Assembly: GCA_963718855.1 (NCBI GenBank)
Contig: CAVRAA010000002.1
Span: 50,225 to 114,224, forward strand
Direction: 5' to 3'
Length of the DNA stretch: 64,000 nucleotides
From: an uncultured Nitrospiraceae bacterium
Lineage (GTDB): Bacteria; Nitrospirota; Thermodesulfovibrionia; Thermodesulfovibrionales; SM23-35
Shown here: in pieces, positions 1 to 64,000 of the stretch
Layout of the letters: each line of letters opens with the position of its first letter
How positions within the stretch are numbered: the stretch's first letter is position 1
Made by a program: the position numbers and the translations under genes
Notes under the pieces: generated by a model
Database searches by the model: none
Seen by the model: only the letters and a program-made list of their open reading frames with translations
What the model was told of the DNA's origin: nothing

Positions 1-125
1 ACGGCAGGGATGCATTAATCCATCCACAATCATATGGACGCTTCAGACGCCCTCACTTTGACCCCAGGTGCTGTCGAAATGTTACGAATAAGGGTCATTC
101 CGATAGTTTCATTACCGATAATCGG

Positions 126-335
126 TTACCGCTTAGGGGCTGGTTCGGGCGTCATCTTCTTAAATATTGCCAAAGTAAGATCGCACCATTGCGTGATAAT
201 GGACTCTAAGGCTTTCTTTTGATCAAATGATTCGCCCTTTTGTAGGGCGATAAGTTCTTCCAGGCGAAGGGTGTTCATAAGAACCGCAGCTGATATCGGG
301 GTGATTAATTCGGGTGTATCAATATTAATGTTCAT
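126..335 (-). CDS. small hypothetical protein (69 aa)
   Basis: ATG at 335 preceded by AAGGAG RBS; MNINIDTPELIT...; no recognisable domain. Confidence 0.5.
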   Translation of the reverse strand: MNINIDTPELITPISAAVLMNTLRLEELIALQKGESFDQKKALESIITQWCDLTLAIFKKMTPEPAPKR

Positions 336-492
336 AGAAATCTCCTTCTCGAAAGGTTTTATAAAACGCTTTGAGAATTCTATCATAATTTGATAGAGTA
401 GGCAAAATATGATACGCCACAAAATCGGTATATAGCCTTATAAACATTCTCTGTCATATCGTCTCAATGCATTTTTGGGTTAAAATATCCGT

Positions 493-1642
493 ATGACATT
501 ATTTCTCCTGATGTTCTTCCTGCTGTACGGCGGAATGCATCTCTATGCATTTCTGAAGGCAAGGGCTGCGTTTGCCTTCGGTATATATACAGGCCTTTCT
601 GTCGCGTTTTTCATGCTCATAATGCTCTTTGCGCCGTTTGTCATACGCTTGTCTGAAAAGGCAGGGTTCGAAGTTTTTGCGCGTCTGATGTCGTATATCG
701 GGTATACATGGTTGGGCATCCTTTTCCTCTTTGTTTCAGCCTCGGCAGTGATCGATGTATACCGTTTTGCGATTTTTTCGGGTGAATCTATCCTGAAGCA
801 GGATTGGACATATCTGAAGGTCCCTGCCCGATATGCTTTTTTTATCCCCCTTGCTTTGTCCGTTGGAATTGTCTTCTATGGTTATTTTGAGGCAAGGGAT
901 ATCAGGACAGAGAGGATAACAGTGAAGTCGCCTAAAATCCCTGCGGCGATCGGGCGCCTTAGGATAGTGCAGATATCTGACGTCCATCTCGGACTGATCA
1001 TACGGGAGGAACGGCTCGCGCGGATCCTGCAGGAAGTGAAAAAAGCTGGGCCCGACATCCTCGTATCGACGGGCGACCTTGTCGACGGCCAGATCGACAA
1101 CCTTTCCGGGCTTGCAGACCTTCTGAAAGGGATAAGACCGACAATATGGGATGTTCGCGATCACAGGGAACCACGAATTTTATGCGGGACTTGACCAGGC
1201 GCTGAATTTTACCGAAAAGGCGGGTTTTAAAATACTGAGGAACGAAGGGCTGACGATTGACGGACTGATAACCATCGCCGGCGTTGATGATCCGCAGGTA
1301 AAATCATACGGCCTGTCCAGGCAGGCTTCGGAAAAGGAAGTGCTCTCAGCGTTTCCGCGGGATGCATTCACTCTTTTGCTGAAACACCGGCCATTGATTG
1401 ACCCGGCCGCCGCAGGGCTTTTCGACCTTCAGCTTTCAGGCCATGTCCATAAAGGGCAGATATTCCCCTTCAGCATTGTCACGTGGCTCTATTATCCTAC
1501 GCAGGCCGGGCTGGCGAAGCTGCCCGGCAATGCCCTGCTTTATGTCAGCAGGGGTTCGGGAACATGGGGGCCGCCTATCCGCTTTCTGTCGCCGCCTGAG
1601 GTGACGGTGATAGATATCGTTCATGCGGATCAACGCGAATGA
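493..1642 (+). CDS. membrane-anchored metallophosphoesterase (YkuE-like), one frameshift near 1140
   Basis: N-terminal TM helices; motifs SDVHLG, TGDLVD, GNHE, LLKH, LSGHVHKGQ, VSRGSG across ORFs 493..1194 and 1151..1642. Confidence 0.85.
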
Positions 1643-2481
1643 AAATGAAAAAAATACCTTTTTTACACCTTGCCCTTTTTCTTCTCACCCTGCTCTCAAC
1701 CATTTTTGTCGGCGCGTTGCAGACAGGCGCAAATCTCCTGAAAGACCCCGGGAAAATATATACGGGAATCCCGTTTGCCGTGACGTTGATGGGGATCCTC
1801 CTGAGCCATGAACTGTCGCACTATTTCATGTCGAGAAAGCATGGAGTCGATGCGACGCTTCCCTATTTTATTCCGGCGCCTGTCACGATCATCGGAACAT
1901 TCGGCGCCTTTATCAGGATGAAATCTCCGATTAGTACCCGAAAAGCCCTTATCGATATCGGCGCTTCAGGACCTATCATGGGCTTTATTATCTCTGTTAT
2001 CGCTGTCATCGTCGGCCTGAACATGTCTGAGGTCGTCTCCTTTTCCCAAACAAAAGGCGTGTTAAGCCTCGGGGATTCGTTATTGTTCTCGGCCCTTTCC
2101 GCAGCGATTTTAGGAGTGACGCCGGCAGATCACGACATCCTTCTGAGTCCGGTCGCATTTGCCGGATGGATCGGTCTTTTCGTCACGTCGATGAATCTGA
2201 TCCCTGTCGGACAGCTCGACGGCGGGCATATCGCCTATGCGTTCCTCGGAGAAAAACAGAGGCGACTTTCCCTCGTTCTTGTCATTGTTCTCGCCTTCAT
2301 GGGGGTGTTTGTCTGGGAAGGATGGCTTGTCTGGGCCGTACTCCTCTTCGTCCTCGGACTCAGGCACCCGCCTGTTATCTACTGGGAGACTCCCCTTGAC
2401 CCAAAGAGAAAGATTGCCGGATGGGTATCGCTTGTGATATTCGTTATCACGTTCATCCCCGTGCCGTTTGCATTTCTGTAG
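1639..2481 (+). CDS. site-2 protease family (peptidase M50)
   Basis: HELSH zinc motif, NLIPVGQLDGGH motif, multiple TM helices. Confidence 0.9.
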   Translation: MKMKKIPFLHLALFLLTLLSTIFVGALQTGANLLKDPGKIYTGIPFAVTLMGILLSHELSHYFMSRKHGVDATLPYFIPAPVTIIGTFGAFIRMKSPISTRKALIDIGASGPIMGFIISVIAVIVGLNMSEVVSFSQTKGVLSLGDSLLFSALSAAILGVTPADHDILLSPVAFAGWIGLFVTSMNLIPVGQLDGGHIAYAFLGEKQRRLSLVLVIVLAFMGVFVWEGWLVWAVLLFVLGLRHPPVIYWETPLDPKRKIAGWVSLVIFVITFIPVPFAFL

Positions 2482-2566
2482 AATAACGAGGGAAATAAAA
2501 CGCCGAACAGGTGTTTTTACAAAGATCTGAGATTTCGGGAAGAACATGACTGCGCAATTTTTTGTC

Positions 2567-2689
2567 GCGGGTTCAAGTTTGTAACTTGAACCCTGTTTTT
2601 TATCCACTGGATCGACGACGATTTATCCTAAATAAAATGAACGGGTTCAGGTCGGAGACACTGAACCCGCAAGAACTATATCTTGCATG
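2567..2689. repeat. double-hairpin repeat, copy 1 (direct repeat with 3570-3688)
   Basis: hairpins gggttcaag-tttgtaa-cttgaaccc and cgggttcag-N10-ctgaacccg, followed by caagaactata. Confidence 0.75.
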
Positions 2690-2827
2690 GGGAACTAGCT
2701 TATGGAACGGTGTTGAATTGGTCAACTTCTTATTTGGCCATCATCTTTGAAATAGCTGTAGTAGTCACCCCAGTTTCACAGGCCACTGTCGCTATGCGAC
2801 AGTGCACATGGGATAGATTATCCACCG

Positions 2828-2857
2828 TTGCCTAATACGTCATATATGATGTATTAT
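2828..2857 (+). promoter_or_regulatory. putative sigma70 promoter with palindromic operator for the TA operon
   Basis: TTGCCT-18 nt-TATTAT; near-perfect palindrome aatacgtcata|tatgatgtatt overlapping it. Confidence 0.55.
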
Positions 2858-2873
2858 AAAGCATATAAAGCAT

Positions 2874-3263
2874 ATGAAGCAGAAGTGGCACGTCCTTTAT
2901 TATGAGTCGGCGAATGGTGTCTGCCCGGTTCAGGAATTCATAGATACTCGTAAAGAGCGGGATCAGGCAAAGATATTGAGTTGGGTGAGCCTTCTGGAGG
3001 AACGAGGGCCTAACCTGCCAAGGCCCTATGCAGACGTATTGATAGATGGGATTCATGAACTGAGGCTGAAACTAACGGGAGAGCAGTTTCGCATACTTTA
3101 CTTCTTCTGCTATAGAGAATTTATCGTTCTCAGCCATATTTTTGCAAAACGGACGGATGTAGTGCCTGCATCTGAGATCAAAAGGGCACAGAAATGCCGG
3201 TACGAGTTTATGTCCCGGTTTGATGAAAAGAAAATCAAGGAGGTTTTTCATGAGAAGCTTTAG
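2874..3263 (+). CDS. type II TA toxin, RelE/HigB (Gp49-like) family
   Basis: PVQEFI...LEERGPNLPRPY...GIHELR...FRILYFF pattern; toxin-first order. Confidence 0.85.
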   Translation: MKQKWHVLYYESANGVCPVQEFIDTRKERDQAKILSWVSLLEERGPNLPRPYADVLIDGIHELRLKLTGEQFRILYFFCYREFIVLSHIFAKRTDVVPASEIKRAQKCRYEFMSRFDEKKIKEVFHEKL

Positions 3264-3555
3264 ACAGCATTTAAAAGAAAAGCTTAAGGATGAACGGTTC
3301 AGACAGCTCTATGAGGAAGAAAAACAACTTGCCGAGCTCTCACTTAAAATTCTCGACTTCAGAGAGCATCTTGGCCTCTCTCAGACAGAAGTCGCAAGAA
3401 AAGCTAACGTGACTCAGCAGCAACTGTCAAAAATAGAAAACGGTGTAAATTGTAACATAGCTACTTTCTTGAAGGTATGCAATGCCCTCGGCATAAAGTT
3501 TGATATAGAGACTCCCAGATTGTCTCATTTGGGTCGAAGGACAGCGAGGGCATAG
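3250..3555 (+). CDS. XRE-family HTH antitoxin (HigA-like)
   Basis: GLSQTEVARKANVTQQQLSKIENG HTH; AAGGAGG RBS before ATG 3250; overlaps toxin. Confidence 0.85.
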   Translation: MRSFRQHLKEKLKDERFRQLYEEEKQLAELSLKILDFREHLGLSQTEVARKANVTQQQLSKIENGVNCNIATFLKVCNALGIKFDIETPRLSHLGRRTARA

Positions 3556-3569
3556 TTAAGTTCGCTTTG

Positions 3570-3688
3570 GCAGGTGCAAGTTTGTAACTGGAACCTTTAC
3601 TTTTTACTCGCAGGCCCAAGACTACTCATTAATAAAATGAACGTGTTTAGGTCTGAGATCCGGAACCCGCAAGAACTATATTTGTATG
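3570..3688. repeat. degenerate copy 2 of the 2567-2689 repeat
   Basis: shares caagtttgtaact, aataaaatgaacg, gaacccgcaagaactata in the same order and spacing. Confidence 0.7.
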
Positions 3689-3730
3689 AATAAGAATCTA
3701 CTATTGCCATCTGGAAATCACTGATAACAA

Positions 3731-5288
3731 TTACCCCAGCAGCAGCTGATTCGTTTTGGACCGGGACTCACCGATATTTGTGACGTAGATGGCGGCCTTG
3801 GGCGCCGACAGGGCATTTGGCTTCGCAGATGCCGCAGCCGATGCAGAGTTCGAGGTCGATGTGAGGCTGTTTTACCGTCACTGCGTTCCCATTCCGGTCT
3901 TTCACCACTACTTCCTCAAGCCATATCGCTTTCTTCGGCGTCGGACAGACCTCTTCACAGACGATGCACGGTGTGGCATGGGCATACGGAAGGCATCTTC
4001 CCTTGTCGATCATGGCAAGCCCGAGTTTCACCTGCATCTTCTCTTCGAGAGGCAAGCGTTTGATGGCGCCGGAGGGGCAAACCTGGCCGCAGAGCGTGCA
4101 GCGGTATTCACAGTATCCGATCCGGGGGATGAGTCTCGGAGACCATATGCCTTCGGGTCCTGTTTCAAGCAGCGTCGGCTGCAGGCCGTTTGTGATGCAT
4201 ACTTTCATGCATTCGCCGCACTTCACGCATCTTTTGAGAAATTCCTCTTCTTCAAGCGCTCCGGGCGGTCTCAGTACCTTTGGGTCCGAATACCCCGGTT
4301 TTGTAAAGGGTGTCGACCGCAGCAATGGCACTGCCAGTACCCCCGAGGACAGGGAAAGCACCACCTGCCTTCTCCCGAGATCCATGCCAGAGGCTTTGCC
4401 CTTTCCGAATCCAAAGCTCACTGCATTCTGCGGACAGATATCATCACAGGCAAAACACGCAAGGCATTCGGTCTTTTTCCAGTCGTCGTTTTTTTCTGAA
4501 AGCGCGCCTCCCTGACAGGCTCTATTGCATATGCCGCATGCAGTGCATCCCTCGCTCACTTCTCTCTTAAGGAAAGAATATCTTGAAAGGAGTCCGAGGA
4601 GGGCGCCCAGGGGACAGAGGAATTTGCACCAGAATCGTTTCTCAACAAGATTCAGGATGAGGATACCAAAGAATATCGCGCCGATGAAGACCGCCTGCAG
4701 ATAATGCGGCTGCCGGAAAGGAAGGACGCTCTTTTTCAGGAAATCATAGATTGATTCAGAGAGGGCAACGAGGCCCGGGGTGTTTGTGTTGTAAATTGCA
4801 TCAAACGTTCCGCGGATAGCATATGTCACGAGAGGATAGACGCTCAATGAAAATGATCTGATGAGAAGGGATATCGGGTCCATTATTCCCGCAATCTGGA
4901 GGGTGAATAATGATGATGCAAGGAGCATAATGAGGATATAATACTTTGCCTTGTGCCAGTTCCGATGTGTTTTGTCAGAACGTTTTTTTCTCAGGGCCCC
5001 CGCACAATTATTGAGCGTTCCCAGGGGGCAGATCCAGCCGCAGAATACTCTTCCCATAATAACCGTTAGCAGGACGAGCGTAAGGGAGAGAAAAAAAGCG
5101 CCAGGGATGTTTTGCGCATGCGTTGCCAGTGCTGTTGTCAGGAATATGAGAGGATCGAAGTCAAGAAAAAGCCGGACCGGATAGCCGAGGGTATCGTTCC
5201 CCTTCGATTCCGTCTGGATAAAGAGGAAAAGGAATAGGATGAAGAAGAGTCCCTGTGAAATGAATCGAAGTTTTCTTTTCGTCACCAT
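3731..5288 (-). CDS. membrane 4Fe-4S polyferredoxin (NapH/MauN fused to NapG/MauM-type domain), frameshift near C-terminus
   Basis: GRVFCGWICP, RFWCKFLCP, RPPGALEE, repeated CxxCxxCxxxCP; alternative frame ends AAIYVTNIGESR...LLG* at 3731. Confidence 0.85.
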
Positions 5289-5460
5289 TATTGAAAGAAT
5301 TATTGTCGTGTAATGGCGGGAACAGAGTATTTTCACTCATTCTCGTGCCCGCGGCTAAAGCTTGCGGGTGCCTCCAAAGGTAAAACCCGGATTTCATCGG
5401 GCTAAATCCGTTCAAATACTCTATCCCCGCCACCCATGTTCATTTATAAATACTAACAGC

Positions 5461-6369
5461 TTATACATTCAGATTCTTTATCTTCAGCTTTGAGAGGTCC
5501 ATTACACCGATACCTGCCGCAGCGCCTGCTTTTACGAATGACAGGTCGCTCCCTTTCATGCCGAAAAGAGTTGCGCCGTATGAGTCTATCGCAACCTGGT
5601 CTCTGCCGACGATAACCGTGTCCAGCCTCTTTACGTCCTTGAGGTTTCCTCCCTGGGGGCCGTTTTCCGTAAGAATGCGCACCGCATCCAACACTGTCAG
5701 GGTGGGTTTAATCACAAGACAGATGTCTGCGAGACTTTCACCGATCTTCTGATGGATTCTCCCGCGCTCTCCTCCCATGACGCCCATCCAGTTTTTCATC
5801 GACATTGTGAGCTTTGCGAGACCGTGATGTTTTGCTATCGGAACATTGATGATTTTGTCGGCTTCGAACAAATCCTTATACAATGGCCAGTCTTTCAGCA
5901 CCTGCCCTTTGATAGAGACATCGGCAAACCGCCTGTCGTCCATAAAGCTCACCTGCGCTCCAAGGCTGCCGGCGGCATCTGCAATGCCGCTCTGTTTATA
6001 GCACCTTCGCGGGTCATTGACGGTCCGGTCAAAAATCTTTACTTTTTTTGCCCCGGCCTCAAAGCAGAGCTTTACAATAGTTGCAACGACTTCGGGATTG
6101 GTATTTGCCGCCTGCTCGGGAAGCCTGTCCCATCCAATATTCGGTTTGACAATGACAACATCTCCTCTGGAGATAAAATTTTTGATGCCCCCGAACGCAT
6201 CGATGGCTGCCTTTGTAATAACCGAAGGCGATTTTCCCTGGCCGTGCGCAACAACAAGGTCAAGACGTTCTGCGCCGCTGGCACAAGGAACCCCGCCGTT
6301 CACTGCGTCATGAAACAATACTCCGCAGCTGCCGATTGCCGCATATCTGAGAAACGTTCTCCGATCCAT
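5461..6369 (-). CDS. DUF362 domain protein with Tat signal
   Basis: MDRRTFLR twin-Arg; VIVKPNIGW, ANTNPEVV, INVPIAKHH, MKNWMG. Confidence 0.85.
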   Translation of the reverse strand: MDRRTFLRYAAIGSCGVLFHDAVNGGVPCASGAERLDLVVAHGQGKSPSVITKAAIDAFGGIKNFISRGDVVIVKPNIGWDRLPEQAANTNPEVVATIVKLCFEAGAKKVKIFDRTVNDPRRCYKQSGIADAAGSLGAQVSFMDDRRFADVSIKGQVLKDWPLYKDLFEADKIINVPIAKHHGLAKLTMSMKNWMGVMGGERGRIHQKIGESLADICLVIKPTLTVLDAVRILTENGPQGGNLKDVKRLDTVIVGRDQVAIDSYGATLFGMKGSDLSFVKAGAAAGIGVMDLSKLKIKNLNV

Positions 6370-6427
6370 GGTATCCTCCTTTACTTCTTAAGTTTACCTC
6401 GTATTTTGTGTAAACTACAAATAGAAA

Positions 6428-6478
6428 TGAAGAACCCCGCAGCAGAGCTGCGAGGAATGCGCTCGCTATCCGATTCAT
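6428..6478. repeat. short palindromic element resembling an IS200/IS605-type end or REP
   Basis: tgaagaacc-ccgcagc-aga-gctgcg-aggaat...ttca; no transposase adjacent. Confidence 0.35.
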
Positions 6479-6499
6479 CGGGGCAAGGGGATCATCGTT

Positions 6500-7033
6500 A
6501 TGCTGAAAAGAGTATTGCAGAAATCATCCGGGAAGAAGACGGTGCCCCTTCCATTCTTTCTCTTTTTCGTGGTCATTCTGCTCTTTGCCGGTTGCAGCAA
6601 AAGTCCGGAAGGTCATAAGGCGGAGATAGAACAAAGGGGAGTCTCTTTCTCAAATGATGCATTTTTGAAAGCCGTGAATGAGGGGGATCGGGAATTAGTT
6701 GTATCATTTATTAAGGCAGGTATTGATATAAATGCGAAGGAAGACGACGGGCGCACTGCCCTGTTGATCGCGGCTGAGAAAGGAGACGCCGGAATGGCTG
6801 CTTTGCTCGCAGACAAAGGCGCTGATATGAATGCCCGTGATGTTGACGGTTATACGGCATTGATGTATGCAGCCTACAGAGGGAATATGGATCTGGCAGA
6901 TTTCCTCCTCAAACACGGCGCCGACGTTCAGGCAAAAGACAAGGACGGCTGGACGGCATTGCGAATCGCGCTGTTGCAGGGGAAGACTGATGTGGCCGCG
7001 TTATTGGAGAAACATGAATCTGACAAAAAGTGA
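6500..7033 (+). CDS. ankyrin repeat lipoprotein
   Basis: lipobox LFAGC; repeated GxTALxxA...GADxNAxD units. Confidence 0.9.
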   Translation: MLKRVLQKSSGKKTVPLPFFLFFVVILLFAGCSKSPEGHKAEIEQRGVSFSNDAFLKAVNEGDRELVVSFIKAGIDINAKEDDGRTALLIAAEKGDAGMAALLADKGADMNARDVDGYTALMYAAYRGNMDLADFLLKHGADVQAKDKDGWTALRIALLQGKTDVAALLEKHESDKK

Positions 7034-7082
7034 AATTGAGGTTCGATTCTTTTTTTGCTATGATACGGCTTAAGGTGATGGT

Positions 7083-7811
7083 GTGGGGAAGACAGCAGCT
7101 ATAATCATTATCGGTGACGAGATCCTCTCGGGCAAGGTGCAGGACTATAACTCTTTTTTTATGGCCCGGGAACTCTGGTCCCATGGCGTACGACTCTGCC
7201 GTATTTCGATCATAACAGACTCTATTGACGAAATCGCCCGGGAAGTGCGGGCGTACTCGGAGAGGTTCGATTTTGTTTTTACCTCGGGAGGAATCGGGCC
7301 GACACATGACGATGTAACGATAGCCGGTGTCTCGATAGGGTTTGGCGTGAGAACTGTTGTTGATCCTTCCCTGCGGGAACAGCTCGAAAAAAAGCAGGGT
7401 CCTCTGTCACCCGAGGCCATGAAGATGGCGGAGGTCCCTGAAGGCGCGGAACTCCTCTACGATGAAACGTTGTCTTTCCCTTTAATAAAATTCAGGAATG
7501 TCTTTATTTTTCCGGGGATACCGCAATTGCTCAGGAAAAAATTTCTCGCGGTCGAAAAGCTGTTCGATGAACCGCCCATCCATCTCAAAAAGGTGTATCT
7601 CAACGAATCGGAATCGAAGATAGCCCCTGTTTTGAACGAGATAGTGAGGCGCTATAGAAACGTCAAGATAGGATCATACCCGGTCCTCGACAATAAAGAG
7701 TACATGGTGATGGTCACGCTTGAATCATTGGATAAGACGACGCTGCACGAGGCCATGGAGGACTTGCTGAACAACGTGCCTGACATAAAGCTTACGAGGA
7801 TAGAAGAGTAA
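7083..7811 (+). CDS. CinA-like molybdopterin-binding domain protein
   Basis: IIIGDEILSGKVQDYN, TSGGIGPTHDDVT, FPGIP. Confidence 0.85.
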   Translation: MGKTAAIIIIGDEILSGKVQDYNSFFMARELWSHGVRLCRISIITDSIDEIAREVRAYSERFDFVFTSGGIGPTHDDVTIAGVSIGFGVRTVVDPSLREQLEKKQGPLSPEAMKMAEVPEGAELLYDETLSFPLIKFRNVFIFPGIPQLLRKKFLAVEKLFDEPPIHLKKVYLNESESKIAPVLNEIVRRYRNVKIGSYPVLDNKEYMVMVTLESLDKTTLHEAMEDLLNNVPDIKLTRIEE

Positions 7812-7842
7812 CGATACGGAAGTATAAGGAAATAAGGAACAA

Positions 7843-8670
7843 TCATGAAACGAAAAACCGTTTTCCCTTCTTTTTTATAAACCCTTCTTTTTGCAACTGA
7901 TCGAGAACTTCTCGTATCGTTTCAGAATCCTGCCCCGCGTGTTTCGCCAATGAAGATTCAGTGATGGAAGGAGTTGCCAGAATCTCCCTGAGTATTTTCC
8001 CCCGAAGCTGTCTTCGGGAACCTTCAAAAGATGGCTGTCGCGTATAATGAGCGCTTCTCCTGTTCGGGTTCTGTGTTGTTGTTTTCAGCTGTGATCCAAA
8101 GTCCATGAGGGCGTAATACCATTCCCTTGGATTGGTTGTGTCGAGAGTCTTTGCCACAAGCGGAAGGATGTCGGCATCCCTGATATTCTCCCTGTCGTCA
8201 AAAAAGAAATGAATAAAGACCCGCCGGATATTCGTTTCGATGAAAACAGACGGTTTATTAAACGCAAAGGCAGCTATTGAAGATGCTGTCGCCTTCCCGA
8301 TGCCCGGCATTCTCAGCAGGGCCTCCTCGGATGAAGGGAGGAGGCCGTTATGAGCTATCATTACTTCTACGGCGATATGTTTTAATGCGATTGCCCTGCG
8401 GTTATACCCCAAACCTTGCCAGATCGCAAGAACTTCACGAAGGGGGGCATCTGCAAGGGTTGAAAAATCAGGGAAGGCAGAGAGGAATTGCTCGTATTTT
8501 TCGATGACTCTTCCGACCTGTGTCTGCTGGAGCATAATCTCAGAGACGAGGATATGATAAGGATCCCTCGTATTTCTCCATGGAAGTCTTCGTCCGTGGC
8601 TTTGATAGTAGTCAAGGATGGCCTTCCGAAATCGCGTTATCTCGACGGGTGATATCTTTCTTCTCGTCAT
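7843..8670 (-). CDS. mutY: A/G-specific adenine glycosylase (short HhH-GPD form)
   Basis: LPWR, PYHILVSEIMLQQTQV, WQGLGYNRRA, MPGIGKATA, ETNIRRV. Confidence 0.85.
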   Translation of the reverse strand: MTRRKISPVEITRFRKAILDYYQSHGRRLPWRNTRDPYHILVSEIMLQQTQVGRVIEKYEQFLSAFPDFSTLADAPLREVLAIWQGLGYNRRAIALKHIAVEVMIAHNGLLPSSEEALLRMPGIGKATASSIAAFAFNKPSVFIETNIRRVFIHFFFDDRENIRDADILPLVAKTLDTTNPREWYYALMDFGSQLKTTTQNPNRRSAHYTRQPSFEGSRRQLRGKILREILATPSITESSLAKHAGQDSETIREVLDQLQKEGFIKKKGKRFFVS

Positions 8671-8722
8671 GATCGGGATAGTGAACCTTTTTTGCTATCA
8701 GGGAGAGACAATGGACGTGTTT

Positions 8723-10669
8723 TTAACCATGATACTTGCTGAATATCTCTTCAAATACCGGGGATATCTGAATAAACGCGCGCAGCACATCGGGGTCATA
8801 GTGATCGGGCATTGTTTTTTCGTCCCCCTCAGTGATTATCGTAAAAGCCTGTTTATGGTCAAAGGGATTTTTATAAGGTCTTTTGCTCCTTAAGGCATCA
8901 TAAATGTCACAGATTATTATTATCCGGGCTTCGACAGGAATGTCACTTCCTTTTAACCTTTTTGGATATCCGGTACCATCCCATCTTTCATGATGGGACA
9001 GGGCGATTACCGCGGACATCTGTATCATCGGATAGGCTGAGCCGGAGAGAATCTTGGCTCCGATGGTAGTATGGTTTTTTATCACCTCGAATTCCTCAGG
9101 TGTCAGTTCGCCGGGTTTCATCAGTATATGGTCCGGAATTCCGATTTTCCCTATATCATGCATAGCACTTGCGAGAGTTATTTTTTCGATGAAATCGGAA
9201 GGCATCGCAAGCTTTTCGGCAACTTTCCCCGCATAGAGACCGATTCGCGATATGTGTTCCCCTGTATAATCATCCTTTGACTCAGCGGCCGCGGTCAGGC
9301 GTATAATCATCTCATTGCTCATATTATTGATCATTGTCAGGGCCTGGGACAGCTCATGGGTTTTTTCCGAGATGGTATGCTCAAGTTTTTTCTCGTACTG
9401 ATGTTCCACCCATATGAGCCGCTGTATTTTTGTGTTGATCCCTCCCGACGAGAGCAGACCGGGCAGCCCGCTGTCATGGGTGACAAGCAGAGGAGTCTCT
9501 GCAGTTCCGCCAAGGAGGTTTGTGACGGCAAGATATTTCATGTCCAGTTTTCTTGCGGCATCATCAAGACGGAAAAGATAGGTGAGCAGGTATACGAAGC
9601 TGAACGAACAGTAGAAAATGGCAGGCCCCATCCAGCGGTTGAAGACTGAAAAAAGAACAAATACTCCCAGCGTGATAGTCACGAGGCTGAGCAACCACAG
9701 CAGCGCAGCCTTTTTTTCGCTGAATCGTATAAACAAGAAAAAGCAAAGAACAGAAAATGCAACAGCCGCGGCCCATATGATCCATTCATCAACATCCTGT
9801 ATGGCGTTTACATCGAGAATATTGTTCAGTATATTTGCATGAACTTCTACTCCGGACATCTGGTCTCTCTGCTGACTGAACGGAGTAGAAATCATATCAA
9901 CAAGTCCCGGCGCCGTTAATCCGATCAGAACGATCTTGCCGTTAAAAAAAGCAGGTGGGTATTCCCCCTTTATAATATCGAGCATCGAAACATGATGAAA
10001 CGTTCCAGGCTTGCCATAATAATTTATCTTCGCAGGATCTGACTGGAAGAGAGCGCCTGATGTGGTATTCGGCGGCGGTTGCCGTTTCATGGCGGTATGT
10101 GCCGTTATTTCATATGCGACTGACGATAACGAAGGAGCCTGGGTCCCCTTTTGATGCAGGGTATGAAATACCTCCCGGACCACGTTATCGATCCCCTTCT
10201 CTATGTGGATATGTCCAAGTCTGTAAGGAGACAGCGAAGGCAACGGTTCTATCCTGTTCAATCCGCGTTCAAAATACACCGGGAGAATTACTTTCCCCTG
10301 TCTTCTGATCGCATCTGCAAGCAGAGCATCATCTTCGGTCTGTTCGGAGAAGATCACGTCAAAGCCGACAACAGAAGCCTCCCGCATCCTGTCAAGAAGT
10401 GTTGTATAGTGAATTCTCCTGAGCGGCCATCTTCCCAGTTGAGCGAGCGTTTGCTCATCTATTCCAACAATAATAATGTTTTCCGAAGGTTTGTTGCTGC
10501 CACGAATCCTGAAGGAAAGATCGTAAATATATGCATTAATCCCTTCGAACAATCCGACATAATCCGTGAAAAAAATAAGGATAATGCCGATAAGGGTTAT
10601 CAACACATAGTGCGGCTTTTTTTTATACGAGGTCAAGCTATCTGCTCCGTCCGGTGTCTTTCTGAGCAA
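8723..10669 (-). CDS. CHASE2 sensor + TM helices + HD-GYP c-di-GMP phosphodiesterase
   Basis: CHASE2 motifs IDEQTL..LGRWP, GFDVIF, GVEVHANI; HDIGKIGIPD and HHERWDGTGYP intact. Confidence 0.9.
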   Translation of the reverse strand: MLRKTPDGADSLTSYKKKPHYVLITLIGIILIFFTDYVGLFEGINAYIYDLSFRIRGSNKPSENIIIVGIDEQTLAQLGRWPLRRIHYTTLLDRMREASVVGFDVIFSEQTEDDALLADAIRRQGKVILPVYFERGLNRIEPLPSLSPYRLGHIHIEKGIDNVVREVFHTLHQKGTQAPSLSSVAYEITAHTAMKRQPPPNTTSGALFQSDPAKINYYGKPGTFHHVSMLDIIKGEYPPAFFNGKIVLIGLTAPGLVDMISTPFSQQRDQMSGVEVHANILNNILDVNAIQDVDEWIIWAAAVAFSVLCFFLFIRFSEKKAALLWLLSLVTITLGVFVLFSVFNRWMGPAIFYCSFSFVYLLTYLFRLDDAARKLDMKYLAVTNLLGGTAETPLLVTHDSGLPGLLSSGGINTKIQRLIWVEHQYEKKLEHTISEKTHELSQALTMINNMSNEMIIRLTAAAESKDDYTGEHISRIGLYAGKVAEKLAMPSDFIEKITLASAMHDIGKIGIPDHILMKPGELTPEEFEVIKNHTTIGAKILSGSAYPMIQMSAVIALSHHERWDGTGYPKRLKGSDIPVEARIIIICDIYDALRSKRPYKNPFDHKQAFTIITEGDEKTMPDHYDPDVLRAFIQISPVFEEIFSKYHG

Positions 10670-10721
10670 CGATGTTTTCGGTCAGTTCATCTGCATTCAG
10701 TCGATAAGGAAACCTTGCTAA

Positions 10722-12134
10722 TCATTGCTTCCGGACATCTGGAGGCCCGGTTGAAGGGGGGACGATGGTGAATCTCAGGATATCGGACCAGTCCCCCTGG
10801 TAATCATCTTTGGCGACTGAACTGATCCTGAAATAATAGGTATTAAGATCAAGGTGTGCAGCCTTATACTCTAAATCTCTTATGTCGGTCCGGGTTTCCA
10901 CGATTTTTTTGAATTCCTTATCTTCCGCAATCTGCACATGATATCGGACTGCATCATCTACTCTCAGCCATCTGAATAGAAGGGATTGCGCTGTGTATGA
11001 AGCGTTGTCAACAGGAGCCCCGATCAGCGGAGGCATCGGGTTCATTCGTATCCTGATAACAGCCGGCTCAGCCGGAATTCCCTCCAGTCCAAGATTGTCC
11101 ATGCTCCGGGCTTGCAGAAAATATGTACCATCCCCGGCAGTAAAGACGGCGAAGCTGTCAGCGGGTTTGATCACCTGCTCCCTGATGATGTCTTTTCCCT
11201 CTCTGTCTTTCGCAAACACAACTCTGTAGGAAACAGCATCCGCTACTTTCTCAAAGTGAAAATGGAGCGGGATACTCTTGTACACCGGTGATACATTTAT
11301 CACTGCCGGCGGAGGAAGAAGTTTCCTCGGTTCAAGGGGAGGCTCGCCTTTCCTGACAAATGTTCCTTCTCCTTCGTTGACGGCAACTGTCTGATTCATT
11401 GCTTCCACCCCAATTGTGCCGTTCAAAACTTCGGACCTTGTCGCTTCAGAATCATCGACTGATACCCTGAAGGCTGTTCCCCGGGTAGCAGCGATAGCCG
11501 AGGGAGTCTGTATTTCAAAGCGGGATCCTTTCCCCGTAGCATCTCTGAGGTTGGAGATGGTTCTTCCTGAGCGGAGATAAAGCTCACGCAGGAAATAACC
11601 GGGACTTTTTCTTTCAACCGTAGTCATTGTCAGTGAAGTGGAGGGTTTGAGTAAGAAAGAAGCCCCGTCTTCAAAGGTTATTTCGACTGTCCCTTCCTTT
11701 TCGGTCCTGAGGACACTCCCCTGTTTCACCTTATTGTTTAAGAGAAGCGCGCTCCATTCTTTGCCCGCTTTTTCCTGCACGGTAACGGTGCCTTTTATAA
11801 ACGTGACCGTGCCGTCTATTGGAGTCCCTTTCAGCAGGTGGACGGGAAATAGCAATTTCTGGCTGGGAGATATGAAATCAGGATTCTTAAGCCGATTGAA
11901 GTGCGCAATTTTCCGCCACTGATGAGGGTCTGTCAGGTGTTTTTTGCAGATGCCGGTAAGGGTGTCCCCTTTCTGCACCATTATTTCCACAACCGGGTTA
12001 TCAGCCGCATTTGCACAGAGGGGAAAGACCACGATAATCGAAAACAGAATGGCGATGAATGTATTCCTGAACATTGATAATCTGCTTTTCATCTGCGGTA
12101 ATCCTTTCAGTATTTTATACATTGTTAATATCAT
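10722..12134 (-). CDS. secreted LysM + FecR-domain + Fn3/Ig-like protein
   Basis: signal peptide; VQKGDTL...NRLKNPDFISP (LysM); FEIQTPSAIAATRGTAFRV (FecR); YYFRISSV beta-sandwich tail. Confidence 0.85.
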   Translation of the reverse strand: MILTMYKILKGLPQMKSRLSMFRNTFIAILFSIIVVFPLCANAADNPVVEIMVQKGDTLTGICKKHLTDPHQWRKIAHFNRLKNPDFISPSQKLLFPVHLLKGTPIDGTVTFIKGTVTVQEKAGKEWSALLLNNKVKQGSVLRTEKEGTVEITFEDGASFLLKPSTSLTMTTVERKSPGYFLRELYLRSGRTISNLRDATGKGSRFEIQTPSAIAATRGTAFRVSVDDSEATRSEVLNGTIGVEAMNQTVAVNEGEGTFVRKGEPPLEPRKLLPPPAVINVSPVYKSIPLHFHFEKVADAVSYRVVFAKDREGKDIIREQVIKPADSFAVFTAGDGTYFLQARSMDNLGLEGIPAEPAVIRIRMNPMPPLIGAPVDNASYTAQSLLFRWLRVDDAVRYHVQIAEDKEFKKIVETRTDIRDLEYKAAHLDLNTYYFRISSVAKDDYQGDWSDILRFTIVPPSTGPPDVRKQ

Positions 12135-12262
12135 ATCATCGGAGTATTGTCAATGACATTAAACGACATCTGTCTAAGCCAAATCTCTGCCGGAGATTTG
12201 GCTTATTTTGACAGCAATGCTTTTTAAGCAACATATTGACTAAGTCTGTCTTCCAGTCTAAA

Positions 12263-13171
12263 ATGAATGGTATGAAAAGACTTGTTATGGTATCAGTTAT
12301 CTGGCTGAGTCTGCTGTTGCTGATTTCCTGCACACATTCATTGAAAGGCGCCCCCCCGGAGCAGGATGGCATGGTCACGGTACCAAAAGGCATATTCAGG
12401 ATTGGCCCGGATGGGGATGAAATGAATAGCCGGGTTGCCCATGATGTTTTTCTTGAGGCATTTATGATAGACAAGTATGAGGTGTCGGCAAAGGATTTTG
12501 CGAAATTCCTGAATAACAAGGGCAACCCTAATGACCGGTATTTTTCTCACGATCAATATTCGACGGTCATAGGAGTATTGTTCGGCGAGGGCAAAGTAAT
12601 AGAAACAAAAGGACTCCCGGATGTTTACGAGCCAAGGCCTGGATTCGATGATTTCCCGGCAAACAATGTCTCATGGTATGGGGCATATGAATATTGCGCA
12701 TGGAAGGGAAAACGTCTTCCGACAGAGGCCGAGTGGGAAAAAGCGGCACGGGGAAATGACGGCAGAATCTATCCGTGGGGGAGTTCCCCGCCAAATGACC
12801 TGAAAGCCAGATATAACCAGAAATGGAAAGAGAAAGGCCTGAACGTCATGGTTCCCGTGGTTACGCTTCCTGACGGGGCATCCTATTACGGTGCCTTCAA
12901 TATGGCCGGCAATGTATGGGAGTGGGTTGATGACTGGTTCAAGAGGGATTATTGTGAGTACTGTCCGGAAGAGAACCGCTGTCTCCCCTGTCAGGAAGGT
13001 GGCCCCTGTAATCATTGTCCTGAGAAACCGCCTGCCATCGGTGATTTCAAGGTGCTGCGCGGCGGGTCATGGTACGACAGTTTTGGCGAGTCGGTTGTGC
13101 GGAGCACACATCGCTATTGGTTGGGGCCTGAAGAACGATTTCTGAATACCGGTTTCCGTTGCGCGAAATAG
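12263..13171 (+). CDS. formylglycine-generating-enzyme (FGE/SUMF1) family lipoprotein
   Basis: lipobox LISC; RLPTEAEWEKAARG, MAGNVWEW, VLRGGSW, GFRC. Confidence 0.85.
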   Translation: MNGMKRLVMVSVIWLSLLLLISCTHSLKGAPPEQDGMVTVPKGIFRIGPDGDEMNSRVAHDVFLEAFMIDKYEVSAKDFAKFLNNKGNPNDRYFSHDQYSTVIGVLFGEGKVIETKGLPDVYEPRPGFDDFPANNVSWYGAYEYCAWKGKRLPTEAEWEKAARGNDGRIYPWGSSPPNDLKARYNQKWKEKGLNVMVPVVTLPDGASYYGAFNMAGNVWEWVDDWFKRDYCEYCPEENRCLPCQEGGPCNHCPEKPPAIGDFKVLRGGSWYDSFGESVVRSTHRYWLGPEERFLNTGFRCAK

Positions 13172-13192
13172 GACGGAACGAAAGACCCCTCG

Positions 13193-13876
13193 CTATTCCA
13201 CCTCAGTAATCACCGGCACCGGAGGAACAACAATGAAAGAAACAGTATCGGAAAAAGGACCTTCTGCGCCATCTTTTGAAATGGCACTGACCTTCAGAAA
13301 ATAGGTCCCGTAATCAAGGTTCCAGAACGTGACCGCGGTATTTGTAATGTTTGGATTATCGTAGATACTATAGTGAAACGTCCTGTCCCTCGCAAGGACA
13401 ACGCGATAGGTTAATCCGCGCGGGACGCTGCTCCATGTAACCCGTATGTCATAGACATCCCTGTATTCTGCTATTTCCTCAGGGGTGAGTATAATGGGAG
13501 CCTCCAGATTTCGGGCAGTCTCGTAGCGCTGTGCAGGGAAAAAATTGCCTGCCTGCCCATCCGGCCCGATAGGCCGCAGGCGAATGTAATATGCGCCGGA
13601 GAACGCAGGTTCCGGGAATGTAATTTCCGGTTTTTTGCATTTTTCATCAATAAGTATCTGCCGGAACTCTTTATCCCTTGCCATCTGGAATTGATACGTG
13701 AAGCCCTCTCCCATATTTTCCCAGCTGAGATGCACTGTCTCTTGCCGTGGGTATGTTTCATGCCCTTGCCCGGAGGCAAACGCATTGTTATTGAACGTTA
13801 AGAAAGGAGATAACGCAGGAGTATTCGCTGAGAATAAAACGAAGGCAATCCCCCAAAATAAATATACCAATTTCAT
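13193..13876 (-). CDS. secreted protein with two Fn3-like domains
   Basis: GGAGG RBS; signal peptide; YQFQMARDKEF / YRVVLARDRTF / GTYFLKVSAI resemble the C-terminus of the LysM-FecR protein. Confidence 0.7.
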   Translation of the reverse strand: MKLVYLFWGIAFVLFSANTPALSPFLTFNNNAFASGQGHETYPRQETVHLSWENMGEGFTYQFQMARDKEFRQILIDEKCKKPEITFPEPAFSGAYYIRLRPIGPDGQAGNFFPAQRYETARNLEAPIILTPEEIAEYRDVYDIRVTWSSVPRGLTYRVVLARDRTFHYSIYDNPNITNTAVTFWNLDYGTYFLKVSAISKDGAEGPFSDTVSFIVVPPVPVITEVE

Positions 13877-13954
13877 CTTTTCCTCCACTGCCGTATTCTT
13901 CAACATTATACTATAAAAAGGTAAAATAAGTTGACACAGCCCTTTCAACGAATG

Positions 13955-14770
13955 CTATCTTGCTCTATAGGGGAAATAAAGCGTGAAGGCAGAACCTTTT
14001 CCGACAGCACTGTCTATTTTGATTAACCCGCCATGACCTTCTACGATTTTTCTCGTAATCGGAAGCCCCAGCCCTGTCTCCTGTTTTGTGTTTTTTGTAG
14101 TAAAAAAAGGTTCATATATCATTTTCAGATTTTCTTCTGCAATGCCGACTCCGGTATCCATAACTTTCAGCGCAACATGGTTTTTTCCGTTTATTGATTC
14201 TGTCTTTGTAGTGACAGTCAGTGTTCCCCCACCGCGCATCGCATCAATGGCATTGGCTACAAGATTGCCGATTGCAGCCCGTACCTGTCTTTCATCTACA
14301 TATACGGGGGGGACATCACTCAAGGATTTATTGATAGTTATCGGGGTATTTTTACATGCATCTTCATACACTGTTAACGATTCCTCAACTATTTTGTTAA
14401 GGTTTTTCATCTCCCTCTGAAAAAAAGATTTGTCGGAAAAAAGCAGAACGTCCTTCAGAATTTCTTCAAGCCTTTTTGCCTCTGCTGAAATGAGGTCCGC
14501 ATATTCTTTTTCTTCTGCTTCCGGGGGCAGCTTTTTTCTCAGCCTTTCGGCAAGTCCGCCGATGATGGTAATCGGATTTCGTATTTCATGCGCTACGTTC
14601 GCGGTAAGTCTGCCGAGGGCCGATAGTTTCTCATATTCAATTATTTTTTCCTGTATCTGTTCTTCGGAATTCTGGAATTCGTCTATGGCTTCATGTAACT
14701 CATCGAGCATTGTGCGAAGGTCGACCAATTTGTTCAGCAGTTTCTTTTTTGTCTTTTCTCTTTCTTTCAT
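13955..14770 (-). CDS. cytoplasmic histidine kinase (HisKA + HATPase)
   Basis: AHEIRNP H-box, NLVANAIDAM, DTGVGI, PFFTTK, TGLGL. Confidence 0.9.
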   Translation of the reverse strand: MKEREKTKKKLLNKLVDLRTMLDELHEAIDEFQNSEEQIQEKIIEYEKLSALGRLTANVAHEIRNPITIIGGLAERLRKKLPPEAEEKEYADLISAEAKRLEEILKDVLLFSDKSFFQREMKNLNKIVEESLTVYEDACKNTPITINKSLSDVPPVYVDERQVRAAIGNLVANAIDAMRGGGTLTVTTKTESINGKNHVALKVMDTGVGIAEENLKMIYEPFFTTKNTKQETGLGLPITRKIVEGHGGLIKIDSAVGKGSAFTLYFPYRAR

Positions 14771-14772
14771 GA

Positions 14773-16134
14773 TCAGGCCAGGACCTCAACCCGGTTTCTC
14801 CCTTTTCCTTTCGCTGTGTACATGGCGTCATCCGCTCTCTTGATAAGACTGTCCTCTGAATCATCGTCCTTGAAGTTCGTGACGCCAAGGCTTATGGTAA
14901 CTTTGCCGACCTCATCGAATTGGTATCCTTCTGCGGCTTTTCTAATCCTTTCCGCCAGCACCCGTGCTCTCTCCATGTCTGTTTCCGGAGCGATGACCAC
15001 AAACTCTTCACCTCCCCATCGGACCAGATAATCTGTTTCCCTGAGGATCTCTTTCACTATCCGGGTCAATGTCTGGAGGACATCATCGCCGGCAGCATGA
15101 CCATAGGTATCGTTGATCCGTTTAAAGTGATCGATATCAAACATTATCATGGATAAGGGGTGATTGTACCTTTTTGCTATTTCAAACTCTCTCTTTATTG
15201 CTTCATGAAATTTGGTCCTGTTAAATGCCTGTGTCAACTTGTCAGTTGTGGCAAGCGTTTCGAGATCATGTTCGAGTTGTTTGCGTCTCGTGATATCGCG
15301 AATGATTCCGGAATAAAATAATCCGTCTCCGGCTTTCCACATGGATACAGAGAGTTCAATGGGGAAGATGTCGCCGTTTCTTCTTAATCCCTGCATTTCG
15401 GTTATTCTGCCGAAATATTTTGATTGCCCTGTGGATTTTACTCTTTCCATCCCTTTTTGATGATCAGCCCTGTATTGTTCGGGCATTAGAATAGTTAAAG
15501 GCTGCCCGACTATTTCTTCTTCCGTATAGCCAAATATTCTTTGGGCGCTTGTATTCCAGAAGATAATGTTCCCGCTGCTGTCACCCAAAATAATCGCATC
15601 TACCGCTGTCTGCGCTATATTCCGGAATTTTTCTTCGCTCTCCCGCAGCGCTTCTTCCGTCCGTTTGCGATCAGCGATATTTTCAATCAAACCGTCATAC
15701 CGGATCAGCAGACCTTTCTCGTCATAATGTGGCACCATAGTGTCCCGAATCCAGACTACAGAACCGTCTTGCCTGGTTATGCGATGTTCAATAGGAGGCA
15801 CCGGATTGCCTTTCAGGATTTCCTTGAGTGCGTTTTCGACTAACATCCTGTCATCCGGATAAATCATTGCGTGCCAAAGGAACGGGTCAGCGATATAGTC
15901 CTCAGGTTTATAGCCGGTGATCGGAATACATCCTGCGCTATGCCAGGTGGATGTGGCCTCTTTCCCGCTGATCTCAACGGCATACACATAGGTGGTAACG
16001 GCATTTACCATTTTTTTGTAGCGCTCTTCACTCTTTCCAGGGGCAGCTGCAGACTCGGCGCACTCTGCAAGTCGCCGCCTTGTCTCCTGCAATTCGCGTA
16101 TGAGTTGCTCTTTTGTTTTACCCTTATCTTGCAT
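14773..16134 (-). CDS. PAS-PAS-GGDEF diguanylate cyclase
   Basis: two PAS/PAC domains; DIDHFKRINDTYGH, RWGGEEF, RETD I-site. Confidence 0.9.
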   Translation of the reverse strand: MQDKGKTKEQLIRELQETRRRLAECAESAAAPGKSEERYKKMVNAVTTYVYAVEISGKEATSTWHSAGCIPITGYKPEDYIADPFLWHAMIYPDDRMLVENALKEILKGNPVPPIEHRITRQDGSVVWIRDTMVPHYDEKGLLIRYDGLIENIADRKRTEEALRESEEKFRNIAQTAVDAIILGDSSGNIIFWNTSAQRIFGYTEEEIVGQPLTILMPEQYRADHQKGMERVKSTGQSKYFGRITEMQGLRRNGDIFPIELSVSMWKAGDGLFYSGIIRDITRRKQLEHDLETLATTDKLTQAFNRTKFHEAIKREFEIAKRYNHPLSMIMFDIDHFKRINDTYGHAAGDDVLQTLTRIVKEILRETDYLVRWGGEEFVVIAPETDMERARVLAERIRKAAEGYQFDEVGKVTISLGVTNFKDDDSEDSLIKRADDAMYTAKGKGRNRVEVLA

Positions 16135-16324
16135 AGAGTATGTCCCCTCGGTTCAAAGCAGGCCCGCTTATCTGTCTCCAGATAATTATAATCTATAGAT
16201 ATTAGAAAGAACTGTCAACGTTTTGGGCACGTTTGTCACATTTTGGACAGGTTTGGGCAGAAGTTGTACTTTGACAATTTTCTGCGGCTTGAAAAACTGA
16301 AGGTACTTCTTAAACTGGTAAGCA

Positions 16325-16399
16325 TGGTAGGCGCGAGGGGTATTGAACCCCTGACCTCTTCCGTGTCAAGGAAGCGCTCTCCCACTGAGCTACGCGCCT
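16325..16399 (-). tRNA. tRNA-Val(GAC)
   Basis: AGGCGCG acceptor stem, TAGCTCAGTGGGAGAGC D-arm, CTTCC-TTGACAC-GGAAG anticodon arm, GGTTCAA T-loop, encoded CCA. Confidence 0.97.
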
Positions 16400-16454
16400 G
16401 AAGAAAACCTATTTAACCTAAAAACGCAGAACCTTGTCAAGGATGCACAAGGAT

Positions 16455-16868
16455 TCAGTGAATCTCAAGAGATGAAAAGAAGTAGGGTATTTCGTATGCT
16501 GCCGATTCCTTTGAGTCGGAACCGTGCACGATATTGTGCTCGATATCAGAGGCAAAGTCCGCTCTGATGGTGCCAGGAGCCGCATCCTTCGGATTTGTTG
16601 CACCCATGGCCTCTCTCACTGTGCTAATAGCGTTTTTGCCTTCTACAACCATCACTACAACCGGCCCTTCCGACATGAATGCAGTGAGGCTGCCGTAAAA
16701 CGGCCGCTCTTTGTGGACGATATAAAATCCCTTTGCATCATCTTCCGACATCTTAATCAATCTCAGCGCTGCAATCCTCAAGCCCTTCTGTTCAAACCTC
16801 TTTATGACATCGCCGATCACGTTTTTCTTGACTCCGTCCGGCTTTACAATTGATAATGTTCTCTCCAT
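16455..16868 (-). CDS. ndk: nucleoside-diphosphate kinase
   Basis: [17 protein letters not shown]...[13 protein letters not shown]. Confidence 0.95.
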
Positions 16869-16879
16869 TTTTCCTCCGT

Positions 16880-17806
16880 CTATATATGCAGTTTCTTTAT
16901 TAATTTTTTTACAGATGAGCACGATTTTCTGAATTGTGCCTTTTCTTCCTTCGAAAGTTTGAACTCCACAATTTTTTCAACCCCTTCTTTTCCGAGGATG
17001 ACCGGTACGCCCATGTAGATATCTTTTATGCCGTATTCACCGTTCAGATATACGGCGCATGGGAGCAGCCGCCGTTCATCATTGAGGATCGACTTGATCA
17101 TCTGAAAAGTTGCGGCTGCAGGCGCATAGTAAGCGCTTCCGGATTTCAGGTGAGCAACGATCTCAGCCCCTCCGTTGCGCGTCCTTTCGATCAGGGATAC
17201 GATTTTCTTTTTCGGAAGCAGTTCTGTTATCGGTATGCCTTCAACTGCCGTAAAGCGAGATAGAGGCACCATATCATCTCCGTGCCCTCCGAGTACGAGG
17301 GCCTCGATATCTTCGGGAGAGACATTCAGTTCCCATGAAAGAAATGCTGCCAATCTGGATGCATCGAGTATGCCGCCCATGCCCATGACCCGTTTGCAGG
17401 AGAATTCGGTTGTTTTCCATGCAATCTGCGCCATTATGTCCATCGGGTTGGTAACAACGATGATGATGGCATTGGGAGATATTTTTGCTATTTCCTTGCA
17501 GACACCCTTTACAATGTCGGCATTGGCATGAAGGAGGTCGCTCCTCGACATGCCCGGTTTTCTTGCCAGCCCTGCTGTGATGACAATCATGTCGGAACCG
17601 GCTGTATCAGAATAGCGATTTGTTCCCTTAATGGTCGATGAGGAATTCCAGATAGGACATGCCTCTGCAAGGTCCAATGCCTTGCCCTGCGGCACCCCTT
17701 CTATGACATCGAACAGAACAACATCGGCGATTCCCGACTGTACGACAAACTGCGCTGTTGTTGCGCCGACATTGCCGGCCCCTATAATAGATACCTTTTT
17801 CTTCAT
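16880..17806 (-). CDS. mdh: malate dehydrogenase (LDH-like)
   Basis: [37 protein letters not shown]. Confidence 0.95.
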
Positions 17807-17990
17807 GGCGAAGATACATTATATAGAATCAGGAAAGAGAATGGCAAGGAATGAGGCCCTATTGTCAAGGCAAAATGAGTACAGGAATGGGTATGTGAAA
17901 AACCTGTATCTATGTTGTGCTTATAAGAAAGTTGTCTGATGCAGGTAAAATAGAACAGAAGAGAAGAAAGAATCGTTCAAAGGAGGTTTC

Positions 17991-18533
17991 TTGAATACGC
18001 TCACTAAATATTTTTTTAAAGGATTATTGTTCCTTATTCCAATAGCTGTTACCCTTTACGTCCTGTACCTTATTGTTTCAACAGTTGACCGGATTTTCGG
18101 TTTTACCGTCCCCGGCCTGGGCTTTCTGATTACGATAGCGCTTGTGACGATCATAGGGTTTCTTGTTTCGACCTTTTTGGCAAAAGGGGCTGCCAGACTC
18201 ATAGACAACCTGTTCAGCCGCATGCCGATCGTAAAAATGATCTATTCGGCCATCAAAGACCTTGTGAACGCCTTCGTGGGTGAAAAAAAGCGGTTCAATA
18301 AACCCGTATTCGTAAACATCTCGCCGGGCAGCTCAGTGAGGATTGCCGGGTTTGTTACGCGGGAGAGCCTGGACACAATCGGCATGGCTGACATGATGGC
18401 AGTCTATATCCCTCAGTCGTACAATTTTGTTGGCAATCTGATAATCGTGCCCAAAGAGCAGGTCAGCCCGATAGACATCGAAAGCGGCAAAGTTATGACC
18501 TTTATCGTATCCGGAGGGGTATCAGAATTGTAA
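17991..18533 (+). CDS. DUF502 membrane protein
   Basis: FFKGLLFLIPIAVT, RMPIVKMIYS, IVSGG. Confidence 0.85.
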   Translation: MNTLTKYFFKGLLFLIPIAVTLYVLYLIVSTVDRIFGFTVPGLGFLITIALVTIIGFLVSTFLAKGAARLIDNLFSRMPIVKMIYSAIKDLVNAFVGEKKRFNKPVFVNISPGSSVRIAGFVTRESLDTIGMADMMAVYIPQSYNFVGNLIIVPKEQVSPIDIESGKVMTFIVSGGVSEL

Positions 18534-18668
18534 ACCTTGCAAGACCGAGGCAGATTTTGACCGTCAAGGTTTTTACGCCCTTTGAAAGCGGTTTTCTATC
18601 ACACCCATTTCTCCTGTCGCAGCCCGCGCAGCTTAGTTCCGGGTTATGCCGTACTACAATTTGATCAA

Positions 18669-18712
18669 TTGACAGAAATACAAAACCGGCGGTATGATAT
18701 AAAGTAATACCG
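18669..18712 (+). promoter_or_regulatory. sigma70 promoter and inverted-repeat operator for RHH/MazF operon
   Basis: TTGACA-18 nt-TATGAT; CGGTAT-N11-ATACCG overlapping the -10. Confidence 0.65.
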
Positions 18713-18723
18713 GAGGTGCATTT

Positions 18724-18966
18724 ATGGGCAAAACAAAGATTGCGATAACGTTAGATGAACAGTATATTGATCAGCTGGACACATTTGTCAACAAGCATAT
18801 GTTTCAGAACCGCAGCCAGGCTATTCAGGAGGCTGTAAAGGAGAAACTTGCACGGATAAAACGCACCCGTCTGGCCAAAGAATGCGCGAAGCTTGATCCA
18901 ACCTTTGAAAAGTCAATGGCAGATGAAGGATTAACTGAGGATCTGAGCCAATGGCCCGAATACTAA
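18724..18966 (+). CDS. CopG/ribbon-helix-helix antitoxin
   Basis: KIAITLD...NRSQAIQEAV; upstream of and overlapping the toxin. Confidence 0.85.
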   Translation: MGKTKIAITLDEQYIDQLDTFVNKHMFQNRSQAIQEAVKEKLARIKRTRLAKECAKLDPTFEKSMADEGLTEDLSQWPEY

Positions 18967-19289
18967 GGGGTGACATTCGATGGGCCGATCTGAACCCTGT
19001 GCGGGGCCGTGAGCAGGCAGGCTTACGTCCTGTTTTAATTTTAAGCCAGGATATATTCAATGAACGATCAGGGACGGTCATTGCCGTAGCGCTGACCAGT
19101 CAGCCTCAGAAAGCAGGATTTCCATTGACCCTTGAATTAAAAACCTCAAATTTACCCAAAGAGTCATGGGTAAAAATAAGCCAGATTCGGACGCTTTCCG
19201 TTGAGAGAATTGGGAAAATAATAGGAAGAGCTTCTCCCGAGGAAATAGAACAGGTTGTCGACGGACTGAATGAGATAATAGGCGCGTAA
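18951..19289 (+). CDS. PemK/MazF family toxin
   Basis: RGDIRWADLNPVRGREQAGLRPVLILS, QIRTLSVERI. Confidence 0.92.
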   Translation: MARILRGDIRWADLNPVRGREQAGLRPVLILSQDIFNERSGTVIAVALTSQPQKAGFPLTLELKTSNLPKESWVKISQIRTLSVERIGKIIGRASPEEIEQVVDGLNEIIGA

Positions 19290-19294
19290 CAGAT

Positions 19295-19663
19295 TTACGG
19301 AATAAATTTACTGCAGAGTTTTCCCTCGTATTCGGGAAAATCCTCGAAGGTGAGCGGTTTCCCGCGGGTGAGATTGATTTTTAAGAGCATAAAATTCAGC
19401 TGCCTGATCTTCCTGAGCCGCTCTTTGTCGTCATCGATTGTATTGATCAAGGCGCACATGTTGACGATTTCGTTTCTTGCCTCCAGTTCAGGCGGGATGC
19501 AGCCTGCGTTTTTTAGAAAACGGTAGGCCATCCTCAGGTCTTCGGGAATCCAGGTATCATCTTCAAAAACGAGGGGGTTGCCCCGTCCTTCGAGGTTATC
19601 GAACTCGCCGTTCAGCATGGCTTCGGCAATCCGCCTTTCCGCGATCCTGAAGAACGATTCCAT
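19295..19663 (-). CDS. DUF1992 (DnaJ-family-related) protein
   Basis: IAERRIAEAMLNGEFDNLEGRG, LKNAGCIPPE. Confidence 0.85.
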   Translation of the reverse strand: MESFFRIAERRIAEAMLNGEFDNLEGRGNPLVFEDDTWIPEDLRMAYRFLKNAGCIPPELEARNEIVNMCALINTIDDDKERLRKIRQLNFMLLKINLTRGKPLTFEDFPEYEGKLCSKFIP

Positions 19664-19669
19664 ATGTCT

Positions 19670-20656
19670 TTACCTTATCGCAAGCATTCTGTCCAAGGCC
19701 TTTTTTGCGGGGATGCGCACCTCTTCCTGTACTTTAGTTATAAAAGTATTGTCCTTCAAGGCCCTGAAAACACTGTTCAGCGTGGTTTTTTTCATAGTAG
19801 GACAGATCATGTCTTTGCGCAGGGGATAAAATACCTTATCGGGGTTCTCTTTTCTCAGACGGTATAACAGCCCGATTTCTGTTCCGACGATAAACTCTTT
19901 TTCTGTCGACGTGTTTGCAAATCTCAGCATTCCGGATGTGCTTGTGACATGATCCGCCATCTCAAGTACATCGAGCCTGCATTCCGGATGCGCCATGACG
20001 AGCGCCTTTGGATGCTCTTTTCTTGCAGCCGCAACGTCATCAGGCCTCACCCGCTCATGGACATGGCAGAAGCCGTCCCATGCAATGACCTTCTTCTTCG
20101 TATTGTGCTGAGCCCACATCGAGAGGTTCCTGTCAGGGACACAGATGACGGTATCCTCCGGCAGGGAGTCGATGACTTTTGCAACATTCGCCGATGTGCA
20201 GCATATGTCGCTTTCCGCCTTCACAGCCGCAGTGGTGTTCACGTATGCCACCACCGGCGCTCCCGGATGCTGCGCTTTAATATCTCTAAGCGTAAATCGT
20301 GCCGGATAGATGTAGGGAGGAGGACTGCTGAAACCCGGAAATTGTTTCATCTCCTGCCTCGGGGCGGCAACATTGATCATGTCGGCCATGGGGCAGCCTG
20401 CGTCTATCTCGGGCAGCAGGACGGTCTTGTCGGGGCAGAGGATCGAGGCGCTCTCAGCCATGAACGCAACGCCCGCGAATACAATGACATCACAATCTAT
20501 TTCGGATGCAGTCCTGGAGAGTTCGAGCGAGTCGCCCGTGAAATCCGCTATCTCCTGAATTTCATCCCTCTGGTAGTTGTGAGCGAGGATAATAGCGCGC
20601 CGAAGTTGCTTGAGCTCAAGGATATCGTCCCGAAGGCGGGTTTCCTCAGGAGACAT
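19670..20656 (-). CDS. nadA: quinolinate synthase
   Basis: LAHNYQ, GDSLEL, FMAE, GCPMA, YVNT, CCTSAN, HPEC, STSG, VGTE, CPTMK. Confidence 0.95.
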   Translation of the reverse strand: MSPEETRLRDDILELKQLRRAIILAHNYQRDEIQEIADFTGDSLELSRTASEIDCDVIVFAGVAFMAESASILCPDKTVLLPEIDAGCPMADMINVAAPRQEMKQFPGFSSPPPYIYPARFTLRDIKAQHPGAPVVAYVNTTAAVKAESDICCTSANVAKVIDSLPEDTVICVPDRNLSMWAQHNTKKKVIAWDGFCHVHERVRPDDVAAARKEHPKALVMAHPECRLDVLEMADHVTSTSGMLRFANTSTEKEFIVGTEIGLLYRLRKENPDKVFYPLRKDMICPTMKKTTLNSVFRALKDNTFITKVQEEVRIPAKKALDRMLAIR

Positions 20657-21373
20657 TTAAAACCTGACGGGTTCTTTCTTTGCGAGAGCAGAGTTCGTGA
20701 AAAGGACGGAGCCGTCTTCCAGGACGATTTTGTAAATCAGCTCGTTTTTCTTTCCCGGTTTCTCCGGATCACCGGATGATACAGGATATGTCAATGTGCC
20801 GTTATAGTGGGAGAGCACTTTTTTCACATACTGCTGTGTTTCAGTGATCGGGGGGACGTACCCGTATTTCGCAACCTTATTCGGCCCGGCATTATAGGCA
20901 GCGAGTGCGAGGGTCAGGTCGCCGTTGAAGCGGTCGATGAGATGTTTCAGGTATTTTGTTCCGCCTTCGATATTCTGCTCAGGGTCAAAGGGATTATGTA
21001 CATCCAGGTCATTTGCAGTGCCCGGCATAAGCTGCATCAGGCCCATGGCTCCTTTGCTCGATACAGCGCGGTCATTCCAGTTCGATTCGGTCTTTATAAC
21101 GGCCTTAATGAGAGAGGGATCGAGGTCATAGGTTGAGGCTTTCTCGTGGACGATATCGTGGTAATCAACATCCCTTCCCGAATCGGTTTTTGCGCGTTTT
21201 ATTCCGGCGGCCGACGAACGCGTATTCTCTTTTGAAATATTGTTCGCCTTTTTTCCCAGAGGGGTGTCAGTATAGCACTCTACCCCATCTGCATCGGTAT
21301 ATTTATAAATGTCTGCATGGGCAGGGAATGCAATAATCAGGGTAAATAGAAATAATATATAAATATATTGCAT
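20657..21373 (-). CDS. lytic transglycosylase (SLT) with N-terminal DUF4124-like segment
   Basis: IKTES, GAMGLMQLMP, ALAAYNAG, ETQQYV. Confidence 0.9.
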   Translation of the reverse strand: MQYIYILFLFTLIIAFPAHADIYKYTDADGVECYTDTPLGKKANNISKENTRSSAAGIKRAKTDSGRDVDYHDIVHEKASTYDLDPSLIKAVIKTESNWNDRAVSSKGAMGLMQLMPGTANDLDVHNPFDPEQNIEGGTKYLKHLIDRFNGDLTLALAAYNAGPNKVAKYGYVPPITETQQYVKKVLSHYNGTLTYPVSSGDPEKPGKKNELIYKIVLEDGSVLFTNSALAKKEPVRF

Positions 21374-21410
21374 AGTTAAATAATATCACTAACGGCGTAT
21401 CCTGTCAATA

Positions 21411-22724
21411 TTATTGCCGTGTTGTCGTATCAGCGCACTGCTCTGAAATCCCTTTGATGAGGCCCTCGGGAGTCGCTACGATTTTTTTCACGGGGATGCC
21501 GAGGGCTTCCTGCATATCGTCGAGCGTAACGTTATCCAGAAACCTGTCCTGATCATCGAGGACAACGTCGGGCACAAGGATCGTGTCATGGCCTTCAACG
21601 CAGTCCAGGGCTGTTTTCATCACGTCCCTTCCCGTAAGGAGTCCGGCGACCGTAACCTGAGATCCGAAAAAGGTATTTTCAACTGCCACTACATCCAAGG
21701 ATAGGTGCTCTTTTTCAGAGAGTTTTTCGATAAATTTTTTCAGGAAAGGATAAAAGGAGATCCCCGTAAAGGTGAGAAATTTTTTCCCGCACTGCAATGC
21801 CTGCGAAATCTTCAGCTTTTTCGCCTTGCTCAGGAAGAGAGGGACCATTCCGACGCCATTTTCGATCTGGTGCAGTTCTCCGTATTCGCTGAGAGAAGGG
21901 AAGGGCTGTTCAGCCTTCAGGTACAGTTCGTCCGCTCCGTAGACGATGGGATTGCCATGTTTTTTGGTGAACCGCTTCTGGAATGCTTCAATGATACTGA
22001 GCGCATTGATCGCATCCTCTTTTGTCACAGGACGAACGACCTGCTTCCTGTGTATCGTCAGCCCGACAGGGACGACTGCTATGGAAAGCACATAGGGATA
22101 GAGAGAATAAAGCGAGCTGAGAGTATTCTGCAGCTCTTTTCCGTCATTATGCCCGGGGCAGAGGACGATCTGAACGTTGGAGCGTATCTTGTTGTCCTTG
22201 AGAAACCTGAGTTCTTTCATGATATCGGTGGCCTTTGGATTTCCGAGGAGTCTGTTCCGTATCGCCCTGTCCGTCGAATGTACGGAAATGTAAAGTGGAC
22301 TAAGCCGCTGCCCGACAATCCGCTGTTTGTCTTCCTTGCTCAGATTCGAGAGGGTTATGTAGTTCCCGTAAAGGAATGACATACGGTAGTCCTCGTCTTT
22401 GACATAGAGCGTTTTCCTCAGGCCCTTCGGAAGCTGCTTGACGAAACAGAAGATGCAGTTGTTTTTGCATGTCATAACCCTGAACGGTTTAAAATCAATG
22501 CCCAGGTCGTTCGAGTCCCGGACCAGCGTGAGAACCATATTCTTTCCCTCCCGCTTCAGACGTATTTCGAGGGAGTCCTCCGGGCTGTAAAACATGAAGT
22601 CAATAGGATCACGCAACGGATGAGCATTCACGGACAGCAGTAGGTCACCAGGCAGCAGGCCTGCCTTGTTTGCCGAACTGCCTTTGGAAACGCTTTCTAT
22701 TGTTATGCCGCGTTCAGTCCGCAT
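21411..22724 (-). CDS. PDZ + DUF512 Fe-S oxidoreductase-like protein
   Basis: CKNNCIFCFVKQLP, KDEDYRMSFL.GNYITL, VVPVGLT, QIENGVG. Confidence 0.88.
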   Translation of the reverse strand: MRTERGITIESVSKGSSANKAGLLPGDLLLSVNAHPLRDPIDFMFYSPEDSLEIRLKREGKNMVLTLVRDSNDLGIDFKPFRVMTCKNNCIFCFVKQLPKGLRKTLYVKDEDYRMSFLYGNYITLSNLSKEDKQRIVGQRLSPLYISVHSTDRAIRNRLLGNPKATDIMKELRFLKDNKIRSNVQIVLCPGHNDGKELQNTLSSLYSLYPYVLSIAVVPVGLTIHRKQVVRPVTKEDAINALSIIEAFQKRFTKKHGNPIVYGADELYLKAEQPFPSLSEYGELHQIENGVGMVPLFLSKAKKLKISQALQCGKKFLTFTGISFYPFLKKFIEKLSEKEHLSLDVVAVENTFFGSQVTVAGLLTGRDVMKTALDCVEGHDTILVPDVVLDDQDRFLDNVTLDDMQEALGIPVKKIVATPEGLIKGISEQCADTTTRQ

Positions 22725-23253
22725 GCGTCAGCTTGATGCCCCGGTAAATGTAATGGAGACCGGAGACCGCCGTAATCCCTGCAGTTATGCCGAACAGGAT
22801 CCAGGGTACTTCCGGAGAGAAGGACAGATTGATATCCAGCAGGATATACGCGATGAGGAGGCTCTGCGCCCAGATGGTGGTCTTGCCGAGCATTGTCGGG
22901 TCGACCTGTGATTTCCCGGTGGTCAGATAGAGGAGAAACCATCCGATGATGATGATGATATCCCTGCTGAGGACCGTTATGGTGAGCCATTTGGGAATCC
23001 AGCCGTAGATCGAAAAAATAATGAATGACGAGACGAGCAGGAATTTATCCGCCAAAGGGTCAAGGAATGTTCCCAATGCGGTTTTTTGATTGGTCATGCG
23101 CGCAAAGAGGCCGTCAAAGAGGTCGGTAAGCGCTGCAACGACAAAAAGGACGAGCGAATAGTCGTATCTCTTATACACAATCGAAGTGATAAAAACGGGA
23201 ATGAGGACGATCCTCAGTATGGTTAATGTGTTGGGTATGTTCAATACCCCCAC
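22714..23253 (-). CDS. CDP-alcohol phosphatidyltransferase (PgsA-like)
   Basis: NIPNTLT, TDLFDGLFAR, GTFLDPLADK. Confidence 0.9.
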   Translation of the reverse strand: MGVLNIPNTLTILRIVLIPVFITSIVYKRYDYSLVLFVVAALTDLFDGLFARMTNQKTALGTFLDPLADKFLLVSSFIIFSIYGWIPKWLTITVLSRDIIIIIGWFLLYLTTGKSQVDPTMLGKTTIWAQSLLIAYILLDINLSFSPEVPWILFGITAGITAVSGLHYIYRGIKLTHAD

Positions 23254-23295
23254 GGCAGAGCCCCCCTAAAACACTACAGCAGCACGCTATGTCTG

Positions 23296-24375
23296 CTACG
23301 GAATATTTAACGGCAATTTTTCAAAATTCAGTCTTAATCCAAGACGCTTATGGCATGCGGTTTGTTTGCTCCCATGCACGAAAGAATAAAGCGTCTCGGC
23401 ATAACACTTCTCGACCGAAAACCTGTATGCTGCTGCTTCTCTCAGGGCATCTGCTGCATATCTCTTTGCAATCGCCTTTTTCCCGCTGAGAAAAGCGATT
23501 TCTCCGAAGCCGAGTCTGCAATAGATGACCCCCCTCGGGTCCTTTGTCTTTCGAAAGAGCTGCAGCGCTTTTTTCAGATACCCGGTCGCTTTTGCATAAT
23601 CGCCGGTCATCTTGTATGCTGTGCCGAGCCCCCATAAGGTATAGGCGTAGCTGACCCGGTCGCCCATCTTTTGATAAAGTCTCGTTGCCTTTGAAAAGTA
23701 TGCGAAGGCATTATGAAAATCAGTGCGCATCCTGTATGCGTTCCCTATACCACAATAGGAATAGGCCTTCCCGAAACGGTCTTTCACGGAAGCGAAAACC
23801 CTGTTTGCGGCCATATAATAGTCCAGGGAATCTTTCGAAGCCCCGGCAATACGGGAAGCGCCGCCGAGACCGCAGAGGCAGTAGCCGATTCCCCGGGTAT
23901 CGTTAAGAGATTTAAAGAGCGTATACGCCGAATAAAACGCGCTGATCGTAGCGGGAATGTCTCCTTTTATCCTTAACGCACCTGCCTCGGCCCATGTTGA
24001 AAAAGCGAGGCCCTCGGTGTCATTTTTCTTCTTATACGTACTTTTTGCCTTGCGGATGCACTGCAGGGCTTCCTTCCATTTGCCCTGCGCCCGCAGCGAA
24101 AGGCCCAATCCCACCTGTGCATCTGCGACCTGAGCAGGCGAGCCGATGTCGCGGGCATGCTCTATTGCGTTCAGATAGCTCTCCGCAGCAAAGGCAAAGT
24201 CGCCTACCATCCTGCAGATATCGCCCAGGGCGAGCATGCAGCGCAGGGTCCCTTCTTTGTCGCGAATTTTAGCATAACCGCGCAATGCCTTTGTGAAAAG
24301 CCTGAAAGATTCCCGGTAATGAGATTTCTCTCTCATTTTTTCCGCATCGCGGAGGGTACTATCTATATTCTGCAT
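23296..24375 (-). CDS. tetratricopeptide repeat protein
   Basis: ~40-aa helical repeats (LG....R..G....A...Y..A...F). Confidence 0.85.
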   Translation of the reverse strand: MQNIDSTLRDAEKMREKSHYRESFRLFTKALRGYAKIRDKEGTLRCMLALGDICRMVGDFAFAAESYLNAIEHARDIGSPAQVADAQVGLGLSLRAQGKWKEALQCIRKAKSTYKKKNDTEGLAFSTWAEAGALRIKGDIPATISAFYSAYTLFKSLNDTRGIGYCLCGLGGASRIAGASKDSLDYYMAANRVFASVKDRFGKAYSYCGIGNAYRMRTDFHNAFAYFSKATRLYQKMGDRVSYAYTLWGLGTAYKMTGDYAKATGYLKKALQLFRKTKDPRGVIYCRLGFGEIAFLSGKKAIAKRYAADALREAAAYRFSVEKCYAETLYSFVHGSKQTACHKRLGLRLNFEKLPLNIP

Positions 24376-25031
24376 TCTGCAACCTCTCTGAATTGCCTGA
24401 TGACTGTTTGATAATTGTCAGCATTGAAAAATGCCGAGCCCATGACGAGAATATCCGCACCCGCAGAGATTACGTCATGCGCGTTGTCTATTTTAACACC
24501 GCCGTCAACCTCTATCAGGGGTGATAGGTTTTTTTCCATGAGGTGGTTTTTTAACGCCCTGATTTTGTCGAGTGTCTGCGGAATGAATACCTGTCCGCCG
24601 AACCCTGGGTTTACGGACATGAGGAGAATAAGATCGGCATCCGGTGCAATATCCTCAAGGAGCGATACAGGTGTTGCGGGATTGAGCGAGACCCCGGCTT
24701 TTCTTCCGCTTTCCTTAATCGACTGTATTGTCCTATGAAGGTGTATGGACGCCTCATAGTGCACTGTCAGATAATCTGCGCCCGCGTTGATAAAATCCCT
24801 CAGGTAGCGGTCCGGTTCCTCGATCATAAGGTGGACGTCGAGCGGTAACGAAGTGATCGTCCGTATTGCCGCAACGATAGACGGCCCGATCGTGATGTTC
24901 GGGACAAAATGGCCGTCCATGATATCGAGGTGAAGGAGATCTGCCCCTGCTGCTTCCGCAGCCCTGATCTCTTCCCCGAGCCTCAGGAAATCAGCGGAAA
25001 GTATTGAAGGAGCTATTTTCGCTTTTTTCAT
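24363..25031 (-). CDS. rpe: ribulose-phosphate 3-epimerase
   Basis: IAPSILSADF, HLDIMDGHFVPN, DVHLM, MSVNPGFGGQ, EVDGG. Confidence 0.97.
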   Translation of the reverse strand: MKKAKIAPSILSADFLRLGEEIRAAEAAGADLLHLDIMDGHFVPNITIGPSIVAAIRTITSLPLDVHLMIEEPDRYLRDFINAGADYLTVHYEASIHLHRTIQSIKESGRKAGVSLNPATPVSLLEDIAPDADLILLMSVNPGFGGQVFIPQTLDKIRALKNHLMEKNLSPLIEVDGGVKIDNAHDVISAGADILVMGSAFFNADNYQTVIRQFREVAECRI

Positions 25032-25058
25032 TAGTTATGCCCTGTATCCCGATATGAG

Positions 25059-25134
25059 GAAAGGATGAATTATGAAGGATGAAGAAGGAATCTTTCCTTT
25101 ATCCTTCATAATTCATACCTCATCCTTCATCCTT
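25059..25134. repeat. inverted pair of short tandem (7-mer-like) repeat arrays
   Basis: ggatgaattatgaaggatgaa ... atccttcataattcatacctcatccttcatcc. Confidence 0.6.
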
Positions 25135-25161
25135 ATTTAGTATATATATCATAAAAGAAGT

Positions 25162-25854
25162 TCAGAAGAGCTTCAAGTAAATTGTGTCTCCGGTCTTTAT
25201 CTGTTTTCCCGGTTCGGGTCTCTGCGATTCCACACGCTCTCCGTCGCCTTCGGTGGTTACCTTCAAATTCAGCTTTGTGATCAACTCCTGGGCCTGCTGA
25301 ACAGACAGTCCTTTAAAGTCGGGACAGGTGTATAGTTTTTCGTACGGACCGAGACTGACGATCACCTGAATATGGTCACTCACCGGTTCATCGGGCCCTG
25401 GTTTCTGTGAGATGACCCTGTCTTTCTCAACAAGATCCGAATGCACCAGGATTACCCTGGAAATTTTCAGGCCTTTCTGGATCAGCAATGTCTCGGCATT
25501 GACAAGCGGTTCATTGACGAGCATCGGAACTGATGTTATCCGTGGGCCCTTACTGACGACGACCTTAATCCCCCTCCGTTCTCTCACTGTGTTGCCGCCG
25601 GGGACATCCTGCCGCAGTATGTTCCCCGGGGTGATGGCAGAATCGTAATCATCACCCTCGATCTTCAGATAAAGCCCTTTGTCCGCGAGGAGCTTGTTCG
25701 CCTCGATGGGAGTCTTTCCGGTTAGGTCGGGCACTTCCACTGTCCTGCTGAAACTCAGGACCTTGAACGTCATATACCCGAAGATCAATCCGATCAGGAC
25801 GAAGGAAAAAATATACAGGGGAAAACGTATAAAGCTGTTTAGTTCTTTTTGCAA
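25162..25854 (-). CDS. PASTA domain-containing membrane protein
   Basis: N-terminal TM then three VPDL.G...Q.P..G repeats. Confidence 0.88.
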   Translation of the reverse strand: MQKELNSFIRFPLYIFSFVLIGLIFGYMTFKVLSFSRTVEVPDLTGKTPIEANKLLADKGLYLKIEGDDYDSAITPGNILRQDVPGGNTVRERRGIKVVVSKGPRITSVPMLVNEPLVNAETLLIQKGLKISRVILVHSDLVEKDRVISQKPGPDEPVSDHIQVIVSLGPYEKLYTCPDFKGLSVQQAQELITKLNLKVTTEGDGERVESQRPEPGKQIKTGDTIYLKLF

Positions 25855-25928
25855 CTGTCTGCCCAGATGAATTGGTTATGTGTGAATGTGATATGCAGAG
25901 CCTCAGCAAGAATCTTCATTTACAGTAC

Positions 25929-26462
25929 CTATCCATGCGGATGTGTTCCAAGAAATGCGATCGCGTCCTTTACCCTCGTCAGATCAACCCTTGTATTCAC
26001 GCATGGCCCGAAGGGACGTTCGTTCGGAATTCCAAGGACCGGGAGCGGGTAGGTATCGGATATCCCGCTGCTGAGGTCGTTCTCACAGGCGACCGCAACG
26101 ACCGCCTCGGGCCTTGTCTCGCTGATGATCCTTCTTGCCAATGAGCCGCCGGTAGCGACAAAGAGGGTGATATGATATTCATCAGCGATCTGGATCATGT
26201 CTTTGATCTCGCATCTCCCGCACTGCTTGCAATTGTTAATATTATACGTCAGCCGTATATCGCATTCGTTCATCTGAAGGCAATGGGGGAGGAGAAGGAG
26301 TATTTTCTTCGGGTTCAGTTTTTCTTTTTTCACCAGTTTGTTGTTCAGGTCGATGATGAATTTCTGATAGGCCTCTTTTCTCTCCTTCGAAAAAGCGCCG
26401 ACGGCCATGAGCAATGGATAGAGCATTTTGAGGGTAACCCCTCTCATCCATTTACGGCTCAT
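25929..26462 (-). CDS. DUF116 protein
   Basis: LLLLPHCLQ, CKQCGRC, VATGG, AVACENDL, GPCVNT. Confidence 0.85.
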   Translation of the reverse strand: MSRKWMRGVTLKMLYPLLMAVGAFSKERKEAYQKFIIDLNNKLVKKEKLNPKKILLLLPHCLQMNECDIRLTYNINNCKQCGRCEIKDMIQIADEYHITLFVATGGSLARRIISETRPEAVVAVACENDLSSGISDTYPLPVLGIPNERPFGPCVNTRVDLTRVKDAIAFLGTHPHG

Positions 26463-27375
26463 CGAAAAACGCACCTGCCGCCAAACGCCTTCCTCCGAGG
26501 AAGTCCCTGACGGTCATTGCCCGTCTGCCTTCAGGCTGAAGCTCGATGATCGACAGCAACCCCGCTCCCGTTCCCACAATGAGTTCATCTCCTGCCTTCT
26601 CGATCCTGCCTGCGGGCCCTGACCCTTCGAGAACGCTGACTCTGGTAATTTTAATCCGTTCGCCGTTTAAATAACAATATGCACACGGCCATGGAAACAT
26701 GCCGCGCACCATGTTCCGTATATCTTCTGCAGCAGAGCTAAAGTTGATTCGCCCGTTTTCTTTCCTGAGTGGCGGTGCGTAACTGGGGGGCCCTGTCTGC
26801 GGGACCGGGAGTAATGCCCCGTTTTTCAGGTGTTCTAACGTTTTGATCAATAGCGAAGCACCGGTTTCCGAAAGCCGTTTCCCGAGCGTATCTGCAGTAT
26901 CATCAGGAGAGATATCAGTCTCCTCCTGGAGCAGGATGTCGCCGGTATCGAGTCCCTCATCCATGAGCATTGTTGTTACGCCGGTCCTTTTTTCTCCCTG
27001 TATGATCGCCCACTGTATCGGGGCAGCTCCCCGGTATTTCGGCAGCAGCGATGCATGGATATTAATACATCCGTGCACGGGAAGACTCAGAATTCGGGGA
27101 GGAAGGATCTTCCCGTATGCAACGACTACGATGAGGTCGGGCTTCAGCCCCTGCAACATATCGAGAAAGGAAAGGTCTTTCATGTTCGGCGGCTGGAAGA
27201 CCTGAATCTCCCTTTCGACAGCGACTTTTTTTACGGGCGGAGGTGATAAAAGACGGTCTCGCCCCTTCCTTTTATCCGGCTGCGTGACGACAGCGATCAC
27301 CTCTTCTCCTGCCTGAAGGAGGGCGTTCAGTGCCGGTATGGCGAATGATGGGGTGCCGAAAAAAATTATGCGCAT
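26452..27375 (-). CDS. fmt: methionyl-tRNA formyltransferase
   Basis: FFGTPSFA, VTQPD, INIHASLLPKYRGAAPI, LDTGD. Confidence 0.97.
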   Translation of the reverse strand: MRIIFFGTPSFAIPALNALLQAGEEVIAVVTQPDKRKGRDRLLSPPPVKKVAVEREIQVFQPPNMKDLSFLDMLQGLKPDLIVVVAYGKILPPRILSLPVHGCINIHASLLPKYRGAAPIQWAIIQGEKRTGVTTMLMDEGLDTGDILLQEETDISPDDTADTLGKRLSETGASLLIKTLEHLKNGALLPVPQTGPPSYAPPLRKENGRINFSSAAEDIRNMVRGMFPWPCAYCYLNGERIKITRVSVLEGSGPAGRIEKAGDELIVGTGAGLLSIIELQPEGRRAMTVRDFLGGRRLAAGAFFDEP

Positions 27376-27415
27376 GGGAAGTCAGTTGTCATTATGGTGC
27401 AGACGGTATGAAATA

Positions 27416-27943
27416 TTATTTTTCGATACCTTCTTTATTCATTTCCTGCAGAAATTTTTTGTACCGCCTCTTGAAAAATTCTCTTCTGATAGGGCTCATC
27501 CTGTCGATGAGGAGAAGTCCTTCAAGGTGGTCTATCTCATGCTGCAATGCCCTCGCAAGGAGCCCGCCTGCTTCTATCTCCATCTCTTTGCCTTCCCTGT
27601 TCACCCCCCGTATAAATACCTTCTCGGGTCTTTTTATCGTTGTCATGTACCCGGGAACGCTCAGGCATCCTTCCTCTGCTTCCATCATGCCGGTTTTCTC
27701 GACAATAACCGGGTTGATAAGGACTATCAGCGGCACTTCTTCTTCTTTCACACTGATATCAATAACGCACAATTGCTGTGAGATTCCGATCTGGTTCGCC
27801 GCAAGGCCCACCCCGTGGGCGCACTTCATCGTCTCGATCATATCATCGATAAGCTGCTGGGTCTGCCCGTCGATGTTTTCTATCGGAGCGGTTTTCTTCT
27901 TCAGGATTTTATCGGGGTATTTTTTTATTTCGAGCAAAGCCAT
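27416..27943 (-). CDS. def: peptide deformylase
   Basis: GVGLAANQIG, EGCLS, QHEIDHLEG. Confidence 0.97.
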   Translation of the reverse strand: MALLEIKKYPDKILKKKTAPIENIDGQTQQLIDDMIETMKCAHGVGLAANQIGISQQLCVIDISVKEEEVPLIVLINPVIVEKTGMMEAEEGCLSVPGYMTTIKRPEKVFIRGVNREGKEMEIEAGGLLARALQHEIDHLEGLLLIDRMSPIRREFFKRRYKKFLQEMNKEGIEK

Positions 27944-28054
27944 GTCGCTATTATACCATTTCAGTATTTCAGGATTGAAATATGAAAATGAAATTAGGTA
28001 TCATATCTCGTTTTTCTGTTTCACAAAATCTTAAACGAAGGGTGTTGGATCAAG

Positions 28055-29800
28055 CTGATCGATTTTACCGTAAAAGAGGAAAGGGAGCGTTACCGCCACA
28101 GCACATCCCACATCATGGCCCATGCGGTAAAGGAACTTTTTCCCGAAGCGAAACTCGCGATAGGTCCTGCAATAGACGACGGTTTCTACTATGATTTCGA
28201 CCTCGACAGGACACTTGCGCCTGAAGACCTCATAGTCATCGAAAAAAAGATGTTGGAAATCATAAAACAGAACCAGCCTTTTGTCCGGAGGGTTGTTCCG
28301 AAAAAAGAAGCAGTCGACCTCTTCAGAGACAAAGGCGAGGGATATAAAGTCGAGCTGCTTGAAGACATCGCCGACGAAGAAGTATCACTGTATGAAGAAG
28401 GTGGGTTCATCGACCTCTGCAGGGGGCCGCACCTTGATTCAGCCGGACAGGTAGCTGCCTTTAAACTTCTGAGTGTTGCAGGTGCGTATTGGCGCGGGAA
28501 CGAGAAGAACAAGATGCTCCAGAGGATTTACGGAACTTCCTTTACAAAGAAAGAAGACCTGAAGCAGCACCTCGATTTTCTCGAGGAGATCAAAAAAAGG
28601 GACCACAGGAAACTCGGGAAGGAACTGGACCTTTTCAGCACGAGCGATGAAATCGGCGCAGGTCTCATTCTATGGCATCCCAACGGCGCGTTAATACGAA
28701 GGACGATAGAGGATTTCTGGCTGAACGAGCATTACAAGGCAGACTATAAGATCCTCTGCACGCCGCACATCGCAAAGCTCAATTTATGGCAGAAGAGCGG
28801 GCATCTCGATTTTTACCGGGAGAACATGTATTCTCCCATGGAGATTGAGGGCGTTGATTATGAACTCAAACCCATGAACTGTCCGTTCCACATCCACGTC
28901 TATAAAACATCATTGAGGAGCTACAAGGACCTTCCTGTACGATATGCCGAATTAGGTACCGTCTACCGGTATGAACGTTCGGGAGTTCTCCACGGCCTGT
29001 TGCGCGTGAGAGGATTTACCCAGGACGACGCGCATATCTTCTGCAGGGAAGACCAGATCGAAAATGAGATTCTGAAGGTGCTCGATTTCACTCTCTTTAT
29101 TCTCAAGACCTTCGGTTTCTCACACTATGATATCTATCTTTCGACACAACCCGAGAAATTCGTAGGGACACCCGGGAATTGGGATCGGGCGACGAACGCC
29201 CTCAAGCAGGCACTCGAGGCAAAAGGGCTTGCCTATGCAATAGACCCGGGCGAGGGGGTGTTCTACGGTCCGAAGATCGACATCAAGGTGAAGGATTCTC
29301 TGAACAGACCGTGGCAGTGCAGCACCATACAGGTGGATTTCAATAACCCGGAACGGTTCGACATGTCCTACCGCGGAAGCGACGGGAAAGAGCATCGGCC
29401 GATCATGATCCACAGGGCGCTCATGGGTTCGCTGGAACGCTTCTTCGGCATACTCATCGAACACTATGCGGGTGCATTTCCGGTATGGCTTGCACCTGTT
29501 CAGGTTGAGGTGCTTACGATTGCTGAACGGCATGCGGAATACGCGAAGGCGCTTTCGGACAGACTGAGATCAGAGGGGATAAAGACCGAACTGAATGCCG
29601 AAAACGAAAAAATCGGCTACAAGATCAGGAATTCCACTATGAGGAAAGTGCCGTATTTGATTGTAGTAGGCGATAAAGAAATAGCGGAGAATTCGATTAT
29701 GGTGCGGAAACGTTCCGGTGAAAACATCGGGCCTTATACCGCAGAGGAATTCATCGGGATGCTGAAAGAGAAGATTACGAGTAAGAGTCAGGAGTTTTGA
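28055..29800 (+). CDS. thrS: threonine--tRNA ligase (start uncertain, no TGS domain)
   Basis: RHSTSHIMAHA lies in frame upstream of ATG 28115; DLCRGPH, RDHRKLG, KPMNCP, RVRGFTQDDAH, GSLERF. Confidence 0.93.
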   Translation: MIDFTVKEERERYRHSTSHIMAHAVKELFPEAKLAIGPAIDDGFYYDFDLDRTLAPEDLIVIEKKMLEIIKQNQPFVRRVVPKKEAVDLFRDKGEGYKVELLEDIADEEVSLYEEGGFIDLCRGPHLDSAGQVAAFKLLSVAGAYWRGNEKNKMLQRIYGTSFTKKEDLKQHLDFLEEIKKRDHRKLGKELDLFSTSDEIGAGLILWHPNGALIRRTIEDFWLNEHYKADYKILCTPHIAKLNLWQKSGHLDFYRENMYSPMEIEGVDYELKPMNCPFHIHVYKTSLRSYKDLPVRYAELGTVYRYERSGVLHGLLRVRGFTQDDAHIFCREDQIENEILKVLDFTLFILKTFGFSHYDIYLSTQPEKFVGTPGNWDRATNALKQALEAKGLAYAIDPGEGVFYGPKIDIKVKDSLNRPWQCSTIQVDFNNPERFDMSYRGSDGKEHRPIMIHRALMGSLERFFGILIEHYAGAFPVWLAPVQVEVLTIAERHAEYAKALSDRLRSEGIKTELNAENEKIGYKIRNSTMRKVPYLIVVGDKEIAENSIMVRKRSGENIGPYTAEEFIGMLKEKITSKSQEF

Positions 29801-29906
29801 CCCTCTTCCGGGTTTCTCCCTTTTTACACATTTTTGGCTGAAATCTGTTATACTATTTTTTCATTTTTCAACGATGAACGAATAATTTTTAATAGAGGAG
29901 GACACG

Positions 29907-30104
29907 ATGCCGAAAATTAAGACCCATAGAGGCGCTGCTAAAAGACTGAAAATGACCGGAACCGGGAAAATAAAACGGTACAGCGGTTACAAAAGCCATC
30001 TCCTCACAGGAAAGCCGGCGAAAAGGGCTCGGAGGCTCAGAACAGCTTCTTTAGTTTCCAAGTCTGATTATGGTAGAATGAAACGTCTTCTGCCATATTT
30101 ATAA
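29907..30104 (+). CDS. rpmI: 50S ribosomal protein L35
   Basis: [13 protein letters not shown]...HLLT. Confidence 0.97.
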
Positions 30105-30106
30105 GA

Positions 30107-30205
30107 AAAGTTTAGAGTTAAAAGTTAAGAGTTAAGAGTTATAAAAAATATAATCCGCAACTTTTAACTTTACACTTTTCACTTTTAACTGATTTTACTT
30201 TAACT
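30107..30205. repeat. inverted arrays of AAAGTTA-like heptamers between rpmI and rplT
   Basis: agagttaaaagttaagagttaagagtta ... aacttttaactttacacttttcacttttaact. Confidence 0.7.
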
Positions 30206-30224
30206 GTTTTTTTAGGAGGTTTAG

Positions 30225-30572
30225 ATGCCAAGAGCAAAAGGTGGATTCAAAACAAGAAAAAGAAGGCGTAAGCTGTTAGATAAGGCAAAGGGCTATTACG
30301 GCGCGAAAAGCCGTCTCTACCGTGTTGCGACAGAAGCAGTCGACAAAGCCATGCAGTACGCCTATCGGGACCGCAAGAACAAAAAGCGTGAGTTCCGTGC
30401 ACTCTGGATTACGAGAATCAATGCCGGGGTACGCGCTCTGGGGATGAGTTACAGTGTGTTTATGGCACGGTTGAAGAAGGCGGACATCGTCCTGAACCGG
30501 AAGGCGCTTGCCGACCTGGCATATAGTGATCCGTCTGCGTTCAGTCAGCTTGTCGAGAAAGTCAAAAATTGA
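30225..30572 (+). CDS. rplT: 50S ribosomal protein L20
   Basis: [30 protein letters not shown]. Confidence 0.97.
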
Positions 30573-30580
30573 AGTGAGCA

Positions 30581-31594
30581 GTGGAGGAAATCCTTTCTCT
30601 TAAACAGTCCTTCCTGAATGATGCGGAATCAACCGCATCCCTCTCCGACCTCCAGCATTTGAAGTTGAAATATCTAGGGAAAAAGGGTCTTGTGACTGCA
30701 AAACTCAAGGCTCTTTCCTCAGTCCCTCCTGAAGAAAAACCCGCATACGGCAAGGCCGTCAATGAAATCAAAGGGTTTATCGATGAAGAGATTGTCAGGA
30801 GAGAGGCTGCGCTCAAACAGAAAGATCACGAAAAACGCATCCTCTCAGATGCGATTGACATCACGCTGCCGGGCAAGTTTACTCCCTTCGGCAAAGAGCA
30901 TCCGATTACCCAGGTATTGTCGGAAATAACCGCCATCTTTGTTTCGATGGGGTTCGGCATCGAGGAAGGCCCGGAAGTCGAGCACGACTATTATAATTTT
31001 GAAGCACTGAATATGCCCAAAAACCATCCTGCAAGGGACATGCAGGACACCTTCTACATATCCGACGATATTGTCATGCGCACGCACACTTCGCCTGTTC
31101 AGATTCGCGTTATGGAACAAAGGAAGCCGCCGTTGAAAGTGATCGCCCCCGGGAAGGTCTACCGGTGCGACGCGGATGTTTCCCATACTCCCATGTTCCA
31201 CCAGGTTGAAGGGTTCATGGTCGACACAGATATCGCTTTCAGCGACCTCAAAGGAGTGCTGGAGCTTTTTATCCACAGCATGTTCAGCGCTGAGACTCCT
31301 GTGAGGTTCAGGCCGAGTTTTTTCCCGTTTACCGAACCGAGCGCAGAGGTGGATATCGGCTGTATTTTCTGTTCGGGAAAAGGATGCAGGGTATGCAAGC
31401 ACACGGGGTGGCTTGAGATACTGGGCGCGGGGATGATCAATCCGAGGGTCTTCGAATTCGCCGGGTATGCCCCCGGCATGTATTCCGGTTTCGCCTTCGG
31501 CATGGGGGTCGAGCGGATCACCATGCTCAAGTATTCGATTGATGACATACGGCTGTTCTACGAAAACGACCTGCGGTTTCTGCGTCAATTCTGA
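30581..31594 (+). CDS. pheS: phenylalanine--tRNA ligase alpha subunit
   Basis: HPARDMQDTF, RTHTSPVQ, FHQVEG, RPSFFPFTEPS, GFAFGMGVER. Confidence 0.97.
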   Translation: MEEILSLKQSFLNDAESTASLSDLQHLKLKYLGKKGLVTAKLKALSSVPPEEKPAYGKAVNEIKGFIDEEIVRREAALKQKDHEKRILSDAIDITLPGKFTPFGKEHPITQVLSEITAIFVSMGFGIEEGPEVEHDYYNFEALNMPKNHPARDMQDTFYISDDIVMRTHTSPVQIRVMEQRKPPLKVIAPGKVYRCDADVSHTPMFHQVEGFMVDTDIAFSDLKGVLELFIHSMFSAETPVRFRPSFFPFTEPSAEVDIGCIFCSGKGCRVCKHTGWLEILGAGMINPRVFEFAGYAPGMYSGFAFGMGVERITMLKYSIDDIRLFYENDLRFLRQF

Positions 31595-31623
31595 GCGAAT
31601 TATTCGAGCAAAAGTCCTATTCT

Positions 31624-31723
31624 GGTAGCCGCAGGCTTTCCGCCCCGGCGGATCGCTGAGGTGATAGCCTGCGTTTGTAAGGCACTGAAAAAAGAAAACA
31701 CACAAACTAAAGTTTGCGGCTAC
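31624..31723. repeat. GTAG-type REP doublet
   Basis: GTAGCCGCAGGCT...AGCCTGCG ... CAAACTAAAGTTTGCGGCTAC. Confidence 0.7.
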
Positions 31724-31763
31724 AATAATAGGTTTTTCTCCGCTGACAGGGTAAGATAATATC

Positions 31764-32576
31764 ATGGTCGAATTCATTCAACAGTTTCATCCTGTAGTAC
31801 AGGCATTGCTGGCCACCTGTTTTACCTGGTTTCTCACCGCTCTCGGCGCTTCAGGCGTCCTCTTCGCAAAAGAGATCAACAAGAAGGTGCTCGACGCGAT
31901 GCTCGGCTTTGCCGCGGGAGTCATGATCGCAGCCAGTTTCTGGTCTCTGCTCGCTCCGGCAATCGAGATGTCCGAGGGCAAGGATATCCCTGTCTGGGTT
32001 CCGGCTGCAGCCGGGTTTCTTTTTGGCGGTCTGTTTTTGAGGATGATCGACAAGGTTCTCCCTCACCTGCATCTTGGCTTTCCGATGGAAGAGGCCGAAG
32101 GTGTGAAAACAAACTGGAAGCGAAGCACGCTGCTTATTCTCGCAATAACATTGCACAACATCCCTGAAGGCCTGGCAGTAGGAGTTGCCTTTGGCGCTGT
32201 CGCCGCAGGCATTCCTTCTGCTACATTGCCGGGGGCGATTGCCCTGGCAGTCGGGATAGGGATTCAGAATTTTCCCGAAGGGCTCGCGGTCTCAATGCCG
32301 CTGCGCCGTGAGGGCATGTCCCGCTTAAAAAGTCTCTGGTACGGACAATTATCCGCAGTCGTCGAACCGATTGCCGGTGTTATCGGCGCCGCGGCTGTTA
32401 TTGTCGCCCAGCCATTGCTCCCTTATGCCTTGTCTTTTGCCGCAGGCGCCATGATATTCGTTGTCGTCGAGGAACTCGTCCCGGAGTCGCAGAGAGGGGG
32501 TAATACCGATTTGGCGACCGGGGGGGCAATGATCGGTTTTGCAGCGATGATGGTGCTTGATGTCGCGTTTGGGTGA
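31764..32576 (+). CDS. ZIP family metal transporter (ZupT/GufA-like)
   Basis: [35 protein letters not shown]. Confidence 0.92.
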
Positions 32577-32638
32577 AAAGGGTTTTCCTGCCAGTGGCAT
32601 ACTAATCGGATAGTTCGCGATGAAAAAACTATGAAATG

Positions 32639-32889
32639 TTAAGAAAGGAGTAACTTTTCCTGTCTGAGACCCAGAGAAGCTATTATTTCAAAATCACTGT
32701 CTACATGCAAAACAACAGCTTTATCAGAAGCTGCTGCAGCGATAAAAAGATCTGTCGTCGATACGGTTTTCCCTTTTCTGTCCAGCGCGTATCCCCATTG
32801 TGCCGCCTTTTCAACGACCTCATCTTTCATCGGAATTTGCGGCAGGGACAGTATGGTTTCCTTCAGGGTTTTAAACAGCCTGTCATCCT
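32639..32889 (-). pseudogene. 5'-truncated PIN/VapC toxin remnant
   Basis: C-terminal PIN motifs TTDLFIAAAA...LHVDSDF; the frame runs back only to the stop codon of the CysRS-like gene; N-terminal half absent. Confidence 0.65.
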
Positions 32890-34106
32890 TAAAAAATCAC
32901 CTTGAGAACCCCGTCAATTTCCCTGAGGGTCTTTATGATCCCTGCGGCCTCAGCAGGCTTCAAATCATCCGGCTTTATCTCCGCTATAGCGCTGCATATA
33001 CCGTCGAAGGCTTTTTTTACATTGAGATCATCGTCCAGATTTTCGCCAAATGCCTTCTCGATCTTTTCACCAAAGGAACTTCCCATCCCCGATTTTCCGG
33101 CTGACTTTCTGTTGATTTTTTTTACGCATCGTTTAAGGGTTCTCAGTTTATTTACGGTCAATCGCATCAGCGGGTCCGAATAGTTCAGCTTTTCCCGGTA
33201 ATGGCCGTAGATGAGGAAAAAACGTATTTCCGACAGGGTATACCCAAGCTCGCGAAGATTGTCAACGTACACAATATTCCCCCTGCTCTTTGACATCTTC
33301 TGGCCGTTCATGTGGAGGTGTTCGCAATGGAGCCAGTACCGTGCCATCGGGTACGGCCTCACTGATTCGATGATCGCCAGGGTATAATCGTGATGCCGGT
33401 AGAGGTTGTCGATGCCGCCGCAGTAAATCGAAAGGGTTTCATGAAAATGGCTGCTGATCATGCTCGGGTCCTGCACATTCCACGATGGCCTCCCCCTGCC
33501 GATCCGTGTATCCCAGTAATGCGCGTCTCCCGTCCGGTATCCGTGCCAGAGGATGAAATCACCAAGATTCCACTGCATTCCCGGATAGGTATCCTTATGG
33601 AACCTTTTCGTTCTGGAAGGCCACCTCGACATATCAAGGCCGTAGAGTTTTCCGAACCCCGGGAACTTGAGTGGGTCGAAATAGACATTCCCGTTGTGCC
33701 AATAGGCGATCTTTAATGTGAGGAGACGCTCTATGATTTTTACAGCCTCGTTGACGCACTCCGAGGCCTTCGGAAGGTAGGCGGGAATATTCATCTCCAG
33801 GGCCTTCATCTCGCTGATAAATGCCCTGATATTTTTTTCCGTCAGACGCTTGACGGTAGTCCTCTGCTTTTTGGCTTCCTGAATGGACTTGTCTTCTATA
33901 TCGGTCAGGTTCATGCCCCTCTGTACCGGATAGCCGGCGTAGATGAGATACCGTACGAGAATATCTTCAAACAGGAAGGTCCTGAAATTGCCGATATGCG
34001 CCTTCTGGTAGACCGAAGGGCCGCACGTAAAAACAGTGACTCCCTTTTTTTTCACCGGACGGAATGTCTCGAACCTTTTTCCGAGGGTATTAAATAGTCT
34101 CAGCAT
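32889..34106 (-). CDS. divergent, C-terminally short cysteinyl-tRNA synthetase paralog (class I)
   Basis: MLRLFNTL, TCGPSVY, HIGN, TDIEDK, DFILW, GRPSW, KMSKS, HYR; ~405 aa. Confidence 0.85.
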   Translation of the reverse strand: MLRLFNTLGKRFETFRPVKKKGVTVFTCGPSVYQKAHIGNFRTFLFEDILVRYLIYAGYPVQRGMNLTDIEDKSIQEAKKQRTTVKRLTEKNIRAFISEMKALEMNIPAYLPKASECVNEAVKIIERLLTLKIAYWHNGNVYFDPLKFPGFGKLYGLDMSRWPSRTKRFHKDTYPGMQWNLGDFILWHGYRTGDAHYWDTRIGRGRPSWNVQDPSMISSHFHETLSIYCGGIDNLYRHHDYTLAIIESVRPYPMARYWLHCEHLHMNGQKMSKSRGNIVYVDNLRELGYTLSEIRFFLIYGHYREKLNYSDPLMRLTVNKLRTLKRCVKKINRKSAGKSGMGSSFGEKIEKAFGENLDDDLNVKKAFDGICSAIAEIKPDDLKPAEAAGIIKTLREIDGVLKVIF

Positions 34107-34232
34107 CGCTCTTTCTCCTGTTCTGCTATCATATAAGTTTATCACAGCAGCATGGTATAAGATTGTTTTTAAAGGTATTTCTGGTAAAATTACAGAAGAG
34201 TTCAGGGTGATAAACCGACGAAGGTGGTTTAG

Positions 34233-34685
34233 GTGCGAGACGATACTATCCTGTTGCGATGCGGCAATTGCGGAGTGGTGAACAGACTGCCTGAGAGCAG
34301 ACTGCCGGAGCACCCGAAATGCGGAAAATGCAGAAACGTTCTGGAGTTTGCCAGAATGCCGCTCGATGTAACATCATCGAATTTCGACCGGGAGGTCCTC
34401 GGATGGCCCGGGTCAGTGCTGGTTATGTTCTGGGCGCCATGGTGCGGACATTGCCGGACGATCATGCCGGTCATCGATGATATGGCGCACAGAAGGGCAG
34501 GGCGATTGAAAGTATGCAGGGTGAATGTCGATAACGAATCTGCCATCTCCGGGCGTTTTCAGATTCGGGCAACTCCAACGTTTTTTCTCTACAGGAATGG
34601 AAACAAAATCAGCGACATCGCCGGCGCCATGCCGGGATCACAGCTTGAGGCATGGATTGACGCTTCGCTGTTAGGTGCGTGTTAA
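34233..34685 (+). CDS. trxC: thioredoxin 2 with N-terminal zinc finger
   Basis: CGNCGVVNR...CGKC zinc finger; WAPWCGHC active site. Confidence 0.85.
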   Translation: MRDDTILLRCGNCGVVNRLPESRLPEHPKCGKCRNVLEFARMPLDVTSSNFDREVLGWPGSVLVMFWAPWCGHCRTIMPVIDDMAHRRAGRLKVCRVNVDNESAISGRFQIRATPTFFLYRNGNKISDIAGAMPGSQLEAWIDASLLGAC

Positions 34686-34737
34686 ATTTAATAGAAAAAA
34701 TGATTATTCTGTGAGGCTTTTGCAAAAGTCCAGCACT

Positions 34738-34803
34738 GGTAGTCCAGGCTTCAGCCTGCGTTTGTAAGGCACTGAAAACAGCAAAAACACGCAAACTAAA
34801 GTT
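34738..34803. repeat. GTAG-type REP copy
   Basis: GTAGTCCAGGCTTCAGCCTGCG plus spacer shared with the 31624 copy (tttgtaaggcactgaaaa...caaactaaagtt). Confidence 0.7.
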
Positions 34804-34812
34804 ATCACTGGG

Positions 34813-35884
34813 CTATCGAGATAGCCTTCGATTAAAAAATCTTCTCCGACCCGGCGGATTTTTGTGTCTTTGAGCCTGTAGGCATCTTCGAGTTTTCTGA
34901 AGGTTTTTCCTCCTACTGAAGGAAAGGAATCCCTGCCCCCGATGATCTTTGGGAGCGATGAAGAACATTACCTTGTCGACGATGCCGTCTTCGAGGGCGT
35001 GGGCATTGAGCGACGAACCGCCTTCGATAAGCACCGATGTAATCTCCATTTTGCCGAGGGTCTCCATCAGCCATCCGAGATCGAGTTTGTCACTATAATG
35101 GATAATCCTGATCCCCGCACTTTTCGAGTTGCTCGCTTTTCTCATCGCGTTCTTTCGTGACGATGAGTGTCGGAGGAGGCGTCTGGAGGATTTTCGCATG
35201 GAGCGGAATCTCAAGGTTCGGATCGATTACGATCCTGAGCGGACTCTTTCCTTTTTTCATCCTGACCGTCAGTTGAGGATCATCTGCTTTTACCGTCCCG
35301 ATGGCGGTCATGATGGCATCAACATGGCTCCGGAGCGTATGGACTTTCTTCCTTGCCTGTTCCCCTGTTATCCATTTTGACTGGCCTTCCGGGGTCGCAA
35401 TCTTGCCGTCAAGGGTCATGGCGACCTTGAGCGTTACAAAAGGTTTTTTGGTCGTGATGTATTTCGTGTAGGCTTCATTCAGCTTCTTCGCCTCGTTTTC
35501 AAGAATCCCCGATGTTACCTCTATTCCTGCGTCCTGCAGTTCCGCGATGCCTTTTCCCGAAACTTTCGGGTTCGGGTCGGTCATCCCGATAACGACTCTC
35601 TTAATGCCGGCGTGAATGATCGTCTTTGCGCAGGGAGGGGTCCTCTTTTCGGTATGGCAGCACGGTTCGAGATTGACATAGAGCGTCGAGCCTTTTGCCT
35701 CCTCGCCCGCTGTCGCAATTGCAAGGGCCTCGGCATGGAGGGTCCCGGGCTTTCTGTGGTAATCCTCAGACAGGATTATCCCGTTTTTTACGATCACGGC
35801 CCCGACCATCGGGTTGGGGCTTGTCATCCCCTGTGCCCGTGCGGCAAGTCTGAGCGTGCGCCTTATATACCATGCGTCGTTCAT
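34813..35884 (-). CDS. ribD: riboflavin biosynthesis deaminase/reductase, two frameshifts
   Basis: PNPMVG, HAE, LEPCCH...PPC, TLDGKIA, SKWIT, LIEGG across frames. Confidence 0.9.
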
Positions 35885-35971
35885 GGATATGTAGAATATC
35901 ATAAATTTTTTGAATAATAACGAATAAAATGAATTTGTTTATTCTCTTTCTTTTGCTATAATATCAATAAT

Positions 35972-36370
35972 ATGAATAATCAGATATGGTTGCCATTGAT
36001 AGGGATTGCGGTAATTGTGACTGCGGGTTTTGTTGTCCTGCTTATTATCGACCTGAGAAAGACTCTGCGTTCCGTCGATCTCCTTTTAAAAACAACTGAA
36101 GAGTCCCTGAAACCAACCCTTGACGAACTTCAGCAGACGTTAAAAAGCCTGAGAAACGTTTCGGATGATATTAACGAAGTGACGACCGATATTAAAACGT
36201 TATCAGGATCGGTCAGGGACGTGGGAATGAATATCAGGGGTGTCAGTGATCTGATAGCAGATGTGACTTCTTCCACAGTCATTCAAGCCTCTGGCTTGAA
36301 AGCCGGGATCAGAGCAGGCGCCGGGGTTTTACTGAGTAATCTTTTTTCCAAAATAGGAGGCAATAAATGA
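35972..36370 (+). CDS. DUF948-like membrane coiled-coil protein
   Basis: N-terminal TM then heptad helix; paired with YtxH gene. Confidence 0.7.
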   Translation: MNNQIWLPLIGIAVIVTAGFVVLLIIDLRKTLRSVDLLLKTTEESLKPTLDELQQTLKSLRNVSDDINEVTTDIKTLSGSVRDVGMNIRGVSDLIADVTSSTVIQASGLKAGIRAGAGVLLSNLFSKIGGNK

Positions 36371-36687
36371 GAGAAGAATGCGGTTACGGTTCAGGAGGGA
36401 TTGTCCTTTCTTTTTTACTCGGCGGCATCGTCGGTGCGGGTTTTGCCCTGCTCCTCGCTCCCCAGTCAGGCCGTGAGACGAGGCAGAAGATACGGGAGCT
36501 TACCGAAGATGTTAAGGGAAAGACGATGGATTACGTGGGAGAAGTGAAGGAAAAAGTAACCGGCGGCATTGATAAAGGTAAGGAATTTTACGAAGACAAG
36601 AAAACCATGGTAACCTCTGCTATCGAGGCGGGCAAAGAGGCCTACGAACGGGAAAAAGAGAGGTTGTCCAAAGAACCGAATGCATGA
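36367..36687 (+). CDS. YtxH domain protein
   Basis: FLLGGIVGAGFALLLAPQSGRETRQKI. Confidence 0.88.
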   Translation: MREECGYGSGGIVLSFLLGGIVGAGFALLLAPQSGRETRQKIRELTEDVKGKTMDYVGEVKEKVTGGIDKGKEFYEDKKTMVTSAIEAGKEAYEREKERLSKEPNA

Positions 36688-37025
36688 AGTCTCTATCGCC
36701 CAGGGTTTACTTGAAATAGCTATCGATAATTGTAAAAAGCATGGGTATCAAAGCATTGATTCGATCAAAGCCAAAGTAGGGAAAGCTTCGGGTATTGTGC
36801 CCGATTCCCTCCTTTTCGCGTTTGAGGCATTAAAACAAGACACCATCGCCGGGAACGCTACCCTGATCGATAGAAGAAATTCCTGTCGGCGGTTTTTGCG
36901 ACAGCTGCAAAAAGCATTTCACAGTTGATGAGGCGTATGTTATAGCATGCCCCATCTGCGGAAGCTCATCTTTCAAGATAGAAACAGGACGTGAATTAAA
37001 TGTCGACGAGGTGGAGGTATCCTGA
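36680..37025 (+). CDS. hypA: hydrogenase nickel metallochaperone, frameshift near 36870
   Basis: MHEVSIA, VPDSLLFAF; CDSC and CPICGS, GRELNV in the shifted frame. Confidence 0.9.
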
Positions 37026-37681
37026 TGAAGGTCAAGGTTGTTACCAATATACTGGAAGCCAATGACAGGCTTGCCATTGAAAACAGGAAGATATTCGACC
37101 AGGCCGGTGTCTATGTGATGAACGTGATGAGCGGGCCGGGAGCGGGTAAAACGTCACTCCTCGAGAGTACGATCAAAGACCTTAAAGGGAAATTGAAGAT
37201 CGGAGTTATCGAAGGTGATATTGCCGGCACCGATGATGCCCAGAGGATAGAGGCCCTCGGCATCCCTGTTGTTCAGATAAATACCGGCGGCGGATGCCAT
37301 CTTGACGCGAACATGATTTATGAAGTGCTCGGCGAATTGCCGATCAAAGACCTCGACCTGCTTATCATCGAAAATGTCGGCAACCTTGTATGCCCTGCTG
37401 AATTCAAGCTGGGAGAGGACATGAAGATAACGCTCCTCAGCATCGCCGAAGGACATGATAAACCGCTTAAGTATCCCCTGATGTTTCAGGAATCGTCTGC
37501 CCTTGTGCTGAATAAAATAGACCTTCTTCCCTATACGAATACTGATATTGGCAAGATACGGAAAGACTCTTTGTCCCTGAACCCGAATCTGAAGATATTC
37601 GAAGTTTCGTGCAGGACAGGCGAGGGGATAAGCGAATGGACGAAGTGGCTGCAGGCGCTGGTAAAGTCAGAACAAAGATAG
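37025..37681 (+). CDS. hypB: hydrogenase nickel incorporation GTPase
   Basis: SGPGAGKT, EGD, CHLDA, ENVGNLVCPA, DKPLKYP, NKIDL. Confidence 0.96.
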   Translation: MKVKVVTNILEANDRLAIENRKIFDQAGVYVMNVMSGPGAGKTSLLESTIKDLKGKLKIGVIEGDIAGTDDAQRIEALGIPVVQINTGGGCHLDANMIYEVLGELPIKDLDLLIIENVGNLVCPAEFKLGEDMKITLLSIAEGHDKPLKYPLMFQESSALVLNKIDLLPYTNTDIGKIRKDSLSLNPNLKIFEVSCRTGEGISEWTKWLQALVKSEQR

Positions 37682-40084
37682 CAGTCAAAGGCATCGTCCA
37701 GGGTGTCGGCTTCAGGCCATTCGTTTATAAGTTAGCAAAATCGCTGCAGCTCTGCGGTTATGTCATCAATTCATCCAAAGGGGTGACGATCGAGATAGAA
37801 GGCGACGGCAGCGCTGAATTTATTGACAGATTGACCAAGGAAGCGCCTCCCCTGTCACAGATAATGAGTATCGACATCATTCCCTTGCCGTATCTCGGCT
37901 ACACGGATTTTCAGATTAAAGAGAGCAGGGATGAAGGCAGTTTTACCCTCGTTTCAGCAGATGTTTCGATCTGCAAGGACTGCTTCGGGGAAATGCTCGA
38001 CAACAACGACAGGAGATATCTCTATCCCTTTATCAACTGTACGAACTGCGGCCCCCGGTATACGATTACAAAATCCGTTCCCTATGACAGACCGAATACC
38101 ACAATGTCTGTCTTTCGACTCTGTCCCGATTGCAAAAAAGAATATCACGATCCTGCGGACAGGAGATTCCATGCCCAGCCGAATGCGTGCCCTGTATGCG
38201 GGCCGCAGGTTGAGTTAAAAGTTACAAGTGAAAAGTTAAAAGTTAATAAAAAAGCGGATCCGATTGCAGAAACAATCAGGCTTGTTAAAAGAGGGAAAGA
38301 TTGTTGCCATCAAGGGACTGGGCGGATTCCATATCGCGTGCGACGCTGCGAATGAGAAAGCGGTCAGGAGGTTGCGCTCCGAAAAAAGGAGGAGCAACAA
38401 GCCCTTTGCCCTTATGTCCCCGGACATTGAGACGATCAGGAAATTCTGCAGAGTGTCTGAGGAGGAAGAGGCTGTTCTCGTATCGAACAGGAGGCCGATT
38501 GTTCTGCTCGAAAAACAGCAAAACAACCTCCCCGATGCTGTCTCGCCGCATAATCCGTGCATCGGCTTTATGCTACCCTATACGCCGCTGCATTATCTGC
38601 TGTTTTATTATCCGATGATTGAAAAGAATCGCAGGCTGAAGCCTGCGGCTACATCTTCCGAGATAGAGGGTGAATTTCGACGCCCTTGTTATGACAAGCG
38701 GCAATATTGCAGAGGAACCCATTGTTATCGATAATGATGAGGCCGTGTCGAAGCTGTCGGATATTGCCGATGCGTTTCTTCTCCATAACAGGGATATTTT
38801 CATGCGGGTTGATGATTCTGTCGTGAGGGTGATGGGTAGAAAAGCAGAAACGGAGACACGGAGAGACGGCAGATAGGGAGCATACAATATCTACCGCGTC
38901 CCCGCGTCCCATCGCTTACTCTTCCATATCCTTTATTCGCCGTTCAAGGGGATATGTGCCTGATCCGATTCCGCTTCATGACGAAGGCCCTGAAGTGCTC
39001 GGGTGCGGCGCGGATATTAAGAATATATTCACCCTTACAAAAGGGAGTTTTGCGATCCCGAGCCAGCATATAGGGGACATGGAGAACTATGAGACACTGC
39101 GGTTTTTCGAAGAGAGTCTGAAAAACCTGAAAGACGTTTACCGGGTGAATCCCGTAGCGCTTGCTCACGACCTCCATCCGATGTATCTGTCGACACAGTG
39201 GGCTTTACGGCAGGAGAATATAAAAAAAGTCGGGATCCAGCATCACTATGCCCATGTCGGATCTGTCATGGCTGAAAAGGGACTGAAGGATAAGGTCATC
39301 GGCATTTCATTCGACGGAACCGGCTACGGCGCTGACGGGAATCTCTGGGGAGCAGAATTCCTGATCGCCGATATAAAGGGTTTCAGGCGGGCAGGCCATT
39401 TTTCCTACGTTCCGCTCCCCGGCGGAGAAGTTGCGGTCAAAGAGCCGTGGAGGACTGTTGTCAGTTATATCAGGAAGATTGCGGGAGATGAGACAATCCC
39501 TTATCTTGAATCAATCGGCTTTGTGAAAAAGTACGGCGCTGACAGAATCAACGATCTCCTCAGGGTTATCGACATACGCCAGTTTTCCCCCCTGGCATCG
39601 AGCGCCGGAAGACTCTTTGATGCGGTCTCTGCACTGATAGAAGTATGCGATACGAATACGTTTGAGGGCGAAGCTGCGATCGCACTCGAGGCAGTTGCCA
39701 TGCCCGGGATTACTGATGACTATCCGGTTGATATCAAATTCAAAGAAATAATGGAGATCGATTTTTCCCATACCATCCTGAGAATCCTCAGCGACAGGGA
39801 GAAAAAAGTGGAGAAAGGCGTTATCTCCGCGAAATTCCATAATACTGTTATTGCCGTCTATCCTTAGGGTTGCCGAGAAGCTTGCGGCGCTGCATCGGCT
39901 GAAGGATGCAGTTCTGTGCGGCGGCGTATTTCAAAATATGTATCTCCTGCAAAGGACGGTTGAAGGGCTTCAGTCAAAAGGCTTGACGGTTCATATCCAC
40001 GACAAAGTGCCGACGAACGACGCCGGCGTGTCCCTCGGTCAGGCCTATATTCTCAGGGAGAGGATTAAGGCGGGAATTGATTAA
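37636..40084 (+). CDS. hypF: carbamoyltransferase, several frameshifts and repeat insertions
   Basis: GIVQGVGFRPF, NCTNCGPRY, RRFHAQPNACPVCGP, KGLGGFH, MTSGN, RRSRGY, HDLHP, QHHYAH, DGTGYG, SSAGRLFD, GGVFQN, PTNDAG. Confidence 0.92.
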
Positions 40085-40315
40085 CAGCAAGGGGCCAAGG
40101 GGTCGAGGGTTCAAGAGACTGGCAGAAATGTTAAATACTATAATTATAGTATTCTAAGAGATGTGAGACGGAGAGAGTTTTGACGGATTTTTTTGCCGAT
40201 AGTCAAATACTTTGTAATAAAGAGGCAAAAGCCTCGCAGGGAGGAACGACCGAGAATAGCGAAAAATCTTTCCGGCGTTTTGAAAAAATTACAATATATA
40301 CTAAAGGAGCGGAAA

Positions 40316-41383
40316 ATGAAAAATATCGTTGAAAAAATAAAACAACTCATGGATTCCATCGGGAAGCCGGTAAAGCTCATGGAGGTGTGCGGAACGCACA
40401 CAGTGGCGATCTTCAGGCACGGCATCAGAGACGTTATTCCGAAAGAGATAAGCCTTCTGAGCGGTCCCGGATGCCCTGTATGCGTCACCCCGATTAGAGA
40501 CGTCGATGCAGCTATAGCCATTGCACGGCGTGACGGGTGTCTCCTTACGACGTTCGGCGATATGATGAGGGTGCCGGGGAGCAAACAGTCCCTCTTTCAT
40601 GCCCAGGCTGAAGGCGCTCATATCACTATCGTCTATTCTCCCATGGATGCCTTAAGAATCGCCCAGGAAAATAAAGATAAAAATGTAGTATTTTTCGCAA
40701 CAGGATTTGAAACGACGTCACCTGCCATTGCAGGGACCCTCTTCGAGGCAGAGAGAACAGGGACGGATAATTTTTTTATCTATTCCGCTCACAAAACAGT
40801 GCCTGCGGCCCTGAAGGTCCTCCTCGATTCCCCTGACCTGAAGATCGACGGGTTCATTCTCCCCGGGCATGTAACCACGATTATAGGGACCCAGCCCTAT
40901 GAGTTTATTGCTTCCGATTATAAAATCCCTGCGGTTGTAACGGGTTTTGAGGCGGACGATATTCTGCGGGCTATCATGATGATCCTTGACCAGATCGCAT
41001 CCGGCAGGGCTGAGGTCGAAATTCAGTACACCAGGGTCGTAAAAAAAGAAGGCAATCCCAAGGCGATGTCTTTGATCAACAAATATTTCGAACCCTGCGA
41101 TGCCAATTGGAGAGGGATTGGCGTGATCCCCGGAAGCGGACTGAAATTAAGAGAGAGCGCTCATCGTTGGGACGCCACACGCGTCTTCAATCTCGAAATC
41201 CCTGATTCGCAGGAGCCGAAAGGGTGCCTGTGCGGACTCGTGCTCAGGGGCGTAAAAATTCCCACGGATTGTCGTTTATTCGGAAAAGGTTGCACCCCCG
41301 AACATCCCATTGGCGCTTGCATGGTGAGCACTGAAGGAAGCTGCGCCGCATATTACAAGTATTCAGGGGTAATCAAGCACTAA
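40316..41383 (+). CDS. hypD: hydrogenase formation protein
   Basis: MEVCGTHT, GPGCPVCV, GFETT, PGHV, CMVSTEGSC. Confidence 0.96.
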   Translation: MKNIVEKIKQLMDSIGKPVKLMEVCGTHTVAIFRHGIRDVIPKEISLLSGPGCPVCVTPIRDVDAAIAIARRDGCLLTTFGDMMRVPGSKQSLFHAQAEGAHITIVYSPMDALRIAQENKDKNVVFFATGFETTSPAIAGTLFEAERTGTDNFFIYSAHKTVPAALKVLLDSPDLKIDGFILPGHVTTIIGTQPYEFIASDYKIPAVVTGFEADDILRAIMMILDQIASGRAEVEIQYTRVVKKEGNPKAMSLINKYFEPCDANWRGIGVIPGSGLKLRESAHRWDATRVFNLEIPDSQEPKGCLCGLVLRGVKIPTDCRLFGKGCTPEHPIGACMVSTEGSCAAYYKYSGVIKH

Positions 41384-41384
41384 T

Positions 41385-42023
41385 GTGTTGTCTGCTGATT
41401 TATATGTTGAGAAGATAAACTTTCTCAGATATCTGAATCAGTCCGACTGCAGGGAATGCGGCTTCCCTTCGTGCAACGAATTTATCCTCGCGCTCCGGGC
41501 AGGAAGAGCGGAAACTCATGCCTGCTCTTTTCTCAGCCGGAATAAGGCGTATGCATTCGAGGCAATAGGGAAGATTCAGGAACTGTGGCCTGAAGTGCCT
41601 CTCCTCACACACCCGAGACCGGGCTTTACCGGCCTCATCGAACTCAACAATCCTGAACCATCCTCCCTGGTGCTCGTCACCGGGAATAACGAATACACCG
41701 GGGAAGTCATCATGACAGTCCTGGGGACGACCTTATGCCCGTTTTTTGTCATCTTTGCCGATACCGGCGGCAATACGGTTGATATGGCCATGATCTATCA
41801 GACTTTGACAGCGGAGATAATATGCGGCGCCCTCAATGAAACAGGCATCGGGGATAAAGTACAGGCGCAGGAACTTCTTATCCCAGGGCTCGCGGGGCCA
41901 CTGAAAGAAGACATCGAAAGACTGTCAGGGTGGAAGGTGAGGGTAGGGCCGGTATGCGCGGCTGAACTGCCGCTTTTCCTTTCCGAACTATGGATTCCGC
42001 CGGAAACGGTAAATGGGCAATGA
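41385..42023 (+). CDS. Fe-S protein: N-terminal 4Fe-4S domain + corrinoid Fe-S protein (AcsC/CdhE)-like C-terminal domain
   Basis: DCRECGFPSC...C; LVTGNN, DTGG, LLIPGLA, GWKVRVGP..AAELP. Confidence 0.7.
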   Translation: MLSADLYVEKINFLRYLNQSDCRECGFPSCNEFILALRAGRAETHACSFLSRNKAYAFEAIGKIQELWPEVPLLTHPRPGFTGLIELNNPEPSSLVLVTGNNEYTGEVIMTVLGTTLCPFFVIFADTGGNTVDMAMIYQTLTAEIICGALNETGIGDKVQAQELLIPGLAGPLKEDIERLSGWKVRVGPVCAAELPLFLSELWIPPETVNGQ

Positions 42024-42098
42024 ACAATTATAAATAAGCAATTATCAATGCAAAATTGTTCAACGGGTGGCATTGTTGAATTGCGTATTGTTCATTGA

Positions 42099-42198
42099 GT
42101 AGCCGCAGGCTTTAGCCTGCGCAGATGCGCAAACTAAAGTTTGCAGCTACCATTATTTGCGTATCAAGGATCCACGCAGGCTAAAGCCTGCGGCTACC
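42099..42198. repeat. cluster of three GTAG-type REP hairpins
   Basis: GTAGCCGCAGGCTTTAGCCTGCG, CGCAAACTAAAGTTTGCAGCTAC, CGCAGGCTAAAGCCTGCGGCTAC. Confidence 0.8.
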
Positions 42199-42245
42199 AT
42201 TCTGGATGTGTTAGAATAAGTGAATTAATTCTGGAGGTTACCATA

Positions 42246-43244
42246 ATGGAGAGAATTCTTCTCGGTCACGGCAGCGGCGGGAGACTGATGTATCAGTTAA
42301 TCAGAGATCATTTTGTCCCGAAATTCGGGATGAGATCATTGAACGACTCCGCAGTGCTTACCGGTCTCAATAAAGGAAAAGTTGCGTTCACCACGGATTC
42401 ATATGTAGTCTCACCGATATTTTTCCCCGGGGGGGATATCGGCGAGCTTGCGGTATACGGTACCGTGAATGACCTCTCCATGGTCGGGGCGAAACCGTTA
42501 TATCTTACATCGGGGCTCATCATCGAAGAGGGCTTTCCCCTCGCTGACCTGAAGAAAATTCTTGCATCCATGTCCAACGCAGCGGAAAAAGCAGGGGTCA
42601 GGATCGTTGCCGGAGACACAAAGGTAGTCAACAAAGGTAAAGCCGATGGAATATTCATTAATACTGCAGGGATTGGAGTTGTTCCAACAGGGCTCGACAT
42701 ATCCCCGGTTAAGGTGAAGCCTGCTGATAAAGTCATACTCAGCGGCCCAATTGGCAACCATGGCATATCCGTTATCGGGGAGAGGAACGGTCTTACGTTC
42801 AATCCTCCAGTCCTCAGCGATACAGCGCCTCTCAACGGGCTTGTCAGCTCCATGCTTAAAAAAAGCAAAAAAATACATACCATGAGAGACCCTACCAGGG
42901 GCGGTCTTGCGACTACTCTCAAGGAAATTGCCACGGATTCCGGCTGCTGTATTGTTATCGACGAGGGTGCAATTCCCGTTCCTCCTGGCGTCAAGGGAGC
43001 GTGCGAGCTTCTCGGGCTCGATCCGCTCTATGTAGCCAATGAAGGGATCCTCATTGCGGTGGTCAGCCCTGAGGTTGCTGATCCTCTCGTTAAGGTTATG
43101 CGGGCGCATCCGAATGGAAAAGGGTCCCGCATCATTGGAGAAGTGAAGAAATCGCCTACCGGCATGGTCCTGTTAAAGACAGCCATCGGCGGCACGAGAA
43201 TCATAGAAATGCTTTCAGGCGATCAGCTGCCGAGAATATGTTAG
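42246..43244 (+). CDS. hypE: hydrogenase expression/formation protein
   Basis: LGHGSGG, TTDSYVV, GTVNDL, GDTKVV, RDPTRGG, ANEG, C-terminal LPRIC. Confidence 0.96.
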   Translation: MERILLGHGSGGRLMYQLIRDHFVPKFGMRSLNDSAVLTGLNKGKVAFTTDSYVVSPIFFPGGDIGELAVYGTVNDLSMVGAKPLYLTSGLIIEEGFPLADLKKILASMSNAAEKAGVRIVAGDTKVVNKGKADGIFINTAGIGVVPTGLDISPVKVKPADKVILSGPIGNHGISVIGERNGLTFNPPVLSDTAPLNGLVSSMLKKSKKIHTMRDPTRGGLATTLKEIATDSGCCIVIDEGAIPVPPGVKGACELLGLDPLYVANEGILIAVVSPEVADPLVKVMRAHPNGKGSRIIGEVKKSPTGMVLLKTAIGGTRIIEMLSGDQLPRIC

Positions 43245-43365
43245 AGGCAAGGGGTCAAGGATTCGAGGGGCCGAGGATTCGAGTGACGAATAAAAAGAAA
43301 AACACTCAACCACTGGAATCCTGTCACCCTGGCGACCCGAAGCGAATCCTGGAATCCTCGAACCC
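43245..43365. repeat. inverted arrays of GGATTCGA-like octamers
   Basis: ggggtcaagggattcgaggggccgaggattcgag ... gaatcctggaatcctcgaacc. Confidence 0.65.
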
Positions 43366-43393
43366 TTTTGTATACTGGTAAGGAATAGAACAA

Positions 43394-44106
43394 ATGCTTC
43401 TTGGCGTAAATATTGATCATGTGGCCACGATACGGCAGGCGCGGTTGGGCGCAGATCCCGATCCTGTCATGGCCGCTACATTGGCGATACTCGGCGGAGC
43501 AGACGGGATCACCCTCCATTTGCGGGAGGACAGACGCCACATCCAGGACCGGGATCTCAGGCTTCTGAGAGAAATTGTCCCCTGTGAGCTTAACCTTGAA
43601 ATGGCTGCAACAAAGGAGATGATCGGCATTGCGCTGAAGACGAAGCCCGATCTTGTCACCCTTGTGCCTGAAAAAAGGCAGGAGCTTACGACAGAAGGCG
43701 GGCTTGATGTTGGTTCGCAGAAAAAAACAGTGAGAGAAGCGGTCAGAAAAATCCGTGACGCGGGAATTCCCGTGAGTCTTTTTATCAATCCCGACCGGGA
43801 TGATATAGAGATATCGAAGCAGACAGGCGCGGATATGGTGGAGATACATACCGGCATGTACGCGAATGCAAAAAAGAAAAGACAGGAAGAAGAACTCGTC
43901 CGCGTTATGAAGGCGGCAGAGCATGCGCTGAAGGTCGGGATTATGGTAAATGCAGGGCACGGGCTTAATTACTCAACGTATCAGGATGCGCTTCCATTCA
44001 GGGGCTTCGGGGGCTCTATATCGGACACAGTATTATTTCACGGGCAGTACTCACTGGGATGGAAAAGGCGGTAAGAGAGATGAAAGAATTGATAAAGAAT
44101 GCTTGA
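43394..44106 (+). CDS. pdxJ: pyridoxine 5'-phosphate synthase, frameshift near 43975
   Basis: [39 protein letters not shown]; IGHSIISRA in shifted frame. Confidence 0.93.
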
Positions 44107-44118
44107 AGGAAGATTAAA

Positions 44119-44579
44119 ATGGAAAAAAATATTTTGATTCTATGCTGCGGCTATCCCTGGGCAACTGATATGGCATTTGGCTATCATGTATTGAAAGCTT
44201 TGGAGAAGATGCACTTCCCGGAAATGTAGAAATCATGGAGGTCGGGGATTCAGCCTGTATGATTCCGGCATTCGTTGAAGGTAAGGACAAACTTGGTCGT
44301 TGTTGATATTTTCAGGGTCGATTGCTAAGCCTAGTGACCGATAGTCCGTCTGAAGCAAGCGGAGGTTCCCGGTTACTGTTAACAGCAAAACAGATATTGA
44401 TAAATTTCATCTTATGGAAATGCTTGAACAAATCAAAATCAGCGGCAAATGCCCTGAGGCTATTTTTATCGGTGTTGTGCCAAAGGACTCAGAGGACAAG
44501 CGGAGAAAAATTAACGCCTGTAATAAAAAAACAAATCCCCAAGGTTATAGATTTAATCATGCAAGAGATAAACCCATAG
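44119..44579 (+). CDS. divergent hydrogenase maturation protease-like protein, multiple frameshifts
   Basis: ILILCCGYPWATDMAFG..VL..L, NVEIMEVG, KLVVVD, H....ML, IFIGVVP, LTPVIKKQIPKVIDLI; HybD/HyaD-like order of motifs. Confidence 0.6.
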
Positions 44580-44616
44580 GGCTATCTTCAGTCTGCGAAG
44601 TACGTTTTGTCAGCAT

Positions 44617-45782
44617 TTATTGAAGAGTCGGACCGGTTAGGGCATGATGGAATATAAATACTTTAATAAATTCCTTGCGGGTTACTTCTGATTTGACAAA
44701 CGTTGCTTGTTGTTGGATAACTGCCCGGGTTATGATCTCTCCATGGCAGGAAAGGTAACACTCCCCTGCCCGATTCCCCAAATCATTGAATTCAGGGCAC
44801 CGCTGCTTGAAGGACTGACTGGAGATACTGTTCAGATCGATAAGATGAGAATATTGCATACTGCCATGGACATTATGGCCGTACGACAGGAAGTTCCGGC
44901 AACGGAAACATGCAGATTATGAAACTGAAAACTCTCATTGCTCAGGATACTCGTTCTCGTGTGACAATTGTAACAGAGTTCATACTGAAAACCTTTCTGA
45001 ACCATCTACTCCGAAAAATTCTTCTTTAAAATATACTTATAAGTTGGAGCCATGTGGGCCCTCGGGCCCGAAAGGATCATCATTCCCGTGGCAATCAGTG
45101 CATTTGATAATGCTTGATACCGTTAATGGATACGATAAGACTTGGCACATTGACATTTCTGCCCGAAGCCAAGGATTGGATGATATGAAGGGCGTGAAAC
45201 ATCAAACATATTCCCCTTGTTTGATTGATTCCCAGGGAGATTTCCTATTTGCATGACACTTGAAACAAAGTTCATATTCGTCAATGATCTGTCTCTACCT
45301 GTTCCCCCTGAGCATTGTCTCCTTTGATGCCTAATGTTTTGTTGATTTTTAATACATAGTGATGATGGTGCAATCCATATAAGTTACTTCCATGGGCATT
45401 GATTCGTCTACCTGAGGATAGGTTTTTCGAACCCTCACTGCACATATGCGTATTATTTTTGATAGGAGTCAATATGGTTTTTCAAATTCTACTCTGCAGG
45501 TCTATCTAATTCACATCCTTTCCCAAATCGCCAGTCTGTTTTACTTTTGTATTTGCATACTATTACCATGACACCTGAAGCAAAAAGAATTTCTGTCCTG
45601 GGCAGCATAGGAGTATTAGGTTTCCCATGGCCTTTATGGCAACTTCCACAGCCTTTTGGAATTTTAGTTCCATCTCTATGTGCCCTTTTAGATGCCTGTG
45701 AGAAGACCAATGGCGGTATCAAGACAATACTTAATGATATCATCATTAGCGCTATGCATATACATGTAATTTTCTTGTTCAA
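44617..45782 (-). CDS. multiheme c-type cytochrome (~8 hemes), multiple frameshifts
   Basis: signal peptide; clean CGSCH, CFRCH, CFKCH, CTDCH, CYNCH; two indel-damaged motifs; terminal CYLSCH. Confidence 0.75.
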
Positions 45783-45810
45783 AGTAGTAGAGTTACCCCA
45801 TTTTAAAGGT

Positions 45811-46541
45811 TCAGTATAATCGTGTCTCCATATAGACAGGAAAATTATCATCATGGCACACTAAGCATACATCATCATAGGTTTCTTTTCGCCAAAAGGG
45901 TGGCGGAGGAACACCATTGACCGTTATTCCTCTTCCGCCGTGAGGATCATGGCAGGAGGTACACTGGACACCGTATCCGCCCTGCGTAGGATAAAGTTTC
46001 ACATAGGGGTCATCATCGGCCAAATAAGCTTCATGGGAAAATCAAGTGAGGGATCATTTCTCATGCTCGACCAAATTAGCATCAAAGATAATCGATATAG
46101 GGTGGCCACCCCCCAGATCTGTTCCCAAATATCCGTGATCGTCTACAGATAATATGTCAGGAAATGTTTCAATAGTTGCTGTTACTAATGCCCCGAGAGC
46201 GATCGTCCCATCGTGACAGCCCAGACAAAGTTTTGAATAACCATCAATGGGCGGAGCACTGCCCGGTGCATAGGGCTGCAGCGTATCGCTTTCATATGCA
46301 GTGTATGTGACTCCATTAGAGACTTGATGATTCCATAAAGGATAATCAGGCGATGCATTATGAGGGGTATGACAGAAAATACAAATCTGGCTTTCCTCGG
46401 ATAATACACCAAGTCATAGCGAAACGGGTTAGAAGCAGATAAATTATGCCTTGTGCTTGCAACTCCACCGTAAGCATTAAAACATAAAATAAAAAAACTT
46501 AAACAATATAATCCGATAATTAGTGGTTTTAAAATTTTCAA
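45811..46541 (-). CDS. OmcE-like tetraheme cytochrome c (candidate nanowire subunit), frameshifted
   Basis: rebuilt across frames: signal, STRHNLS, QICIFCHTPHNA, PLWN, SKLCLGCHDG, LGTDLGGGHPI, VQCTSCHDPH, PFWR, VCLVCH. Confidence 0.8.
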
Positions 46542-46656
46542 TAGTTTTTTTATACATAATTATAAATTACAAATTACAGGGACAAAAAAGCAAGTTTATT
46601 AGAAAGCACATAGCTTCATACCCAAATCCCTATACTAGAGTTATGACCTGCCTGAT

Positions 46657-46743
46657 TCATTGTGCGAGAACCAGAGAAGGAGTTCGAAGCAATCATTAAG
46701 CATCTGGAAAAGACTGGATTGCTTCGCTGCTGCTCGCAATGAC
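46657..46743. repeat. CGTC-type REP-like palindrome
   Basis: tcattg..gcgag...cgaagcaatc / gattgcttcg...ctcgcaatga. Confidence 0.6.
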
Positions 46744-46905
46744 AAATTTCCGTAAAGGGATTAGGTCTTTACTGAAGACTGTCTATATTAACTCAGGGTT
46801 TGTCATTATAGCGCTTGCCCGGTGGATCCATGATTCGACACGCTCATCATCGCATTTTTTTGTATCACATTCCTGTAGCCCTGAGTTTCTCGAAGGATTT
46901 TGCTA

Positions 46906-47964
46906 TTATGGCCTCTTAAGATATTGAAATACCTGAATCCTATTATTATAAGAATCAGCAATATAAATCCGGTCGTTACTGTCAATAAATATTCCCGCGG
47001 GGATAAAGAAGTCACCATTTCCGCTTCCGGAACTGCCGAACCATAGCAGTAATTTGCCATTCTTGTCGAATATCTGAACATTATCAAAATGTGCGTCAGT
47101 GATATATATATTGCCTTCTGAATCAACTGCCACGCCTTTGGGTTTAGAAAAATTTCCTGATCCGTCTCCAAGTTTACCGAACGTAGATATAAATTCGCCA
47201 TCTCTGTTGAAAATCTGGACTCTGAAATTCATTGAATCAAGAATATAAAGAAGATTGTCCTTTCCGATAAAGATATTTGTTGGGTAATTAAATTCTCCCT
47301 TAGCTGAACCATGTGTGCCGAATCTGAACAGGTACAGACCTGTAGATTGGGAAAATACAAACACCTGATGCCGATGAGTGTCAACTACATACATACGGTC
47401 TTCATCAATTGCTATGCCAGTTGGCCTTATAAATCCTTCAGGTGGAACCATGCTCCGCAGATATTTTCCCTCCTTATCAAATACAAAAACATTTTTCAGC
47501 ACAGAGTCCGACAGGAATATCTGACCATTTGCATGTATGGTAATTCCTATAGGAGACATGAGAGCCTCTCCGTTAATCTCATATATCCGGGAATATTTTT
47601 TCCTTTTTACATCAAAGATATGAATGCAAGCAAGTCCCGGATCCGTCACATAAATAATTTCAGAATCAGCGACTATACCATAAGGCCTCAACATTTGTTC
47701 GCCATGTTCTTCTCTGCCCAACACTGTATCTACTGCTTTCTTAAACCAGGATTTTTGAATGCCTAAATCATCTGGGCCCCTGATGGTTTTGATTAGTTGA
47801 ATTCTCGGATCATGTGGAGGCCACGATAGAATACCGTCGCCCGTCAGTGCATCGGAATCTTTGTTAAGGTAAGTATTTTTTACGCAGGCCGCAGACGGAA
47901 ATATAAGGCATAAAAAAATTATAAGTGGAAAAAAGTTACAAATCCTAATCGCGCGAGAAATCAT
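46906..47964 (-). CDS. NHL-repeat six-bladed beta-propeller lipoprotein
   Basis: SAAC lipobox, WPP, repeated F..P.GIA.D...IY..D..N.R.Q.F units. Confidence 0.9.
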   Translation of the reverse strand: MISRAIRICNFFPLIIFLCLIFPSAACVKNTYLNKDSDALTGDGILSWPPHDPRIQLIKTIRGPDDLGIQKSWFKKAVDTVLGREEHGEQMLRPYGIVADSEIIYVTDPGLACIHIFDVKRKKYSRIYEINGEALMSPIGITIHANGQIFLSDSVLKNVFVFDKEGKYLRSMVPPEGFIRPTGIAIDEDRMYVVDTHRHQVFVFSQSTGLYLFRFGTHGSAKGEFNYPTNIFIGKDNLLYILDSMNFRVQIFNRDGEFISTFGKLGDGSGNFSKPKGVAVDSEGNIYITDAHFDNVQIFDKNGKLLLWFGSSGSGNGDFFIPAGIFIDSNDRIYIADSYNNRIQVFQYLKRP

Positions 47965-49795
47965 ATTATTCTGCTGACTTTAAGCTCGATTCTTCTATCG
48001 AGTCTTTCCCTCTCTCACCAGTATCAAATTTTCTAATTCTGCCATCAAATATCACGAATACCCTGCCCTTCTGGTAACGGGTCTCGAGTTCAAAACTGCT
48101 CTCTTTCGTGTCCGAGTACCCCTCGAGTTCTTGCCATATTTCACGCCACAATGCAGAGAGTAATAAGGTTCTTTTAATGGGATAGTTCATTCTGCCTTCA
48201 TAGAAGTATCTTGATCTCTCCCTTGCTTTGGTTTCTCCCGTGTCGTATCCTGATTTCAGATTAACGGTTATGCCTTTTCTGAAAAAATACGCCAAATCTG
48301 CTCTCAACGTGAGGAGAGTTGTATCTTCTTCGAAGCGCTCGGTATTAGACAAAAAACCCGAGTCAAAAGAATCAAAGACACCGGTCCTCAAAGGTCGCTT
48401 TCCTTCAGTATTCGACTTATAATATTGACCTTCGACATTCCAGAATGATCTTCCGAAGGTTCTTCCGGGCAACTTTCCCCTGATTCCGAGTCTCATAATA
48501 TTCCCTGTGGTTGTGGACTCATATTTTAATAGGTTGCTTTCATCAAAAGAATCGTCACTCCCCTTTTCAAGATATTGATAATTTTCTTCAGACCTGAAGA
48601 ACACATAATTCAGATAAAGCGTGCCAATTCTGATTTTTGAGGTGGTCATGTTCAATTCAAAGCGATGTTCATTAGAATCGCCTCTTCTCTCATCTTCTTG
48701 TGCAAAGAATCTGTAATATGAAGAGAAATTGAACTGCTTCCAAAGCCATCCATAACTGAGACTGGAGCCCAATCCCTCAGTATGCCAGCTTTCATCATCT
48801 ACTTCATTGCTGCCGTATCTAAGGGATAGGGAGGCACTCAACCTATCCATCAATCGGTAGGACCATGAACCCCAGAGAGATTGACGAGTTGCTTTGATAT
48901 TTTTGTCTTCGATGTCCAGTTCCTTTGATCCCGTAAATGTTGTGTCCGATTTCAGGTAGTCGTAGCCGTAAAAATGGGTAAAGCGTTTTCCATAGCCGAA
49001 ATCAAGATTACTTGATAACCCTGAATATTTTGATTCATCACTTTTTACATAACTTAAATAATTGGAGAGAGAAATGCCATTTTTTAGAGTGGAAAAGGTA
49101 TTGAGACGGTAATCCTGTACAGAAAAATTGCCATCGGGACGTGAATAATCAGCTATATCAACAAAGCCCTGGTATCTCGTTCGCAATAAAGCCCAGAAAC
49201 CTCGCACATCAAGGGTGTACCTGTCGAGTGTAATTCTGTCCACTTCATCTCTAACACGCAATATGTCGTATTCGTAATGGTAGTACTCGAGTCGTATTGC
49301 AGGAAGGTTCCTCTTTTTGACTCTCATGCGAAATCCGTACAACTCAGAATTGGTATCAACGGTCTCACCCGTCCAGTCGACAGTATAATAGATCTTTCTT
49401 GCATAGACATCGAAAGAGACCGGTCGATATGGAAGGAATGTTGTCAATAAGTCATAACCCATGTCGCTTGACTCATTGCCGTAGCCACCCTTAGCTCTGA
49501 ATATTGTATCTTCATAATGGATAGTTGCATTAAAAATTGCAAGTCTTGGGTGGTAAATATATCCCTCGGCACCAAGTCTATAGTACTGTTGAAAGGTCCG
49601 GGTTTCGGCGTCCCTGTCTCCGGAGTCAAAACTTGATTTGACGTTATAGCTTCTAAAAGTTAACTCGATGAGACCATGAAATTGAAATCGATGAGGATAT
49701 TCGACTCTCATCTGAGCATCGGCGGCGCCAATAAAAGATATTGCCGCAGAAAAAGCAATCGCTAAAATTAATACGTTGACCCCTTTTCTCTTCAC
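47961..49795 (-). CDS. putative outer-membrane beta-barrel (porin-like) protein
   Basis: GGAGG then GTG 49795; signal peptide; Tyr/Phe/Ser-rich alternating strands over ~600 aa, GYIYHPRL motif; last codons frameshifted (IELKVSRII*). Confidence 0.75.
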
Positions 49796-49949
49796 GAAGA
49801 CGAGATCCTCCAAAACTTTTCACAATGCCCACATTTTATTATAATATATGCACTATTAAAATATTTTAAATTACGCAATGAATGAAAATGCTCTTTTCCA
49901 CGAGGCGAAAAAATGAAGGATATATGAATAGTTTCTTTGGGTACTTACA

Positions 49950-50992
49950 TTACTCTTTTAAATATTGAAAGACTTGAACTCTTTTGTTATAGGTATCAGA
50001 AACATATATTTTGTCATCCTTATCAATAAACATTCCTGAAGGCAGGGCAAACTCTCCCGCTTTTCTGCCCGCCAGCCCAACCCAGAGCAGTAATTTCCCC
50101 TGTTCATTAAATATCTGGAAATTATTGAACGCTGTATCAACAACATAGACATTTCCGTCTGAGTCTACACCTATCCCTGCCGGTCTTGAGAAATACCCGG
50201 AAGCATCACCCAATTTCCCGAATTTTTTTATAAAATTTCCGTCGGGGGTCAAAAATTTGAACCCTGAAATTAAAGGAATCAACAACGTACAACCGGCCGT
50301 TCCTGTCGAGAGCCAAATAACTGGGATAGTTAAACTCCCCATCTTCAGCGCCTCTTTTGCCGATAGTGAAAAGGTTTCGGCCATCATTATCAATACTTTT
50401 ACAACATGGTCTTGCGAATCAGCGACATAAAGCCGTTCTCTTTGCTCATCGAAGACCATTCCAGCCGGCCTTTTAAATTCAGAGGGACTGCCGATTGTCA
50501 TGAGGACGCTGTCTGAATTAGCATCGATGGCAAAGACCTTTCTTAGTCTGGCGTCGGATACATAAAGAACGCCCTTCTTATTGTTTATCGCAAGTCCAAT
50601 CGGACCACCAAGTCGGCCCGTACCCAAAAATCTCAATACATTTTTCTTGCGGTCGAAGACAAATACGATACGAATTTCAGACTCGGCAACGTAGATATTT
50701 CCGGATGCGTCGACAACTACTCCATTTGGTCTTCTTAATGCCTCAACTCTTTCTTTTCCGATAAGAAATTCCATAACCTGACCAGGCTTTCCAAAGTCAT
50801 ATTTATTTGACCATGTTTCAATAAACTTTATGCGTGCGGGAGCTGGAGGGGGTGGCCAAACGGAAGTTGTCTCTGATGACGCAGCAGGGGCAGAAGACAC
50901 TGATGGGTACCTGCGCAACTCGCCATCATTGTCGAAAAAAACAGAATTACGAATAAAAAAACAAAAGCAACAAGAGATATCGATCTGTGCAT
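49950..50992 (-). CDS. second NHL-repeat lipoprotein, frameshifted
   Basis: MASCAG lipobox, VWPPPP..ARI, NHL repeats, ends RVQVFQYL like 46906..47964. Confidence 0.85.
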
Positions 50993-51059
50993 GATTATTT
51001 CCTTTATCGACAATAATGTAACTGCTGAAATAGCTATAAAATAACTGTGCAAAAATTAA

Positions 51060-52031
51060 TCAATAAAATTTATGACATCTCGCGCAAATATTTCCTTGCG
51101 GAAAAAGTTTTGCAAAATCCGAACTATGAGGATTGTGGCATGTAACGCAATTCATATCTCTGCCAGGATTATCAGGGTCAGGCACCTCCAAAGTTTTTGT
51201 GGGGGCAAAAGGATCGGTAATCTTCTTGGTTCCCGGGAATGCAGGATCTTTAACACCTTGAAGCGGATGGATTTTTTTCTTTCCCAGGGATCGATACAAT
51301 GTGACGCCCGTCGGATTTATTCGCGTGACAGCTTGTACAGAGTTCGAAGAGAGGCTGTACAAGCATCGCCTTATCGTTGCTCACATGCGGAGTATGACAT
51401 AAGGTGCAGCCGCCGGGCATCGAGACTACTGCATGAACAGTCTTCTTTGTGAACTTTGCCTTCTCATGGCATGCATAGCATGCATCCGGCATCTCGTTGC
51501 TGAGGAGTTTACTGCGCATTTGATGCATGCGGAGCATGGCAGCCGGTGCACATGCCGATGGTAGCGTGGCCATATTTCCCCTTGAATCTGTTTTCATCAT
51601 GGCAATTATAACAGAGGCCGGGCACATCACCCAAGAGAATCTTGCTGTAATTTGACTGATGGGGATCATGGCATCCCGTACACATTCCGCTGGTTATGGG
51701 GGTATGCACTGACTTGCCCTTAAATTTTGATTCGTCATGGCAGGTGTAACAGAGTCCGGGCATCGGTTGTGTCAGTTTGATGCTTCCTTTCTGGCCGGGA
51801 TGTGTCTTCCCCTCAACCGCCACATGGCAGGAGGAACAACCCAAGTGCGATAGCGGCATGAACACTCTTTGCGCGCTCCTTCATTTTCACGTGACAAGTC
51901 AGACATTGGCTGTCATCAGCGGAAAACGCCGGGTCTGCGAGAACAGAAAAAACGATGAAAGTCGTTGAGAGCAAGATGGTAAACAGTCTGAGTTTGGCAG
52001 TAAGCATCAATTCGTTTCGTCTATCCTTCAT
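51060..52031 (-). CDS. multiheme cytochrome c (11 CXXCH, doubled-CXXCH type), frameshifted
   Basis: signal; CLTCH, CSSCH, CYTCH, CTGCH, CYNCH, CTGCH, CYACH, CTLCH, CTSCH, CVTCH, CARCH. Confidence 0.85.
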
Positions 52032-52255
52032 TAAGCTTTTATTTAGTTTAAATATGTTCTTTCTTCCGTGTCAAGAACTATTGTCGGATAAAAATGAGAC
52101 GGAGTACCGAATTACCACCTGGCGGCATCGAGCGACCCCTCTTAAATAGGAGGGAACTTTTAATTCCCCCTCTTGACTAAGAAGGGGTGACTCAAAGGTC
52201 AGGGACAGGTGAGGTATAAAACTGATAATAATCCTTTGTGAGTATGCGGATTATC

Positions 52256-52294
52256 AAAAAAAAGCCCGGGAGGTTTTAATCCTCCCGGGCTTTT
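52256..52294 (-). terminator. rho-independent terminator
   Basis: gcccgggagg stem with U-tract downstream of the dodecaheme pair. Confidence 0.85.
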
Positions 52295-52315
52295 CATCCT
52301 TAGCTATACTGAGGG

Positions 52316-53214
52316 TTATTTCCCTTTTGCCGGCAGATCGTGTACATCGATGTGACACTGCAGGCAGTTCGGGAACTTCTTGAGCACGACTTCACCGTGC
52401 GGCTGGCCGTGGCATTCCTGACACTGAGGAACATATTTGTGTTTGGAATGATGGCATTTCACGCAGGCTACCTGACCGTGCTTGCTTACGGTTGACTTGA
52501 TTTTCTGCAATACCTGCGTATGGCAGCCACCGCAGACGTCGTTCTTCACTGTTTCCCCGTAACTAATCATGAGGGGCTTATGCACAGGATGGCACACCAG
52601 GCAGTCTTTTACCGTCTGGTCCGCTGAATGTGGTTTGTGGCATTCCATGCATGATGGTATGTAGCCGTGCTTGTCGTGATGGCACGAACCGCACGCAACC
52701 AGTGTGTGTTTGCTCGGGTTCTGCTGGAGTTCTGTGCTGACTGTCGCATGACAGTCGCCGCAGGCCTTTGCGAGCTCAGCGCTTGCCGTTATCTGTTTCT
52801 TCGGCGCATGGGGCTCAGCGTGGCACTGGGCACAGACGGGAAATTTCTGTCCGTGGAACAGGCCGTGACATTCCTGGCACTTCGGCATGATCTGGTCCCA
52901 GTTTTGTTTCACGGGGCTGTAGGCATGATACTTCGTATGGCATTTTACGCACTCGATCTGATGCTTGCCCCCCTCGTTTTTAATCAGGTTATATACGGAG
53001 GAGTGACAGCGTCCGCACTCATTGGGTGACATCGGAGTGATCTCTCCTGAGTAGAGGGAAGATGTCTTCACTTCTGCTTTCGTTCTTGCGCCGGTGCTGC
53101 CTGCTGTGTGGTCTGGGCTGTGACCGTTTCCGTTATTGCGCCTGTGGCAAATGCAGCGACGATCAGCAGTAGGAACAGGCCGAGCACAAAGGTCTTTCTT
53201 TTTCTGAAATCCAT
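52316..53214 (-). CDS. dodecaheme cytochrome c, frameshift after signal peptide
   Basis: MDFRKRKTFVLGLFLLLIVAAFA signal; 12 CXXCH in three 4-heme modules. Confidence 0.9.
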
Positions 53215-54062
53215 TATTTACCAACCTCCTTTCCTAAACTGTGTGCACTTAAGTGACACATATTACATTGCGGGAACTGTTTCAGCATGCCTGCGGGATG
53301 AGGCGCGCCGTGGCATGACTCACATGCGGGCACATATTTATGTTTTTCTTTGTGGCAGAAGACACATGCCAGAGCAGAGTGTTTTGTGTTCGATGACGTA
53401 AGACTGCCGGAGACGTCTGCATGACAGGCCGCGCATTGGCTGTTCGGCATATCAGGAGCGATAGAAATCGTAAGGGGCTGGTGGGCCGGATGGCAGACCA
53501 TGCAGTCCTTGTCCGTCTGCTCAGCAGAATGAGGCTGGTGGCACTTCATACACGGGGGAACATCCCTGTGTGCCTTGTGGCAAGTGGTACAGAACAGCTT
53601 CGAATGGAGCGTCGGGGTGTCCTTCAGTTCCTGTCCCTGCTTTGGATGGCAGGAAAGGCACGGGGCTGTGAGATTGACTGCCAGCTTCATATCGAGCGGC
53701 GCGTGCGGGTCGGTATGGCATGTGTTGCATCCGCCGATCTCGTAGTGCGGCTTGCCCGCGTGACACTCGCTGCAGAGCGGAATAATCTTGTCCTTGCTCA
53801 CCATCGGGGGATGTCCTTTATGGCAGCCCATGCAGGAAATGGCGGTCTTATGCTTGCTCCCCTTGCTCTCCACCGTGCCTGCCACCGCGGTATGACATTT
53901 GCCGCAGTCGCTGTTTGCAAGCTGTGCCTGGTCCGCAAAGCCCTCCTGCACGATGAAATGGTTCGGTAATAAGACAGATACGAAAAACCCTGTTACAGCG
54001 AGGAAAAGCAATGAACACATGATCTTCCCCTTTTTGTTCTTCTCCATGAGGCGCTTACTCAT
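53214..54062 (-). CDS. dodecaheme cytochrome c (paralog of the downstream gene)
   Basis: N-terminal hydrophobic segment; 12 CXXCH with the same spacing; TAATG coupling to the next gene. Confidence 0.92.
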   Translation of the reverse strand: MSKRLMEKNKKGKIMCSLLFLAVTGFFVSVLLPNHFIVQEGFADQAQLANSDCGKCHTAVAGTVESKGSKHKTAISCMGCHKGHPPMVSKDKIIPLCSECHAGKPHYEIGGCNTCHTDPHAPLDMKLAVNLTAPCLSCHPKQGQELKDTPTLHSKLFCTTCHKAHRDVPPCMKCHQPHSAEQTDKDCMVCHPAHQPLTISIAPDMPNSQCAACHADVSGSLTSSNTKHSALACVFCHKEKHKYVPACESCHGAPHPAGMLKQFPQCNMCHLSAHSLGKEVGK

Positions 54063-54214
54063 CGTCCTTACCCCCTTCCGGTGTCTCTATAAATAGCTAT
54101 TAATACTATATCCTTCGCCGATTTGCTCTTATCAGGTAGCGTTAACTTATACCATCTTTTTTCATTTTCTGTCAAGGGAAAAATAGGCGAATTAGCACGC
54201 ATTCAGTGAAAGGT

Positions 54215-54267
54215 GTAGCCGCAACCTTTAGGTTGCGCCTTGGGCGCAGGCTGAAGCCTGCGGCTAC
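54215..54267. repeat. GTAG-type REP doublet
   Basis: GTAGCCGCAACCTTTAGGTTGCG ... CGCAGGCTGAAGCCTGCGGCTAC. Confidence 0.8.
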
Positions 54268-54302
54268 CTTGAAAAATTATGAAATTTTCCAGAAAAATGA
54301 TT

Positions 54303-55331
54303 CTAATACCAGAGAACCGAGCCGTCTTTCGCCTTGATCGGAACGCGTCTGAGGGGGAGTTGCTTTTCCCATAACGATCTGTTTTCTTTATACCAGAGAA
54401 TGGTCCTGCCGAGGCCTTCTTCAAAGGACACTTCGGCCTGGAATCCCAATAGTGTTTTTGCCTTTTCACATGAAGCGATATGCTTCTGGACCTGGCCGAA
54501 ACGATCGGGGATGAAAGAAAGACGCTCTTTGCCGAGATTGAAGGCTTTCGTCACCTTCTCAGCAATCTGAAGGACGTTCAGACTCTGTCCCGTGCCGATA
54601 TTGAAGACCTCTCCCCTGACGCTCTCAAACGGAGCGTGGATGGCGAGATCCACCGCTCTGGAGGTGTCTTCCGCATGGACCCAGTCCCTCGCAGCTGAGC
54701 CGTCACCGTGAACAGTAAGCGGTTCACCGAGAATGCAGCTCGTAATGAAACGCGGGATGACCTTTTCGAGATGCTGCCTCGGGCCGTAGTTATTGAACGG
54801 CCTGATGATCACCGCCGGGATTTCGTGGGCGAGGACATACGAAGACACGAGCCTGTCGGCGCCCGCCTTCGCCGCGGCGTACGGGCTTGTCGGGTTCAGC
54901 GGATGGTCTTCATCCATAGGCTCATAGGCTGCCGTGCCGTATACTTCCGACGTCGAGATGTGGATGAAGCGTTCGATCCTGTCGGAATATTTCCATACCG
55001 CGTTTACAACGGATTGCGTGCCGAGCACGTCGGTCACAAAAAATATCCTGTGAGAGTAGAGAGAGCGCGCCACATGTGTCTCTGCCGCGAAATGCACAAC
55101 GATATCGGATTTTCCGACAAGGTCGCTCACAAGGTCAAGGTTATTGACGTCCCCGTACCAGAACTCAAACCGGTCGGAGTTCCGTACCTCCGGCGGAATA
55201 TTTTCGATATCACCCGCATAGGTGAGCTGATCGAGGACAAGAATTTTGTAGTCAGGGTATTTTTTAAAGATGTATTCGACGAAATTGCTGCCGATAAACC
55301 CCGCCCCGCCTGTGATGAAGATTGTTTTCAT
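54303..55331 (-). CDS. dTDP-glucose 4,6-dehydratase-like NAD-dependent dehydratase
   Basis: TGGAGFIGSN, LTYAG, HFAAETHV, STSEVYG, SPYAAAK, NNYGP. Confidence 0.88.
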   Translation of the reverse strand: MKTIFITGGAGFIGSNFVEYIFKKYPDYKILVLDQLTYAGDIENIPPEVRNSDRFEFWYGDVNNLDLVSDLVGKSDIVVHFAAETHVARSLYSHRIFFVTDVLGTQSVVNAVWKYSDRIERFIHISTSEVYGTAAYEPMDEDHPLNPTSPYAAAKAGADRLVSSYVLAHEIPAVIIRPFNNYGPRQHLEKVIPRFITSCILGEPLTVHGDGSAARDWVHAEDTSRAVDLAIHAPFESVRGEVFNIGTGQSLNVLQIAEKVTKAFNLGKERLSFIPDRFGQVQKHIASCEKAKTLLGFQAEVSFEEGLGRTILWYKENRSLWEKQLPLRRVPIKAKDGSVLWY

Positions 55332-55410
55332 GGATGCATTCTCCCTTAGTAGATTATTACGTACCGTCGCTAATGACTTTCGAGCACCTGCGCGTATTCG
55401 TAATAGAGTG

Positions 55411-55531
55411 AATTTCCCCTCACCCCTCTTAGCAAGAGGGGTAAATGCATCGGTAGTGGCATAAGGTTAGTCTGGATCTCATGATCTTATGTTCCCCTCT
55501 TTAGCGTCAGAGGCGGAGCTGCGGCGAAGTT
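55411..55531. repeat. CCCCTCT-N-AGAGGGG hairpin repeat pair
   Basis: ttcccctcacccctcttagcaagagggg and gttcccctcttagcgtcagagg; same family as the DUF559 termini. Confidence 0.55.
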
Positions 55532-56680
55532 ATCAGTATTCTGATTCGATTTACCCTTTAACCCCTCCTTCAACACCTTCACCACATACCTGACCTCTCT
55601 CTCTTTCAGCGAGGGATACAAAGGCAGCGACAGCGTCCGTCTGCCGATTTCTTCCGCTACCGGAAAGTCTCCTTCTTTATATCCGAAATTTTTTCTGTAG
55701 TATCTCAGGAGATGGATCGGCCGGTAGTTTACCGCAACGCCGATGTCGTGGGCCTGAAGCGACCTGAGCAGGCTGTCCCTCTCTGCAGGCGGCACGAGCA
55801 CCGTAAACAGATGCCTGCCGTGTTTCACCTTCGGGAGGGTCTTCAACAGTGTTATCCCGTTAACGGTCCTCAATTCCTCTTCGTAGAGCTTCCAGATCCT
55901 TTCTCTCTTCCTCCAGAGCGCTTCAATGCGTTCGAGCTGACCGATCAGCAGCGCTCCCTGAATATTATCCATGTTATATTTCCATCCAAGGACCGGCATG
56001 TCCCAGTGCCGGTACTGTTTTGTGTACCGGTCCGCAGCGCCTCTGTCGATGCCGTGCAGGCGCAGCATTTTCAGGGAATCCGCCAGTTTCTTTTTGCCGG
56101 TGCATACCGCTCCGCCTTCGCCTGATGTGATATTCTTTGTCGCATAAAAGCTGAAGCAGACCGCGTCAGCAGCCTCGCCGACCCTTATCCCGTCACGCGA
56201 CGCCTCTATCGCATGCGCGGCGTCCTCGATAATTTTCAGGTGATATTTTGCCGCCATCGACCTGATTTTTTTCATATCGCACATCTGGCCGTAGAGGTGG
56301 ACGGGAATGATTGCCTTTGTTTTTTTCGTGACCGATGCCTCGATGAGGTCCGCGTTGATATTCCCTGTTTCCTCTTCGACATCAACGAACACGGGTTTTG
56401 CTCCGGCATGGAGGATGGCATTTGCCGTCGCACAGAAGCTCATCGGCGTGGTAATGACTTCGTCGCCGGGCCCTATGCCGAGGGCGATGAGACTCAGATG
56501 GAGGGCCGCGGTGCAGCTCGTAAGGCCGACGGTATGGTTCAGCCCGGTGTACCGGGAGAACTTTTTTTCGAACTCTTCGACCTCCTTCCCCGTCGTGAGG
56601 AAGATCGACCTCAGGACACGGTCCACCCGCGCCCTGTCCTCCCTGTCGATGCTGTGGCGGAAGAACTCTATTTTTTTCAC
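55487..56680 (-). CDS. DegT/DnrJ/EryC1/StrS PLP-dependent sugar aminotransferase
   Basis: SCTAALH, PVHLYG, IIEDAAHA, SFYATKNITSGEGG, LSLPLYP. Confidence 0.93.
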   Translation of the reverse strand: MKKIEFFRHSIDREDRARVDRVLRSIFLTTGKEVEEFEKKFSRYTGLNHTVGLTSCTAALHLSLIALGIGPGDEVITTPMSFCATANAILHAGAKPVFVDVEEETGNINADLIEASVTKKTKAIIPVHLYGQMCDMKKIRSMAAKYHLKIIEDAAHAIEASRDGIRVGEAADAVCFSFYATKNITSGEGGAVCTGKKKLADSLKMLRLHGIDRGAADRYTKQYRHWDMPVLGWKYNMDNIQGALLIGQLERIEALWRKRERIWKLYEEELRTVNGITLLKTLPKVKHGRHLFTVLVPPAERDSLLRSLQAHDIGVAVNYRPIHLLRYYRKNFGYKEGDFPVAEEIGRRTLSLPLYPSLKEREVRYVVKVLKEGLKGKSNQNTDNFAAAPPLTLKRGT

Positions 56681-56769
56681 GTGGAATATTATAAAATCTT
56701 TCCAGAGAAAAAGGCGATGGGAGATTTTGTGGATATCAGTCGACGGTTCGAATGCATTTCGATTCGATA

Positions 56770-57217
56770 ATTCCCCCTTAACAAAGGGGGATTAAGGGGG
56801 TTGTGTATCCGAAAATCCATTTTACAATCCAGAGTTGAAACTCATACGCGAAAGAGCTTCGAAAGAAGGGAGTCGCTGTCCGAGGTCTTGCTTCTGGAAC
56901 CAATTAAAAAGGATAAACAAATGAAGGGCTATCAGTTTATGAGACAGAAACCCATAGGTGAATATATCGCTCGATTTTTATTGCGAGTAAGCTGAGAACT
57001 GGTAATAGAAATCGATGGAGAAAGCCATGAGGGTAGATTCCAATATGATGATCAAAAAGACAACAGTTTCTGGAATCCATTGGGTTGACAGTGCTGAGAT
57101 TTAACTGATGCAGATGTGAAAAGGGACATGACCAATGTTTTAATGGCGGATTAGAGGGTTGGATTGAAAATCAGCGTGTAAACAACCGCCTTCGTCCCCC
57201 TTAGTCTAAGGAGGAAT
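56770..57217 (+). mobile_element. DUF559 endonuclease cassette A (gene heavily frameshifted) between ~35-bp inverted termini
   Basis: ELRK...SEVLL...GYQFMRQKPIGEYI.DFYC...IEIDGESH...GLTVLRF across frames; 56770-56804 is an inverted match of 57182-57217. Confidence 0.6.
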
Positions 57218-57227
57218 AACAGAGGAA

Positions 57228-58190
57228 ATGAATATGACTGACTCGACCCCTGAATTTTCGGTCGTCATCCCGATCTGCAACGAACAGGAGAACATCCCTG
57301 AACTCTGCACGAGGCTGACGGGCGTCATGGAGATCGCTCTGTGCAGTCGTGAATCTGCCCGGACGACCGATACGAAATCATCATCGTTGACGACGGCAGC
57401 AGGGACGCCTCATGGGAGCGTATAAGGGAATATCATGATCGTGACAGCAGGGTGAAGGGGATCAGCTTTTCGAGGAATTTCGGCCACCACATTGCAATCA
57501 CCGCCGGCATTGACAGTGCCAGGGGGAATACCGTCATTCTGATGGACGGTGACCTCCAGGACCCGCCTGAAGAGATCCCGGTGCTCTTTGAGAAATTCAG
57601 GGAAGGCTACGACATCGTCTACGGGATACGCCGGCACCGTGAAGACCCCTTGCTGAAAAAGATGTCCTCATCCGTGTTCTGGTGGATACTGAGAAAGTTC
57701 TCCGGAGTCGATATCCCGCAGGGACAGACGATGCTGCGGATTCTGAGCAGAAGGCTCATCGAGAGCATGAAAGGAATGCGGGAGCACGCGCGGTTTATCC
57801 ACGGCATGATGGCATGGGCCGGGTTCAGGACCGCGACAGTAACAGTCAGGCACGAGCCGAGGACAAAGGGAAAAAGTAAATACAATGTCCCCAAAATGTT
57901 CAGGCTCGCGTTTCATGCAGTAACCTCTTTTTCGATCAGTGCCGCTCAGACTCGCCACGTATCTCGGCTTCCTGAGCGCTTTGGCCAGTTTTCTTATCGG
58001 GATGTATTTCGTCTACAAGCGGTTTGTTTACGGGATCCCGGTGCTCGGGTACGCCTCGATCATCGTCTCGATCTTTTTCGTCGGCGGCATACAGCTGCTC
58101 GTCCTCGGGATATTCGGGGAGTATCTGGGAAGGACCTATCAGGAAGTCCAGAGAAGGCCGCTCTATATTATTCAGGAATCATTGTTGTAG
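57228..58190 (+). CDS. GT2 polyprenol-phosphate glycosyltransferase (GtrB/ArnC-like), frameshifted
   Basis: SVVIPICNE, IIVDDGSRD, SRNFGH, MDGDLQDPP, GKSKY, two TMs, GEYLGR...RPLYII. Confidence 0.88.
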
Positions 58191-58196
58191 GGTCGT

Positions 58197-58632
58197 TTTC
58201 CCCCACTTTAGAAAAGGGGGGTTAGGGGGGATTTGATTCCTCATGCTGCAATATGATAAGAGGCTTAAACAGTTTTCAAGGGCGCTTAGAACAAATATGA
58301 CGGATTCTGAAAAGCTGTTATGGGCAAAGATCAGAAGCAGGCAACTGAAAGGGCATCAATTTTACAGACAAAAGGTCATAGGGAGCTATATCGTCGATTT
58401 TTATTGCCCAAAAGCAAGATTAGTCATTGAAGTTGATGGAGGTCAGCATTATAGTGCTGAAGGTTTGAATAAAGATAAGATCAGAGATGATTTTCTGGAA
58501 GAATCCGGATTGAAGGTTATTAGATTTTCAGATAGTGAAGTCTGTAGGAATCTGCGAGGAGTTATCGAAAAAATATGGAGTTATTTATAATTTATAAAAT
58601 CTCCCCTTACCCCTCTTTGCCAAAGAGGGGAA
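58197..58632 (+). mobile_element. DUF559 endonuclease cassette B between ~38-bp inverted termini
   Basis: 58197-58236 is an imperfect inverted repeat of 58595-58632, bracketing only the DUF559 ORF. Confidence 0.6.
58243..58590 (+). CDS. DUF559 / Vsr-like endonuclease
   Basis: LRTNMTDSEKLLW, FYRQ, YIVDFYC, IEVDGGQH, GLKVIRF. Confidence 0.9.
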   Translation: MLQYDKRLKQFSRALRTNMTDSEKLLWAKIRSRQLKGHQFYRQKVIGSYIVDFYCPKARLVIEVDGGQHYSAEGLNKDKIRDDFLEESGLKVIRFSDSEVCRNLRGVIEKIWSYL

Positions 58633-58659
58633 TGAGAAAAATGAGGGATTTATAGCCTT

Positions 58660-59376
58660 ATGATCAAAGAATTGCCCTGGGACAGCGCTTTCTTCCGGAG
58701 AAAAATAGGGGCCTTAAAGGCGCCATCCGATGATCTTTCTGCTGTAAAAGACGCTCTCAAAAAAGCAAAAAAAGACGGCTTCGCATACCTGACGTGCAGG
58801 CTCCCGGCGCAGGATGCCGTATTGATAAGGCTTCTGGAATCTGTCGGTTTTTATCTGACCGATATCGGCGTCACACTGGAGACAGCCACACGGAGCTATT
58901 TTCAGAAAGGAAAGCAATCGCGTCCAACAAAACAGAATGCGATCAAAGCAGCGACCCTTGAGGACATACCGGCGCTGCAAAAATATATCACATCCCTTTT
59001 CCGCGAAAGCCGCTTTTATAATGACCCGTTTTTTCCCAGGGAGGACGCCGACAGACTGTATCGGGCATGGATCGAAAATTCCGTGAGAGGCGAGGCCGCA
59101 GACATCGTTTTCCATATTCCCGGAACAGGCTTTATCAGCTGCAGGAAAGCGGGAAAGCATTCAGGGCAGATTGTGCTTATCGGGATAAAGAAAAGATTCA
59201 GGGGAAAGGGGTACGGCACAGCGCTCATCGCAGAAGCGATGGCATGGTTCAGAAAGGAACGTATCAGCACCGTTACCGTGAGAACGCAGTTGAAAAATAC
59301 AAAGGCCCTGAATTTCTACCTTCATTCAGGCTTTACCGTAAAGGAATACGATATTATTTTTGGAAGGATATTGTGA
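58660..59376 (+). CDS. GNAT sugar N-acetyltransferase (WecD/RffC-like)
   Basis: LPWDSAFF, SRFYNDP, RLYRAWIEN, RGKGYG, VRTQLKN..AL.FY..SGF. Confidence 0.85.
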   Translation: MIKELPWDSAFFRRKIGALKAPSDDLSAVKDALKKAKKDGFAYLTCRLPAQDAVLIRLLESVGFYLTDIGVTLETATRSYFQKGKQSRPTKQNAIKAATLEDIPALQKYITSLFRESRFYNDPFFPREDADRLYRAWIENSVRGEAADIVFHIPGTGFISCRKAGKHSGQIVLIGIKKRFRGKGYGTALIAEAMAWFRKERISTVTVRTQLKNTKALNFYLHSGFTVKEYDIIFGRIL

Positions 59377-59378
59377 AC

Positions 59379-59489
59379 GACAGGATATTATGAACGACAG
59401 GATTCGAGGATTCCAGGGGTCCAGGATTCCAGTGTTGAAAGGTATTTATTAACTCGAACCCTTGAATCCTTGAATCCTTGAACCCCTTT
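59379..59489. repeat. inverted arrays of GGATTC(G/C)A-like octamers
   Basis: ggattcgaggattccaggggtccaggattcca ... cttgaatccttgaatccttgaacc. Confidence 0.65.
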
Positions 59490-61404
59490 TCAGTATCCCT
59501 GTCTCCGTAAAAACTCCAGTCGCTGCTTCACTTTTTCATTTGCCGGATCAATCATCTGCGCCTTTGAGAATGCCCTTTTTGCTTCCTGGTAGTTCTGCTT
59601 TGCGAGGAAGGCGTCGCCTATGGTGATCGAATAGTTCACGTTCCAGCCGTAGTCCTGCGCCTTGAGTGCCGCCTCAACCGCCACTTCATTCCACAGCCAC
59701 TCCTTCGGCATAGAGAACCGGTCTATGAAGGGTTTATTTGCAGGGCTCTCCTGCAGGAAGATGAGAGAGATGTTGTCCATATAGATGAGATGCCAGGCAG
59801 GGTCATTGAGCAGCGCGGGAATCAGCGGTACGAGCCTGCCGCGTAAAGTTGTCCACCGAATACGTGATGATAAAATCCACGTTATATGCCTTAAGGATCG
59901 CCTTCCATTCAGGTAATTGTTCTACGGGCTGCCGGGACGCCCCCAGCACCCTCACTTCCTGGAAGAAGACCTCGCCTATTAATCCCCTGCCGTCGATGAA
60001 GACCTTGTAGTCGGGATAGAGCTCCCACATGAGATATCCGCCCCAGACATACGGATTAAACATATTCCCGGGTATCCTGTTCTCTTTCAGAAACCGCGCA
60101 GCCCCTTCAGGGTATTTATTCATCCGGATGCCGCTCTTAAAGAGATCTGCATTGTTGATGACGATGATGAGGGCTATCGAAAGGATAATCGCAGACGGCA
60201 TCTCGATTTTTTTCGCCATCGACTGTAAGTAGCTCCGGTGGCTTCAGCTTCCTGAGGATTTCCGCTCCGTATCGGGCGATCATGAGTGCGGCGACCGGGC
60301 AGAAGAACGGGATAAAACGGGAAGACGAAAGGCTCATGACGGCAAGAACGGTCACGAGTACCCCATCAGTGAGGTCGCGTCTTTGTATGTCGATTACGAA
60401 GAGCAGGACCAAAAGGGTCAGGAGGATAAAATAGATGATGAATTGCGGTTCATAAAAACCGGACCGGACAAGGGTCACCGGGGATACCGATTCGATGATC
60501 ATGCTCTTGTAACGGCCGGTCTCGAATTCGAGGAGAAAGGGGAAAACCTTATAGCTGTTCGGATTCATAAAAGACGAGAGGACTGCGATAATACCCGCTA
60601 TGTTCAGCATCTTCAGGGAGCGGGAAGGGAGGATGCTCCCGAATCGTTTCATGAAATATTTCATATTTTCCGCAATAAGGTAACAGGCGAGAATCAGTAT
60701 CCCCAGGATAAAACCGCCATGAAGGTTCGCCCACAGGAGCATGATGAAGGGGAGGGGGAGAGGATAGAAGGTTGCAGGCCAATGACGAACGGCAATGACA
60801 GGCTGTTGTGTCTCACTCGAATCCTGGAATCCTTGATCCTTGAATCCTGTTGTGTTGCACTTGAATCCTCGAATCCTTGGATCCTATGGATCCTGTCGAT
60901 GTTGCACCCTTTGCCTTTCTAAACCCTTCCAGCAGAAAGATCAGAAGAAAAGCGAACAGAAACGAAAAAAGCTGTGGTCTTTCCCCTGTAAAGGTGCGGA
61001 ATATCATCACTACCGGGACAAGGAAAATGACGGAGGAGTAAATCCCGAACCCTTCTCTCCGTATGCCTCTGAATAGCAGGAATATGAGGAGCGTAAGCAG
61101 CGATGCCCTCAGGAAGATGATCCCCTCAAGGCCGAAAAGGTCGTATATCCGGTAGAAGATGACCTGAGCAAGCCAGTATTGTTTGAGGATGAACCCGATG
61201 CGCTTTTGATTCAGGGTTGAGAGGGTCTTTCTGCAGCGACGTATAGGCAAACGGGTCTGTCACGGGCAGTGATCCGGACTGATAAATATATTCGCCGGTC
61301 TTCAGATGCCACCAGAAATCAGGGTCCTTTATCTCGACGGAAAAAAGGCCGAAGACGAGGGTGAAGAGGAGGGCGAGGAGGATGAATTTGGAGATTCTTA
61401 ACAT
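59490..61404 (-). CDS. polytopic membrane protein, putative GT-C glycosyltransferase with C-terminal TPR, frameshifted
   Basis: DPDFWWHLKTGEYI after TM1, ERPQ, LWANLHGGF, NPN, RFIPFF, YP, N.Y.WGGYL, FIDGR; TPR tail. Confidence 0.7.
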
Positions 61405-61406
61405 TA

Positions 61407-61559
61407 GGATTCAAGGGTTCGAGGATTCAAGGGTTCGAGGAGTCAAGAGTATGAATCACTTGGCCTCTTTGCGTCAGTTTATTTTTCACTTGAATCCTCG
61501 ACTATCCTTGACTCCTGTTTTTTCACTTGAATCCTCGAATCCTTGGCCCCTGTGAATCC
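61407..61559. repeat. inverted arrays of GGATTCAA/GGGTTCGA octamers
   Basis: ggattcaagggttcgaggattcaagggttcga ... cttgaatcctcgaatccttg. Confidence 0.7.
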
Positions 61560-62025
61560 TATGTTTTTTCTATTTCTTTCATCACCAGATTGATCAGTAC
61601 AGGAATATTTTTTCTATCAGCGGTGAGAGTTCCATGCTGGCATCGAGGCTCTCCGGTTCGATGCCGAGGAATACGATCTCATCGGGTTTGGTCCCAGAAA
61701 ATTCGACGATGGCAATGACGTCCGAGAAGTCGATCCCATGGGCTGAACGCAGCGTCCCTTTTTTTGCTGCGAGATCTTTGTCGGTGAAGCGGAACAGTGT
61801 TCCCGGCGGCGCTCCCGCTTTTACTGCGTCGACCACAATAACTTTTTCTCTGCCCTCGATGAGAATAGAGAGATTGAGCCCTCCAACGCCTCCGTCCAAG
61901 ACTTCCACATCAGGCGGCAATGCATCTCCATGCATTTTTTCCGCAACGCGAACGCCGATGCCTTCGTCTGTCAGAAGGACATTGCCGATGCCGAGGATGA
62001 GTATTGTTTTATCTCGTGGTTCCAT
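61559..62025 (-). CDS. hydrogenase maturation protease (HybD/HyaD family), frameshift at C-terminus
   Basis: ILGIGNVLLTDEGIG, VLDGG, VVDA, SAH, LGIEP. Confidence 0.92.
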
Positions 62026-62081
62026 AGTATAATGTCGTCTATTATATAATTTTCAGCCCTAGATATTCCCAGCATTTGAGT

Positions 62082-62195
62082 AACTCTCCCTTGCCCCCTC
62101 TTAACCCAAGAGGGGAAAATAGGTAGAAATGAAAAATGCGAGTAATCCTTTTGTTTTTATGGCAGCCTCTAAGGTAAGAGGGGTCAGGGGGAGTT
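62082..62195. repeat. CCCCTCT-N-AGAGGGG hairpin repeat pair
   Basis: aactctcccttgccccctcttaacccaagagggg and its inverted partner cctctaaggtaagaggggtcagggggagtt. Confidence 0.6.
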
Positions 62196-62312
62196 ATGCT
62201 CTTCCGGTCTGTCCCAACCCTTATCAGGCAGCGGATGGTTCCAAGCAACTCCCTGTATACCAGGAATCGAGTTATGATTCCCCTTTAGTCAAAGGGATTC
62301 ATGTGGTTCTCC

Positions 62313-62344
62313 AAAAAAAAGGGAGGCGCTTTCGCGCCTCCCTT
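62313..62344 (-). terminator. rho-independent terminator after hydrogenase large subunit
   Basis: GGGAGGCGC-GAAA-GCGCCTCCC-U8 on the minus strand. Confidence 0.9.
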
Positions 62345-62365
62345 AAAGAGCAGCTCTGTATCGGA

Positions 62366-64000
62366 CTATTCTTTTACTTCGATGTTCGTTGGCCTTCCGT
62401 CAGGTCCGATAGCAAACTTCAGCGTCTCTTTCCCTTCGGGATTGACAACGTGGACTGCGCAAGCGATACAGCAATCGAACGGATGAACGAGCCTGAGGAT
62501 GTTCACGATCTGGCTCGGTTGCGTCCGTGCCGATGGTTGAGTCTATCAAGGGCCTGTTCAACAGGACCTGCTCGATGCCGTTGCATCCTGTCGGCGAGAA
62601 GTTCCATGTGGACGGAACGACGCACTGGTATTTCGCGACCTTGCGGCCTTCGATCTTTATCCAGTGGCCCAACGCGCCTCTCGGGCTTCGGTAAGACCAT
62701 AGCCTGTGCTGATCTGCTTCGGTATCTTCTTGTAGGTGTAACGGGCATCCGCAGCAAGCTGGTCAACCCAGCCGGTCACTGCCTGTGAGTACCTGCCATA
62801 AGGTCAGCAATGTACTTGGCCTCCAGTGCCCTTGCAGCGTGTCTTCCGAGCGCGCTGTAGAGAGCTGCTGCAGGTCTGGGTGACTAGCGCCCAAGCGTGC
62901 TGTCTAACAAGAGCTGTTACGCTGTAGTAGCGAGAGCTGCGCCGCCGAGGCCACTGACCTAAGCTGTCGCCGTCAGCTATGATGTCGTTAGCGGTAACCT
63001 GGTTCGCTGCGCTACAGGTAGGTTACTACCATACGCGCCAACGGTCCAACCTCGCATACTATCGGTGTCTGTTCCGTTCATATACCTCGGGGCCTTGAGC
63101 CAGCTGTAGCCGCCTGATGCTCATATTCGGAGTGGTCTTTCCGTCAAACGGATGCAGACCTGCTGCATCGAGAATTCCGTAGTTGTAATAGGAACTGCCG
63201 ACATACTCCCTGATCTTGGCCTGGTCGAAAGTGCTCGGTGTAAGAGTACGGTTGACACAGTCCTCTCTTGATGGCGAGTTTCCCGTTGCATTGACCGGAT
63301 AATCACCATAGGAGAGGAGATTTCCACAGCCGACGCCCTGGCTCCAGAATGCACGAGTATGCGGATGATTCGCAACGGTCACAACATCCGGAATGTACTT
63401 GGTGTTGATGAATGTCCTGACTTCGTATCAGGAGCGATTTGAACTTGCTTACCGTGTCTGGTGGCATTGAAAGGACCGAACTGATCGTAATCGGTCGTGA
63501 CCGGTGTCCATCGGATAGGTCGAGGAGAACAGTGTTGTCACACCGCCCGGAACCATTGCGTTCTGGATCGGCTGCCTGCCGCTGAAGAGCGCTCCTGCGG
63601 TATGCATCTTCCTTCTCATGTGCAAGGCCTGGACATAGTGGACGAACGAGTGTTCGAACCGAGTGCGCCGAGCTTCCGTCTATCATGTCGGATGCCGTAT
63701 AGGACGGCAGCCACGGGGCCATGCCCGGGAAGCTGGACGTGTTGATGAAGTCCAGTGCGGACAGGTGATAGAGATGGGTGATGTGCGACATGACGAGTGT
63801 CGCAGCCCTGAATGATGTTCTGGATTATCCTGCCGTTAGTCGGGATTGATGCGTCGAGTATGCCGTATGCATATTACCGGCTGCAGTCTGATGTTCCCGG
63901 ATCAACGTTAATGCCTAATGCTGTTTCTAAGCTTCTAACTGAAGCTAACCCATGTGCAGTGGGTCAGACTGCTCATATACGCTGGGCAATGACAGGTGCG
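62366..64000 (-). CDS. [NiFe(Se)]-hydrogenase large subunit, group 1a-like (5' end outside window; many indels; two in-frame TGA in L1 motif)
   Basis: QRI*AV*PTAH, IPTNGRIIQN, SHITHLYHLSALDF, EVGPLAR, RGALGHWIKI, YQCVVPSTWNFSP, HPFDCCIACAVH plus cleavable tail. Confidence 0.88.

Follow-up and report, generated by a model that had tools for sequence, protein, structure and literature searches.

A gene array from part of one Thermodesulfovibrionales family, with an OmcE-type nanowire cluster flanked by genes for hydrogenase maturation and by a periplasmic hydrogenase operon

To our knowledge, work on cytochrome nanowires has been nearly confined to bacteria of the Geobacter type, where they are viewed as outlets for respiratory electrons. 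The OmaB-OmbB-OmcB system of Geobacter is a porin-cytochrome (Pcc) conduit. In the available text of its description, the OmcE gene cluster comprises two multihaem cytochromes, two beta-propeller lipoproteins, OmcE itself and a large barrel, often followed by glycosylation genes; in Desulfuromonadia it lies between purine/haem-maturation genes and ffh, and homologues of the cluster have already been found in Nitrospirota (PMC13712944). Outer-membrane cytochrome clusters with NHL beta-propeller proteins have also been described in Desulfovibrio ferrophilus IS5, with electron uptake from solids proposed in the accessible part of the source (PMC5815863). On the hydrogenase side, UxxU-type group 4 [NiFeSe] enzymes have been predicted in silico, and selenocysteine (Sec) in groups 1 and 3 is C-terminal, with only rare N-terminal CxxU exceptions (PMC13582414).

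The stretch of 64,000 nucleotides analysed here (the window) comes from an uncultured sediment bacterium belonging to a family of the Thermodesulfovibrionales (Nitrospirota). A Pfam search and comparison with intact orthologues from relatives gave, from left to right, hypA, hypB, hypF, hypD and hypE, pdxJ, a HycI-like protease, an OmcE-type cluster, glycosylation genes, a second HycI protease and hydrogenase subunits. An earlier note on this DNA had described cytochrome and glycosylation genes enclosed by hyp genes plus a protease on the left and by a hydrogenase plus a protease on the right, and this arrangement is borne out by Pfam and orthologues alike; its statement that most genes from the hydrogenase down to 44617 share the minus strand likewise agrees with the 14 of 17 genes so oriented between 44617 and 64000. 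We read the region as this organism's version of a gene array that some members of a single Thermodesulfovibrionales family have conserved and that would join three modules: one for maturation (the five hyp genes above plus two endopeptidases of the HycI type), a complete OmcE-type nanowire cluster with two dodecahaem cytochromes and glycosylation genes, and a Tat-exported periplasmic group-1 hydrogenase with TGA at both cysteine codons of its N-terminal nickel motif. To this reading, taken jointly with the electron-transfer mechanism and the attribution of frame breaks to assembly noise discussed below, we assign a probability of roughly 0.6. The parts are identified by homology as follows.

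36680..37019, plus strand: hypA, nickel metallochaperone (PF01155 on 36680-36928); one +1 break near 36866; 80% identity to the L017 orthologue in a frameshift-aware alignment
37025..37681, plus: hypB, GTPase, intact (PF02492); 83% identity to its orthologue, 0 breaks
37669..40084, plus: hypF, carbamoyltransferase, in five pieces (Acylphosphatase, zf-HYPF, Sua5 and HypF_C over three open reading frames; C-terminal piece 39782-40084); four breaks near 38281, 38672, 38892 and 39859; 78% identity, 778 codons, against the L022 orthologue
40193..41383, plus: hypD, intact (PF01924, E 8e-154); 85% identity to its orthologue, 0 breaks
41385..42023, plus: CdhD/Fe-S-like protein, intact, between hypD and hypE (PF03599 and PF04060)
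42141..43244, plus: hypE, intact (AIRS and AIRS_C domains); 81% identity, 0 breaks
43394..44115, plus: pdxJ (PF03740, profile positions 2-198 of 234); one frame break, -1, near 43974; 80% identity to its orthologue
44125..44579 (about), plus: left HycI-like maturation protease, fragmented, aligning to intact 150-155 aa genes of L019, L039 and L034; four breaks and one stop; 65% identity once frame-corrected
44617..45854, minus: multihaem (octahaem) cytochrome cytXb (seven CxxCH and one CxxxCH in intact orthologues); 15-17 frame breaks
45811..46541, minus: homologue of the OmcE-type tetrahaem nanowire subunit; 2-3 frame breaks
46906..47964, minus: NHL-repeat beta-propeller protein 1 (NHL1), intact (PF01436, E 1e-29); 0 breaks
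47966..49813, minus: 615-aa outer-membrane beta-barrel as predicted from an AlphaFold2 model, intact
49950..50918, minus: NHL-repeat beta-propeller protein 2 (NHL2; PF01436, E 6e-29); 71% identity; two compensating breaks, at about 50395 and 50247
51060..52031, minus: MtrA-like multihaem cytochrome cytY (11 CxxCH in the G034 orthologue); three frame breaks
52316..53224, minus: dodecahaem cytochrome, intact (12 CxxCH; cytochrome c7/c3 Pfam families); 73% identity to the L017 orthologue
53214..54062, minus: dodecahaem cytochrome, intact (12 CxxCH)
54303-55331, minus: sugar-nucleotide epimerase/dehydratase, intact (PF16363 and PF01370, full-length)
55487-56680, minus: DegT-type aminotransferase, intact (PF01041, full-length)
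57452..59376, plus: GT2 glycosyltransferase, DUF559 protein and GNAT acetyltransferase (Pfam; same genes in G038 and G039)
59490..61410, minus: polytopic membrane protein with C-terminal TPR, tentatively GT-C-like; four frame breaks
61594..62025, minus: right HycI endopeptidase, intact (PF01750, E 2e-25); 75% identity, 0 breaks
62372..64000, on to about 64160 past the window, minus: group-1 [NiFe] hydrogenase large subunit, hydL (PF00374 pieces); 15-18 frame breaks
63966..63977, minus: N-terminal nickel motif R-I-TGA-A-V-TGA-P of hydL, both cysteine codons TGA (UxxU)

With the OmcE cluster of Geobacter and Desulfuromonas (7tfs, 9yuq; PMC13712944) the central module shares, as far as the available text of that description extends, OmcE with four CxxCH motifs and conserved histidines, two further multihaem cytochromes (here cytXb and cytY), two beta-propeller proteins, one large barrel and a trailing glycosylation block (GT2, sugar-modifying enzymes and a GT-C-like/TPR protein); it is called complete because its composition equals the one described. 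Unlike those clusters, it has hydrogenase maturation genes on one side and a periplasmic hydrogenase operon on the other, it is accompanied by two dodecahaem cytochromes, and in relatives the hydrogenase operon starts with another OmcE-like cytochrome; further, no filament is known from the present lineage. Intact orthologues of the OmcE homologue match PDB 7tfs_A over their full length with the four CxxCH motifs aligned (E 1.2e-24 and 7.2e-23), as well as 9yuq_N, and the window copy, when read through its breaks, keeps four CxxCH motifs together with the RHNLS and GHPIS histidines. The extracellular filament that the earlier note had inferred is backed by this homology, from which it may be predicted for the window copy too. 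CytXb is without a clear relative among solved structures; most of its haem motifs are readable after frame correction, two being interrupted at breaks. In NHL1 and in the orthologues of NHL2 a cysteine follows the signal sequence, a putative site of lipidation as judged by eye.

The G034 orthologue of cytY matches 6r2q_A, which we take to be MtrA (E 2.6e-16, residues 41-239 against 66-286), and as in the MtrCAB/Pcc systems (6r2q) this MtrA-like cytochrome is encoded beside a large barrel. The 615-aa barrel, which lies two genes from the OmcE homologue with NHL1 between them, matched no Pfam family, and its AlphaFold2 model (42-sequence alignment, pLDDT 86.9) predicts a signal helix and 28 strands. 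A Foldseek search with the model returned large outer-membrane barrels, among which MtrB (6r2q_B) had the highest TM-score, 0.40, at rank 5 and 10% identity, a generic similarity in a list that includes TonB-dependent receptors and ushers. As regards a surface lipoprotein cytochrome of the MtrC/OmcB type, no open reading frame of the locus reaches the Pfam cut-off for MtrC/MtrF, with weak matches below threshold; in distinction to MtrCAB/Pcc, the outer component here would be the OmcE-type subunit. The likeness to the Desulfovibrio ferrophilus IS5 clusters is one of description, and that source makes no mention of hydrogenase (0 occurrences; PMC5815863).

Among the glycosylation genes, the epimerase and the DegT-type aminotransferase have orthologues at the same position in G038 and G039, with 77-83% identity. 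The GT2 gene has lost its N-terminus to another frame, such that only profile positions 58-153 of 168 are matched. For the polytopic membrane protein no Pfam family matched the orthologue; the language-model features of the intact L022 orthologue fall nearest the 'RgtA/B/C/D-like glycosyltransferase' cluster (score 0.98), and its designation as GT-C-like is a lead only. The maturation genes lack hypC, which is absent from the locus and present in two copies elsewhere in the genome (C6:309586 and C5:346716); genome-wide, the set of hypA, B, C, D, E and F is complete, five in the locus and hypC outside it. The CdhD/Fe-S-like gene is kept at the same position in 13 related loci and also in G004, G009, G038 and G039.

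Frame-corrected hydL is identical to its G034 orthologue at 389/572 positions and to that of G038 at 385/570, and among solved structures the periplasmic [NiFeSe] hydrogenases come closest to it (5jsu_B, E 1e-78). The N- and C-terminal nickel-binding motifs are both present in the window copy, where they can be read as RI-U-AV-U-PTAH and FDCCIACAVH. Inspection of 12 orthologous loci shows UxxU in 11 (the window copy and 10 more) and CxxU in one; further, UxxU is widespread in the order, being found in six loci from other families. The TGA pair stands in a recoding context: it is followed by a conserved hairpin, in which double changes in five orthologues preserve 6 of the 18 predicted pairs, and the genome holds the UGA-recoding machinery, i.e., a tRNA-Sec (C9:641434-641531), SelA and SelB. 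At both codons translation would insert selenocysteine, or perhaps cysteine delivered by a SelC*-like tRNA.

The best sequence matches of the large subunit are the [NiFeSe] enzymes of Desulfovibrio vulgaris and Desulfomicrobium baculatum (5jsu, 1cc1), with which the operon has in common a small subunit with a Tat signal (as read in the G034 orthologue), a dedicated HycI-type endopeptidase and the fact that no cytochrome b gene was found. It differs in having TGA at both cysteines of the N-terminal RxCGxC (UxxU) while the C-terminal DCCIACAVH keeps its cysteines, whereas classical [NiFeSe] enzymes have Sec in the C-terminal motif, and in a protein that is longer by about 80-100 residues (593 aa, compared with some 500). 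The classical C-terminal Sec (DPUxxC) was ruled out by Cys codons in the window, G032, G034 and G038. Unlike the membrane-bound, energy-converting UxxU enzymes of group 4 (PMC13582414), the locus enzyme is of the group-1 type and probably Tat-exported; no earlier report of UxxU in a group-1 hydrogenase was found, the literature consulted giving it for group 4 only. Where the earlier note had advised looking upstream for a small subunit and a membrane partner, the small subunit is there, with a Tat signal in the G034 orthologue (start MLRITRRDFLK), and a cytochrome b partner was not found. In this genome the small subunit is assembled only in its C-terminal half (which aligns to residues 186-410 or so), past the window at the end of contig C2; the assembly yielded neither its N-terminus nor orf90, cyt253 or the regulator. 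In relatives the genes further upstream are a 90-aa open reading frame (orf90), an OmcE-like tetrahaem cytochrome (cyt253) and a LuxR-type regulator. With no cytochrome b gene detected, periplasmic c-type cytochromes presumably receive the electrons.

The order of these parts is conserved. The hydrogenase operon, the dodecahaem genes, the porin/OmcE cluster and the hyp genes are colinear on one contig in seven genomes (G000, G004, G009, G032, G034, G038 and G039), which represent six genera of one Thermodesulfovibrionales family, and the sequence hyp/pdxJ/hycI/OmcE cluster/dodecahaems/(glycosylation)/hycI/hydL/hydS/orf90/cyt253/LuxR is colinear from hyp to LuxR in G004, G009, G038 and G039 and in G032 and G034. 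The OmcE homologue is 8-28 kb from the hydrogenase in all seven genomes with both on one contig. The hydrogenase operon of relatives begins with the second OmcE-like cytochrome, cyt253; in G009 the operon directly abuts the dodecahaem genes on the same strand, and the 13 genes from cyt253 to OmcE are all on a single strand, separated by no more than about 450 nt. The synteny proposed as a check in the earlier note is thus present, and hydrogenase and cytochrome genes were unlinked in none of the genomes where this could be judged. OmcE clusters, including those of Nitrospirota, have already been described, whereas their linkage to a hydrogenase is apparently new, as no report of it turned up in a literature search.

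These conserved side-by-side genes suggest that H2 metabolism might be wired to extracellular electron exchange. The periplasmic hydrogenase would exchange electrons with soluble multihaem cytochromes, i.e., the two dodecahaems and, in relatives, also the OmcE-like tetrahaem of its own operon; these could connect, via the MtrA-like cytochrome held in the barrel, to the extracellular OmcE filament, and in this way the oxidation or formation of H2 in the periplasm would be tied to extracellular acceptors or donors. That electrons pass between hydrogenase and filament, in whichever direction, and that the genes are co-regulated, we infer from sequence. The reading of the earlier note, which had seen one locus wiring periplasmic H2 cycling to a filament, gains from the synteny and from the OmcE homology, but the data do not support an obligatory unit: OmcE homologues occur in 26 of 57 family genomes and this hydrogenase type in 19 of 57, and 11 of the 26 OmcE-bearing genomes, some of them incomplete, are without the hydrogenase type at E<=1e-40.

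This separate occurrence speaks for the alternative of two independent redox modules of the periplasm, the hyp/hydrogenase genes and the OmcE cluster, which are held together by descent and each of which serves the cytochromes that a sulfate reducer generally keeps in its periplasm rather than a dedicated path between hydrogenase and filament. Such an alternative, which we consider unlikely, though a serious competitor, draws further on partial arrangements (in L017 the dodecahaems come straight after hyp-pdxJ, the OmcE core being absent, and G001 has hyp genes with neither OmcE nor the hydrogenase partner), on the OmcE-cluster description, in which hydrogenase has 0 occurrences (PMC13712944), and on pdxJ, a housekeeping gene whose place inside the conserved order means that the array is not purely functional. 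Additionally, the seven colinear genomes are kin, so that their shared order may reflect ancestry. However, that order persists in six genera, among which protein identities fall to about 50-60%, the G009 operon adjoins the dodecahaems on one strand, an OmcE-like cytochrome heads the hydrogenase operon itself, and no cytochrome b anchor was found to route electrons to quinone. A stronger form of the wiring hypothesis, tentative at best, takes the UxxU periplasmic hydrogenase as the dedicated partner of the OmcE filament, with the OmcE paralogue of the operon passing electrons between enzyme and wire; H2 might then be made from filament-borne electrons, or might drive extracellular reduction, bypassing the quinone pool.

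Many genes of the locus are frame-broken, which the earlier reading had overlooked. At least 53 frame breaks fall in 12 genes, a density (53 in about 20.5 kb) about nine times the genome-wide rate of 0.29 per kb, which derives from 36 frameshifts in 19 of 104 sampled genes. The broken genes of this sample include rpoB (three frameshifts), rpoA, adk, murF and sat, and 26 of the 36 frameshifts consist of one extra base, the type that also dominates in hypA, hypF, cytY and the membrane protein. At the cytY breaks (51845, 51514 and 51285) independent contigs each time differ by 1 nt (at 51840, 51515 and 51286), those of three other metagenomes having exactly one base fewer at these points; similarly, one NHL2 break matches a 1-nt difference from metagenome contigs at 50244, the contigs compared for these two genes being otherwise 95-99.9% identical. 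Given the genome-wide signature of one extra base and the position of the breaks within well-conserved sequence, they are probably for the most part consensus errors of a noisy long-read assembly rather than decay, and the organism probably has an intact locus.

Some real decay is nevertheless possible, since the density is high and uneven (15-18 breaks in hydL and 15-17 in cytXb against none in the adjacent HycI, NHL1 and barrel genes), missing-base events in cytXb exceed the genome-wide signature, and the membrane-protein gene carries a repeat copy of about 80 nt (60813-60894), which is beyond indel error. That the hydrogenase and some maturation and nanowire genes are true pseudogenes, with H2 use and extracellular electron transfer lost, we nonetheless hold to be quite improbable. 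The concentration of breaks in hydL, cytXb and the left HycI, together with the lack of any covering metagenome contig at least 90% alike over 44567-45233, speaks for such loss, but essential genes are broken likewise across the genome, where another patch, far from contig ends, has 6 breaks in 2 kb. Frame-corrected hydL and cytXb also keep their catalytic and haem motifs at identities like those of intact neighbours, and against the closer G038 orthologue hydL shows, beyond the two TGA, only two stop codons, both in a poorly aligned stretch. Of the other hydrogenase large-subunit copies in the genome, C6 is intact, and those on C10 and C11 are also broken but lie within about 3 kb of contig ends; open-frame coverage is 0.69 within 20 kb of contig ends against 0.77. 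The practical warning is that apparent pseudogene clusters in noisy long-read bins can be consensus errors.

The UxxU nickel motif is extended here from group 4 to a group-1 enzyme predicted to be Tat-exported. If the hydrogenase and the filament form a dedicated pair, the electron sources of these bacteria could be minerals, metallic iron, electrodes or partner cells, and a coupling of hydrogenase and nanowire would bear on electron transfer between species, the corrosion of iron and the cryptic sulfur cycle.

The source genome (G000) amounts to 2.72 Mb in 14 contigs, and the contig carrying the window, C2 (window at C2:50225-114224), stops 847 bases beyond it. Among named relatives, those closest to its HypD (84-85% identity) come from metagenome bins with the label Thermodesulfovibrionales or Nitrospirota. 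Pfam analysis of the 38 ORFs of 35972-63791, together with comparison to intact orthologues, bears out the gene content and strands given in the earlier note:

36680-44579, plus strand: left block, with DUF948, YtxH, hypA, hypB, hypF, hypD, a CdhD/Fe-S-like gene, hypE, pdxJ and a HycI-like protease remnant
44617-54062, minus strand: centre, with an octahaem cytochrome (cytXb, 44617-45854), an OmcE homologue, the beta-propeller protein NHL1, a 615-aa protein, a second propeller NHL2, an MtrA-like cytochrome (cytY, 51060-52031) and two cytochromes with 12 CxxCH motifs each
After the 44617-54062 cytochrome block, minus strand: epimerase and DegT aminotransferase
Right of DegT, plus strand: GT2, DUF559 and GNAT
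Right block, minus strand: polytopic TPR membrane protein, HycI (hydrogenase maturation endopeptidase) and [NiFe] large subunit (hydL, from 62372 to beyond the window end)

Pfam recovered TPR, and no other family, in the membrane-protein gene. The locus lacks hypC, of which two copies lie elsewhere in the genome; a candidate hypC between hypF and hypD was rejected, as this stretch is the C-terminus of HypF. The 212-aa protein at 41385-42023, between hypD and hypE, combines a part resembling the C-terminus of CdhD with a putative Fe-S motif; it is found in 13 related loci, and its position is kept in four relatives with extended loci. The DUF559/GNAT stretch (58243-59240) reaches a summed contig depth of up to 416 in three sediment metagenomes, as against ~5-60 nearby, and a 71%-identical copy of DUF559 is present on C9; this sequence seems to be common to many organisms. 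Elsewhere in the window there are two probable toxin-antitoxin pairs (2874-3555 and 18724-19289), in one, a Gp49/HigB-like gene is accompanied by an HTH gene, and in the other an 80-aa ORF precedes a MazF/PemK-like gene.

Synteny in related genomes of the family, the check put forward in the earlier note, favours the linkage of hydrogenase and cytochrome genes. In G034 and G032, a single contig runs from the OmcE cluster through two dodecahaem genes, HycI, the large subunit and the small subunit to a 90-aa ORF, a tetrahaem cytochrome (cyt253) and a LuxR-type regulator, while in G009 the 13 genes from cyt253 to OmcE occupy a single strand with short gaps. In the four extended genomes (G004, G009, G038 and G039) the whole order from DUF948-YtxH-hypA to LuxR is colinear, and the arrays of G038 and G039 also contain the window's own glycosylation genes. 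Across a family survey of 57 genomes, an OmcE homologue is present in 26 and this type of hydrogenase in 19; the two lie 8-28 kb apart in 7/7 genomes with both on one contig, a count that rests on these seven, the remaining genomes with both having them on separate, mostly short contigs. However, certain observations count against an obligatory unit: 11 OmcE genomes are without this hydrogenase at the threshold used, the dodecahaem genes directly follow pdxJ in one related locus (L017), and G001 has hyp genes with neither OmcE nor this hydrogenase. The core of the OmcE cluster (44001-50000) has a G+C content of 0.40-0.42 versus ~0.48-0.52 on either side; its occurrence at the same place in relatives gives no indication of a recent insertion. 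No report of the hydrogenase-OmcE linkage was found in a literature search covering the main text of largely open-access articles.

Turning to the central block, the gene at 45811-46541 has intact orthologues that align from end to end with the OmcE filament 7tfs (E 1e-24) and with the filament 9yuq (E 7e-22), 4/4 CxxCH motifs included; the window copy, with its breaks read through, retains these four motifs together with the conserved histidines. For cytY, the orthologue matches MtrA, chain A in the Mtr complex 6r2q (E 2.6e-16). A model of the 615-aa protein, built on a 42-sequence alignment, displays a signal helix followed by 28 strands (pLDDT 86.9), and Foldseek searches with it retrieve large outer-membrane barrels exclusively, MtrB having the top TM-score of 0.40. 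The 43 homologues found for it are all named 'hypothetical', with PF13505 detected in two. For cytXb and for the dodecahaem cytochrome at 53214-54062, searches of solved structures gave only weak or short matches. As described in a 2026 mBio study (PMC13712944), OmcE clusters comprise two multihaem cytochromes, two beta-propeller lipoproteins, OmcE and a large barrel, are commonly trailed by glycosyltransferase and sugar-modification genes, and have homologues in Nitrospirota among other phyla; the central block agrees with them gene for gene. Hence, the filament claimed in the earlier note is supported by homology, through the OmcE match and the composition of the cluster, and on the same grounds the cluster belongs to an already known kind, the nanowire part not being new.

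Among solved structures, the large subunit is closest to the periplasmic [NiFeSe] hydrogenases from Desulfovibrio and Desulfomicrobium (5jsu_B, E 1e-78). The small subunit of the G034 orthologue starts with a twin-arginine signal, and no cytochrome b gene was found in the hydrogenase operons examined. In relatives the operon is headed by the tetrahaem cytochrome, which is itself homologous to OmcE (7tfs, E 1e-17). In the G000 genome, neither cyt253 nor the N-terminus of the small subunit was found; contig C12 carries a LuxR homologue (52% identity) and starts with a TPR-GT41 fragment. The genome has three further [NiFe] large-subunit genes: those at C10:69936-71335 and C11:49-1443 are frame-broken, each ~3 kb or less from a contig end, while that at C6:6651-8051 is intact, has its small subunit and HycI alongside, and represents a type shared by most of the family genomes sampled.

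In the N-terminal RxCGxC nickel motif of hydL, TGA stands in place of both cysteine codons (63975-63977 and 63966-63968, minus strand), whereas the cysteines of the C-terminal motif are kept. Another 10 orthologous loci share this double replacement (UxxU), and six of these belong to other families of the order; one orthologous locus has a single replacement (CxxU). Downstream of the two TGA codons lies a hairpin with 18 predicted pairs, of which 6 are preserved by double changes across five orthologues, and the genome encodes tRNA-Sec, SelA and SelB. According to a 2026 survey (PMC13582414), UxxU is reported only in group 4 hydrogenases, while in groups 1 and 3 Sec is C-terminal, with N-terminal CxxU as rare exceptions; in our literature search of largely open-access main texts, no group-1 enzyme with UxxU was encountered. 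The survey also describes tRNAs of the SelC*/tRNA-ReC type as enriched in UxxU genomes. At C5:346517-346612, G000 encodes a 96-nt tRNA whose anticodon is GCA; its acceptor stem has 8 bp, its variable arm is long, and its T-arm is identical to that of the tRNA-Sec of this genome. A hypC homologue (C5:346716-346907) follows ~100 nt downstream. From these features the tRNA looks like a member of the SelC*/tRNA-ReC type, and on account of it the two TGA codons of hydL might be decoded as Cys instead of Sec.

When orthologous proteins are aligned to the DNA with frameshifts allowed, 21 genes of the locus (6,253 aligned codons) show 38 frame breaks, and hydL adds 15, or 18 if the more closely related orthologue of G038 is used. 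This amounts to ~2.6 per kb for the locus and hydL, as compared with ~3 breaks in all over the window's first 36 kb. As a control, 104 G000 genes were taken whose orthologues lie within 300 kb of G001; over their 41,434 codons there are 36 breaks (0.29 per kb), confined to 19 genes, among them rpoB (3 breaks), rpoA, adk, murF and sat. As essential genes cannot be pseudogenes, indel errors must run throughout this assembly, and pseudogene calls anywhere in it require read-level confirmation.

We read most of the breaks in the locus as consensus errors on several grounds. First, one extra base accounts for 26 of the 36 control breaks and is likewise the dominant type in hypA, hypF, cytY and the membrane-protein gene. 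Second, contigs of three other sediment metagenomes (90-99.9% alike) have one base fewer at the cytY break points 51286, 51515 and 51840, with the exception of an X4 contig sharing the window's base at 51840, and at 50244 in NHL2; near-identical metagenome pieces still show gaps relative to the window. Third, the frame-corrected large subunit is identical to its G038 orthologue at 385 of 570 positions, has long runs of unbroken identity and keeps both nickel motifs, and frame-corrected cytXb retains most haem motifs. Fourth, another patch of 6 breaks in 2 kb sits 169 kb from any contig end; open-frame coverage is 0.69 within 20 kb of contig ends (45 sampling windows) and 0.77 elsewhere (219). 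The sequence context of the indels relative to metagenome contigs is mixed (G5, T4 and C3 runs plus non-repeat sites) and compatible with error as well as with mutation. Of the raw Illumina reads of set X21, only 4 could be placed, all of them on a repeat. The broken hydrogenases of C2, C10 and C11 were considered as duplicates confusing the assembler, and this was rejected, their DNA identity being ~72-74% over ~100 nt only.

Some features do not follow from consensus error: break density is extreme in hydL and cytXb beside clean neighbours (hypB, hypD, hypE, the CdhD-like gene, NHL1, the barrel, both dodecahaem genes and the right HycI are break-free), missing-base events are commoner in cytXb than in the control signature, and an ~80-nt copy of a short interspersed repeat lies within the membrane-protein gene. 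We regard real decay of some genes as unlikely, consensus error being the preferred reading for most breaks. A similar picture is seen in another bin, G039, where the large subunit beside the OmcE cluster (L124; C22:76908-78740) has 12 in-frame stops and a second copy on a different contig is nearly clean.

The short interspersed repeat (~60-130 nt) has copies at 40156-40290, 42099-42157, 54199-54272, 56770-56839, 59401-59492, 60813-60894 and 61486-61560, with others on C1, C3, C5, C6, C9, C12 and C13. They are mostly intergenic, one falling within the gene of the GT-C-like membrane protein. Apparent joints of metagenome contigs coincide with these copies in many cases; such joints (e.g., 54268 to 58592) were rejected as structural variants, their sides being 19-34 nt at short-repeat copies.

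The best-supported reading of the locus is a periplasmic electron hub, and the earlier note's interpretation of H2 cycling wired to an extracellular filament is partly supported, its linkage by synteny and its filament by homology. Beyond homology and gene order, we infer that a Tat-exported hydrogenase without a quinone-linked anchor would exchange electrons with soluble multihaem cytochromes, which would in turn connect through the MtrA-like cytochrome in the barrel to the OmcE-type filament. The neighbouring glycosylation enzymes would decorate this filament, while the hyp genes and the two endopeptidases would mature the hydrogenase. Electrons could flow in either direction, for H2-driven reduction of external acceptors or for uptake of external electrons with formation of H2; uptake from solids has been proposed (PMC5815863) for sulfate reducers with NHL-containing cytochrome clusters. 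What is new here, taken together, is the conserved linkage of the hydrogenase, the OmcE paralogue within its operon and the group-1 UxxU motif, a combination worth experimental follow-up.

Follow-up and report, generated by a model that had tools for sequence, protein, structure and literature searches.

An eight-gene cytochrome locus of an uncultured sediment Nitrospiraceae bacterium, belonging to the sulfate-reducer order Thermodesulfovibrionales, is likely this order's form of the omcE-type cluster for extracellular electron transfer that is known from Geobacter and Desulfuromonas, with the many frame breaks of the locus being errors of the assembly. The locus lies on the minus strand between positions 44617 and 54062 of the window (the whole 64-kb stretch of DNA that was analysed, from a genome of 2.72 Mb) and consists of co-oriented genes for two 12-haem cytochromes, an 11-haem cytochrome, an NHL-repeat protein, a beta-barrel, a second NHL-repeat protein, a tetrahaem cytochrome and an octahaem-type cytochrome, in this order (Table 1). 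Judged by the open reading frames of the region, the initial annotation had the right genes, in the right order and on the right strand, with correct end coordinates.

Table 1 Features of the cytochrome locus, with positions in the window
Feature	Position	Strand	Description
c12A	53214..54062	-	282 aa, dodecahaem c3/c7-type cytochrome, N-terminal hydrophobic signal or anchor; intact
c12B	52316..53217	-	dodecahaem paralogue of c12A, 12 CXXCH; frame-broken as assembled
c11	51060..52031	-	undecahaem MtrA/DmsE-like cytochrome; four frames as assembled
NHL1	49950..50992	-	NHL-repeat beta-propeller lipoprotein; blade and signal peptide out of frame
barrel	47966..49813	-	615-aa predicted outer-membrane protein, signal peptide, 28 modelled strands; intact
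NHL2	46906..47964	-	352-aa NHL-repeat beta-propeller lipoprotein; overlaps barrel stop codon; intact
intergenic repeat	46690..46745		hairpin arms CGAAGCAATC / GATTGCTTCG; lies between NHL2 and c4, which are 365 nt apart
c4	45811..46541	-	OmcE-like tetrahaem cytochrome, putative filament subunit; three frame pieces
c7	44617..45782	-	octahaem-type cytochrome; at least five frame pieces, two motifs broken as assembled

The locus carries 44 of the 48 CXXCH motifs found in six-frame translation of the window, all on one strand, and it is the largest cluster among the 369 six-frame motifs of the genome; a genome search found five of its gene families nowhere else in the same genome. The count of about 47 haem motifs in the initial annotation is not that of the locus as assembled, which has 44 CXXCH and one CX3CH, and agrees with the expectation from intact orthologues (12+12+11+4+8 = 47). 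To call the electron conduit complete, as had been done, was too strong: neither the open reading frame lists nor Pfam searches of the flanks revealed an inner-membrane quinol-oxidising component (quinol dehydrogenase) in the cluster. The cluster has a fixed position next to hypD/hypE/pdxJ/hycI and is adjoined by sugar-modifying genes (a dehydratase/epimerase, DegT and GT2). As the genome also encodes dsrA, the host probably reduces sulfate or sulfite. The hairpin repeat between NHL2 and c4 has a summed contig depth of about 1100, from eight contigs of run X1, and contigs of all four runs have loose ends here (46709-46746); the repeat may mark the boundary of two transcription units.

The omcE cluster of Desulfuromonadia is known from G. 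sulfurreducens OmcE (7TFS) and from the OmcE bundles of D. soudanensis WTL (9YUQ), and OmcE homologues with cluster context have been described from five phyla including Nitrospirota (Petersen et al., mBio 2026, PMC13712944). The locus shares the core parts described there: a large beta-barrel with a pair of beta-propeller lipoproteins, an OmcE homologue, and two multihaem cytochromes, represented in the locus by c11 and c7. For c4 the likeness is one of sequence; for the barrel, the propellers, c11 and c7 it is one of the parts list. The sugar genes beside the locus recall the genes for glycosylation that border omcE clusters from fresh water; only three are present here, against 15-70 there. 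Further differences are the phylum and family of the host, the two additional 12-haem genes upstream (in nine loci) and the fixed site beside the hyp, pdxJ and hycI genes.

A profile built from 10 c4 orthologues and two pieces of the window (A2) matched 7tfs_A with an E-value of 3.1e-35, covering residues 12-232 of 232, and 9yuq_N with 3.8e-22; the window piece 46054-46413 alone matched 7tfs_A with 8.3e-18. As expected of an OmcE-type tetrahaem cytochrome of about 210-270 amino acids, four CXXCH motifs are present in all ten orthologues and in the pooled window pieces. In the HMMER alignment, the histidines of TKH, TPH, GGH and DPH in c4 align with histidines of OmcE, and all eight haem ligand positions are aligned. 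One of the bis-histidine ligands of OmcE bridges neighbouring subunits. Four histidines of this kind are described as conserved among OmcE homologues (PMC13712944). By sequence, c4 is thus a full-length homologue of solved OmcE filament subunits, as the initial annotation had proposed in calling it OmcE-like.

Within the family, the eight genes are preserved as a block. Among 18 relatives' loci, all from Thermodesulfovibrionales/Nitrospirota MAGs, 14 have kept the order of a six-gene core (c9/11-NHL-barrel-NHL-c4-c7), and nine of these 14 have both 12-haem genes upstream. When the single protein was the query, the barrel turned up in 10 of 24 further genomes from the same family and in none of 16 genomes from other families of the order; the barrel profile identified it in 61 of 301 Nitrospirota genomes (E<=1e-10). 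In distant Nitrospirota, an NHL gene adjoins the related barrel in all ten loci and an OmcE-like gene is also there in nine of the ten; a distant Nitrospirota cluster (L038) includes a SurA-like PPIase. Co-conservation had been suggested as a check of the initial annotation, and the genes do travel together.

The second suggested check concerned the barrel. Its AlphaFold2 model has 28 beta-strands and no plug (mean pLDDT 86.9, pTM 0.70), and the 615-aa protein is predicted to be a plug-less beta-barrel. The barrel of MtrB has 26 strands. No family was matched in NCBIfam (E<=0.01) or Pfam (E<=0.1), the only match of the barrel profile among PDB sequences was KdgM (E 0.0075) and the Foldseek matches listed were generic large barrels only, the highest TMq among them being 0.40, for MtrB (6r2q_B). 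Membership in the MtrB/PioB family was rejected on these grounds (no family match, no MtrB in the profile search of the PDB, 28 strands, TMq of 0.40), in line with the earlier remark that the barrel is not recognisably MtrB. The gene has a single copy in the genome and is flanked on either side by the paralogues NHL1 and NHL2. Both have NHL repeats (PF01436; E-values of 1.3e-29 for NHL2 and 6.2e-29 for NHL1, with scores of 101.1 and 99.0 bits against a gathering cut-off of 20), and NHL2 also matches the six-bladed propeller DUF5128 (8e-27). Identities to orthologues are 56-62% for NHL1 and 52-55% for NHL2. The N-terminus of NHL2 ends in '...FPSAAC', the signal of NHL1 with 'MASC' is found in the frame piece 50828-51055, and lipobox cysteines are visible in the N-termini of relatives, which agrees with their description as NHL lipoproteins. 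NHL1 has one blade out of frame (about 50244-50420): the piece at 50206-50418, in the second frame, reads as a typical NHL blade.

Of the remaining cytochromes, c12A has 12 CXXCH, matches the Pfam families Cytochrom_c3_2 (1.9e-13) and Cytochrome_C7 (7.9e-9) and is 60-65% identical to its orthologues in L011 and L013; c12B is 64% identical to c12B of L013. The signal-peptide piece of c12B (53068-53217) sits in a different frame from the haem part, and the lipobox cysteine present in the N-termini of relatives is absent from the window copy. Orthologues of c7 have seven CXXCH and a C-terminal CX3CH in 15 of 15 cases, consistent with the roughly eight haems claimed earlier; as assembled, c7 has five CXXCH and one CX3CH, and the c7 profile matches five frame pieces. 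The c7 family is large and strongly conserved, and no relative with a solved structure was found for it. The 11 CXXCH of c11 are spread over frames 2/0/1/2; in relatives' loci the haem number is 11 or nine. The c11 orthologue of L011 matches PDB 6r2q_A ('Structure of the Mtr complex', in which chain A is MtrA; E 1.1e-16) and TIGR03508, the DmsE/MtrA family, with an E-value of 3.9e-32 and 111.7 bits, below the curated cut-off of 192.2 bits. We regard c11 as MtrA-like and related to this family, though under its cut-off, and the barrel itself may therefore house an electron-carrying cytochrome. The MtrA-like c11 is one of two points that were absent from the initial annotation, the other being that much of the locus is frame-broken.

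These matches of c11 to the MtrA chain and the DmsE family could also mean that the locus encodes a porin-cytochrome conduit only, with c11 threading the barrel in the manner of MtrA and MtrB, with c4, c7 and c12B as monomeric surface or periplasmic proteins and with no filament. We think this unlikely. A plug-less barrel modelled with 28 strands, with MtrB reaching the top TM value among the matches listed, would suit such a conduit, and so would c12B, a lipoprotein in relatives. Surface cytochromes of known conduits are lipoproteins. Moreover, tetrahaem sequences similar to OmcE are described as widespread and need not all make nanowires (PMC13712944). Against this, c4 is homologous over its full length to two proteins solved as filaments, with the eight ligand positions aligned, and it stands in precisely the gene context by which nanowire candidates have been chosen (PMC13712944).

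The opposite simplification, that the barrel and the two propellers serve purely as a secretion or anchoring platform for the filament, the role proposed for them in the initial annotation, while electrons take another route, is possible though not probable. For omcE and omcS clusters, a role of the barrel and propellers as secretion pore or anchor is a hypothesis in print (PMC13712944), and the barrel, NHL and OmcE-like genes co-travel across Nitrospirota; however, an MtrA-like cytochrome is fixed in the core of 14 of the 18 loci, which suggests that haems cross the membrane at the barrel. Platform and conduit roles of the barrel are mutually compatible.

Comparison with other known systems sets the locus apart. 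MtrCAB of Shewanella (6R2Q) likewise combines an MtrA-like multihaem cytochrome with a large barrel of about the same size, but the barrel of the present locus, plug-less in the model, is unrelated in sequence to MtrB and PioB, an MtrC-type decahaem is missing, c11 carries 11 (or nine) haems and remains under the family cut-off, and the locus has an OmcE homologue and NHL lipoproteins in addition. The osc (omcS-companion) operon of G. sulfurreducens is described as encoding a filament cytochrome together with channel-like and beta-propeller-like helpers (Shen et al. 2025, via PMC13712944 and PMC13194489); going by this description, the present cluster follows the same idea. It differs in that neither an OmcS-like hexahaem (6ef8_A matched a fragment with only E 0.33) nor a prolyl-isomerase (PPIase) chaperone is found among the eight genes. 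In Desulfovibrio ferrophilus IS5, outer-membrane cytochrome clusters with NHL beta-propellers have been connected with the uptake of electrons from solids (Deng et al. 2018, PMC5815863). By description, NHL beta-propellers and cytochromes are in common, and neither a beta-barrel gene nor an OmcE homologue is named there for those clusters.

Five of the eight genes (c12B, c11, NHL1, c4 and c7) are frame-broken, with at least 14 breaks, whereas the barrel, NHL2 and c12A have none. This uneven distribution raises the question of whether the locus is decaying in this strain, the breaks being real mutations and the system non-functional. Near-normal statistics of open reading frames over the genome (coverage 0.85-0.92, mean length 268-330 aa) favour decay too, and the reading as assembly errors thus needs a locally raised error rate. 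However, the flanking genes pdxJ, hycI and GT2 are likewise split, as is dsrA elsewhere in the genome; c4 and NHL1 have frame shifts that compensate each other in pairs, at distances of 40-180 nt, and resemble consensus errors; and the MAGs of relatives L031 and L025 are fragmented in the same way. In addition, contigs from other metagenomes, three DNA studies in all, have the frame-restoring state at five or more places among the matches listed: single bases are missing from them or added at 51286 and 51515 (X1, X3, X4), 51840 (X1), 50244 (X1, X3) and 53081-85 (X1, X3), places that are mostly short homopolymers. Removal of single bases at 51286, 51515 and 51840 restores c11 to one frame of 335 aa with 11 CXXCH, and the four extra letters at 53081-53085 in X1 and X3 contigs join the signal and 12-haem part of c12B in a single 301-aa frame. 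Contigs of X4 cover 50244 and 53081-85 without change (0 of a depth of 2.3 and 0 of 4.23), and also 51840 (0 of 4.18), which again favours decay. Nevertheless, because flanking genes and dsrA are broken as well and other contigs differ by single bases, the breaks are most likely single-base assembly errors and the locus is, in consequence, probably intact in the living organism; we consider decay decidedly improbable.

For an intact cluster of the omcE type, the following mechanism can be proposed. The 12-haem proteins, c12A with its signal or anchor and c12B as a lipoprotein in relatives, would ferry electrons over the periplasm; the barrel would be occupied by the MtrA-like c11, by the base of the OmcE-like polymer or by both, which would carry electrons through the outer membrane; outside the cell, c4 would form a haem wire by polymerisation; the complex would be held or assembled by the two propeller lipoproteins; and c7 could be an adaptor or a surface cytochrome. 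Electrons could flow either way, leaving the cell for minerals or partner cells or being drawn from these. A more specific hybrid, in which the 11-haem rod threads the non-MtrB 28-strand barrel and feeds the base of an OmcE-type filament directly, the NHL proteins clamp the junction and electrons run inward from minerals or partner cells for sulfate or sulfite reduction, is a speculative proposal to which we assign a low probability.

The locus is of the same kind as the OmcE nanowire cluster of Geobacter, and since both this kind and its occurrence in Nitrospirota are in print, the gain is incremental. Nearly all work on cytochrome nanowires concerns Geobacter and its relatives, and their electron supply and their mounting in the outer membrane are stated to be an open question (PMC13712944). 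For this question, the present family within Thermodesulfovibrionales provides a set of genes that is compact and strongly conserved, with an MtrA-like cytochrome, a 28-strand barrel, two propeller lipoproteins and an OmcE homologue side by side, and that is suited to structural modelling and heterologous expression. Were the hybrid true, it would be the first definition of how a nanowire is wired through the outer membrane, in dsr-carrying Nitrospirota of freshwater sediment. More generally, the locus suggests that dsr-carrying sediment Nitrospirota may exchange electrons with solids or partner cells.

Eight co-oriented genes lie on the minus strand of the window between positions 44617 and 54062, and this strand of the cluster carries 44 of the 48 CXXCH motifs that a six-frame count gives for the 64-kb window; the gene list, gene order and coordinates of the initial annotation are therefore right. 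Its figure of about 47 haem motifs holds for intact orthologues (12, 12, 11, 4 and 8 haem sites), and not for the cluster as assembled, which has 44 CXXCH and one CX3CH. The genome itself (2.72 Mb) has 369 six-frame CXXCH motifs with the largest cluster at the present locus, and all five families are restricted to this locus. Contigs of the RNA library X19, 90-99% alike, cover parts of c7, NHL2, barrel, c11 and c12B, but cannot show transcription in this strain and we therefore make no claim on expression. The sole match of an Rfam search, rnk_leader, is sub-threshold (30.3 versus 50 bits), a tRNA search found none, and neither promoter-like sites (23 versus 21.5) nor terminator-like sites (11 versus 8.7) are commoner than in shuffled sequences. 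The region between NHL2 and c4 contains a short element with inverted arms (CGAAGCAATC / GATTGCTTCG), found in very many metagenome contigs, with a summed depth of about 1100 in eight contigs of run X1; all four runs have loose contig ends to its left and right. A widespread small repeat is the probable explanation.

Only barrel, NHL2 and c12A are intact in the assembly and the other five genes are broken, a point absent from the initial annotation: in c4, for example, the frame shifts once near the N-terminus and twice more, about 40 nucleotides apart, in a compensating pair, and the c7 family profile matches five separate frame pieces. These breaks are most probably assembly errors. Real decay of the locus is an unlikely explanation: the neighbours pdxJ, hycI-type protease and GT2 transferase are split likewise, over two or three frames each, as is dsrA on another contig (G000:C13:462292-463549), and fragmentation of this kind recurs in the MAGs of two relatives (L031 and L025). 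Moreover, at the break points, mostly short homopolymers, contigs of 90-99% likeness from three DNA studies have single-base differences, and these restore the frames: dropping three c11 bases by script yields a single 335-aa frame with all 11 motifs, and the four letters at 53081-85 connect the c12B signal piece with the 12-haem part. What speaks for decay is the uneven distribution of breaks across genes, the X4 contigs that span 50244, 51840 and 53081-85 without the change, and genome-wide ORF statistics close to normal. About one indel per kb seems to affect this part of the assembly, which lies 11-20 kb from the contig C2 end.

Positions of cluster genes, frame-break sites, neighbouring features and variants at loci of relatives (L numbers); positions without a locus are those of the window
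Feature	Position	Strand	Remarks
c12A	53214-54062	-	12 CXXCH; intact frame
c12B	52316-53217	-	12 CXXCH; signal peptide out of frame
c11	51060-52031	-	11 CXXCH; four frames
NHL1	49950-50992	-	NHL propeller; one blade and signal peptide out of frame
barrel	47966-49813	-	615 aa, no known family; intact
NHL2	46906-47964	-	NHL propeller; intact
c4	45811-46541	-	4 CXXCH; frame-shifted
c7	44617-45782	-	five separate frame pieces
pdxJ	43394-44094		split
hycI-type protease	44119-44573		split
GT2 transferase	57231-58190		split
Break sites, among the indels listed	51286, 51515		differ in metagenome runs X1, X3, X4
Break site, among the indels listed	51840		differs in X1
Break site, among the indels listed	50244		differs in X1, X3
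Break site	53081-85		four letters differ in X1, X3 contigs
Element with inverted arms	46690-46745		NHL2-c4 intergenic
CdhD-like protein	41385-42023		212 aa
Three sugar genes	54303-58190		beside c12A
Three sugar genes, relatives	L013 1899-5091; L022 1-3634; L025 956-4484		beside c12A
Epimerase alone	L018 15169-16197
SurA-like PPIase	L038 9084-10019		adjoins barrel
STT3/AglB-type oligosaccharyltransferase	L035 6392-8539		inside cluster
Distant OmcE-like variants	L034 1257-2129; L037 5857-6657; L039 2099-2887; L041 3263-5980

The barrel protein belongs to no Pfam or NCBIfam family. Its AlphaFold2 model, built from an alignment of 42 homologues (mean pLDDT 86.9, pTM 0.70), has a signal helix followed by 28 strands and no plug domain. 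Foldseek searches against the PDB returned generic large barrels only (TonB-dependent receptors, ushers, MtrB), with a top TM score among the matches listed of 0.40, to MtrB, and the family profile found no relative among solved sequences apart from a marginal match to the KdgM porin. Because of the confident model, the generic fold matches and the absence of a solved sequence relative, the protein is predicted to be a beta-barrel but not MtrB, consistent with the original description of a barrel not recognisable as MtrB; the family, profile and fold searches together rule MtrB out. A complex prediction of barrel and c11, made with the intact pair of relative L012 and their family alignments, scored 0.00 without controls and counts neither way.

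Judged by sequence, c4 is a true OmcE relative, as its first labelling as an OmcE-like 4-haem gene had it: the family profile matches OmcE of G. sulfurreducens (7TFS) over the whole length (E 3.1e-35) and OmcE of D. soudanensis (9YUQ) with an E-value of 3.8e-22, and its four CXXCH motifs and four further histidines align with OmcE. c11 matches MtrA of the Mtr complex (6R2Q chain A, E 1.1e-16) and the DmsE-family model TIGR03508 (3.9e-32, under the curated cut-off), and some relatives have a 9-haem form that lacks one two-haem repeat. c12A and c12B are paralogous dodecahaem proteins of the c3/c7 type, and c12B is a lipoprotein in relatives. The lipobox cysteine is present in c12B of the relatives read (e.g. 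L013, L014, L015, L016, L025, L030) and absent from the signal region of the window c12B (53068-53217), which means either that the protein has truly become soluble or that there is a further local error near 53081-85. NHL1 and NHL2 are paralogous NHL propellers with about 40% identity; in nearly every relative their signal peptides are of the lipoprotein type.

All 15 c7 orthologues have seven CXXCH motifs and a conserved C-terminal CX3CH. No solved relative was found for c7, and its family is large and strongly conserved; named members among the matches listed (at least 120) are Nitrospirota or Nitrospiraceae. The AlphaFold2 model of c7 (alignment of 61 rows, mean pLDDT 46.6) is too poor for use; an Atlas model is better, and its look-alikes, in clusters of about 365-370 aa and most often from Thermodesulfobacteriota and Acidobacteriota, are a lead only. 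c7 as a paralogue of OmcE was rejected, with an hhalign match limited to 38 columns of paired CXXCH motif (probability 67%).

A search for related loci with the single barrel protein identified no relative; an alignment query then did, and by record titles all related loci are in Thermodesulfovibrionales or Nitrospirota MAGs. The single barrel protein has orthologues in 10 of the family's 24 other genomes, all ten from separate genera, and in none of 16 genomes from the order's other families. The core c9/11-NHL-barrel-NHL-c4-c7 is found in the same order in 14 of 18 distinct loci read, both 12-haem genes are upstream as well in nine of these, and hypD, hypE, pdxJ and hycI adjoin the cluster in at least 11 loci, as in the window. 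The four exceptions are L019 (contig start cut, inserted gene), L021 (short contig), L031 (frame-broken MAG) and L020 (degenerate extra copy). With the barrel profile, distant barrels of 560-720 aa were found in 61 of 301 Nitrospirota genomes (E<=1e-10); in ten such loci outside the family the barrel always adjoins an NHL gene, nine of the ten contain an OmcE-like gene, and MtrA-like and c7-like cytochromes are frequent. Co-conservation of the genes, a test set beforehand, thus holds at two depths. Remote searches towards the Desulfuromonadia barrels gave uninformative matches: of 14 control genomes only E. coli had one, a single cluster among ten remote representatives bears a name (Nitrospirae), and a profile built from the remote matches found eight proteins, of which one is assigned to Candidatus Polarisedimenticolaceae. 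Metagenomes of sediment and freshwater sediment contain almost identical pieces of the locus, such as a 708-nucleotide piece with one other letter in run X4.

In the window and in all five relatives checked, the G+C of the core genes (44617-51000), most of all the barrel, is 4-14 points below that of hypE and pdxJ on the flanks. A recent horizontal island (G+C of 0.39-0.43 versus 0.51 in the flanks) was considered and rejected: all five relatives checked (L012, L013, L014, L015, L022) have the same dip and the hyp-gene neighbourhood is conserved. The low G+C goes with the gene family and is not a mark of recent transfer. In two genomes of the family, G007 (L016, L017) and G014 (L011, L020, C32), the barrel cluster occurs two or three times; the extra copies are without 12-haem genes or degenerate. 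The protein encoded between hypD and hypE has an Fe-S motif and resembles CdhD in its C-terminal part; relatives keep it at the same place (about 206-210 aa). The sugar genes beside c12A encode a GDP-mannose-dehydratase-like epimerase, a DegT aminotransferase and a GT2 transferase; the same three are found in three relatives, and the arrangement recalls the glycosylation genes beside freshwater omcE clusters.

The available text of Petersen et al. (mBio 2026, PMC13712944) describes an omcE cluster of Desulfuromonadia, proposes that its barrel serves for secretion, as a pore, or as an anchor, and reports OmcE homologues in such a context in five phyla, Nitrospirota among them. The parts list of that cluster, as given there, is exactly that of the core here, and the core is therefore a member of the published omcE kind. 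By the same text, the differences are the two 12-haem genes, the fixed hydrogenase-maturation-gene neighbourhood and the presence of no more than three sugar genes beside the cluster; in addition, the present analysis finds an MtrA-like protein in one of the 'two multihaem cytochromes'. The osc (omcS-companion) system for OmcS (Shen et al. 2025, as described in citing papers) has the concept in common with the cluster here, which lacks its OmcS-like subunit and its PPIase. In some of the distant clusters the OmcE-like proteins carry five CXXCH motifs, and one cluster encodes an 11-haem protein of 905 aa, part of which is OmcE-like; the forms with five haems are in line with the 'possible new OmcE nanowire family' in section 9 of PMC13712944. 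Two distant versions include a SurA-like PPIase or an oligosaccharyltransferase, neither of which is in the window's family. OmcE-like cytochromes are mentioned in one figure legend in the available part of a preprint (10.64898/2026.05.27.727921), PMC13647500 is about Cyc2, a different system, and PMC12954529 and PMC9473688 do not treat helper genes. A literature search, with supplements outside its range, found no published account of the eight-gene arrangement in Thermodesulfovibrionales; the supplements of PMC13712944 may name Nitrospirota genomes found by its authors.

The gene cluster first noticed is real and strongly conserved. The reading then offered, a putative platform of barrel and propellers for secretion, anchoring or assembly of the filament, is essentially the published hypothesis, and the advance over published omcE clusters is modest. 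From the observed parts and their conservation we infer a route in which the dodecahaem proteins would carry electrons over the periplasm, the outer membrane would be crossed at the 28-strand barrel via c11, the base of a c4 polymer, or both, and electrons would run along a c4 filament outside, with the propeller lipoproteins and c7 as putative assembly or adaptor parts. Since the host genome carries dsrA, inward flow, from minerals or partner cells, is possible as well as outward flow.

Follow-up and report, generated by a model that had tools for sequence, protein, structure and literature searches.

The window, that is, the whole 64,000-nucleotide stretch of DNA analysed here, carries on its minus strand (46541-45811) a gene that, judged by its sequence, is an OmcE homolog and belongs to the family of OmcE-type tetraheme cytochromes, and whose reading frame is broken in the assembly by at least three one-base frame changes. 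The explanation that we favour, and consider fairly likely as a whole, is that of a single OmcE-family tetraheme gene of a Thermodesulfovibrionales-type bacterium from freshwater or sediment, which lies in an eight-gene extracellular-electron-transfer cluster and whose breaks are artefactual.

An OmcE homolog with a complete set of predicted heme-ligand histidines

Once its frames are joined, the gene encodes a protein of about 240 amino acids with a hydrophobic N-terminus, four CXXCH motifs (CIFCH, CLGCH, CTSCH and CLVCH) and four further histidines, so that translation of the frames agreed with the original prediction, which had described such a joined-frame protein. The N-terminal piece (46405..46541, minus strand as for all pieces below, frame A) comprises a signal-like hydrophobic segment that precedes, by eye, GGVASTRHNLS; its start is uncertain, being either TTG at 46541 or ATG at 46557. 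The RHNLS motif (46451-46437) contains the N-terminal conserved histidine and aligns with TKHNLS in the orthologs. The middle piece (46057..46413, frame B), which could be aligned to the Geobacter sulfurreducens OmcE filament chain 7tfs_A, contains CIFCH (46383-46369) with the adjoining TPHN (46368-46357), CLGCH (46227-46213) within CLGCHDG, GGHP (46110-46099) within LGTDLGGGHP, and also PLWN. As had been claimed, this middle part is absent from the ORF track, where no ORF of at least 30 amino acids covers it. The C-terminal piece (45811..46035, frame B) matches Paired_CXXCH_1 (E=3.2e-11) and contains CTSCH (45963-45949), the adjoining DPHG (45948-45937), CLVCH (45867-45853) and the TGA stop codon (45813-45811). 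Its end is uncertain because contigs X1 and X3, which come from other populations, have one-base indels at 45825 and 45800.

Among PDB sequences, the broken window protein matched 7tfs_A with an E-value of 1.2e-16, far beyond chance for a sequence match, and the Desulfuromonas soudanensis OmcE chain 9yuq_N with an E-value of 1.1e-8. A profile built from 10 intact same-family orthologs covered both chains over essentially their full length, with E-values of 3.5e-32 for 7tfs_A (residues 13-232 of 232, thus 220 residues) and 2.4e-21 for 9yuq_N (residues 8-217 of 218, thus 210 residues). The homology to OmcE that had been proposed from sequence motifs is therefore upheld by alignment, with the single sequence as well as with the ortholog profile, and all of these motifs (KHDLS, QICVFCHTPHNA, PLWN, CMSCHDG, LGTDLSNDHPV, CGSCH, PFLR and LCLGCH) appear in the 7tfs_A alignments. 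The axial histidines are not missing either: all eight predicted heme-ligating histidines occur in the protein and align with their counterparts in OmcE and in the orthologs. The histidines of RHNLS, TPHN, GGHP and DPHG align with the further histidines of OmcE, which shows their presence and not which heme each of them ligates; the N-terminal one may be the histidine that is donated to a neighbouring subunit. Searching for relatives with the single broken protein gave 53 pattern matches of which none was confirmed, while the ortholog alignment used in its place did find relatives. An AlphaFold2 model of one ortholog (L003), computed without hemes, was unusable (mean pLDDT of 45.4 and pTM of 0.29).

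The host genome shares its family with three related Thermodesulfovibrionales/Nitrospirota MAGs (G006, G009 and G022), and the expectation of a non-Geobacter host was thus correct: the host is a Nitrospirota bacterium of the Thermodesulfovibrionales type.

The gene is the seventh of an eight-gene cytochrome cluster

The OmcE-like gene lies in a minus-strand cluster with the order 12-heme, 12-heme, 11-heme, NHL propeller, large beta-barrel-type protein, NHL propeller, OmcE-like 4-heme and 7-heme, an order that is identical in two related loci (L014 and L020) and partially found in a third (L013). The two 12-CXXCH cytochrome genes (53214..54062, the first of the cluster, and 52316..53224) are intact. 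The 11-heme cytochrome gene (51063..51995) shows three one-base frame events against two orthologs, at 51845, ~51514-51520 and 51285. The NHL-repeat beta-propeller gene 2 (49950..50962; Pfam NHL) is an open frame that displays two to three frame events when compared to orthologs, at ~50390 and ~50247 in three of three alignments and at ~50863-50905 in two of three. The NHL-repeat beta-propeller gene 1 (46906..47964; Pfam NHL, 1.3e-29), located between the barrel-type gene and the OmcE-like gene, is intact, with no frame event against its ortholog.

Between the two propeller genes, a gene (47966..49813) encodes a 615-amino-acid beta protein with a predicted signal helix and 28 long predicted beta strands (mean pLDDT of 80), suggesting a large outer-membrane barrel. 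The final ~15 codons of this gene are probably read in the wrong frame, and contigs X1 and X3 show a 2-nt difference at 48010. This protein had no match in Pfam or NCBIfam, and phmmer found nothing at E<=1 against the PDB. Foldseek searches with the model returned generic large-barrel matches only (TM 0.24-0.43): the top ones were TonB-dependent transporters (TMq 0.24-0.35) and the best TM-score (0.43) was to MtrB (6r2q_B) at rank 43. We therefore treat the predicted protein as barrel-type, without membership in any family.

The 7-heme cytochrome gene (44699..45854), directly downstream of the OmcE-like gene, is weakly MtrA-like: one of its orthologs had a single match in the PDB, which was chain A of the Mtr complex (6r2q_A, 7.4e-4), and its DmsE/MtrA-type matches in NCBIfam were far below the cut-off. 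According to the available sections of PMC13712944 (mBio 2026), a minimal omcE cluster consists of two multiheme cytochromes, two beta-propeller lipoproteins, OmcE and a large beta-barrel. The neighbourhood described here, with its two NHL proteins, its 28-strand predicted protein and its 12-, 12-, 11- and 7-heme genes, is an OmcE-type cluster in this sense, although it holds four multiheme cytochrome genes rather than two, with the 7-heme gene directly downstream.

Filament subunit or end of a conduit

If the protein works as OmcE does, it would be exported by Sec and would then mature with four bis-His c-hemes, ligated by the histidines of the four CXXCH motifs and by those of RHNLS, TPHN, GGHP and DPHG. 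The propellers may help to place it outside of the cell, either at the barrel protein or through it. It would then conduct electrons outward in the manner of the OmcE of Geobacter and Desulfuromonas, in which the distal histidine of one heme comes from the neighbouring subunit, so that the subunits polymerise head-to-tail. The adjacent 7-heme partner would probably feed or root the OmcE-like protein. From homology and gene context, we estimate the chances of a homopolymeric filament as even at best, perhaps slightly lower, and such a filament would be expected to be conductive.

The strongest alternative, which we nevertheless judge rather unlikely, is that the gene is intact while its product is no filament subunit: the OmcE-like module would be the end of a porin-cytochrome conduit, paired 1:1 with the 7-heme partner in or at the barrel. 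The OmcE-like and 7-heme modules are indeed encoded by one ORF in 54 of the 80 other loci (~560-670 amino acids with 10-11 CXXCH), in other phyla, an arrangement that speaks for a conduit no less than for a free filament subunit, and one such fused protein, from Verrucomicrobiota, matched 7tfs_A along the whole OmcE length (7.7e-33). The only PDB match of the 7-heme ortholog and the best TM-score of the barrel model both point to the Mtr complex as well, and the available text of a 2026 preprint (10.64898/2026.05.27.727921) describes "OmcE-like" 8-13-heme proteins of Acidobacteriota and Verrucomicrobiota modelled as Mtr-like conduits. However, these MtrA and MtrB similarities are weak, and the window gene is a separate gene of OmcE size that kept the N-terminal histidine motif, which probably serves the neighbouring subunit in OmcE. 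The two modules are likewise separate adjacent genes in 22 of the 80 loci, mostly from Nitrospirota, and an NHL propeller is found nearby in 77 of the 80. The cluster also corresponds to what is described, in the available sections of PMC13712944, for nanowire-capable homologs. Finally, fused and multiple free OmcE-like genes coexist in some related genomes (G030), and this would equally fit a base that carries a filament.

A related possibility, which we hold to be doubtful, is that the OmcE-like and 7-heme proteins are halves of one functional unit; in split systems, the 7-heme protein would then sit in the 28-strand barrel as the base or anchor from which the OmcE-type filament starts, or the two would alternate in a heteromeric wire. 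If true, this would address how OmcE nanowires are anchored and supplied with electrons, an open question that is raised in the discussion of the mBio 2026 article (PMC13712944, available sections), and the frequent fusion of the OmcE-like and 7-heme modules provides a testable lead on wire anchoring.

Comparison with known systems

The OmcE-type reading, with the gene encoding a candidate wire subunit, is best compared with G. sulfurreducens OmcE (7TFS). Both precursors have ~230-240 amino acids, the same order and spacing of the four CXXCH motifs and the four distal histidines, and a histidine in T-K/R-H-D/N-L-S directly behind the signal peptide, which is putative in the window protein, and their genes share a neighbourhood of two beta-propellers, a large beta-barrel-type protein and multiheme cytochromes (PMC13712944, in its available sections). 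The hosts differ, belonging to Desulfuromonadia in one case and to Nitrospirota in the other, and the variable loops diverge. Moreover, OmcE is known as a filament in G. sulfurreducens, whereas the Nitrospirota protein is known from genes alone and is frame-broken in its assembly. The OmcE of D. soudanensis WTL (9YUQ; mBio 2026), which forms bundled anti-parallel nanowires, shares the family and the conserved heme-ligand set. The fused 10-11-heme "OmcE-like" cytochromes of Verrucomicrobiota, Acidobacteriota and other phyla have homologous OmcE-like N-terminal and 7-heme modules, but in one polypeptide, whereas these modules are encoded by two adjacent genes here. In Desulfovibrio ferrophilus IS5, multiheme cytochromes are co-encoded and co-expressed with two NHL-repeat propellers, and an outer-membrane electron-transfer complex was proposed (Sci Adv 2018, PMC5815863, in the parts available); the likeness to this system is one of gene context.

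OmcE homologs with such a gene cluster, some of them in Nitrospirota, are already described in the available sections of PMC13712944 (mBio 2026), which was the only source found to mention Nitrospirota homologs in our literature search; the accessible part of PMC12246660 contains nothing on OmcE in Thermodesulfovibrionales. The novelty of the window gene had therefore been overrated earlier, and the gene is most likely one more ordinary member of a family already known. With it, a Thermodesulfovibrionales-type sediment bacterium that has the complete conserved gene set joins the possible builders of OmcE-type wires, which is a modest addition since Nitrospirota homologs are already in print.

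The frame breaks most probably come from the assembly

The original prediction was right in calling the gene frameshift-hidden, and alignments to orthologs place at least three frame changes rather than one or two, at ~46413-46424, ~46065-46080 and ~46012-46043. The first break, from frame A to frame B, was placed within 46405..46424 by frameshift-aware alignment to two orthologs. The second and the third lie at the two ends of a stretch in frame A (46014..46073, minus strand), where orthologs match RNDPSLDFPMKLIWP. Since they do so in frame A, the two in-frame TGA codons of frame B (46056-54 and 46044-42) are out-of-frame readings and not nonsense mutations, and none of the breaks requires a nonsense substitution according to the ortholog alignments. 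A possible fourth shift, close to 46500 in the putative signal-peptide region (A7 run; ATG at 46557), comes from only one of the two ortholog alignments.

We compared the locus with contigs of other populations from four metagenome runs of three studies (X1, X3 and X4 among them), which are 99-100% identical to the window in the neighbouring NHL gene. At position 46068, one base fewer than in the window is found in all four runs, and behind 46012 an extra T is found in three of them, X4 having no insertion. Applying the four listed indels to the OmcE-like gene gave a frame that is open from 46413 to a stop. Pseudogenisation, which had been named as an outcome that would speak against the proposal, thus found the evidence going the other way, with contigs from four other runs restoring the frame at two of the three break sites. 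Among the indels listed, none directly covers the first break; the X4 contig (46262-46540) has one gap and the X3 contig (45782-46497) has a fifth, unplaced gap, both of which are consistent with this break. In the 7-heme gene, three indels found in other populations (45491, 45544 and 45599) fall on the exact sites of breaks inferred from orthologs. Several indel sites are outside of homopolymers, which speaks rather against assembly errors.

We consider it likely that the frame breaks are assembly artefacts rather than marks of a true pseudogene, because the assembly is indel-ridden throughout and because compensating indels are found in four runs at two break sites. Most probably, an error-prone metagenome assembly of the long-read type introduced them as one-base indels, which are densest at a cytochrome locus that varies between strains, and the OmcE-like gene is probably intact in the living population.

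That the breaks are true lesions of a lineage losing its extracellular-electron-transfer cluster, with the OmcE-like, 7-heme and 11-heme genes and one NHL gene really frameshifted, is improbable, even if their local density could suggest it. The density in the cluster is 30-100 times the genome mean of ~1 break per 7-10 kb: 3-5 events were found in 0.73 kb of the OmcE-like gene and, at the peak, 13 events and three stops in 1.06 kb of the 7-heme gene (the identical set against three orthologs), which is above every other patch found. Another multiheme gene of the assembly (C13:243158-244466) also has five events. The cytochrome genes differ from the contigs of other populations far more than their flanks do, the divergence being ~2.5% for the OmcE-like gene, 8-12% for the 7-heme region and 0-1% for the NHL gene. 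The 243-nt intergenic segment (46606..46848) directly upstream of the OmcE-like gene was seen at this place only in the source genome, one X1 contig lacking it (joint 46605->46849). The window version at 46068 was seen in none of the four runs; if real, it would therefore be private to the source strain, and the breaks could be real in that strain.

Against such a loss, the same assembly splits ~9-13% of conserved genes, core metabolic ones included; given a genome of 2.7 Mb with a completeness score of 95%, some of these breaks must be spurious. Thirteen of 151 conserved genes, with at least 45% identity to ORFs of a related genome (G023), were split over frames, and in a second sample 27 of 182 had HSPs in more than one frame, 24 of these with at least one frameshift event; a scan for ABC_tran found two split genes among ~38 ABC ATPase genes. 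The split orthologs (78-90% protein identity) include a ferrochelatase, RnfC/Nuo51-like and complex I 49-kDa-type proteins, aminotransferases and a PLD-type enzyme. Similar dense patches exist in non-cytochrome genes, with 10 events over four adjacent genes (C7:142828-147585) and four events in 1.4 kb (C13:403063-404455). A scan for ORF deserts did not tell error and decay apart.

The kind of changes also argues against decay. Natural decay is expected to give an indel:substitution ratio much below ~1:4, and the ratio against contigs of other populations was ~1:4 (5:18, 12:55 and 19:80). Six of the eight substitutions within the conserved portion of the 7-heme gene (45530-45627) are synonymous, suggesting that the underlying allele is under purifying selection, with indels in large excess. 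Two points speak the other way: over all 18 substitutions listed for this gene, seven are synonymous and 11 are not, and its TAG stop at 45508 is a substitution relative to other populations. In the OmcE-like gene, three of the eight substitutions listed are synonymous and a codon-position test was uninformative. The frame-corrected proteins remain 57-60% identical to their orthologs and keep the conserved family motifs.

Recoding, with both TGA codons decoded as selenocysteine, Trp or Gly, or with programmed frameshifts, has a practically negligible chance and was rejected: the internal stops are both TGA and only 12 nt apart, but the orthologs match the inter-break stretch in the other frame, the gene itself ends in TGA, long table-11 open frames make up 86.8% of the genome, and frame breaks occur genome-wide in unrelated genes without a common motif.

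With assembly error as the preferred reading, the practical lesson outweighs the new family member: when long-read MAGs are prone to indels, gene calling can miss quickly evolving genes for extracellular cytochromes, so that ORF-based surveys of extracellular electron transfer undercount them.

The 243-nt segment between NHL gene 1 and the OmcE-like gene has features of its own. Rfam gave no match in 46500-46950 and a single tRNA in the whole window. The segment contains a hairpin-like core of ~30 nt (46717-46748) that is dispersed in related genomes, and the summed depth over 46673-46839 is very high.

An OmcE-like cytochrome gene split over frames

Three-frame translation of 46560-45780, read together with the ORF list, delimited three pieces of the OmcE-like gene on the minus strand: an N-terminal piece from TTG 46541, with a hydrophobic leader followed by RHNLS; a middle piece in a neighbouring frame from 46413, which carries CIFCH-TPHN, PLWN, CLGCHDG and LGTDLGGGHP, ends at two in-frame TGA codons (46056-54 and 46044-42) and has no listed ORF in the window; and a C-terminal piece that carries CTSCH-DPHG and CLVCH and ends at TGA 45813-45811. 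The original prediction of a frameshift-hidden OmcE-type subunit had described this gene accurately, as judged from the translation, the ORF list and the motif coordinates. In the ortholog alignment, the segment at ~46068-46012 is conserved in the N-terminal frame (RNDPSLDFPMKLIWP against R-N-x-D-P-x-L...W-P in the orthologs) and not in the TGA-containing one. A frameshift-aware alignment, resting on the two of four orthologs that aligned, placed three frame changes at ~46424 (possible down to 46405), ~46065-46080 and ~46016-43 and needed no nonsense substitution to explain the breaks; one of the two alignments suggested that the signal peptide contains a further shift, near 46500.

The window protein, with X written at both TGA codons, matched OmcE of Geobacter sulfurreducens (7tfs_A, E=1.2e-16) and a chain of the Desulfuromonas soudanensis OmcE bundle 9YUQ (PMC13712944, accessible text; 9yuq_N, 1.1e-8) in a search against PDB chains, while Pfam and NCBIfam gave only a generic doubled-CXXCH domain at the C-terminus. 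A match was present in 22 of 41 related genomes, and in genomes of the same family as the source assembly G000 (a family that includes G006, G009 and G022) the open frames are intact, at 239-288 aa and 55-63% identity. With a profile of ten such orthologs, the match to 7tfs_A reached 3.5e-32 and spanned residues 13-232 of the 232-residue chain; that to 9yuq_N reached 2.4e-21. All four CXXCH and four other His aligned with those of the orthologs and OmcE, and the OmcE motifs named in the original prediction are visible in the alignments to 7tfs_A. The accessible text of PMC13712944 already names Nitrospirota among the carriers of OmcE homologs, so that the window gene joins a known family; its frameshifts are most likely an artefact. 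The same text reports that various uncultured phyla have OmcE-like proteins carrying additional hemes; our literature search did not find OmcE described specifically in Thermodesulfovibrionales, an order within Nitrospirota.

A conserved eight-gene cluster

Two homologous loci in other genomes (L014 and L020) contain eight consecutive genes encoding, in order, two 12-heme proteins, an 11-heme protein, an NHL protein, a ~620-650-aa protein, a second NHL protein, the OmcE-like 4-heme protein and a 7-heme protein. The window repeats this order from 54062 down to 44699, and a third locus (L013) has part of it. Compared with the omcE cluster in the accessible text of PMC13712944, the window has two more cytochrome genes. 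Each of the two NHL proteins has a Pfam NHL match of about 1e-29. The 615-aa protein (47966-49813) had no Pfam or NCBIfam family and no PDB sequence match. Its predicted structure consists of a signal helix and 28 long strands (mean pLDDT 80), and Foldseek retrieved only large outer-membrane barrels with this model, MtrB being the best at a TM-score of 0.43.

Upstream of the OmcE-like gene, a 243-nt intergenic segment (46606-46848) is skipped by one contig of metagenome run X1; its summed contig depth is very high in each of the four metagenomes. An Rfam search of this region gave no match. Since related genomes contain up to 11 copies of its ~30-nt, hairpin-like core (46717-46748), the segment looks like a REP/MITE-like dispersed repeat.

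A candidate filament subunit and its 7-heme partner

By its homology, the OmcE-like product would be a tetraheme cytochrome that is secreted and whose hemes have bis-His ligation. In OmcE and OmcS, the neighbouring subunit contributes a His that completes one heme, and this drives head-to-tail polymerisation (accessible parts of PMC9473688 and PMC13712944). The window protein keeps all eight His and the size of OmcE, and the window has the gene cluster that the accessible text of PMC13712944 takes as a criterion for nanowire-capable homologs; because all three are present, we infer that a filament is the leading reading.

A pattern scan of species-representative genomes from many phyla, based on the ortholog alignment, confirmed at least 591 relatives among the 600 pattern matches listed. 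Of the best 80 of these at least 591 loci, 75 contain a 7-heme homolog and 77 encode an NHL protein; the two modules, OmcE-like and 7-heme, form one ORF in 54 (~560-670 aa, 10-11 CXXCH; loci L022-L092, e.g., L030:7977-9773) and separate adjacent genes in 22, mostly from Nitrospirota. A fused Verrucomicrobiota protein matched OmcE at 7.7e-33, and the 7-heme module alone showed a weak likeness to MtrA (6r2q_A, 7.4e-4). According to the accessible part of a 2026 preprint (10.64898/2026.05.27.727921), 8-13-heme "OmcE-like" proteins of Acidobacteriota and Verrucomicrobiota were modelled in Mtr-like conduits. Considering these models, the fusions and the frequent 7-heme neighbour, the OmcE-like module may work bound to its 7-heme partner at the barrel. 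That it is thereby the end of a conduit is a minority reading, which we hold as tentative next to the filament; the bound pair could also be the base of a filament.

A genome of the same order (G030:C1:922798-939838) has a 17-kb region with one fused (704-aa open frame) and three free OmcE-like genes, a possible base-plus-subunit arrangement.

Origin of the frame breaks

Using ORFs of G023, a complete genome of the same family, as probes, we found 13 of 151 conserved genes of the source assembly (2.72 Mb, 14 contigs, 48% GC) split over frames. In a second sample, 27 of 182 matched in more than one frame, 24 of them with one or more frameshift events; among about 38 genes for ABC ATPases, two were split. 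Split orthologs (78-90% protein identity) include ferrochelatase, an RnfC/Nuo51-type protein, a complex I 49-kDa-type subunit, aminotransferases, a radical-SAM enzyme and a PLD-type enzyme. Overall, roughly 9-13% of conserved genes are frameshifted, about one per 7-10 kb, most commonly by one additional base, and the events come in patches: four adjacent genes at C7:142828-147585 have 10, a 1.4-kb stretch at C13:403063-404455 has 4, and 5 one-base events lie in 1.3 kb of a multiheme cytochrome gene at C13:243158-244466, whose G023 ortholog (511 aa) matches Pfam Multi-haem_cyto. Further sites lie at C6:57521-60073 and C9:243182-244664, and overlapping same-strand ORF pairs in the ORF list mark candidate split genes at 2874-3555, 32889-34546, 34813-35902, 37025-38355 and 59803-60742 of the window.

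Within the cluster, ortholog and contig comparison gave three events in the 11-heme gene, two to three in NHL2 and none in NHL1 or either 12-heme gene. The last ~15 codons of the barrel-type gene (47966-48050) seem out of frame; at 48010, two bases are absent in contigs of runs X1 and X3, and the orthologs' C-terminus fits another frame. The 7-heme gene (44699-45854) is the outlier, with 13 events and three stops in 1.06 kb.

Logan contigs from four metagenome runs of three studies were compared with window 43500-48500. In the NHL gene, differences from the window amount to 0-5 letters per 200-540 bases, without gaps; the OmcE-like gene shows 3-18 letters and at most 5 gaps, and the 7-heme region 55-80 letters and 12-19 gaps per contig. 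At 46068, each of the four runs is one base shorter, the window's version being seen in none; three have an extra T behind 46012, and X1 and X3 lack a base at both 45825 and 45800. With these four indels applied, the OmcE-like gene is a single open frame from 46413 to a stop. Ortholog alignment of the 7-heme gene independently placed breaks at 45491, 45544 and 45599, where the contigs have indels too. Other populations therefore appear intact at the sites named here.

Weighing the assembly, the orthologs and these contigs, we consider the breaks in the OmcE-like gene most likely an assembly artefact. Six of eight listed substitutions between window and populations in the conserved part of the 7-heme gene are synonymous third-position changes, so that purifying selection acted on this allele as it diverged, yet there is about one indel for every four substitutions; natural decay explains this pattern less well than consensus errors at a locus that varies between strains. 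A true pseudogene is unlikely: the exceptional break density of the 7-heme gene, its TAG stop at 45508 (a substitution relative to other populations), several indels outside homopolymers, only three synonymous changes among eight listed for the OmcE-like gene and a first frame break that is not among the listed contig indels speak for it, whereas the frame-restoring indels of other populations and the frameshifts across the genome, core-metabolism orthologs and patches elsewhere included, speak against it. Outer-surface multiheme cytochromes are reported to be the fastest-evolving in Geobacter and Shewanella (preprint 10.1101/2025.11.06.686851, accessible part), and we infer that this could be why such loci polish badly in metagenomes.

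In freshwater-sediment and sediment metagenomes, contigs occur whose identity to the flanking NHL gene is 99-100%. At 43500-43666, each of the four runs gave very high summed contig depth and many loose ends, a sign that many organisms in those metagenomes share a conserved gene segment here.

Follow-up and report, generated by a model that had tools for sequence, protein, structure and literature searches.

In-frame UGA codons conserved at both N-terminal nickel-ligand positions of a predicted Group 1 [NiFe]-hydrogenase: a putative UxxU enzyme of Thermodesulfovibrionales

Does a hydrogenase gene with stop codons in place of both cysteines of its N-terminal nickel-binding (L1) motif encode an enzyme with two selenium ligands, an ordinary enzyme made by unusual decoding, or no enzyme at all? 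This question is raised by one end of the window, the whole 64,000-nucleotide stretch of DNA that we analyzed (G000:C2:50225-114224, with 847 b of the contig remaining beyond the window end). The host is a sediment bacterium. The minus-strand sequence at this end is CAG CGT ATA TGA GCA GTC TGA CCC ACT GCA CAT, or Q-R-I-stop-A-V-stop-P-T-A-H. The first-pass annotation of this DNA had placed TGA at both L1 cysteine positions, and rereading of the strand confirmed both codons (Table 1). Both cysteines of the L1 pattern RxCGxCxxxH are thus TGA, with the rest of the motif intact (R-I-x-A-V-x-P-T-A-H), and the pattern would be complete only with UGA read as selenocysteine (Sec) or Cys. Through the orthologue in locus L023, UGA-1 can be matched to the D. 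vulgaris [NiFeSe] hydrogenase, where the first Cys of QRICGVCPTAH takes its place, and CxxC homologues of 56 to 70% identity have Cys at both positions aligned with UGA-1 and UGA-2. Following the textbook assignment, we take the UGA-1 position to be a terminal Ni ligand and the UGA-2 position to be a Ni-Fe bridging ligand. Upstream of the motif, the frame extends past the end of the window through ...FRGFELIMNKRDPRDAPVIAQ and as far back as MATITIDPVNRIEGH, and the start codon of the large-subunit gene lies on the same contig at about window-equivalent position 64154.

Table 1. Features of the hydrogenase locus in window coordinates
Feature	Position	Strand	Description
[NiFe]-hydrogenase large-subunit gene	62366..64000	(-)	Cut by window end; many single-base indels
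UGA-1	63973..63975	(-)	In-frame TGA, first Cys position of L1 Ni-binding motif (RxC1GxC2xxxH)
UGA-2	63964..63966	(-)	In-frame TGA, second Cys position of L1
SECIS-like hairpin	63930..63946	(-)	6-bp stem AGCUUC/GAAGCU, apical loop AGUUA at 63936-63940
L2 Ni-binding motif DCCIACAVH	62450..62476	(-)	Both ligands encoded by ordinary Cys codons
Hydrogenase maturation endopeptidase (HycI/HybD family)	61594..62025	(-)	Directly downstream; intact 143-aa frame; PF01750, 89.6 bits

The predicted product of the locus is a Group 1 [NiFe]-hydrogenase large subunit, part of a Thermodesulfovibrionales (Nitrospirota) enzyme that would be periplasmic, exported by Tat, and linked to cytochrome c. The window copy aligns to loci L024 and L076 over about 1.7 to 1.8 kb at 79 to 81% nucleotide identity, and the L023 orthologue scored 371.3 bits against Pfam PF00374 (cutoff, 25.8). 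Searched against the PDB, this orthologue matched 5jsu (1.4e-85) and 4kl8 and 1cc1 (both about 1e-84) from end to end. L1 of these best solved relatives, the periplasmic [NiFeSe] enzymes, is QRICGVCPTAH, which supports the Group 1 identity and L1 consensus proposed at first pass. With U read as C, two orthologues scored below the cutoffs of both NF033181 (456.8 and 480.4 bits; cutoff, 600) and NF045518 (375.1 and 380.9 bits; cutoff, 780). The weakest family match listed, to NuoD (NF004739; E = 9e-4), occurred in one of the two proteins and does not place them in Group 4. Judged by nearest solved structures and NCBIfam scores only, the predicted protein family is a Group 1a-like subfamily of its own that is related to [NiFeSe] hydrogenases. 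The L023 operon encodes a 397-aa small subunit that starts MVRITRRDFLK, has a Tat signal, and matches PF01058 and PF14720, with c-type cytochromes encoded downstream. The small-subunit gene in G000 is frame-broken and runs off the contig end.

At the other end of the protein, the C-terminal L2 motif of the window copy has Cys and no TGA. The Pro that usually precedes the first L2 ligand is Cys in this copy, and homologues contain HPFD[C/I]CIACAVH or SFDPCIAC. The first L2 ligand was Cys in every UxxU sequence of our tree with the C terminus present, and Sec at this position (DPUxxC) was not encountered among them. Two Cys ligands at L2, a C-terminal extension (27 residues after DCCIACAVH), and a dedicated endopeptidase gene together predict maturation by C-terminal cleavage. 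Gene callers had been expected to split or miss such a gene, and the public protein of the L023 orthologue (P0001) does begin at a TTG after the second TGA, giving 504 aa compared to 574 aa for the read-through frame.

The TGA pair recurred well beyond the window. Among 41 genomes searched (G000 and 40 relatives), an L1 match contained two in-frame TGA codons in 8 genomes and one TGA in 4 genomes, and a protein search that did not require TGA recovered the pair in 4 other genera of the family. A nucleotide pattern with 19 specified bases that demands both TGA codons (R-I-TGA-x-V-TGA-P-x-A-H-G) found six records among genome contigs, all titled as Nitrospirota, Thermodesulfovibrionales, or Nitrospiraceae metagenome-assembled genomes, and 66 metagenome contigs, 65 of which had hydrogenase L1 context. 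The remaining contig, L070, was rejected as a UxxU hydrogenase and represents a chance pattern match. Wetland, sediment, and freshwater metagenomes frequently contained the form (the 65 contigs). RIU[G/A]VUP is the motif common to the window gene and these relatives, and the homologues with TGA at RI-stop-x-V-stop-P that the first-pass annotation had called for are present in relatives, genome records, and metagenome contigs alike. In 11 of 12 loci inspected, frames of 557 to 605 aa held exactly two TGA codons, both at L1; the twelfth, L021, is frame-broken. The reading frame of the downstream part is shared by about 60 conserved codons upstream of UGA-1, so that the two parts have to be translated as a single chain. 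Conservation of the pair in intact homologues also upholds the earlier argument that two substitution errors at these very codons are unlikely. A general reassignment of TGA to Trp or Gly was rejected, since intact homologous frames contain no other TGA; selA and selB are open under table 11. Taken together, the codons almost certainly form a conserved, recoded UGA pair.

Single-TGA forms were also observed. In L009, position 1 is TGC and the UGA-2 position alone is TGA (a CxxU form, RICGVUPTAH), and L094 to L096 have the CxxU form RFCGVUTTVH. On the tree, UxxU and CxxC forms were interleaved, implying many Sec/Cys switches within one clade, and deep branches of the family have retained TGA at the two sites. 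Sec and Cys sister paralogues also occur within one genome, as in G023. The UxxU rows of this tree came from the pattern demanding both TGA codons and those of CxxC type were collected by searching proteins with a single UxxU query, so UxxC and many CxxU forms could not appear. We left out L001 (the broken copy of the window), L021, L070, L093 (whose 797-aa frame continues into the gene that follows), loci above L097, contigs that yielded fewer than 400 aa, exact duplicates, and database proteins that were shorter than 470 aa or lacked a readable CxxC L1.

The window copy itself contains about 30 frame-breaking indels. DNA alignment, by which frame breaks were counted, revealed 47 gap events in comparison with either of two close orthologues, and 37 of the 47 against L024 were not multiples of three; tblastn with an orthologue passed through the stop codons without tracing the frame. 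As the first-pass annotation had held from the letters, these errors are indels, mostly single inserted bases, and not substitutions. Mismatches between the window copy and L024 by codon position were 0.084/0.075/0.299, and those between two intact orthologues were 0.119/0.092/0.303. The window copy was under purifying selection, and the match between these patterns makes the frame breaks look like assembly errors; in all likelihood they are errors at the contig end and not gene decay. Coverage by stop-free frames along contigs, a blunt proxy, did not resolve the contig end from the rest. None of eight sequencing runs checked contained this strain (each shared at most 0.07 of words), so the intactness of the gene in the living cell is presumed from these comparisons. 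Contigs of four runs, compared at 85% likeness, yielded only pieces of relatives, none of which spanned the gene. Relatives' contigs from other runs lack several of the extra window bases, such as those at 62360, 63505, and 63797.

We then considered how UGA might be decoded at this locus. A predicted SECIS-like hairpin with a G in its apical loop, a feature of selenoprotein genes when found shortly downstream of an in-frame UGA, begins 17 nt past UGA-2. In 56 distinct sequences, 91.1% of stem cells were paired, compared to at most 50% in slid controls, a comparison that favors the hairpin as its structure was derived from single-sequence folds of the same sequences. Cells changed on both sides of the stem numbered 23, against 5.0 +/- 1.9 in shuffles (0 of 500 shuffles reached 23), a signal that partly reflects shared ancestry and protein constraint since the hairpin lies in a conserved coding stretch of 56 related sequences. 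The stem variants GCUUC/GAAGC, GCAUC/GAUGC, and GCUGC/GCAGC were all seen, and column pair 30-46 occurred as AU, CG, GC, and UA. At least five of six base pairs formed in the main register in 49 of the 56 sequences, and at least seven of eight formed with a tetraloop one column over in another 6; a single sequence had neither form. Loop G37 and loop U38 were each present in 55 of 56 sequences. A guanine at loop position 1 or 2 has been reported for bacterial SECIS elements (PMC13582414), and the loop of this hairpin agrees. Counting against the structure, RNAalifold did not return this hairpin from the 56-sequence alignment; its consensus was instead an invariant hairpin pairing columns 9-16 with 24-31, with no covarying pairs. 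L097, the only in-clade Cys paralogue whose DNA was compared, has no such hairpin (-1.9 kcal/mol).

Spacing differs between the two codons. Measured to the U of each codon, the loop G at 63939 is 27 nt away for UGA-2 and 36 nt away for UGA-1. In the same genome, the corresponding distances are 24 nt for selD and 26 to 27 nt for a formate dehydrogenase gene (fdhA), which UGA-2 matches. UGA-1 lies 9 to 12 nt beyond the three other spacings in the genome, which makes Sec at this codon the weaker proposal; bSECISearch reportedly accepts a UGA-to-SECIS range of about 16 to 37 nt.

The genome has the means to insert Sec. The first-pass annotation had asked for selA, selB, selC, and selD, and all were found: G000 encodes a tRNA-Sec(UCA), and selA (616 bits), selB (371 bits), and selD (291 bits) each exceeded the family cutoff. 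A tRNA-Sec scoring 70 to 73 bits was found in all five UxxU genomes tested. G000 also has a SelC*-type tRNA-Cys(GCA) at C5:346517-346612 (96 nt, 8-bp acceptor stem, long variable arm, and U73 discriminator), located about 700 bp upstream of selD, itself a gene with an in-frame TGA. A second tRNA-Sec-like match of 56 to 61 bits, counted as a SelC*-type tRNA-Cys(GCA), occurred in four of the five UxxU genomes, including G000. In G023, a complete one-contig genome with a UxxU gene, tRNA-Sec is present and the next-best RF01852 match reached only 42 bits; this genome shows no SelC*-like tRNA, so a Cys-recoding tRNA seemingly is not required. Across the order, SelC*-type tRNAs are widespread in genomes with and without a UxxU gene. 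Thermodesulfovibrio and Nitrospirae have been described as having SelC* tRNA-Cys that carries U73 and either GCA or UCA as its anticodon (PMC5389517), SECIS-dependent decoding of UGA as Cys by both anticodon types is attributed to Vargas-Rodriguez 2018 (as cited in PMC13582414), and Takano et al. report enrichment of SelC*-type tRNAs in genomes with UXXU Group 4 hydrogenases (PMC13582414).

We favor, at a probability of roughly 0.65, a UxxU enzyme in which selenium serves as a terminal and as a bridging ligand, a reading that draws on sequence comparison and requires Sec at both UGA codons. For UGA-2 considered separately, Sec is very probable. In this model, SelB with Sec-tRNA(Sec) would bind the G-U apical loop and decode UGA-2 by standard bacterial Sec insertion, and the same hairpin, 9 nt further off, would also serve UGA-1. 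The mature site would then hold Ni with two L1 selenolates, one terminal and one bridging to Fe, together with two L2 thiolates, an arrangement that would mirror the classical [NiFeSe] enzyme, whose single Sec is at the first L2 position. We infer the selenium insertion, the use of one hairpin for both codons, and the ligand roles. The first-pass annotation had proposed either two Sec ligands or UGA-to-Cys recoding; TGA conservation and the sel genes support that pair of options and point to selenium, and Cys recoding is still a live rival.

According to that rival, which we regard as unlikely but serious, SelB brings the SelC*-type tRNA-Cys to the same hairpin, and one or both UGA codons are read wholly or partly as Cys. 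This would most plausibly affect UGA-1, or both codons under selenium shortage, and would yield an ordinary or mixed Se/S [NiFe] site. The SelC*-type tRNA-Cys near selD in G000, the second tRNA-Sec-like match in most UxxU genomes, the published occurrence of such tRNAs in Nitrospirae (PMC5389517) and alongside UXXU Group 4 enzymes (PMC13582414), and the unusual distance of UGA-1 from the hairpin all speak for Cys. However, the tRNA is also widespread in genomes that lack a UxxU gene, and the complete G023 genome combines a UxxU gene with no SelC*-like tRNA. Moreover, TGC or TGT would suffice for Cys without any machinery, yet TGA has been kept at both sites across deep branches. A related and more speculative proposal is that the UGA pair is dual coded, giving Sec-x-x-Sec when selenium is available and Cys-x-x-Cys or a mixed motif under shortage through the SelC*-type tRNA-Cys, with the same SelB and hairpin serving both tRNAs. 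If true, selenium supply would decide whether the one gene produces a Ni(Se2S2) hydrogenase or an ordinary Ni(S4) one, and the UxxU/CxxC switches and Sec/Cys sister paralogues would be the evolutionary trace of this flexibility.

Readings that dispense with recoding fare far worse. The many gap events that break frame in the window copy, and the lack of a run with this strain for verification, would suit TGA codons that arose as sequencing or assembly errors or that belong to a decayed pseudogene. Yet the same pair stands in intact frames from many independent assemblies, which refutes this account for the family, and the window copy has inserted bases instead of substitutions, the substitution pattern of a gene under purifying selection, and extra bases that relatives' contigs from other runs do not share. 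We consider an artefact or dead gene very improbable. Hardly credible, and slightly less so than an artefact, is the gene as annotated, with termination at UGA-1 and a separate product from a start past UGA-2. Public calls do begin at a TTG or ATG beyond UGA-2 (P0001 at 504 aa, and many others covering 79 to 88% of the query). Such a product, however, would lack both L1 ligands and the conserved, in-frame N-terminal 60 residues, the called starts vary among contigs (MASVRSL, MSHITHLY, MPANGR, and others) as expected from next-available-start calling, and Cys-type relatives are single chains of 584 to 621 aa.

A UxxU enzyme of this kind would have consequences for how selenium is understood in hydrogenases. 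To our knowledge, all characterized [NiFeSe] hydrogenases have one Se, carried by the terminal L2 ligand that is regarded as the proton acceptor. In the present enzyme, selenium would putatively be found at the two L1 ligands instead, including the one that bridges Ni and Fe, with sulfur left at the L2 position, and the setting would be a soluble periplasmic Group 1 enzyme near the best-studied [NiFeSe] hydrogenases, for which expression, crystallography, and protein film electrochemistry are established. The role of Se at each ligand position could then be tested on a natural enzyme instead of on engineered variants of low activity. The many Sec/Cys switches in one clade offer a good system for studying gain and loss of two-UGA motifs. 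Since current gene calls shorten the UxxU gene, hydrogenase surveys undercount or misclassify it.

As to precedent, N-terminal UxxU of hydrogenases appeared only in Group 4 (2026) and CxxU in Group 1 in the article texts that we searched, and a Group 1 UxxU enzyme did not appear. The novelty is smaller than assumed at first pass, with N-terminal UXXU already known in Group 4 and CXXU in Group 1 (PMC13582414). Within that literature, the two-selenium active site that the enzyme most likely has is a form not yet described for Group 1 [NiFe]-hydrogenases. Takano et al., whose article terms UXXC and UXXU 'previously unrecognized', left Groups 1 to 3 out of their survey by design (PMC13582414). N-terminal CXXU in two Group 1 sequences is credited to Baltazar et al. 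2011 (as cited in PMC13582414 and PMC8020662); there Sec is at the bridging L1 position only, whereas the present gene has UGA at the first L1 ligand too. Tables of two reviews list hydrogenase large (alpha) subunits as UxxC only and VhuD/MvhD (delta) as CxxU (PMC13188914, PMC9312934). The predicted bacterial UxxU selenoproteins that these sources describe, a thiol:disulfide oxidoreductase of Prx-like type, a mercuric-reductase-like metal-binding protein, and an FmdB-family protein, likewise have two Sec residues two residues apart, but in thiol-redox or metal-binding roles (PMC13188914, PMC9312934).

In E. coli Hyd-1, Sec has been engineered into the equivalents of both L1 ligands in turn (Evans et al. 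2021, PMC8020662). The C76U and C79U variants retained 3% and 13% of native activity, still oxidized H2 with a lower apparent KM for H2, and were no more tolerant of prolonged O2 exposure, so that Sec at these positions brings no obvious benefit. Unlike the present gene, these were single changes made by UAG suppression in an O2-tolerant Group 1d enzyme, with no double variant described in that article.

The closest parallel in motif is the Group 4 [NiFeSe] set of CXXU, UXXC, and UXXU forms (Takano et al. 2026, PMC13582414), with two UGA codons three codons apart at the same motif position. For Group 4 UXXU, one downstream SECIS with a conserved loop G was likewise proposed for both UGA codons, and in both families SelC*-like tRNAs co-occur and the tree shows a mosaic of Sec and Cys forms (PMC13582414). 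Group 4 enzymes are membrane-bound and energy-converting, whereas the present enzyme is predicted to be of the periplasmic Group 1 uptake type. The closest parallel in setting is HysAB of Desulfovibrio vulgaris Hildenborough and Desulfomicrobium baculatum (Group 1a), in which the L1 context QRIxGVxPTAH is identical. HysAB and the orthologous L023 operon both have a Tat small subunit, an adjacent maturation protease gene, and c-type cytochromes downstream, and both have a selenoprotein gene, putative in the present case, with a SECIS inside the coding region. In contrast to HysAB, the present family has Cys or Ile in place of the Pro before the first L2 ligand and proteins of 557 to 605 aa instead of chains of about 485 to 507 aa. 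HysAB has Sec at the first L2 position, whereas the present enzyme would have Sec at both L1 positions and Cys at both L2 ligands.

The two in-frame TGA codons that the first-pass annotation placed at the Cys positions of the Ni-binding N-terminal motif (L1) of a [NiFe]-hydrogenase were confirmed to the nucleotide on the minus strand. The window covers contig positions 50225-114224 (G000:C2), and the contig continues for 847 b beyond it, where the same frame upstream of L1 reads ...FRGFELIMNKRDPRDAPVIAQ; further back, past frame slips, the large-subunit frame reaches MATITIDPVNRIEGH, which is the start of the [NiFe]-hydrogenase large subunit. The small-subunit gene precedes it and leaves the contig end.

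Features of the hydrogenase locus within the window
Feature	Position	Strand	Description
UGA-1	63975-63973	minus	in-frame TGA within Q-R-I-TGA-A-V-TGA-P-T-A-H at window end
UGA-2	63966-63964	minus	second in-frame TGA, same L1 motif
SECIS-like hairpin	63930-63946	minus	stem AGCUUC/GAAGCU, loop AGUUA
C-terminal Ni-binding (L2) motif DCCIACAVH	62450-62476	minus	ordinary Cys codons
HycI-family maturation protease gene	61594-62025	minus	comes after large subunit

The orthologue at locus L023 matched PF00374 with 371 bits, and among solved structures its best relatives were the [NiFeSe] hydrogenases from the periplasm of D. vulgaris Hildenborough and Desulfomicrobium baculatum (5jsu, 1.4e-85; 4kl8 and 1cc1, ~1e-84). 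Since the alignment runs end to end and L1 of these enzymes is QRICGVCPTAH, the two TGA codons stand in for the two L1 ligands, in the textbook assignment a terminal Ni ligand followed by one that bridges Ni and Fe. Neither curated NCBIfam [NiFeSe] model was matched above its cut-off, indicating that the enzyme belongs to a subfamily of its own. In the orthologous operon, a 397-aa small subunit with an N-terminal twin-arginine signal accompanies the large subunit, which is followed by the protease and two multihaem c-type cytochromes, a predicted periplasmic uptake-type arrangement. This small subunit (L023:6374-7564) has ~90 residues between its Oxidored_q6 and NiFe_hyd_SSU_C matches and is presumably longer than those of classical [NiFeSe] enzymes.

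We searched the genome containing the window (G000) and 40 relatives with the 41-residue L1 stretch, reading through TGA. Close matches with two in-frame TGA codons occurred in five genomes (G000, G004, G009, G023, and G024), weaker matches with two in three more (G028, G033, and G040), and single-TGA matches in four (G018, G025, G031, and G037). On inspection, loci L001 (the window copy) to L005 read RIU[G/A]VUPTAH, with TGA (written U) at both ligand positions (UxxU), and L009 read RICGVUPTAH (CxxU). A DNA pattern for R-I-TGA-x-V-TGA-P-x-A-H-G matched six records among species-representative genomes, all titled Nitrospirota, Thermodesulfovibrionales, or Nitrospiraceae MAGs, and 66 metagenome contigs, 65 with hydrogenase context on both sides; the other, L070, was a chance hit lacking that context. 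In 11 of 12 longer loci inspected, the frame spanned 557-605 aa and contained two TGA codons and no more, both at L1; L021 was frame-broken. Homologs of the kind proposed as a check of the first-pass reading were thus found in relatives' genomes, genome records, and metagenome contigs, and because these share the TGA pair within intact frames, it is a family feature that did not arise by error in this assembly. Metagenomes from anoxic freshwater and soil commonly contain the UxxU form. It escapes notice because gene callers hide it: as anticipated, public calls of UxxU genes lose the N terminus.

Sec-decoding genes, also named as a check, were found: G000 encodes tRNA-Sec(UCA), selA, selB, and selD, the last with its own in-frame TGA, and tRNA-Sec was present in all five UxxU genomes tested. 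In this assembly, selD has a frameshift near C5:347980. Among 56 distinct aligned UxxU sequences, a short hairpin can form downstream of the motif, in one register or another, in all except L047. At least five of six specified pairs formed in 49 of 56; six used an alternative register one column over, with a GGUC or AGUU tetraloop (threshold, at least 7/8 bp), and one (L047) formed neither. Overall, 91.1% of specified cells were paired compared with at most 50% in slid controls, and 23 cells had changed on both sides versus 5.0 +/- 1.9 in shuffles (0 of 500 reaching 23), counts drawn from related sequences in a coding region. Loop positions 2 and 3 were G and U, respectively, each in 55 of 56, the former as expected from published bacterial SECIS elements, which have a guanine in the loop (PMC13582414). 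Encoded residues vary while pairing stays (S-V-R-S, S-V-R-C, A-V-S-S, and S-V-E-A), suggesting that amino acids here change so as to keep pairing. No hairpin was found at this place in L097, the one in-clade Cys-type gene examined. Counting against the specified hairpin, the RNAalifold consensus for the 56 sequences was a different, invariant hairpin without covariation. This second possible hairpin pairs alignment columns 9-16 with 24-31 (window ~63945-63967; stem UGACCCA/UGGGUUA, including UGA-2); synonymous sites there are near-invariant (Pro CCC, His CAU, and Gly GGG), and the alignment speaks neither for nor against it.

UGA-2 is 27 nt, and UGA-1 36 nt, away from the loop G of the specified hairpin. 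As this distance is 24 nt in selD and 26-27 nt in a formate dehydrogenase of G000, UGA-2 has the spacing of other Sec codons in the organism, and the UGA-1 spacing is 9-12 nt longer, making Sec at UGA-1 the weaker inference. A single hairpin for both codons is plausible: on general grounds, it would remain outside the ribosomal mRNA channel while either is decoded. A one-hairpin arrangement has been proposed for Group 4 UXXU genes (PMC13582414).

In a quick maximum-likelihood tree (IQ-TREE, LG+G4, SH-aLRT support only, 97 rows), the P-T-A-H type formed a clade of 68 rows (46 UxxU, 21 CxxC, and 1 CxxU) whose deepest lineages were all UxxU or CxxU. The whole tree required at least 16 changes of the UxxU label, 13 forced by well-supported branches; because UxxU rows came from a pattern needing both TGA codons and CxxC rows from a search around one UxxU query, this sampling is biased, and several switches are robust while their number is rough. 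In the complete genome G023, UxxU gene L020 is sister to the CxxC paralogue L097 (support 100), resembling the Sec/Cys isoenzyme pairs of methanogens. The L2 Pro of DPCxxC is replaced in this subfamily (among UxxU rows, Cys 19, Ile 6, Pro 7, and Phe 4, with 13 rows lacking the C terminus), and Phe predominates among CxxC rows of the clade (18; Ile 2 and Cys 1), a difference that may offer a lead but not a test, the rows being related. The extra Cys beside the terminal L2 ligand may affect the active site. Sec codons in L1 also occur in a second Group 1 lineage of this order: L091 (G033), L092 (G028), and L093 (G040) carry QRIUGVUTTVH, an L2 reading SFDPCxACAVH, and an equally distant hairpin, and L094 (G031), L095 (G025), and L096 (G037) carry QRFCGVUTTVH (CxxU). 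Among solved structures, L091 is best related to 3myr, the membrane-bound hydrogenase of Allochromatium vinosum (745 bits), which places this lineage outside the [NiFeSe] clade, as a standard membrane-bound type.

The window copy itself is frame-broken. Against its nearest intact orthologues, L024 and L076 (79-81% nucleotide identity), it showed 47 gap events each; 37 of the 47 against L024 were not multiples of three, mostly single extra bases outside homopolymers. Two intact orthologues compared alike showed 15 events, six of them with lengths not divisible by three, and alignment noise therefore accounts for some events. Mismatches by codon position were 0.084/0.075/0.299 against L024 and 0.119/0.092/0.303 between intact orthologues, so that the substitution pattern looks like that of a working gene. 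Because a gene with ~30 true frameshifts should have lost this pattern, the indels very probably arose as errors where support for the contig end is poor; none of the sequencing runs searched for the strain's reads contains it. Several genes from window ~57400-64000 and on to the contig end are split into overlapping frames (glycosyltransferase-like ORFs, 57452-58225; membrane-protein ORFs, 59803-61404; both hydrogenase subunits), and open selA and selB elsewhere versus split genes here suggest uneven assembly quality.

The first-pass annotation also allowed UGA-to-Cys recoding. G000 does encode, ~700 bp upstream of selD and outside the window, a 96-nt tRNA of Sec-like shape with U73, a GCA anticodon, a long variable arm, and an acceptor stem of 8 bp (C5:346517-346612). 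It is of the SelC* tRNA-Cys class, known from Thermodesulfovibrio and Nitrospirae (PMC5389517). Four of five UxxU genomes have such a tRNA, but so do many relatives with and without a UxxU gene, and the complete single-contig UxxU genome G023 does not, so SelC* is probably not required; Cys insertion at either UGA or at both, possibly when selenium is scarce, is a less likely alternative. Sec at both codons is the most likely reading, and the conserved TGA pair, family placement, sel genes, and hairpin support the proposed hydrogenase with two Sec ligands.

We therefore describe a natural Group 1 hydrogenase with both L1 ligands encoded by UGA; the literature searched yielded no description of a published Group 1 UxxU enzyme. 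Two recent prokaryotic selenoproteome reviews list only UxxC for hydrogenase large (alpha) subunits and CxxU for VhuD/MvhD delta (PMC13188914, PMC9312934). Classical [NiFeSe] enzymes carry one Sec, at L2, where none was found here. For the N-terminal motif, Takano et al. (2026) described CXXU, UXXC, and UXXU in Group 4 only, in a survey excluding Groups 1-3, and reported that earlier work had noted only CXXU, in one sequence of Group 3 and two of Group 1 (PMC13582414). In engineered Hyd-1, the single substitutions C76U and C79U were each tolerated, with lower activity and a lower KM for H2 (PMC8020662).
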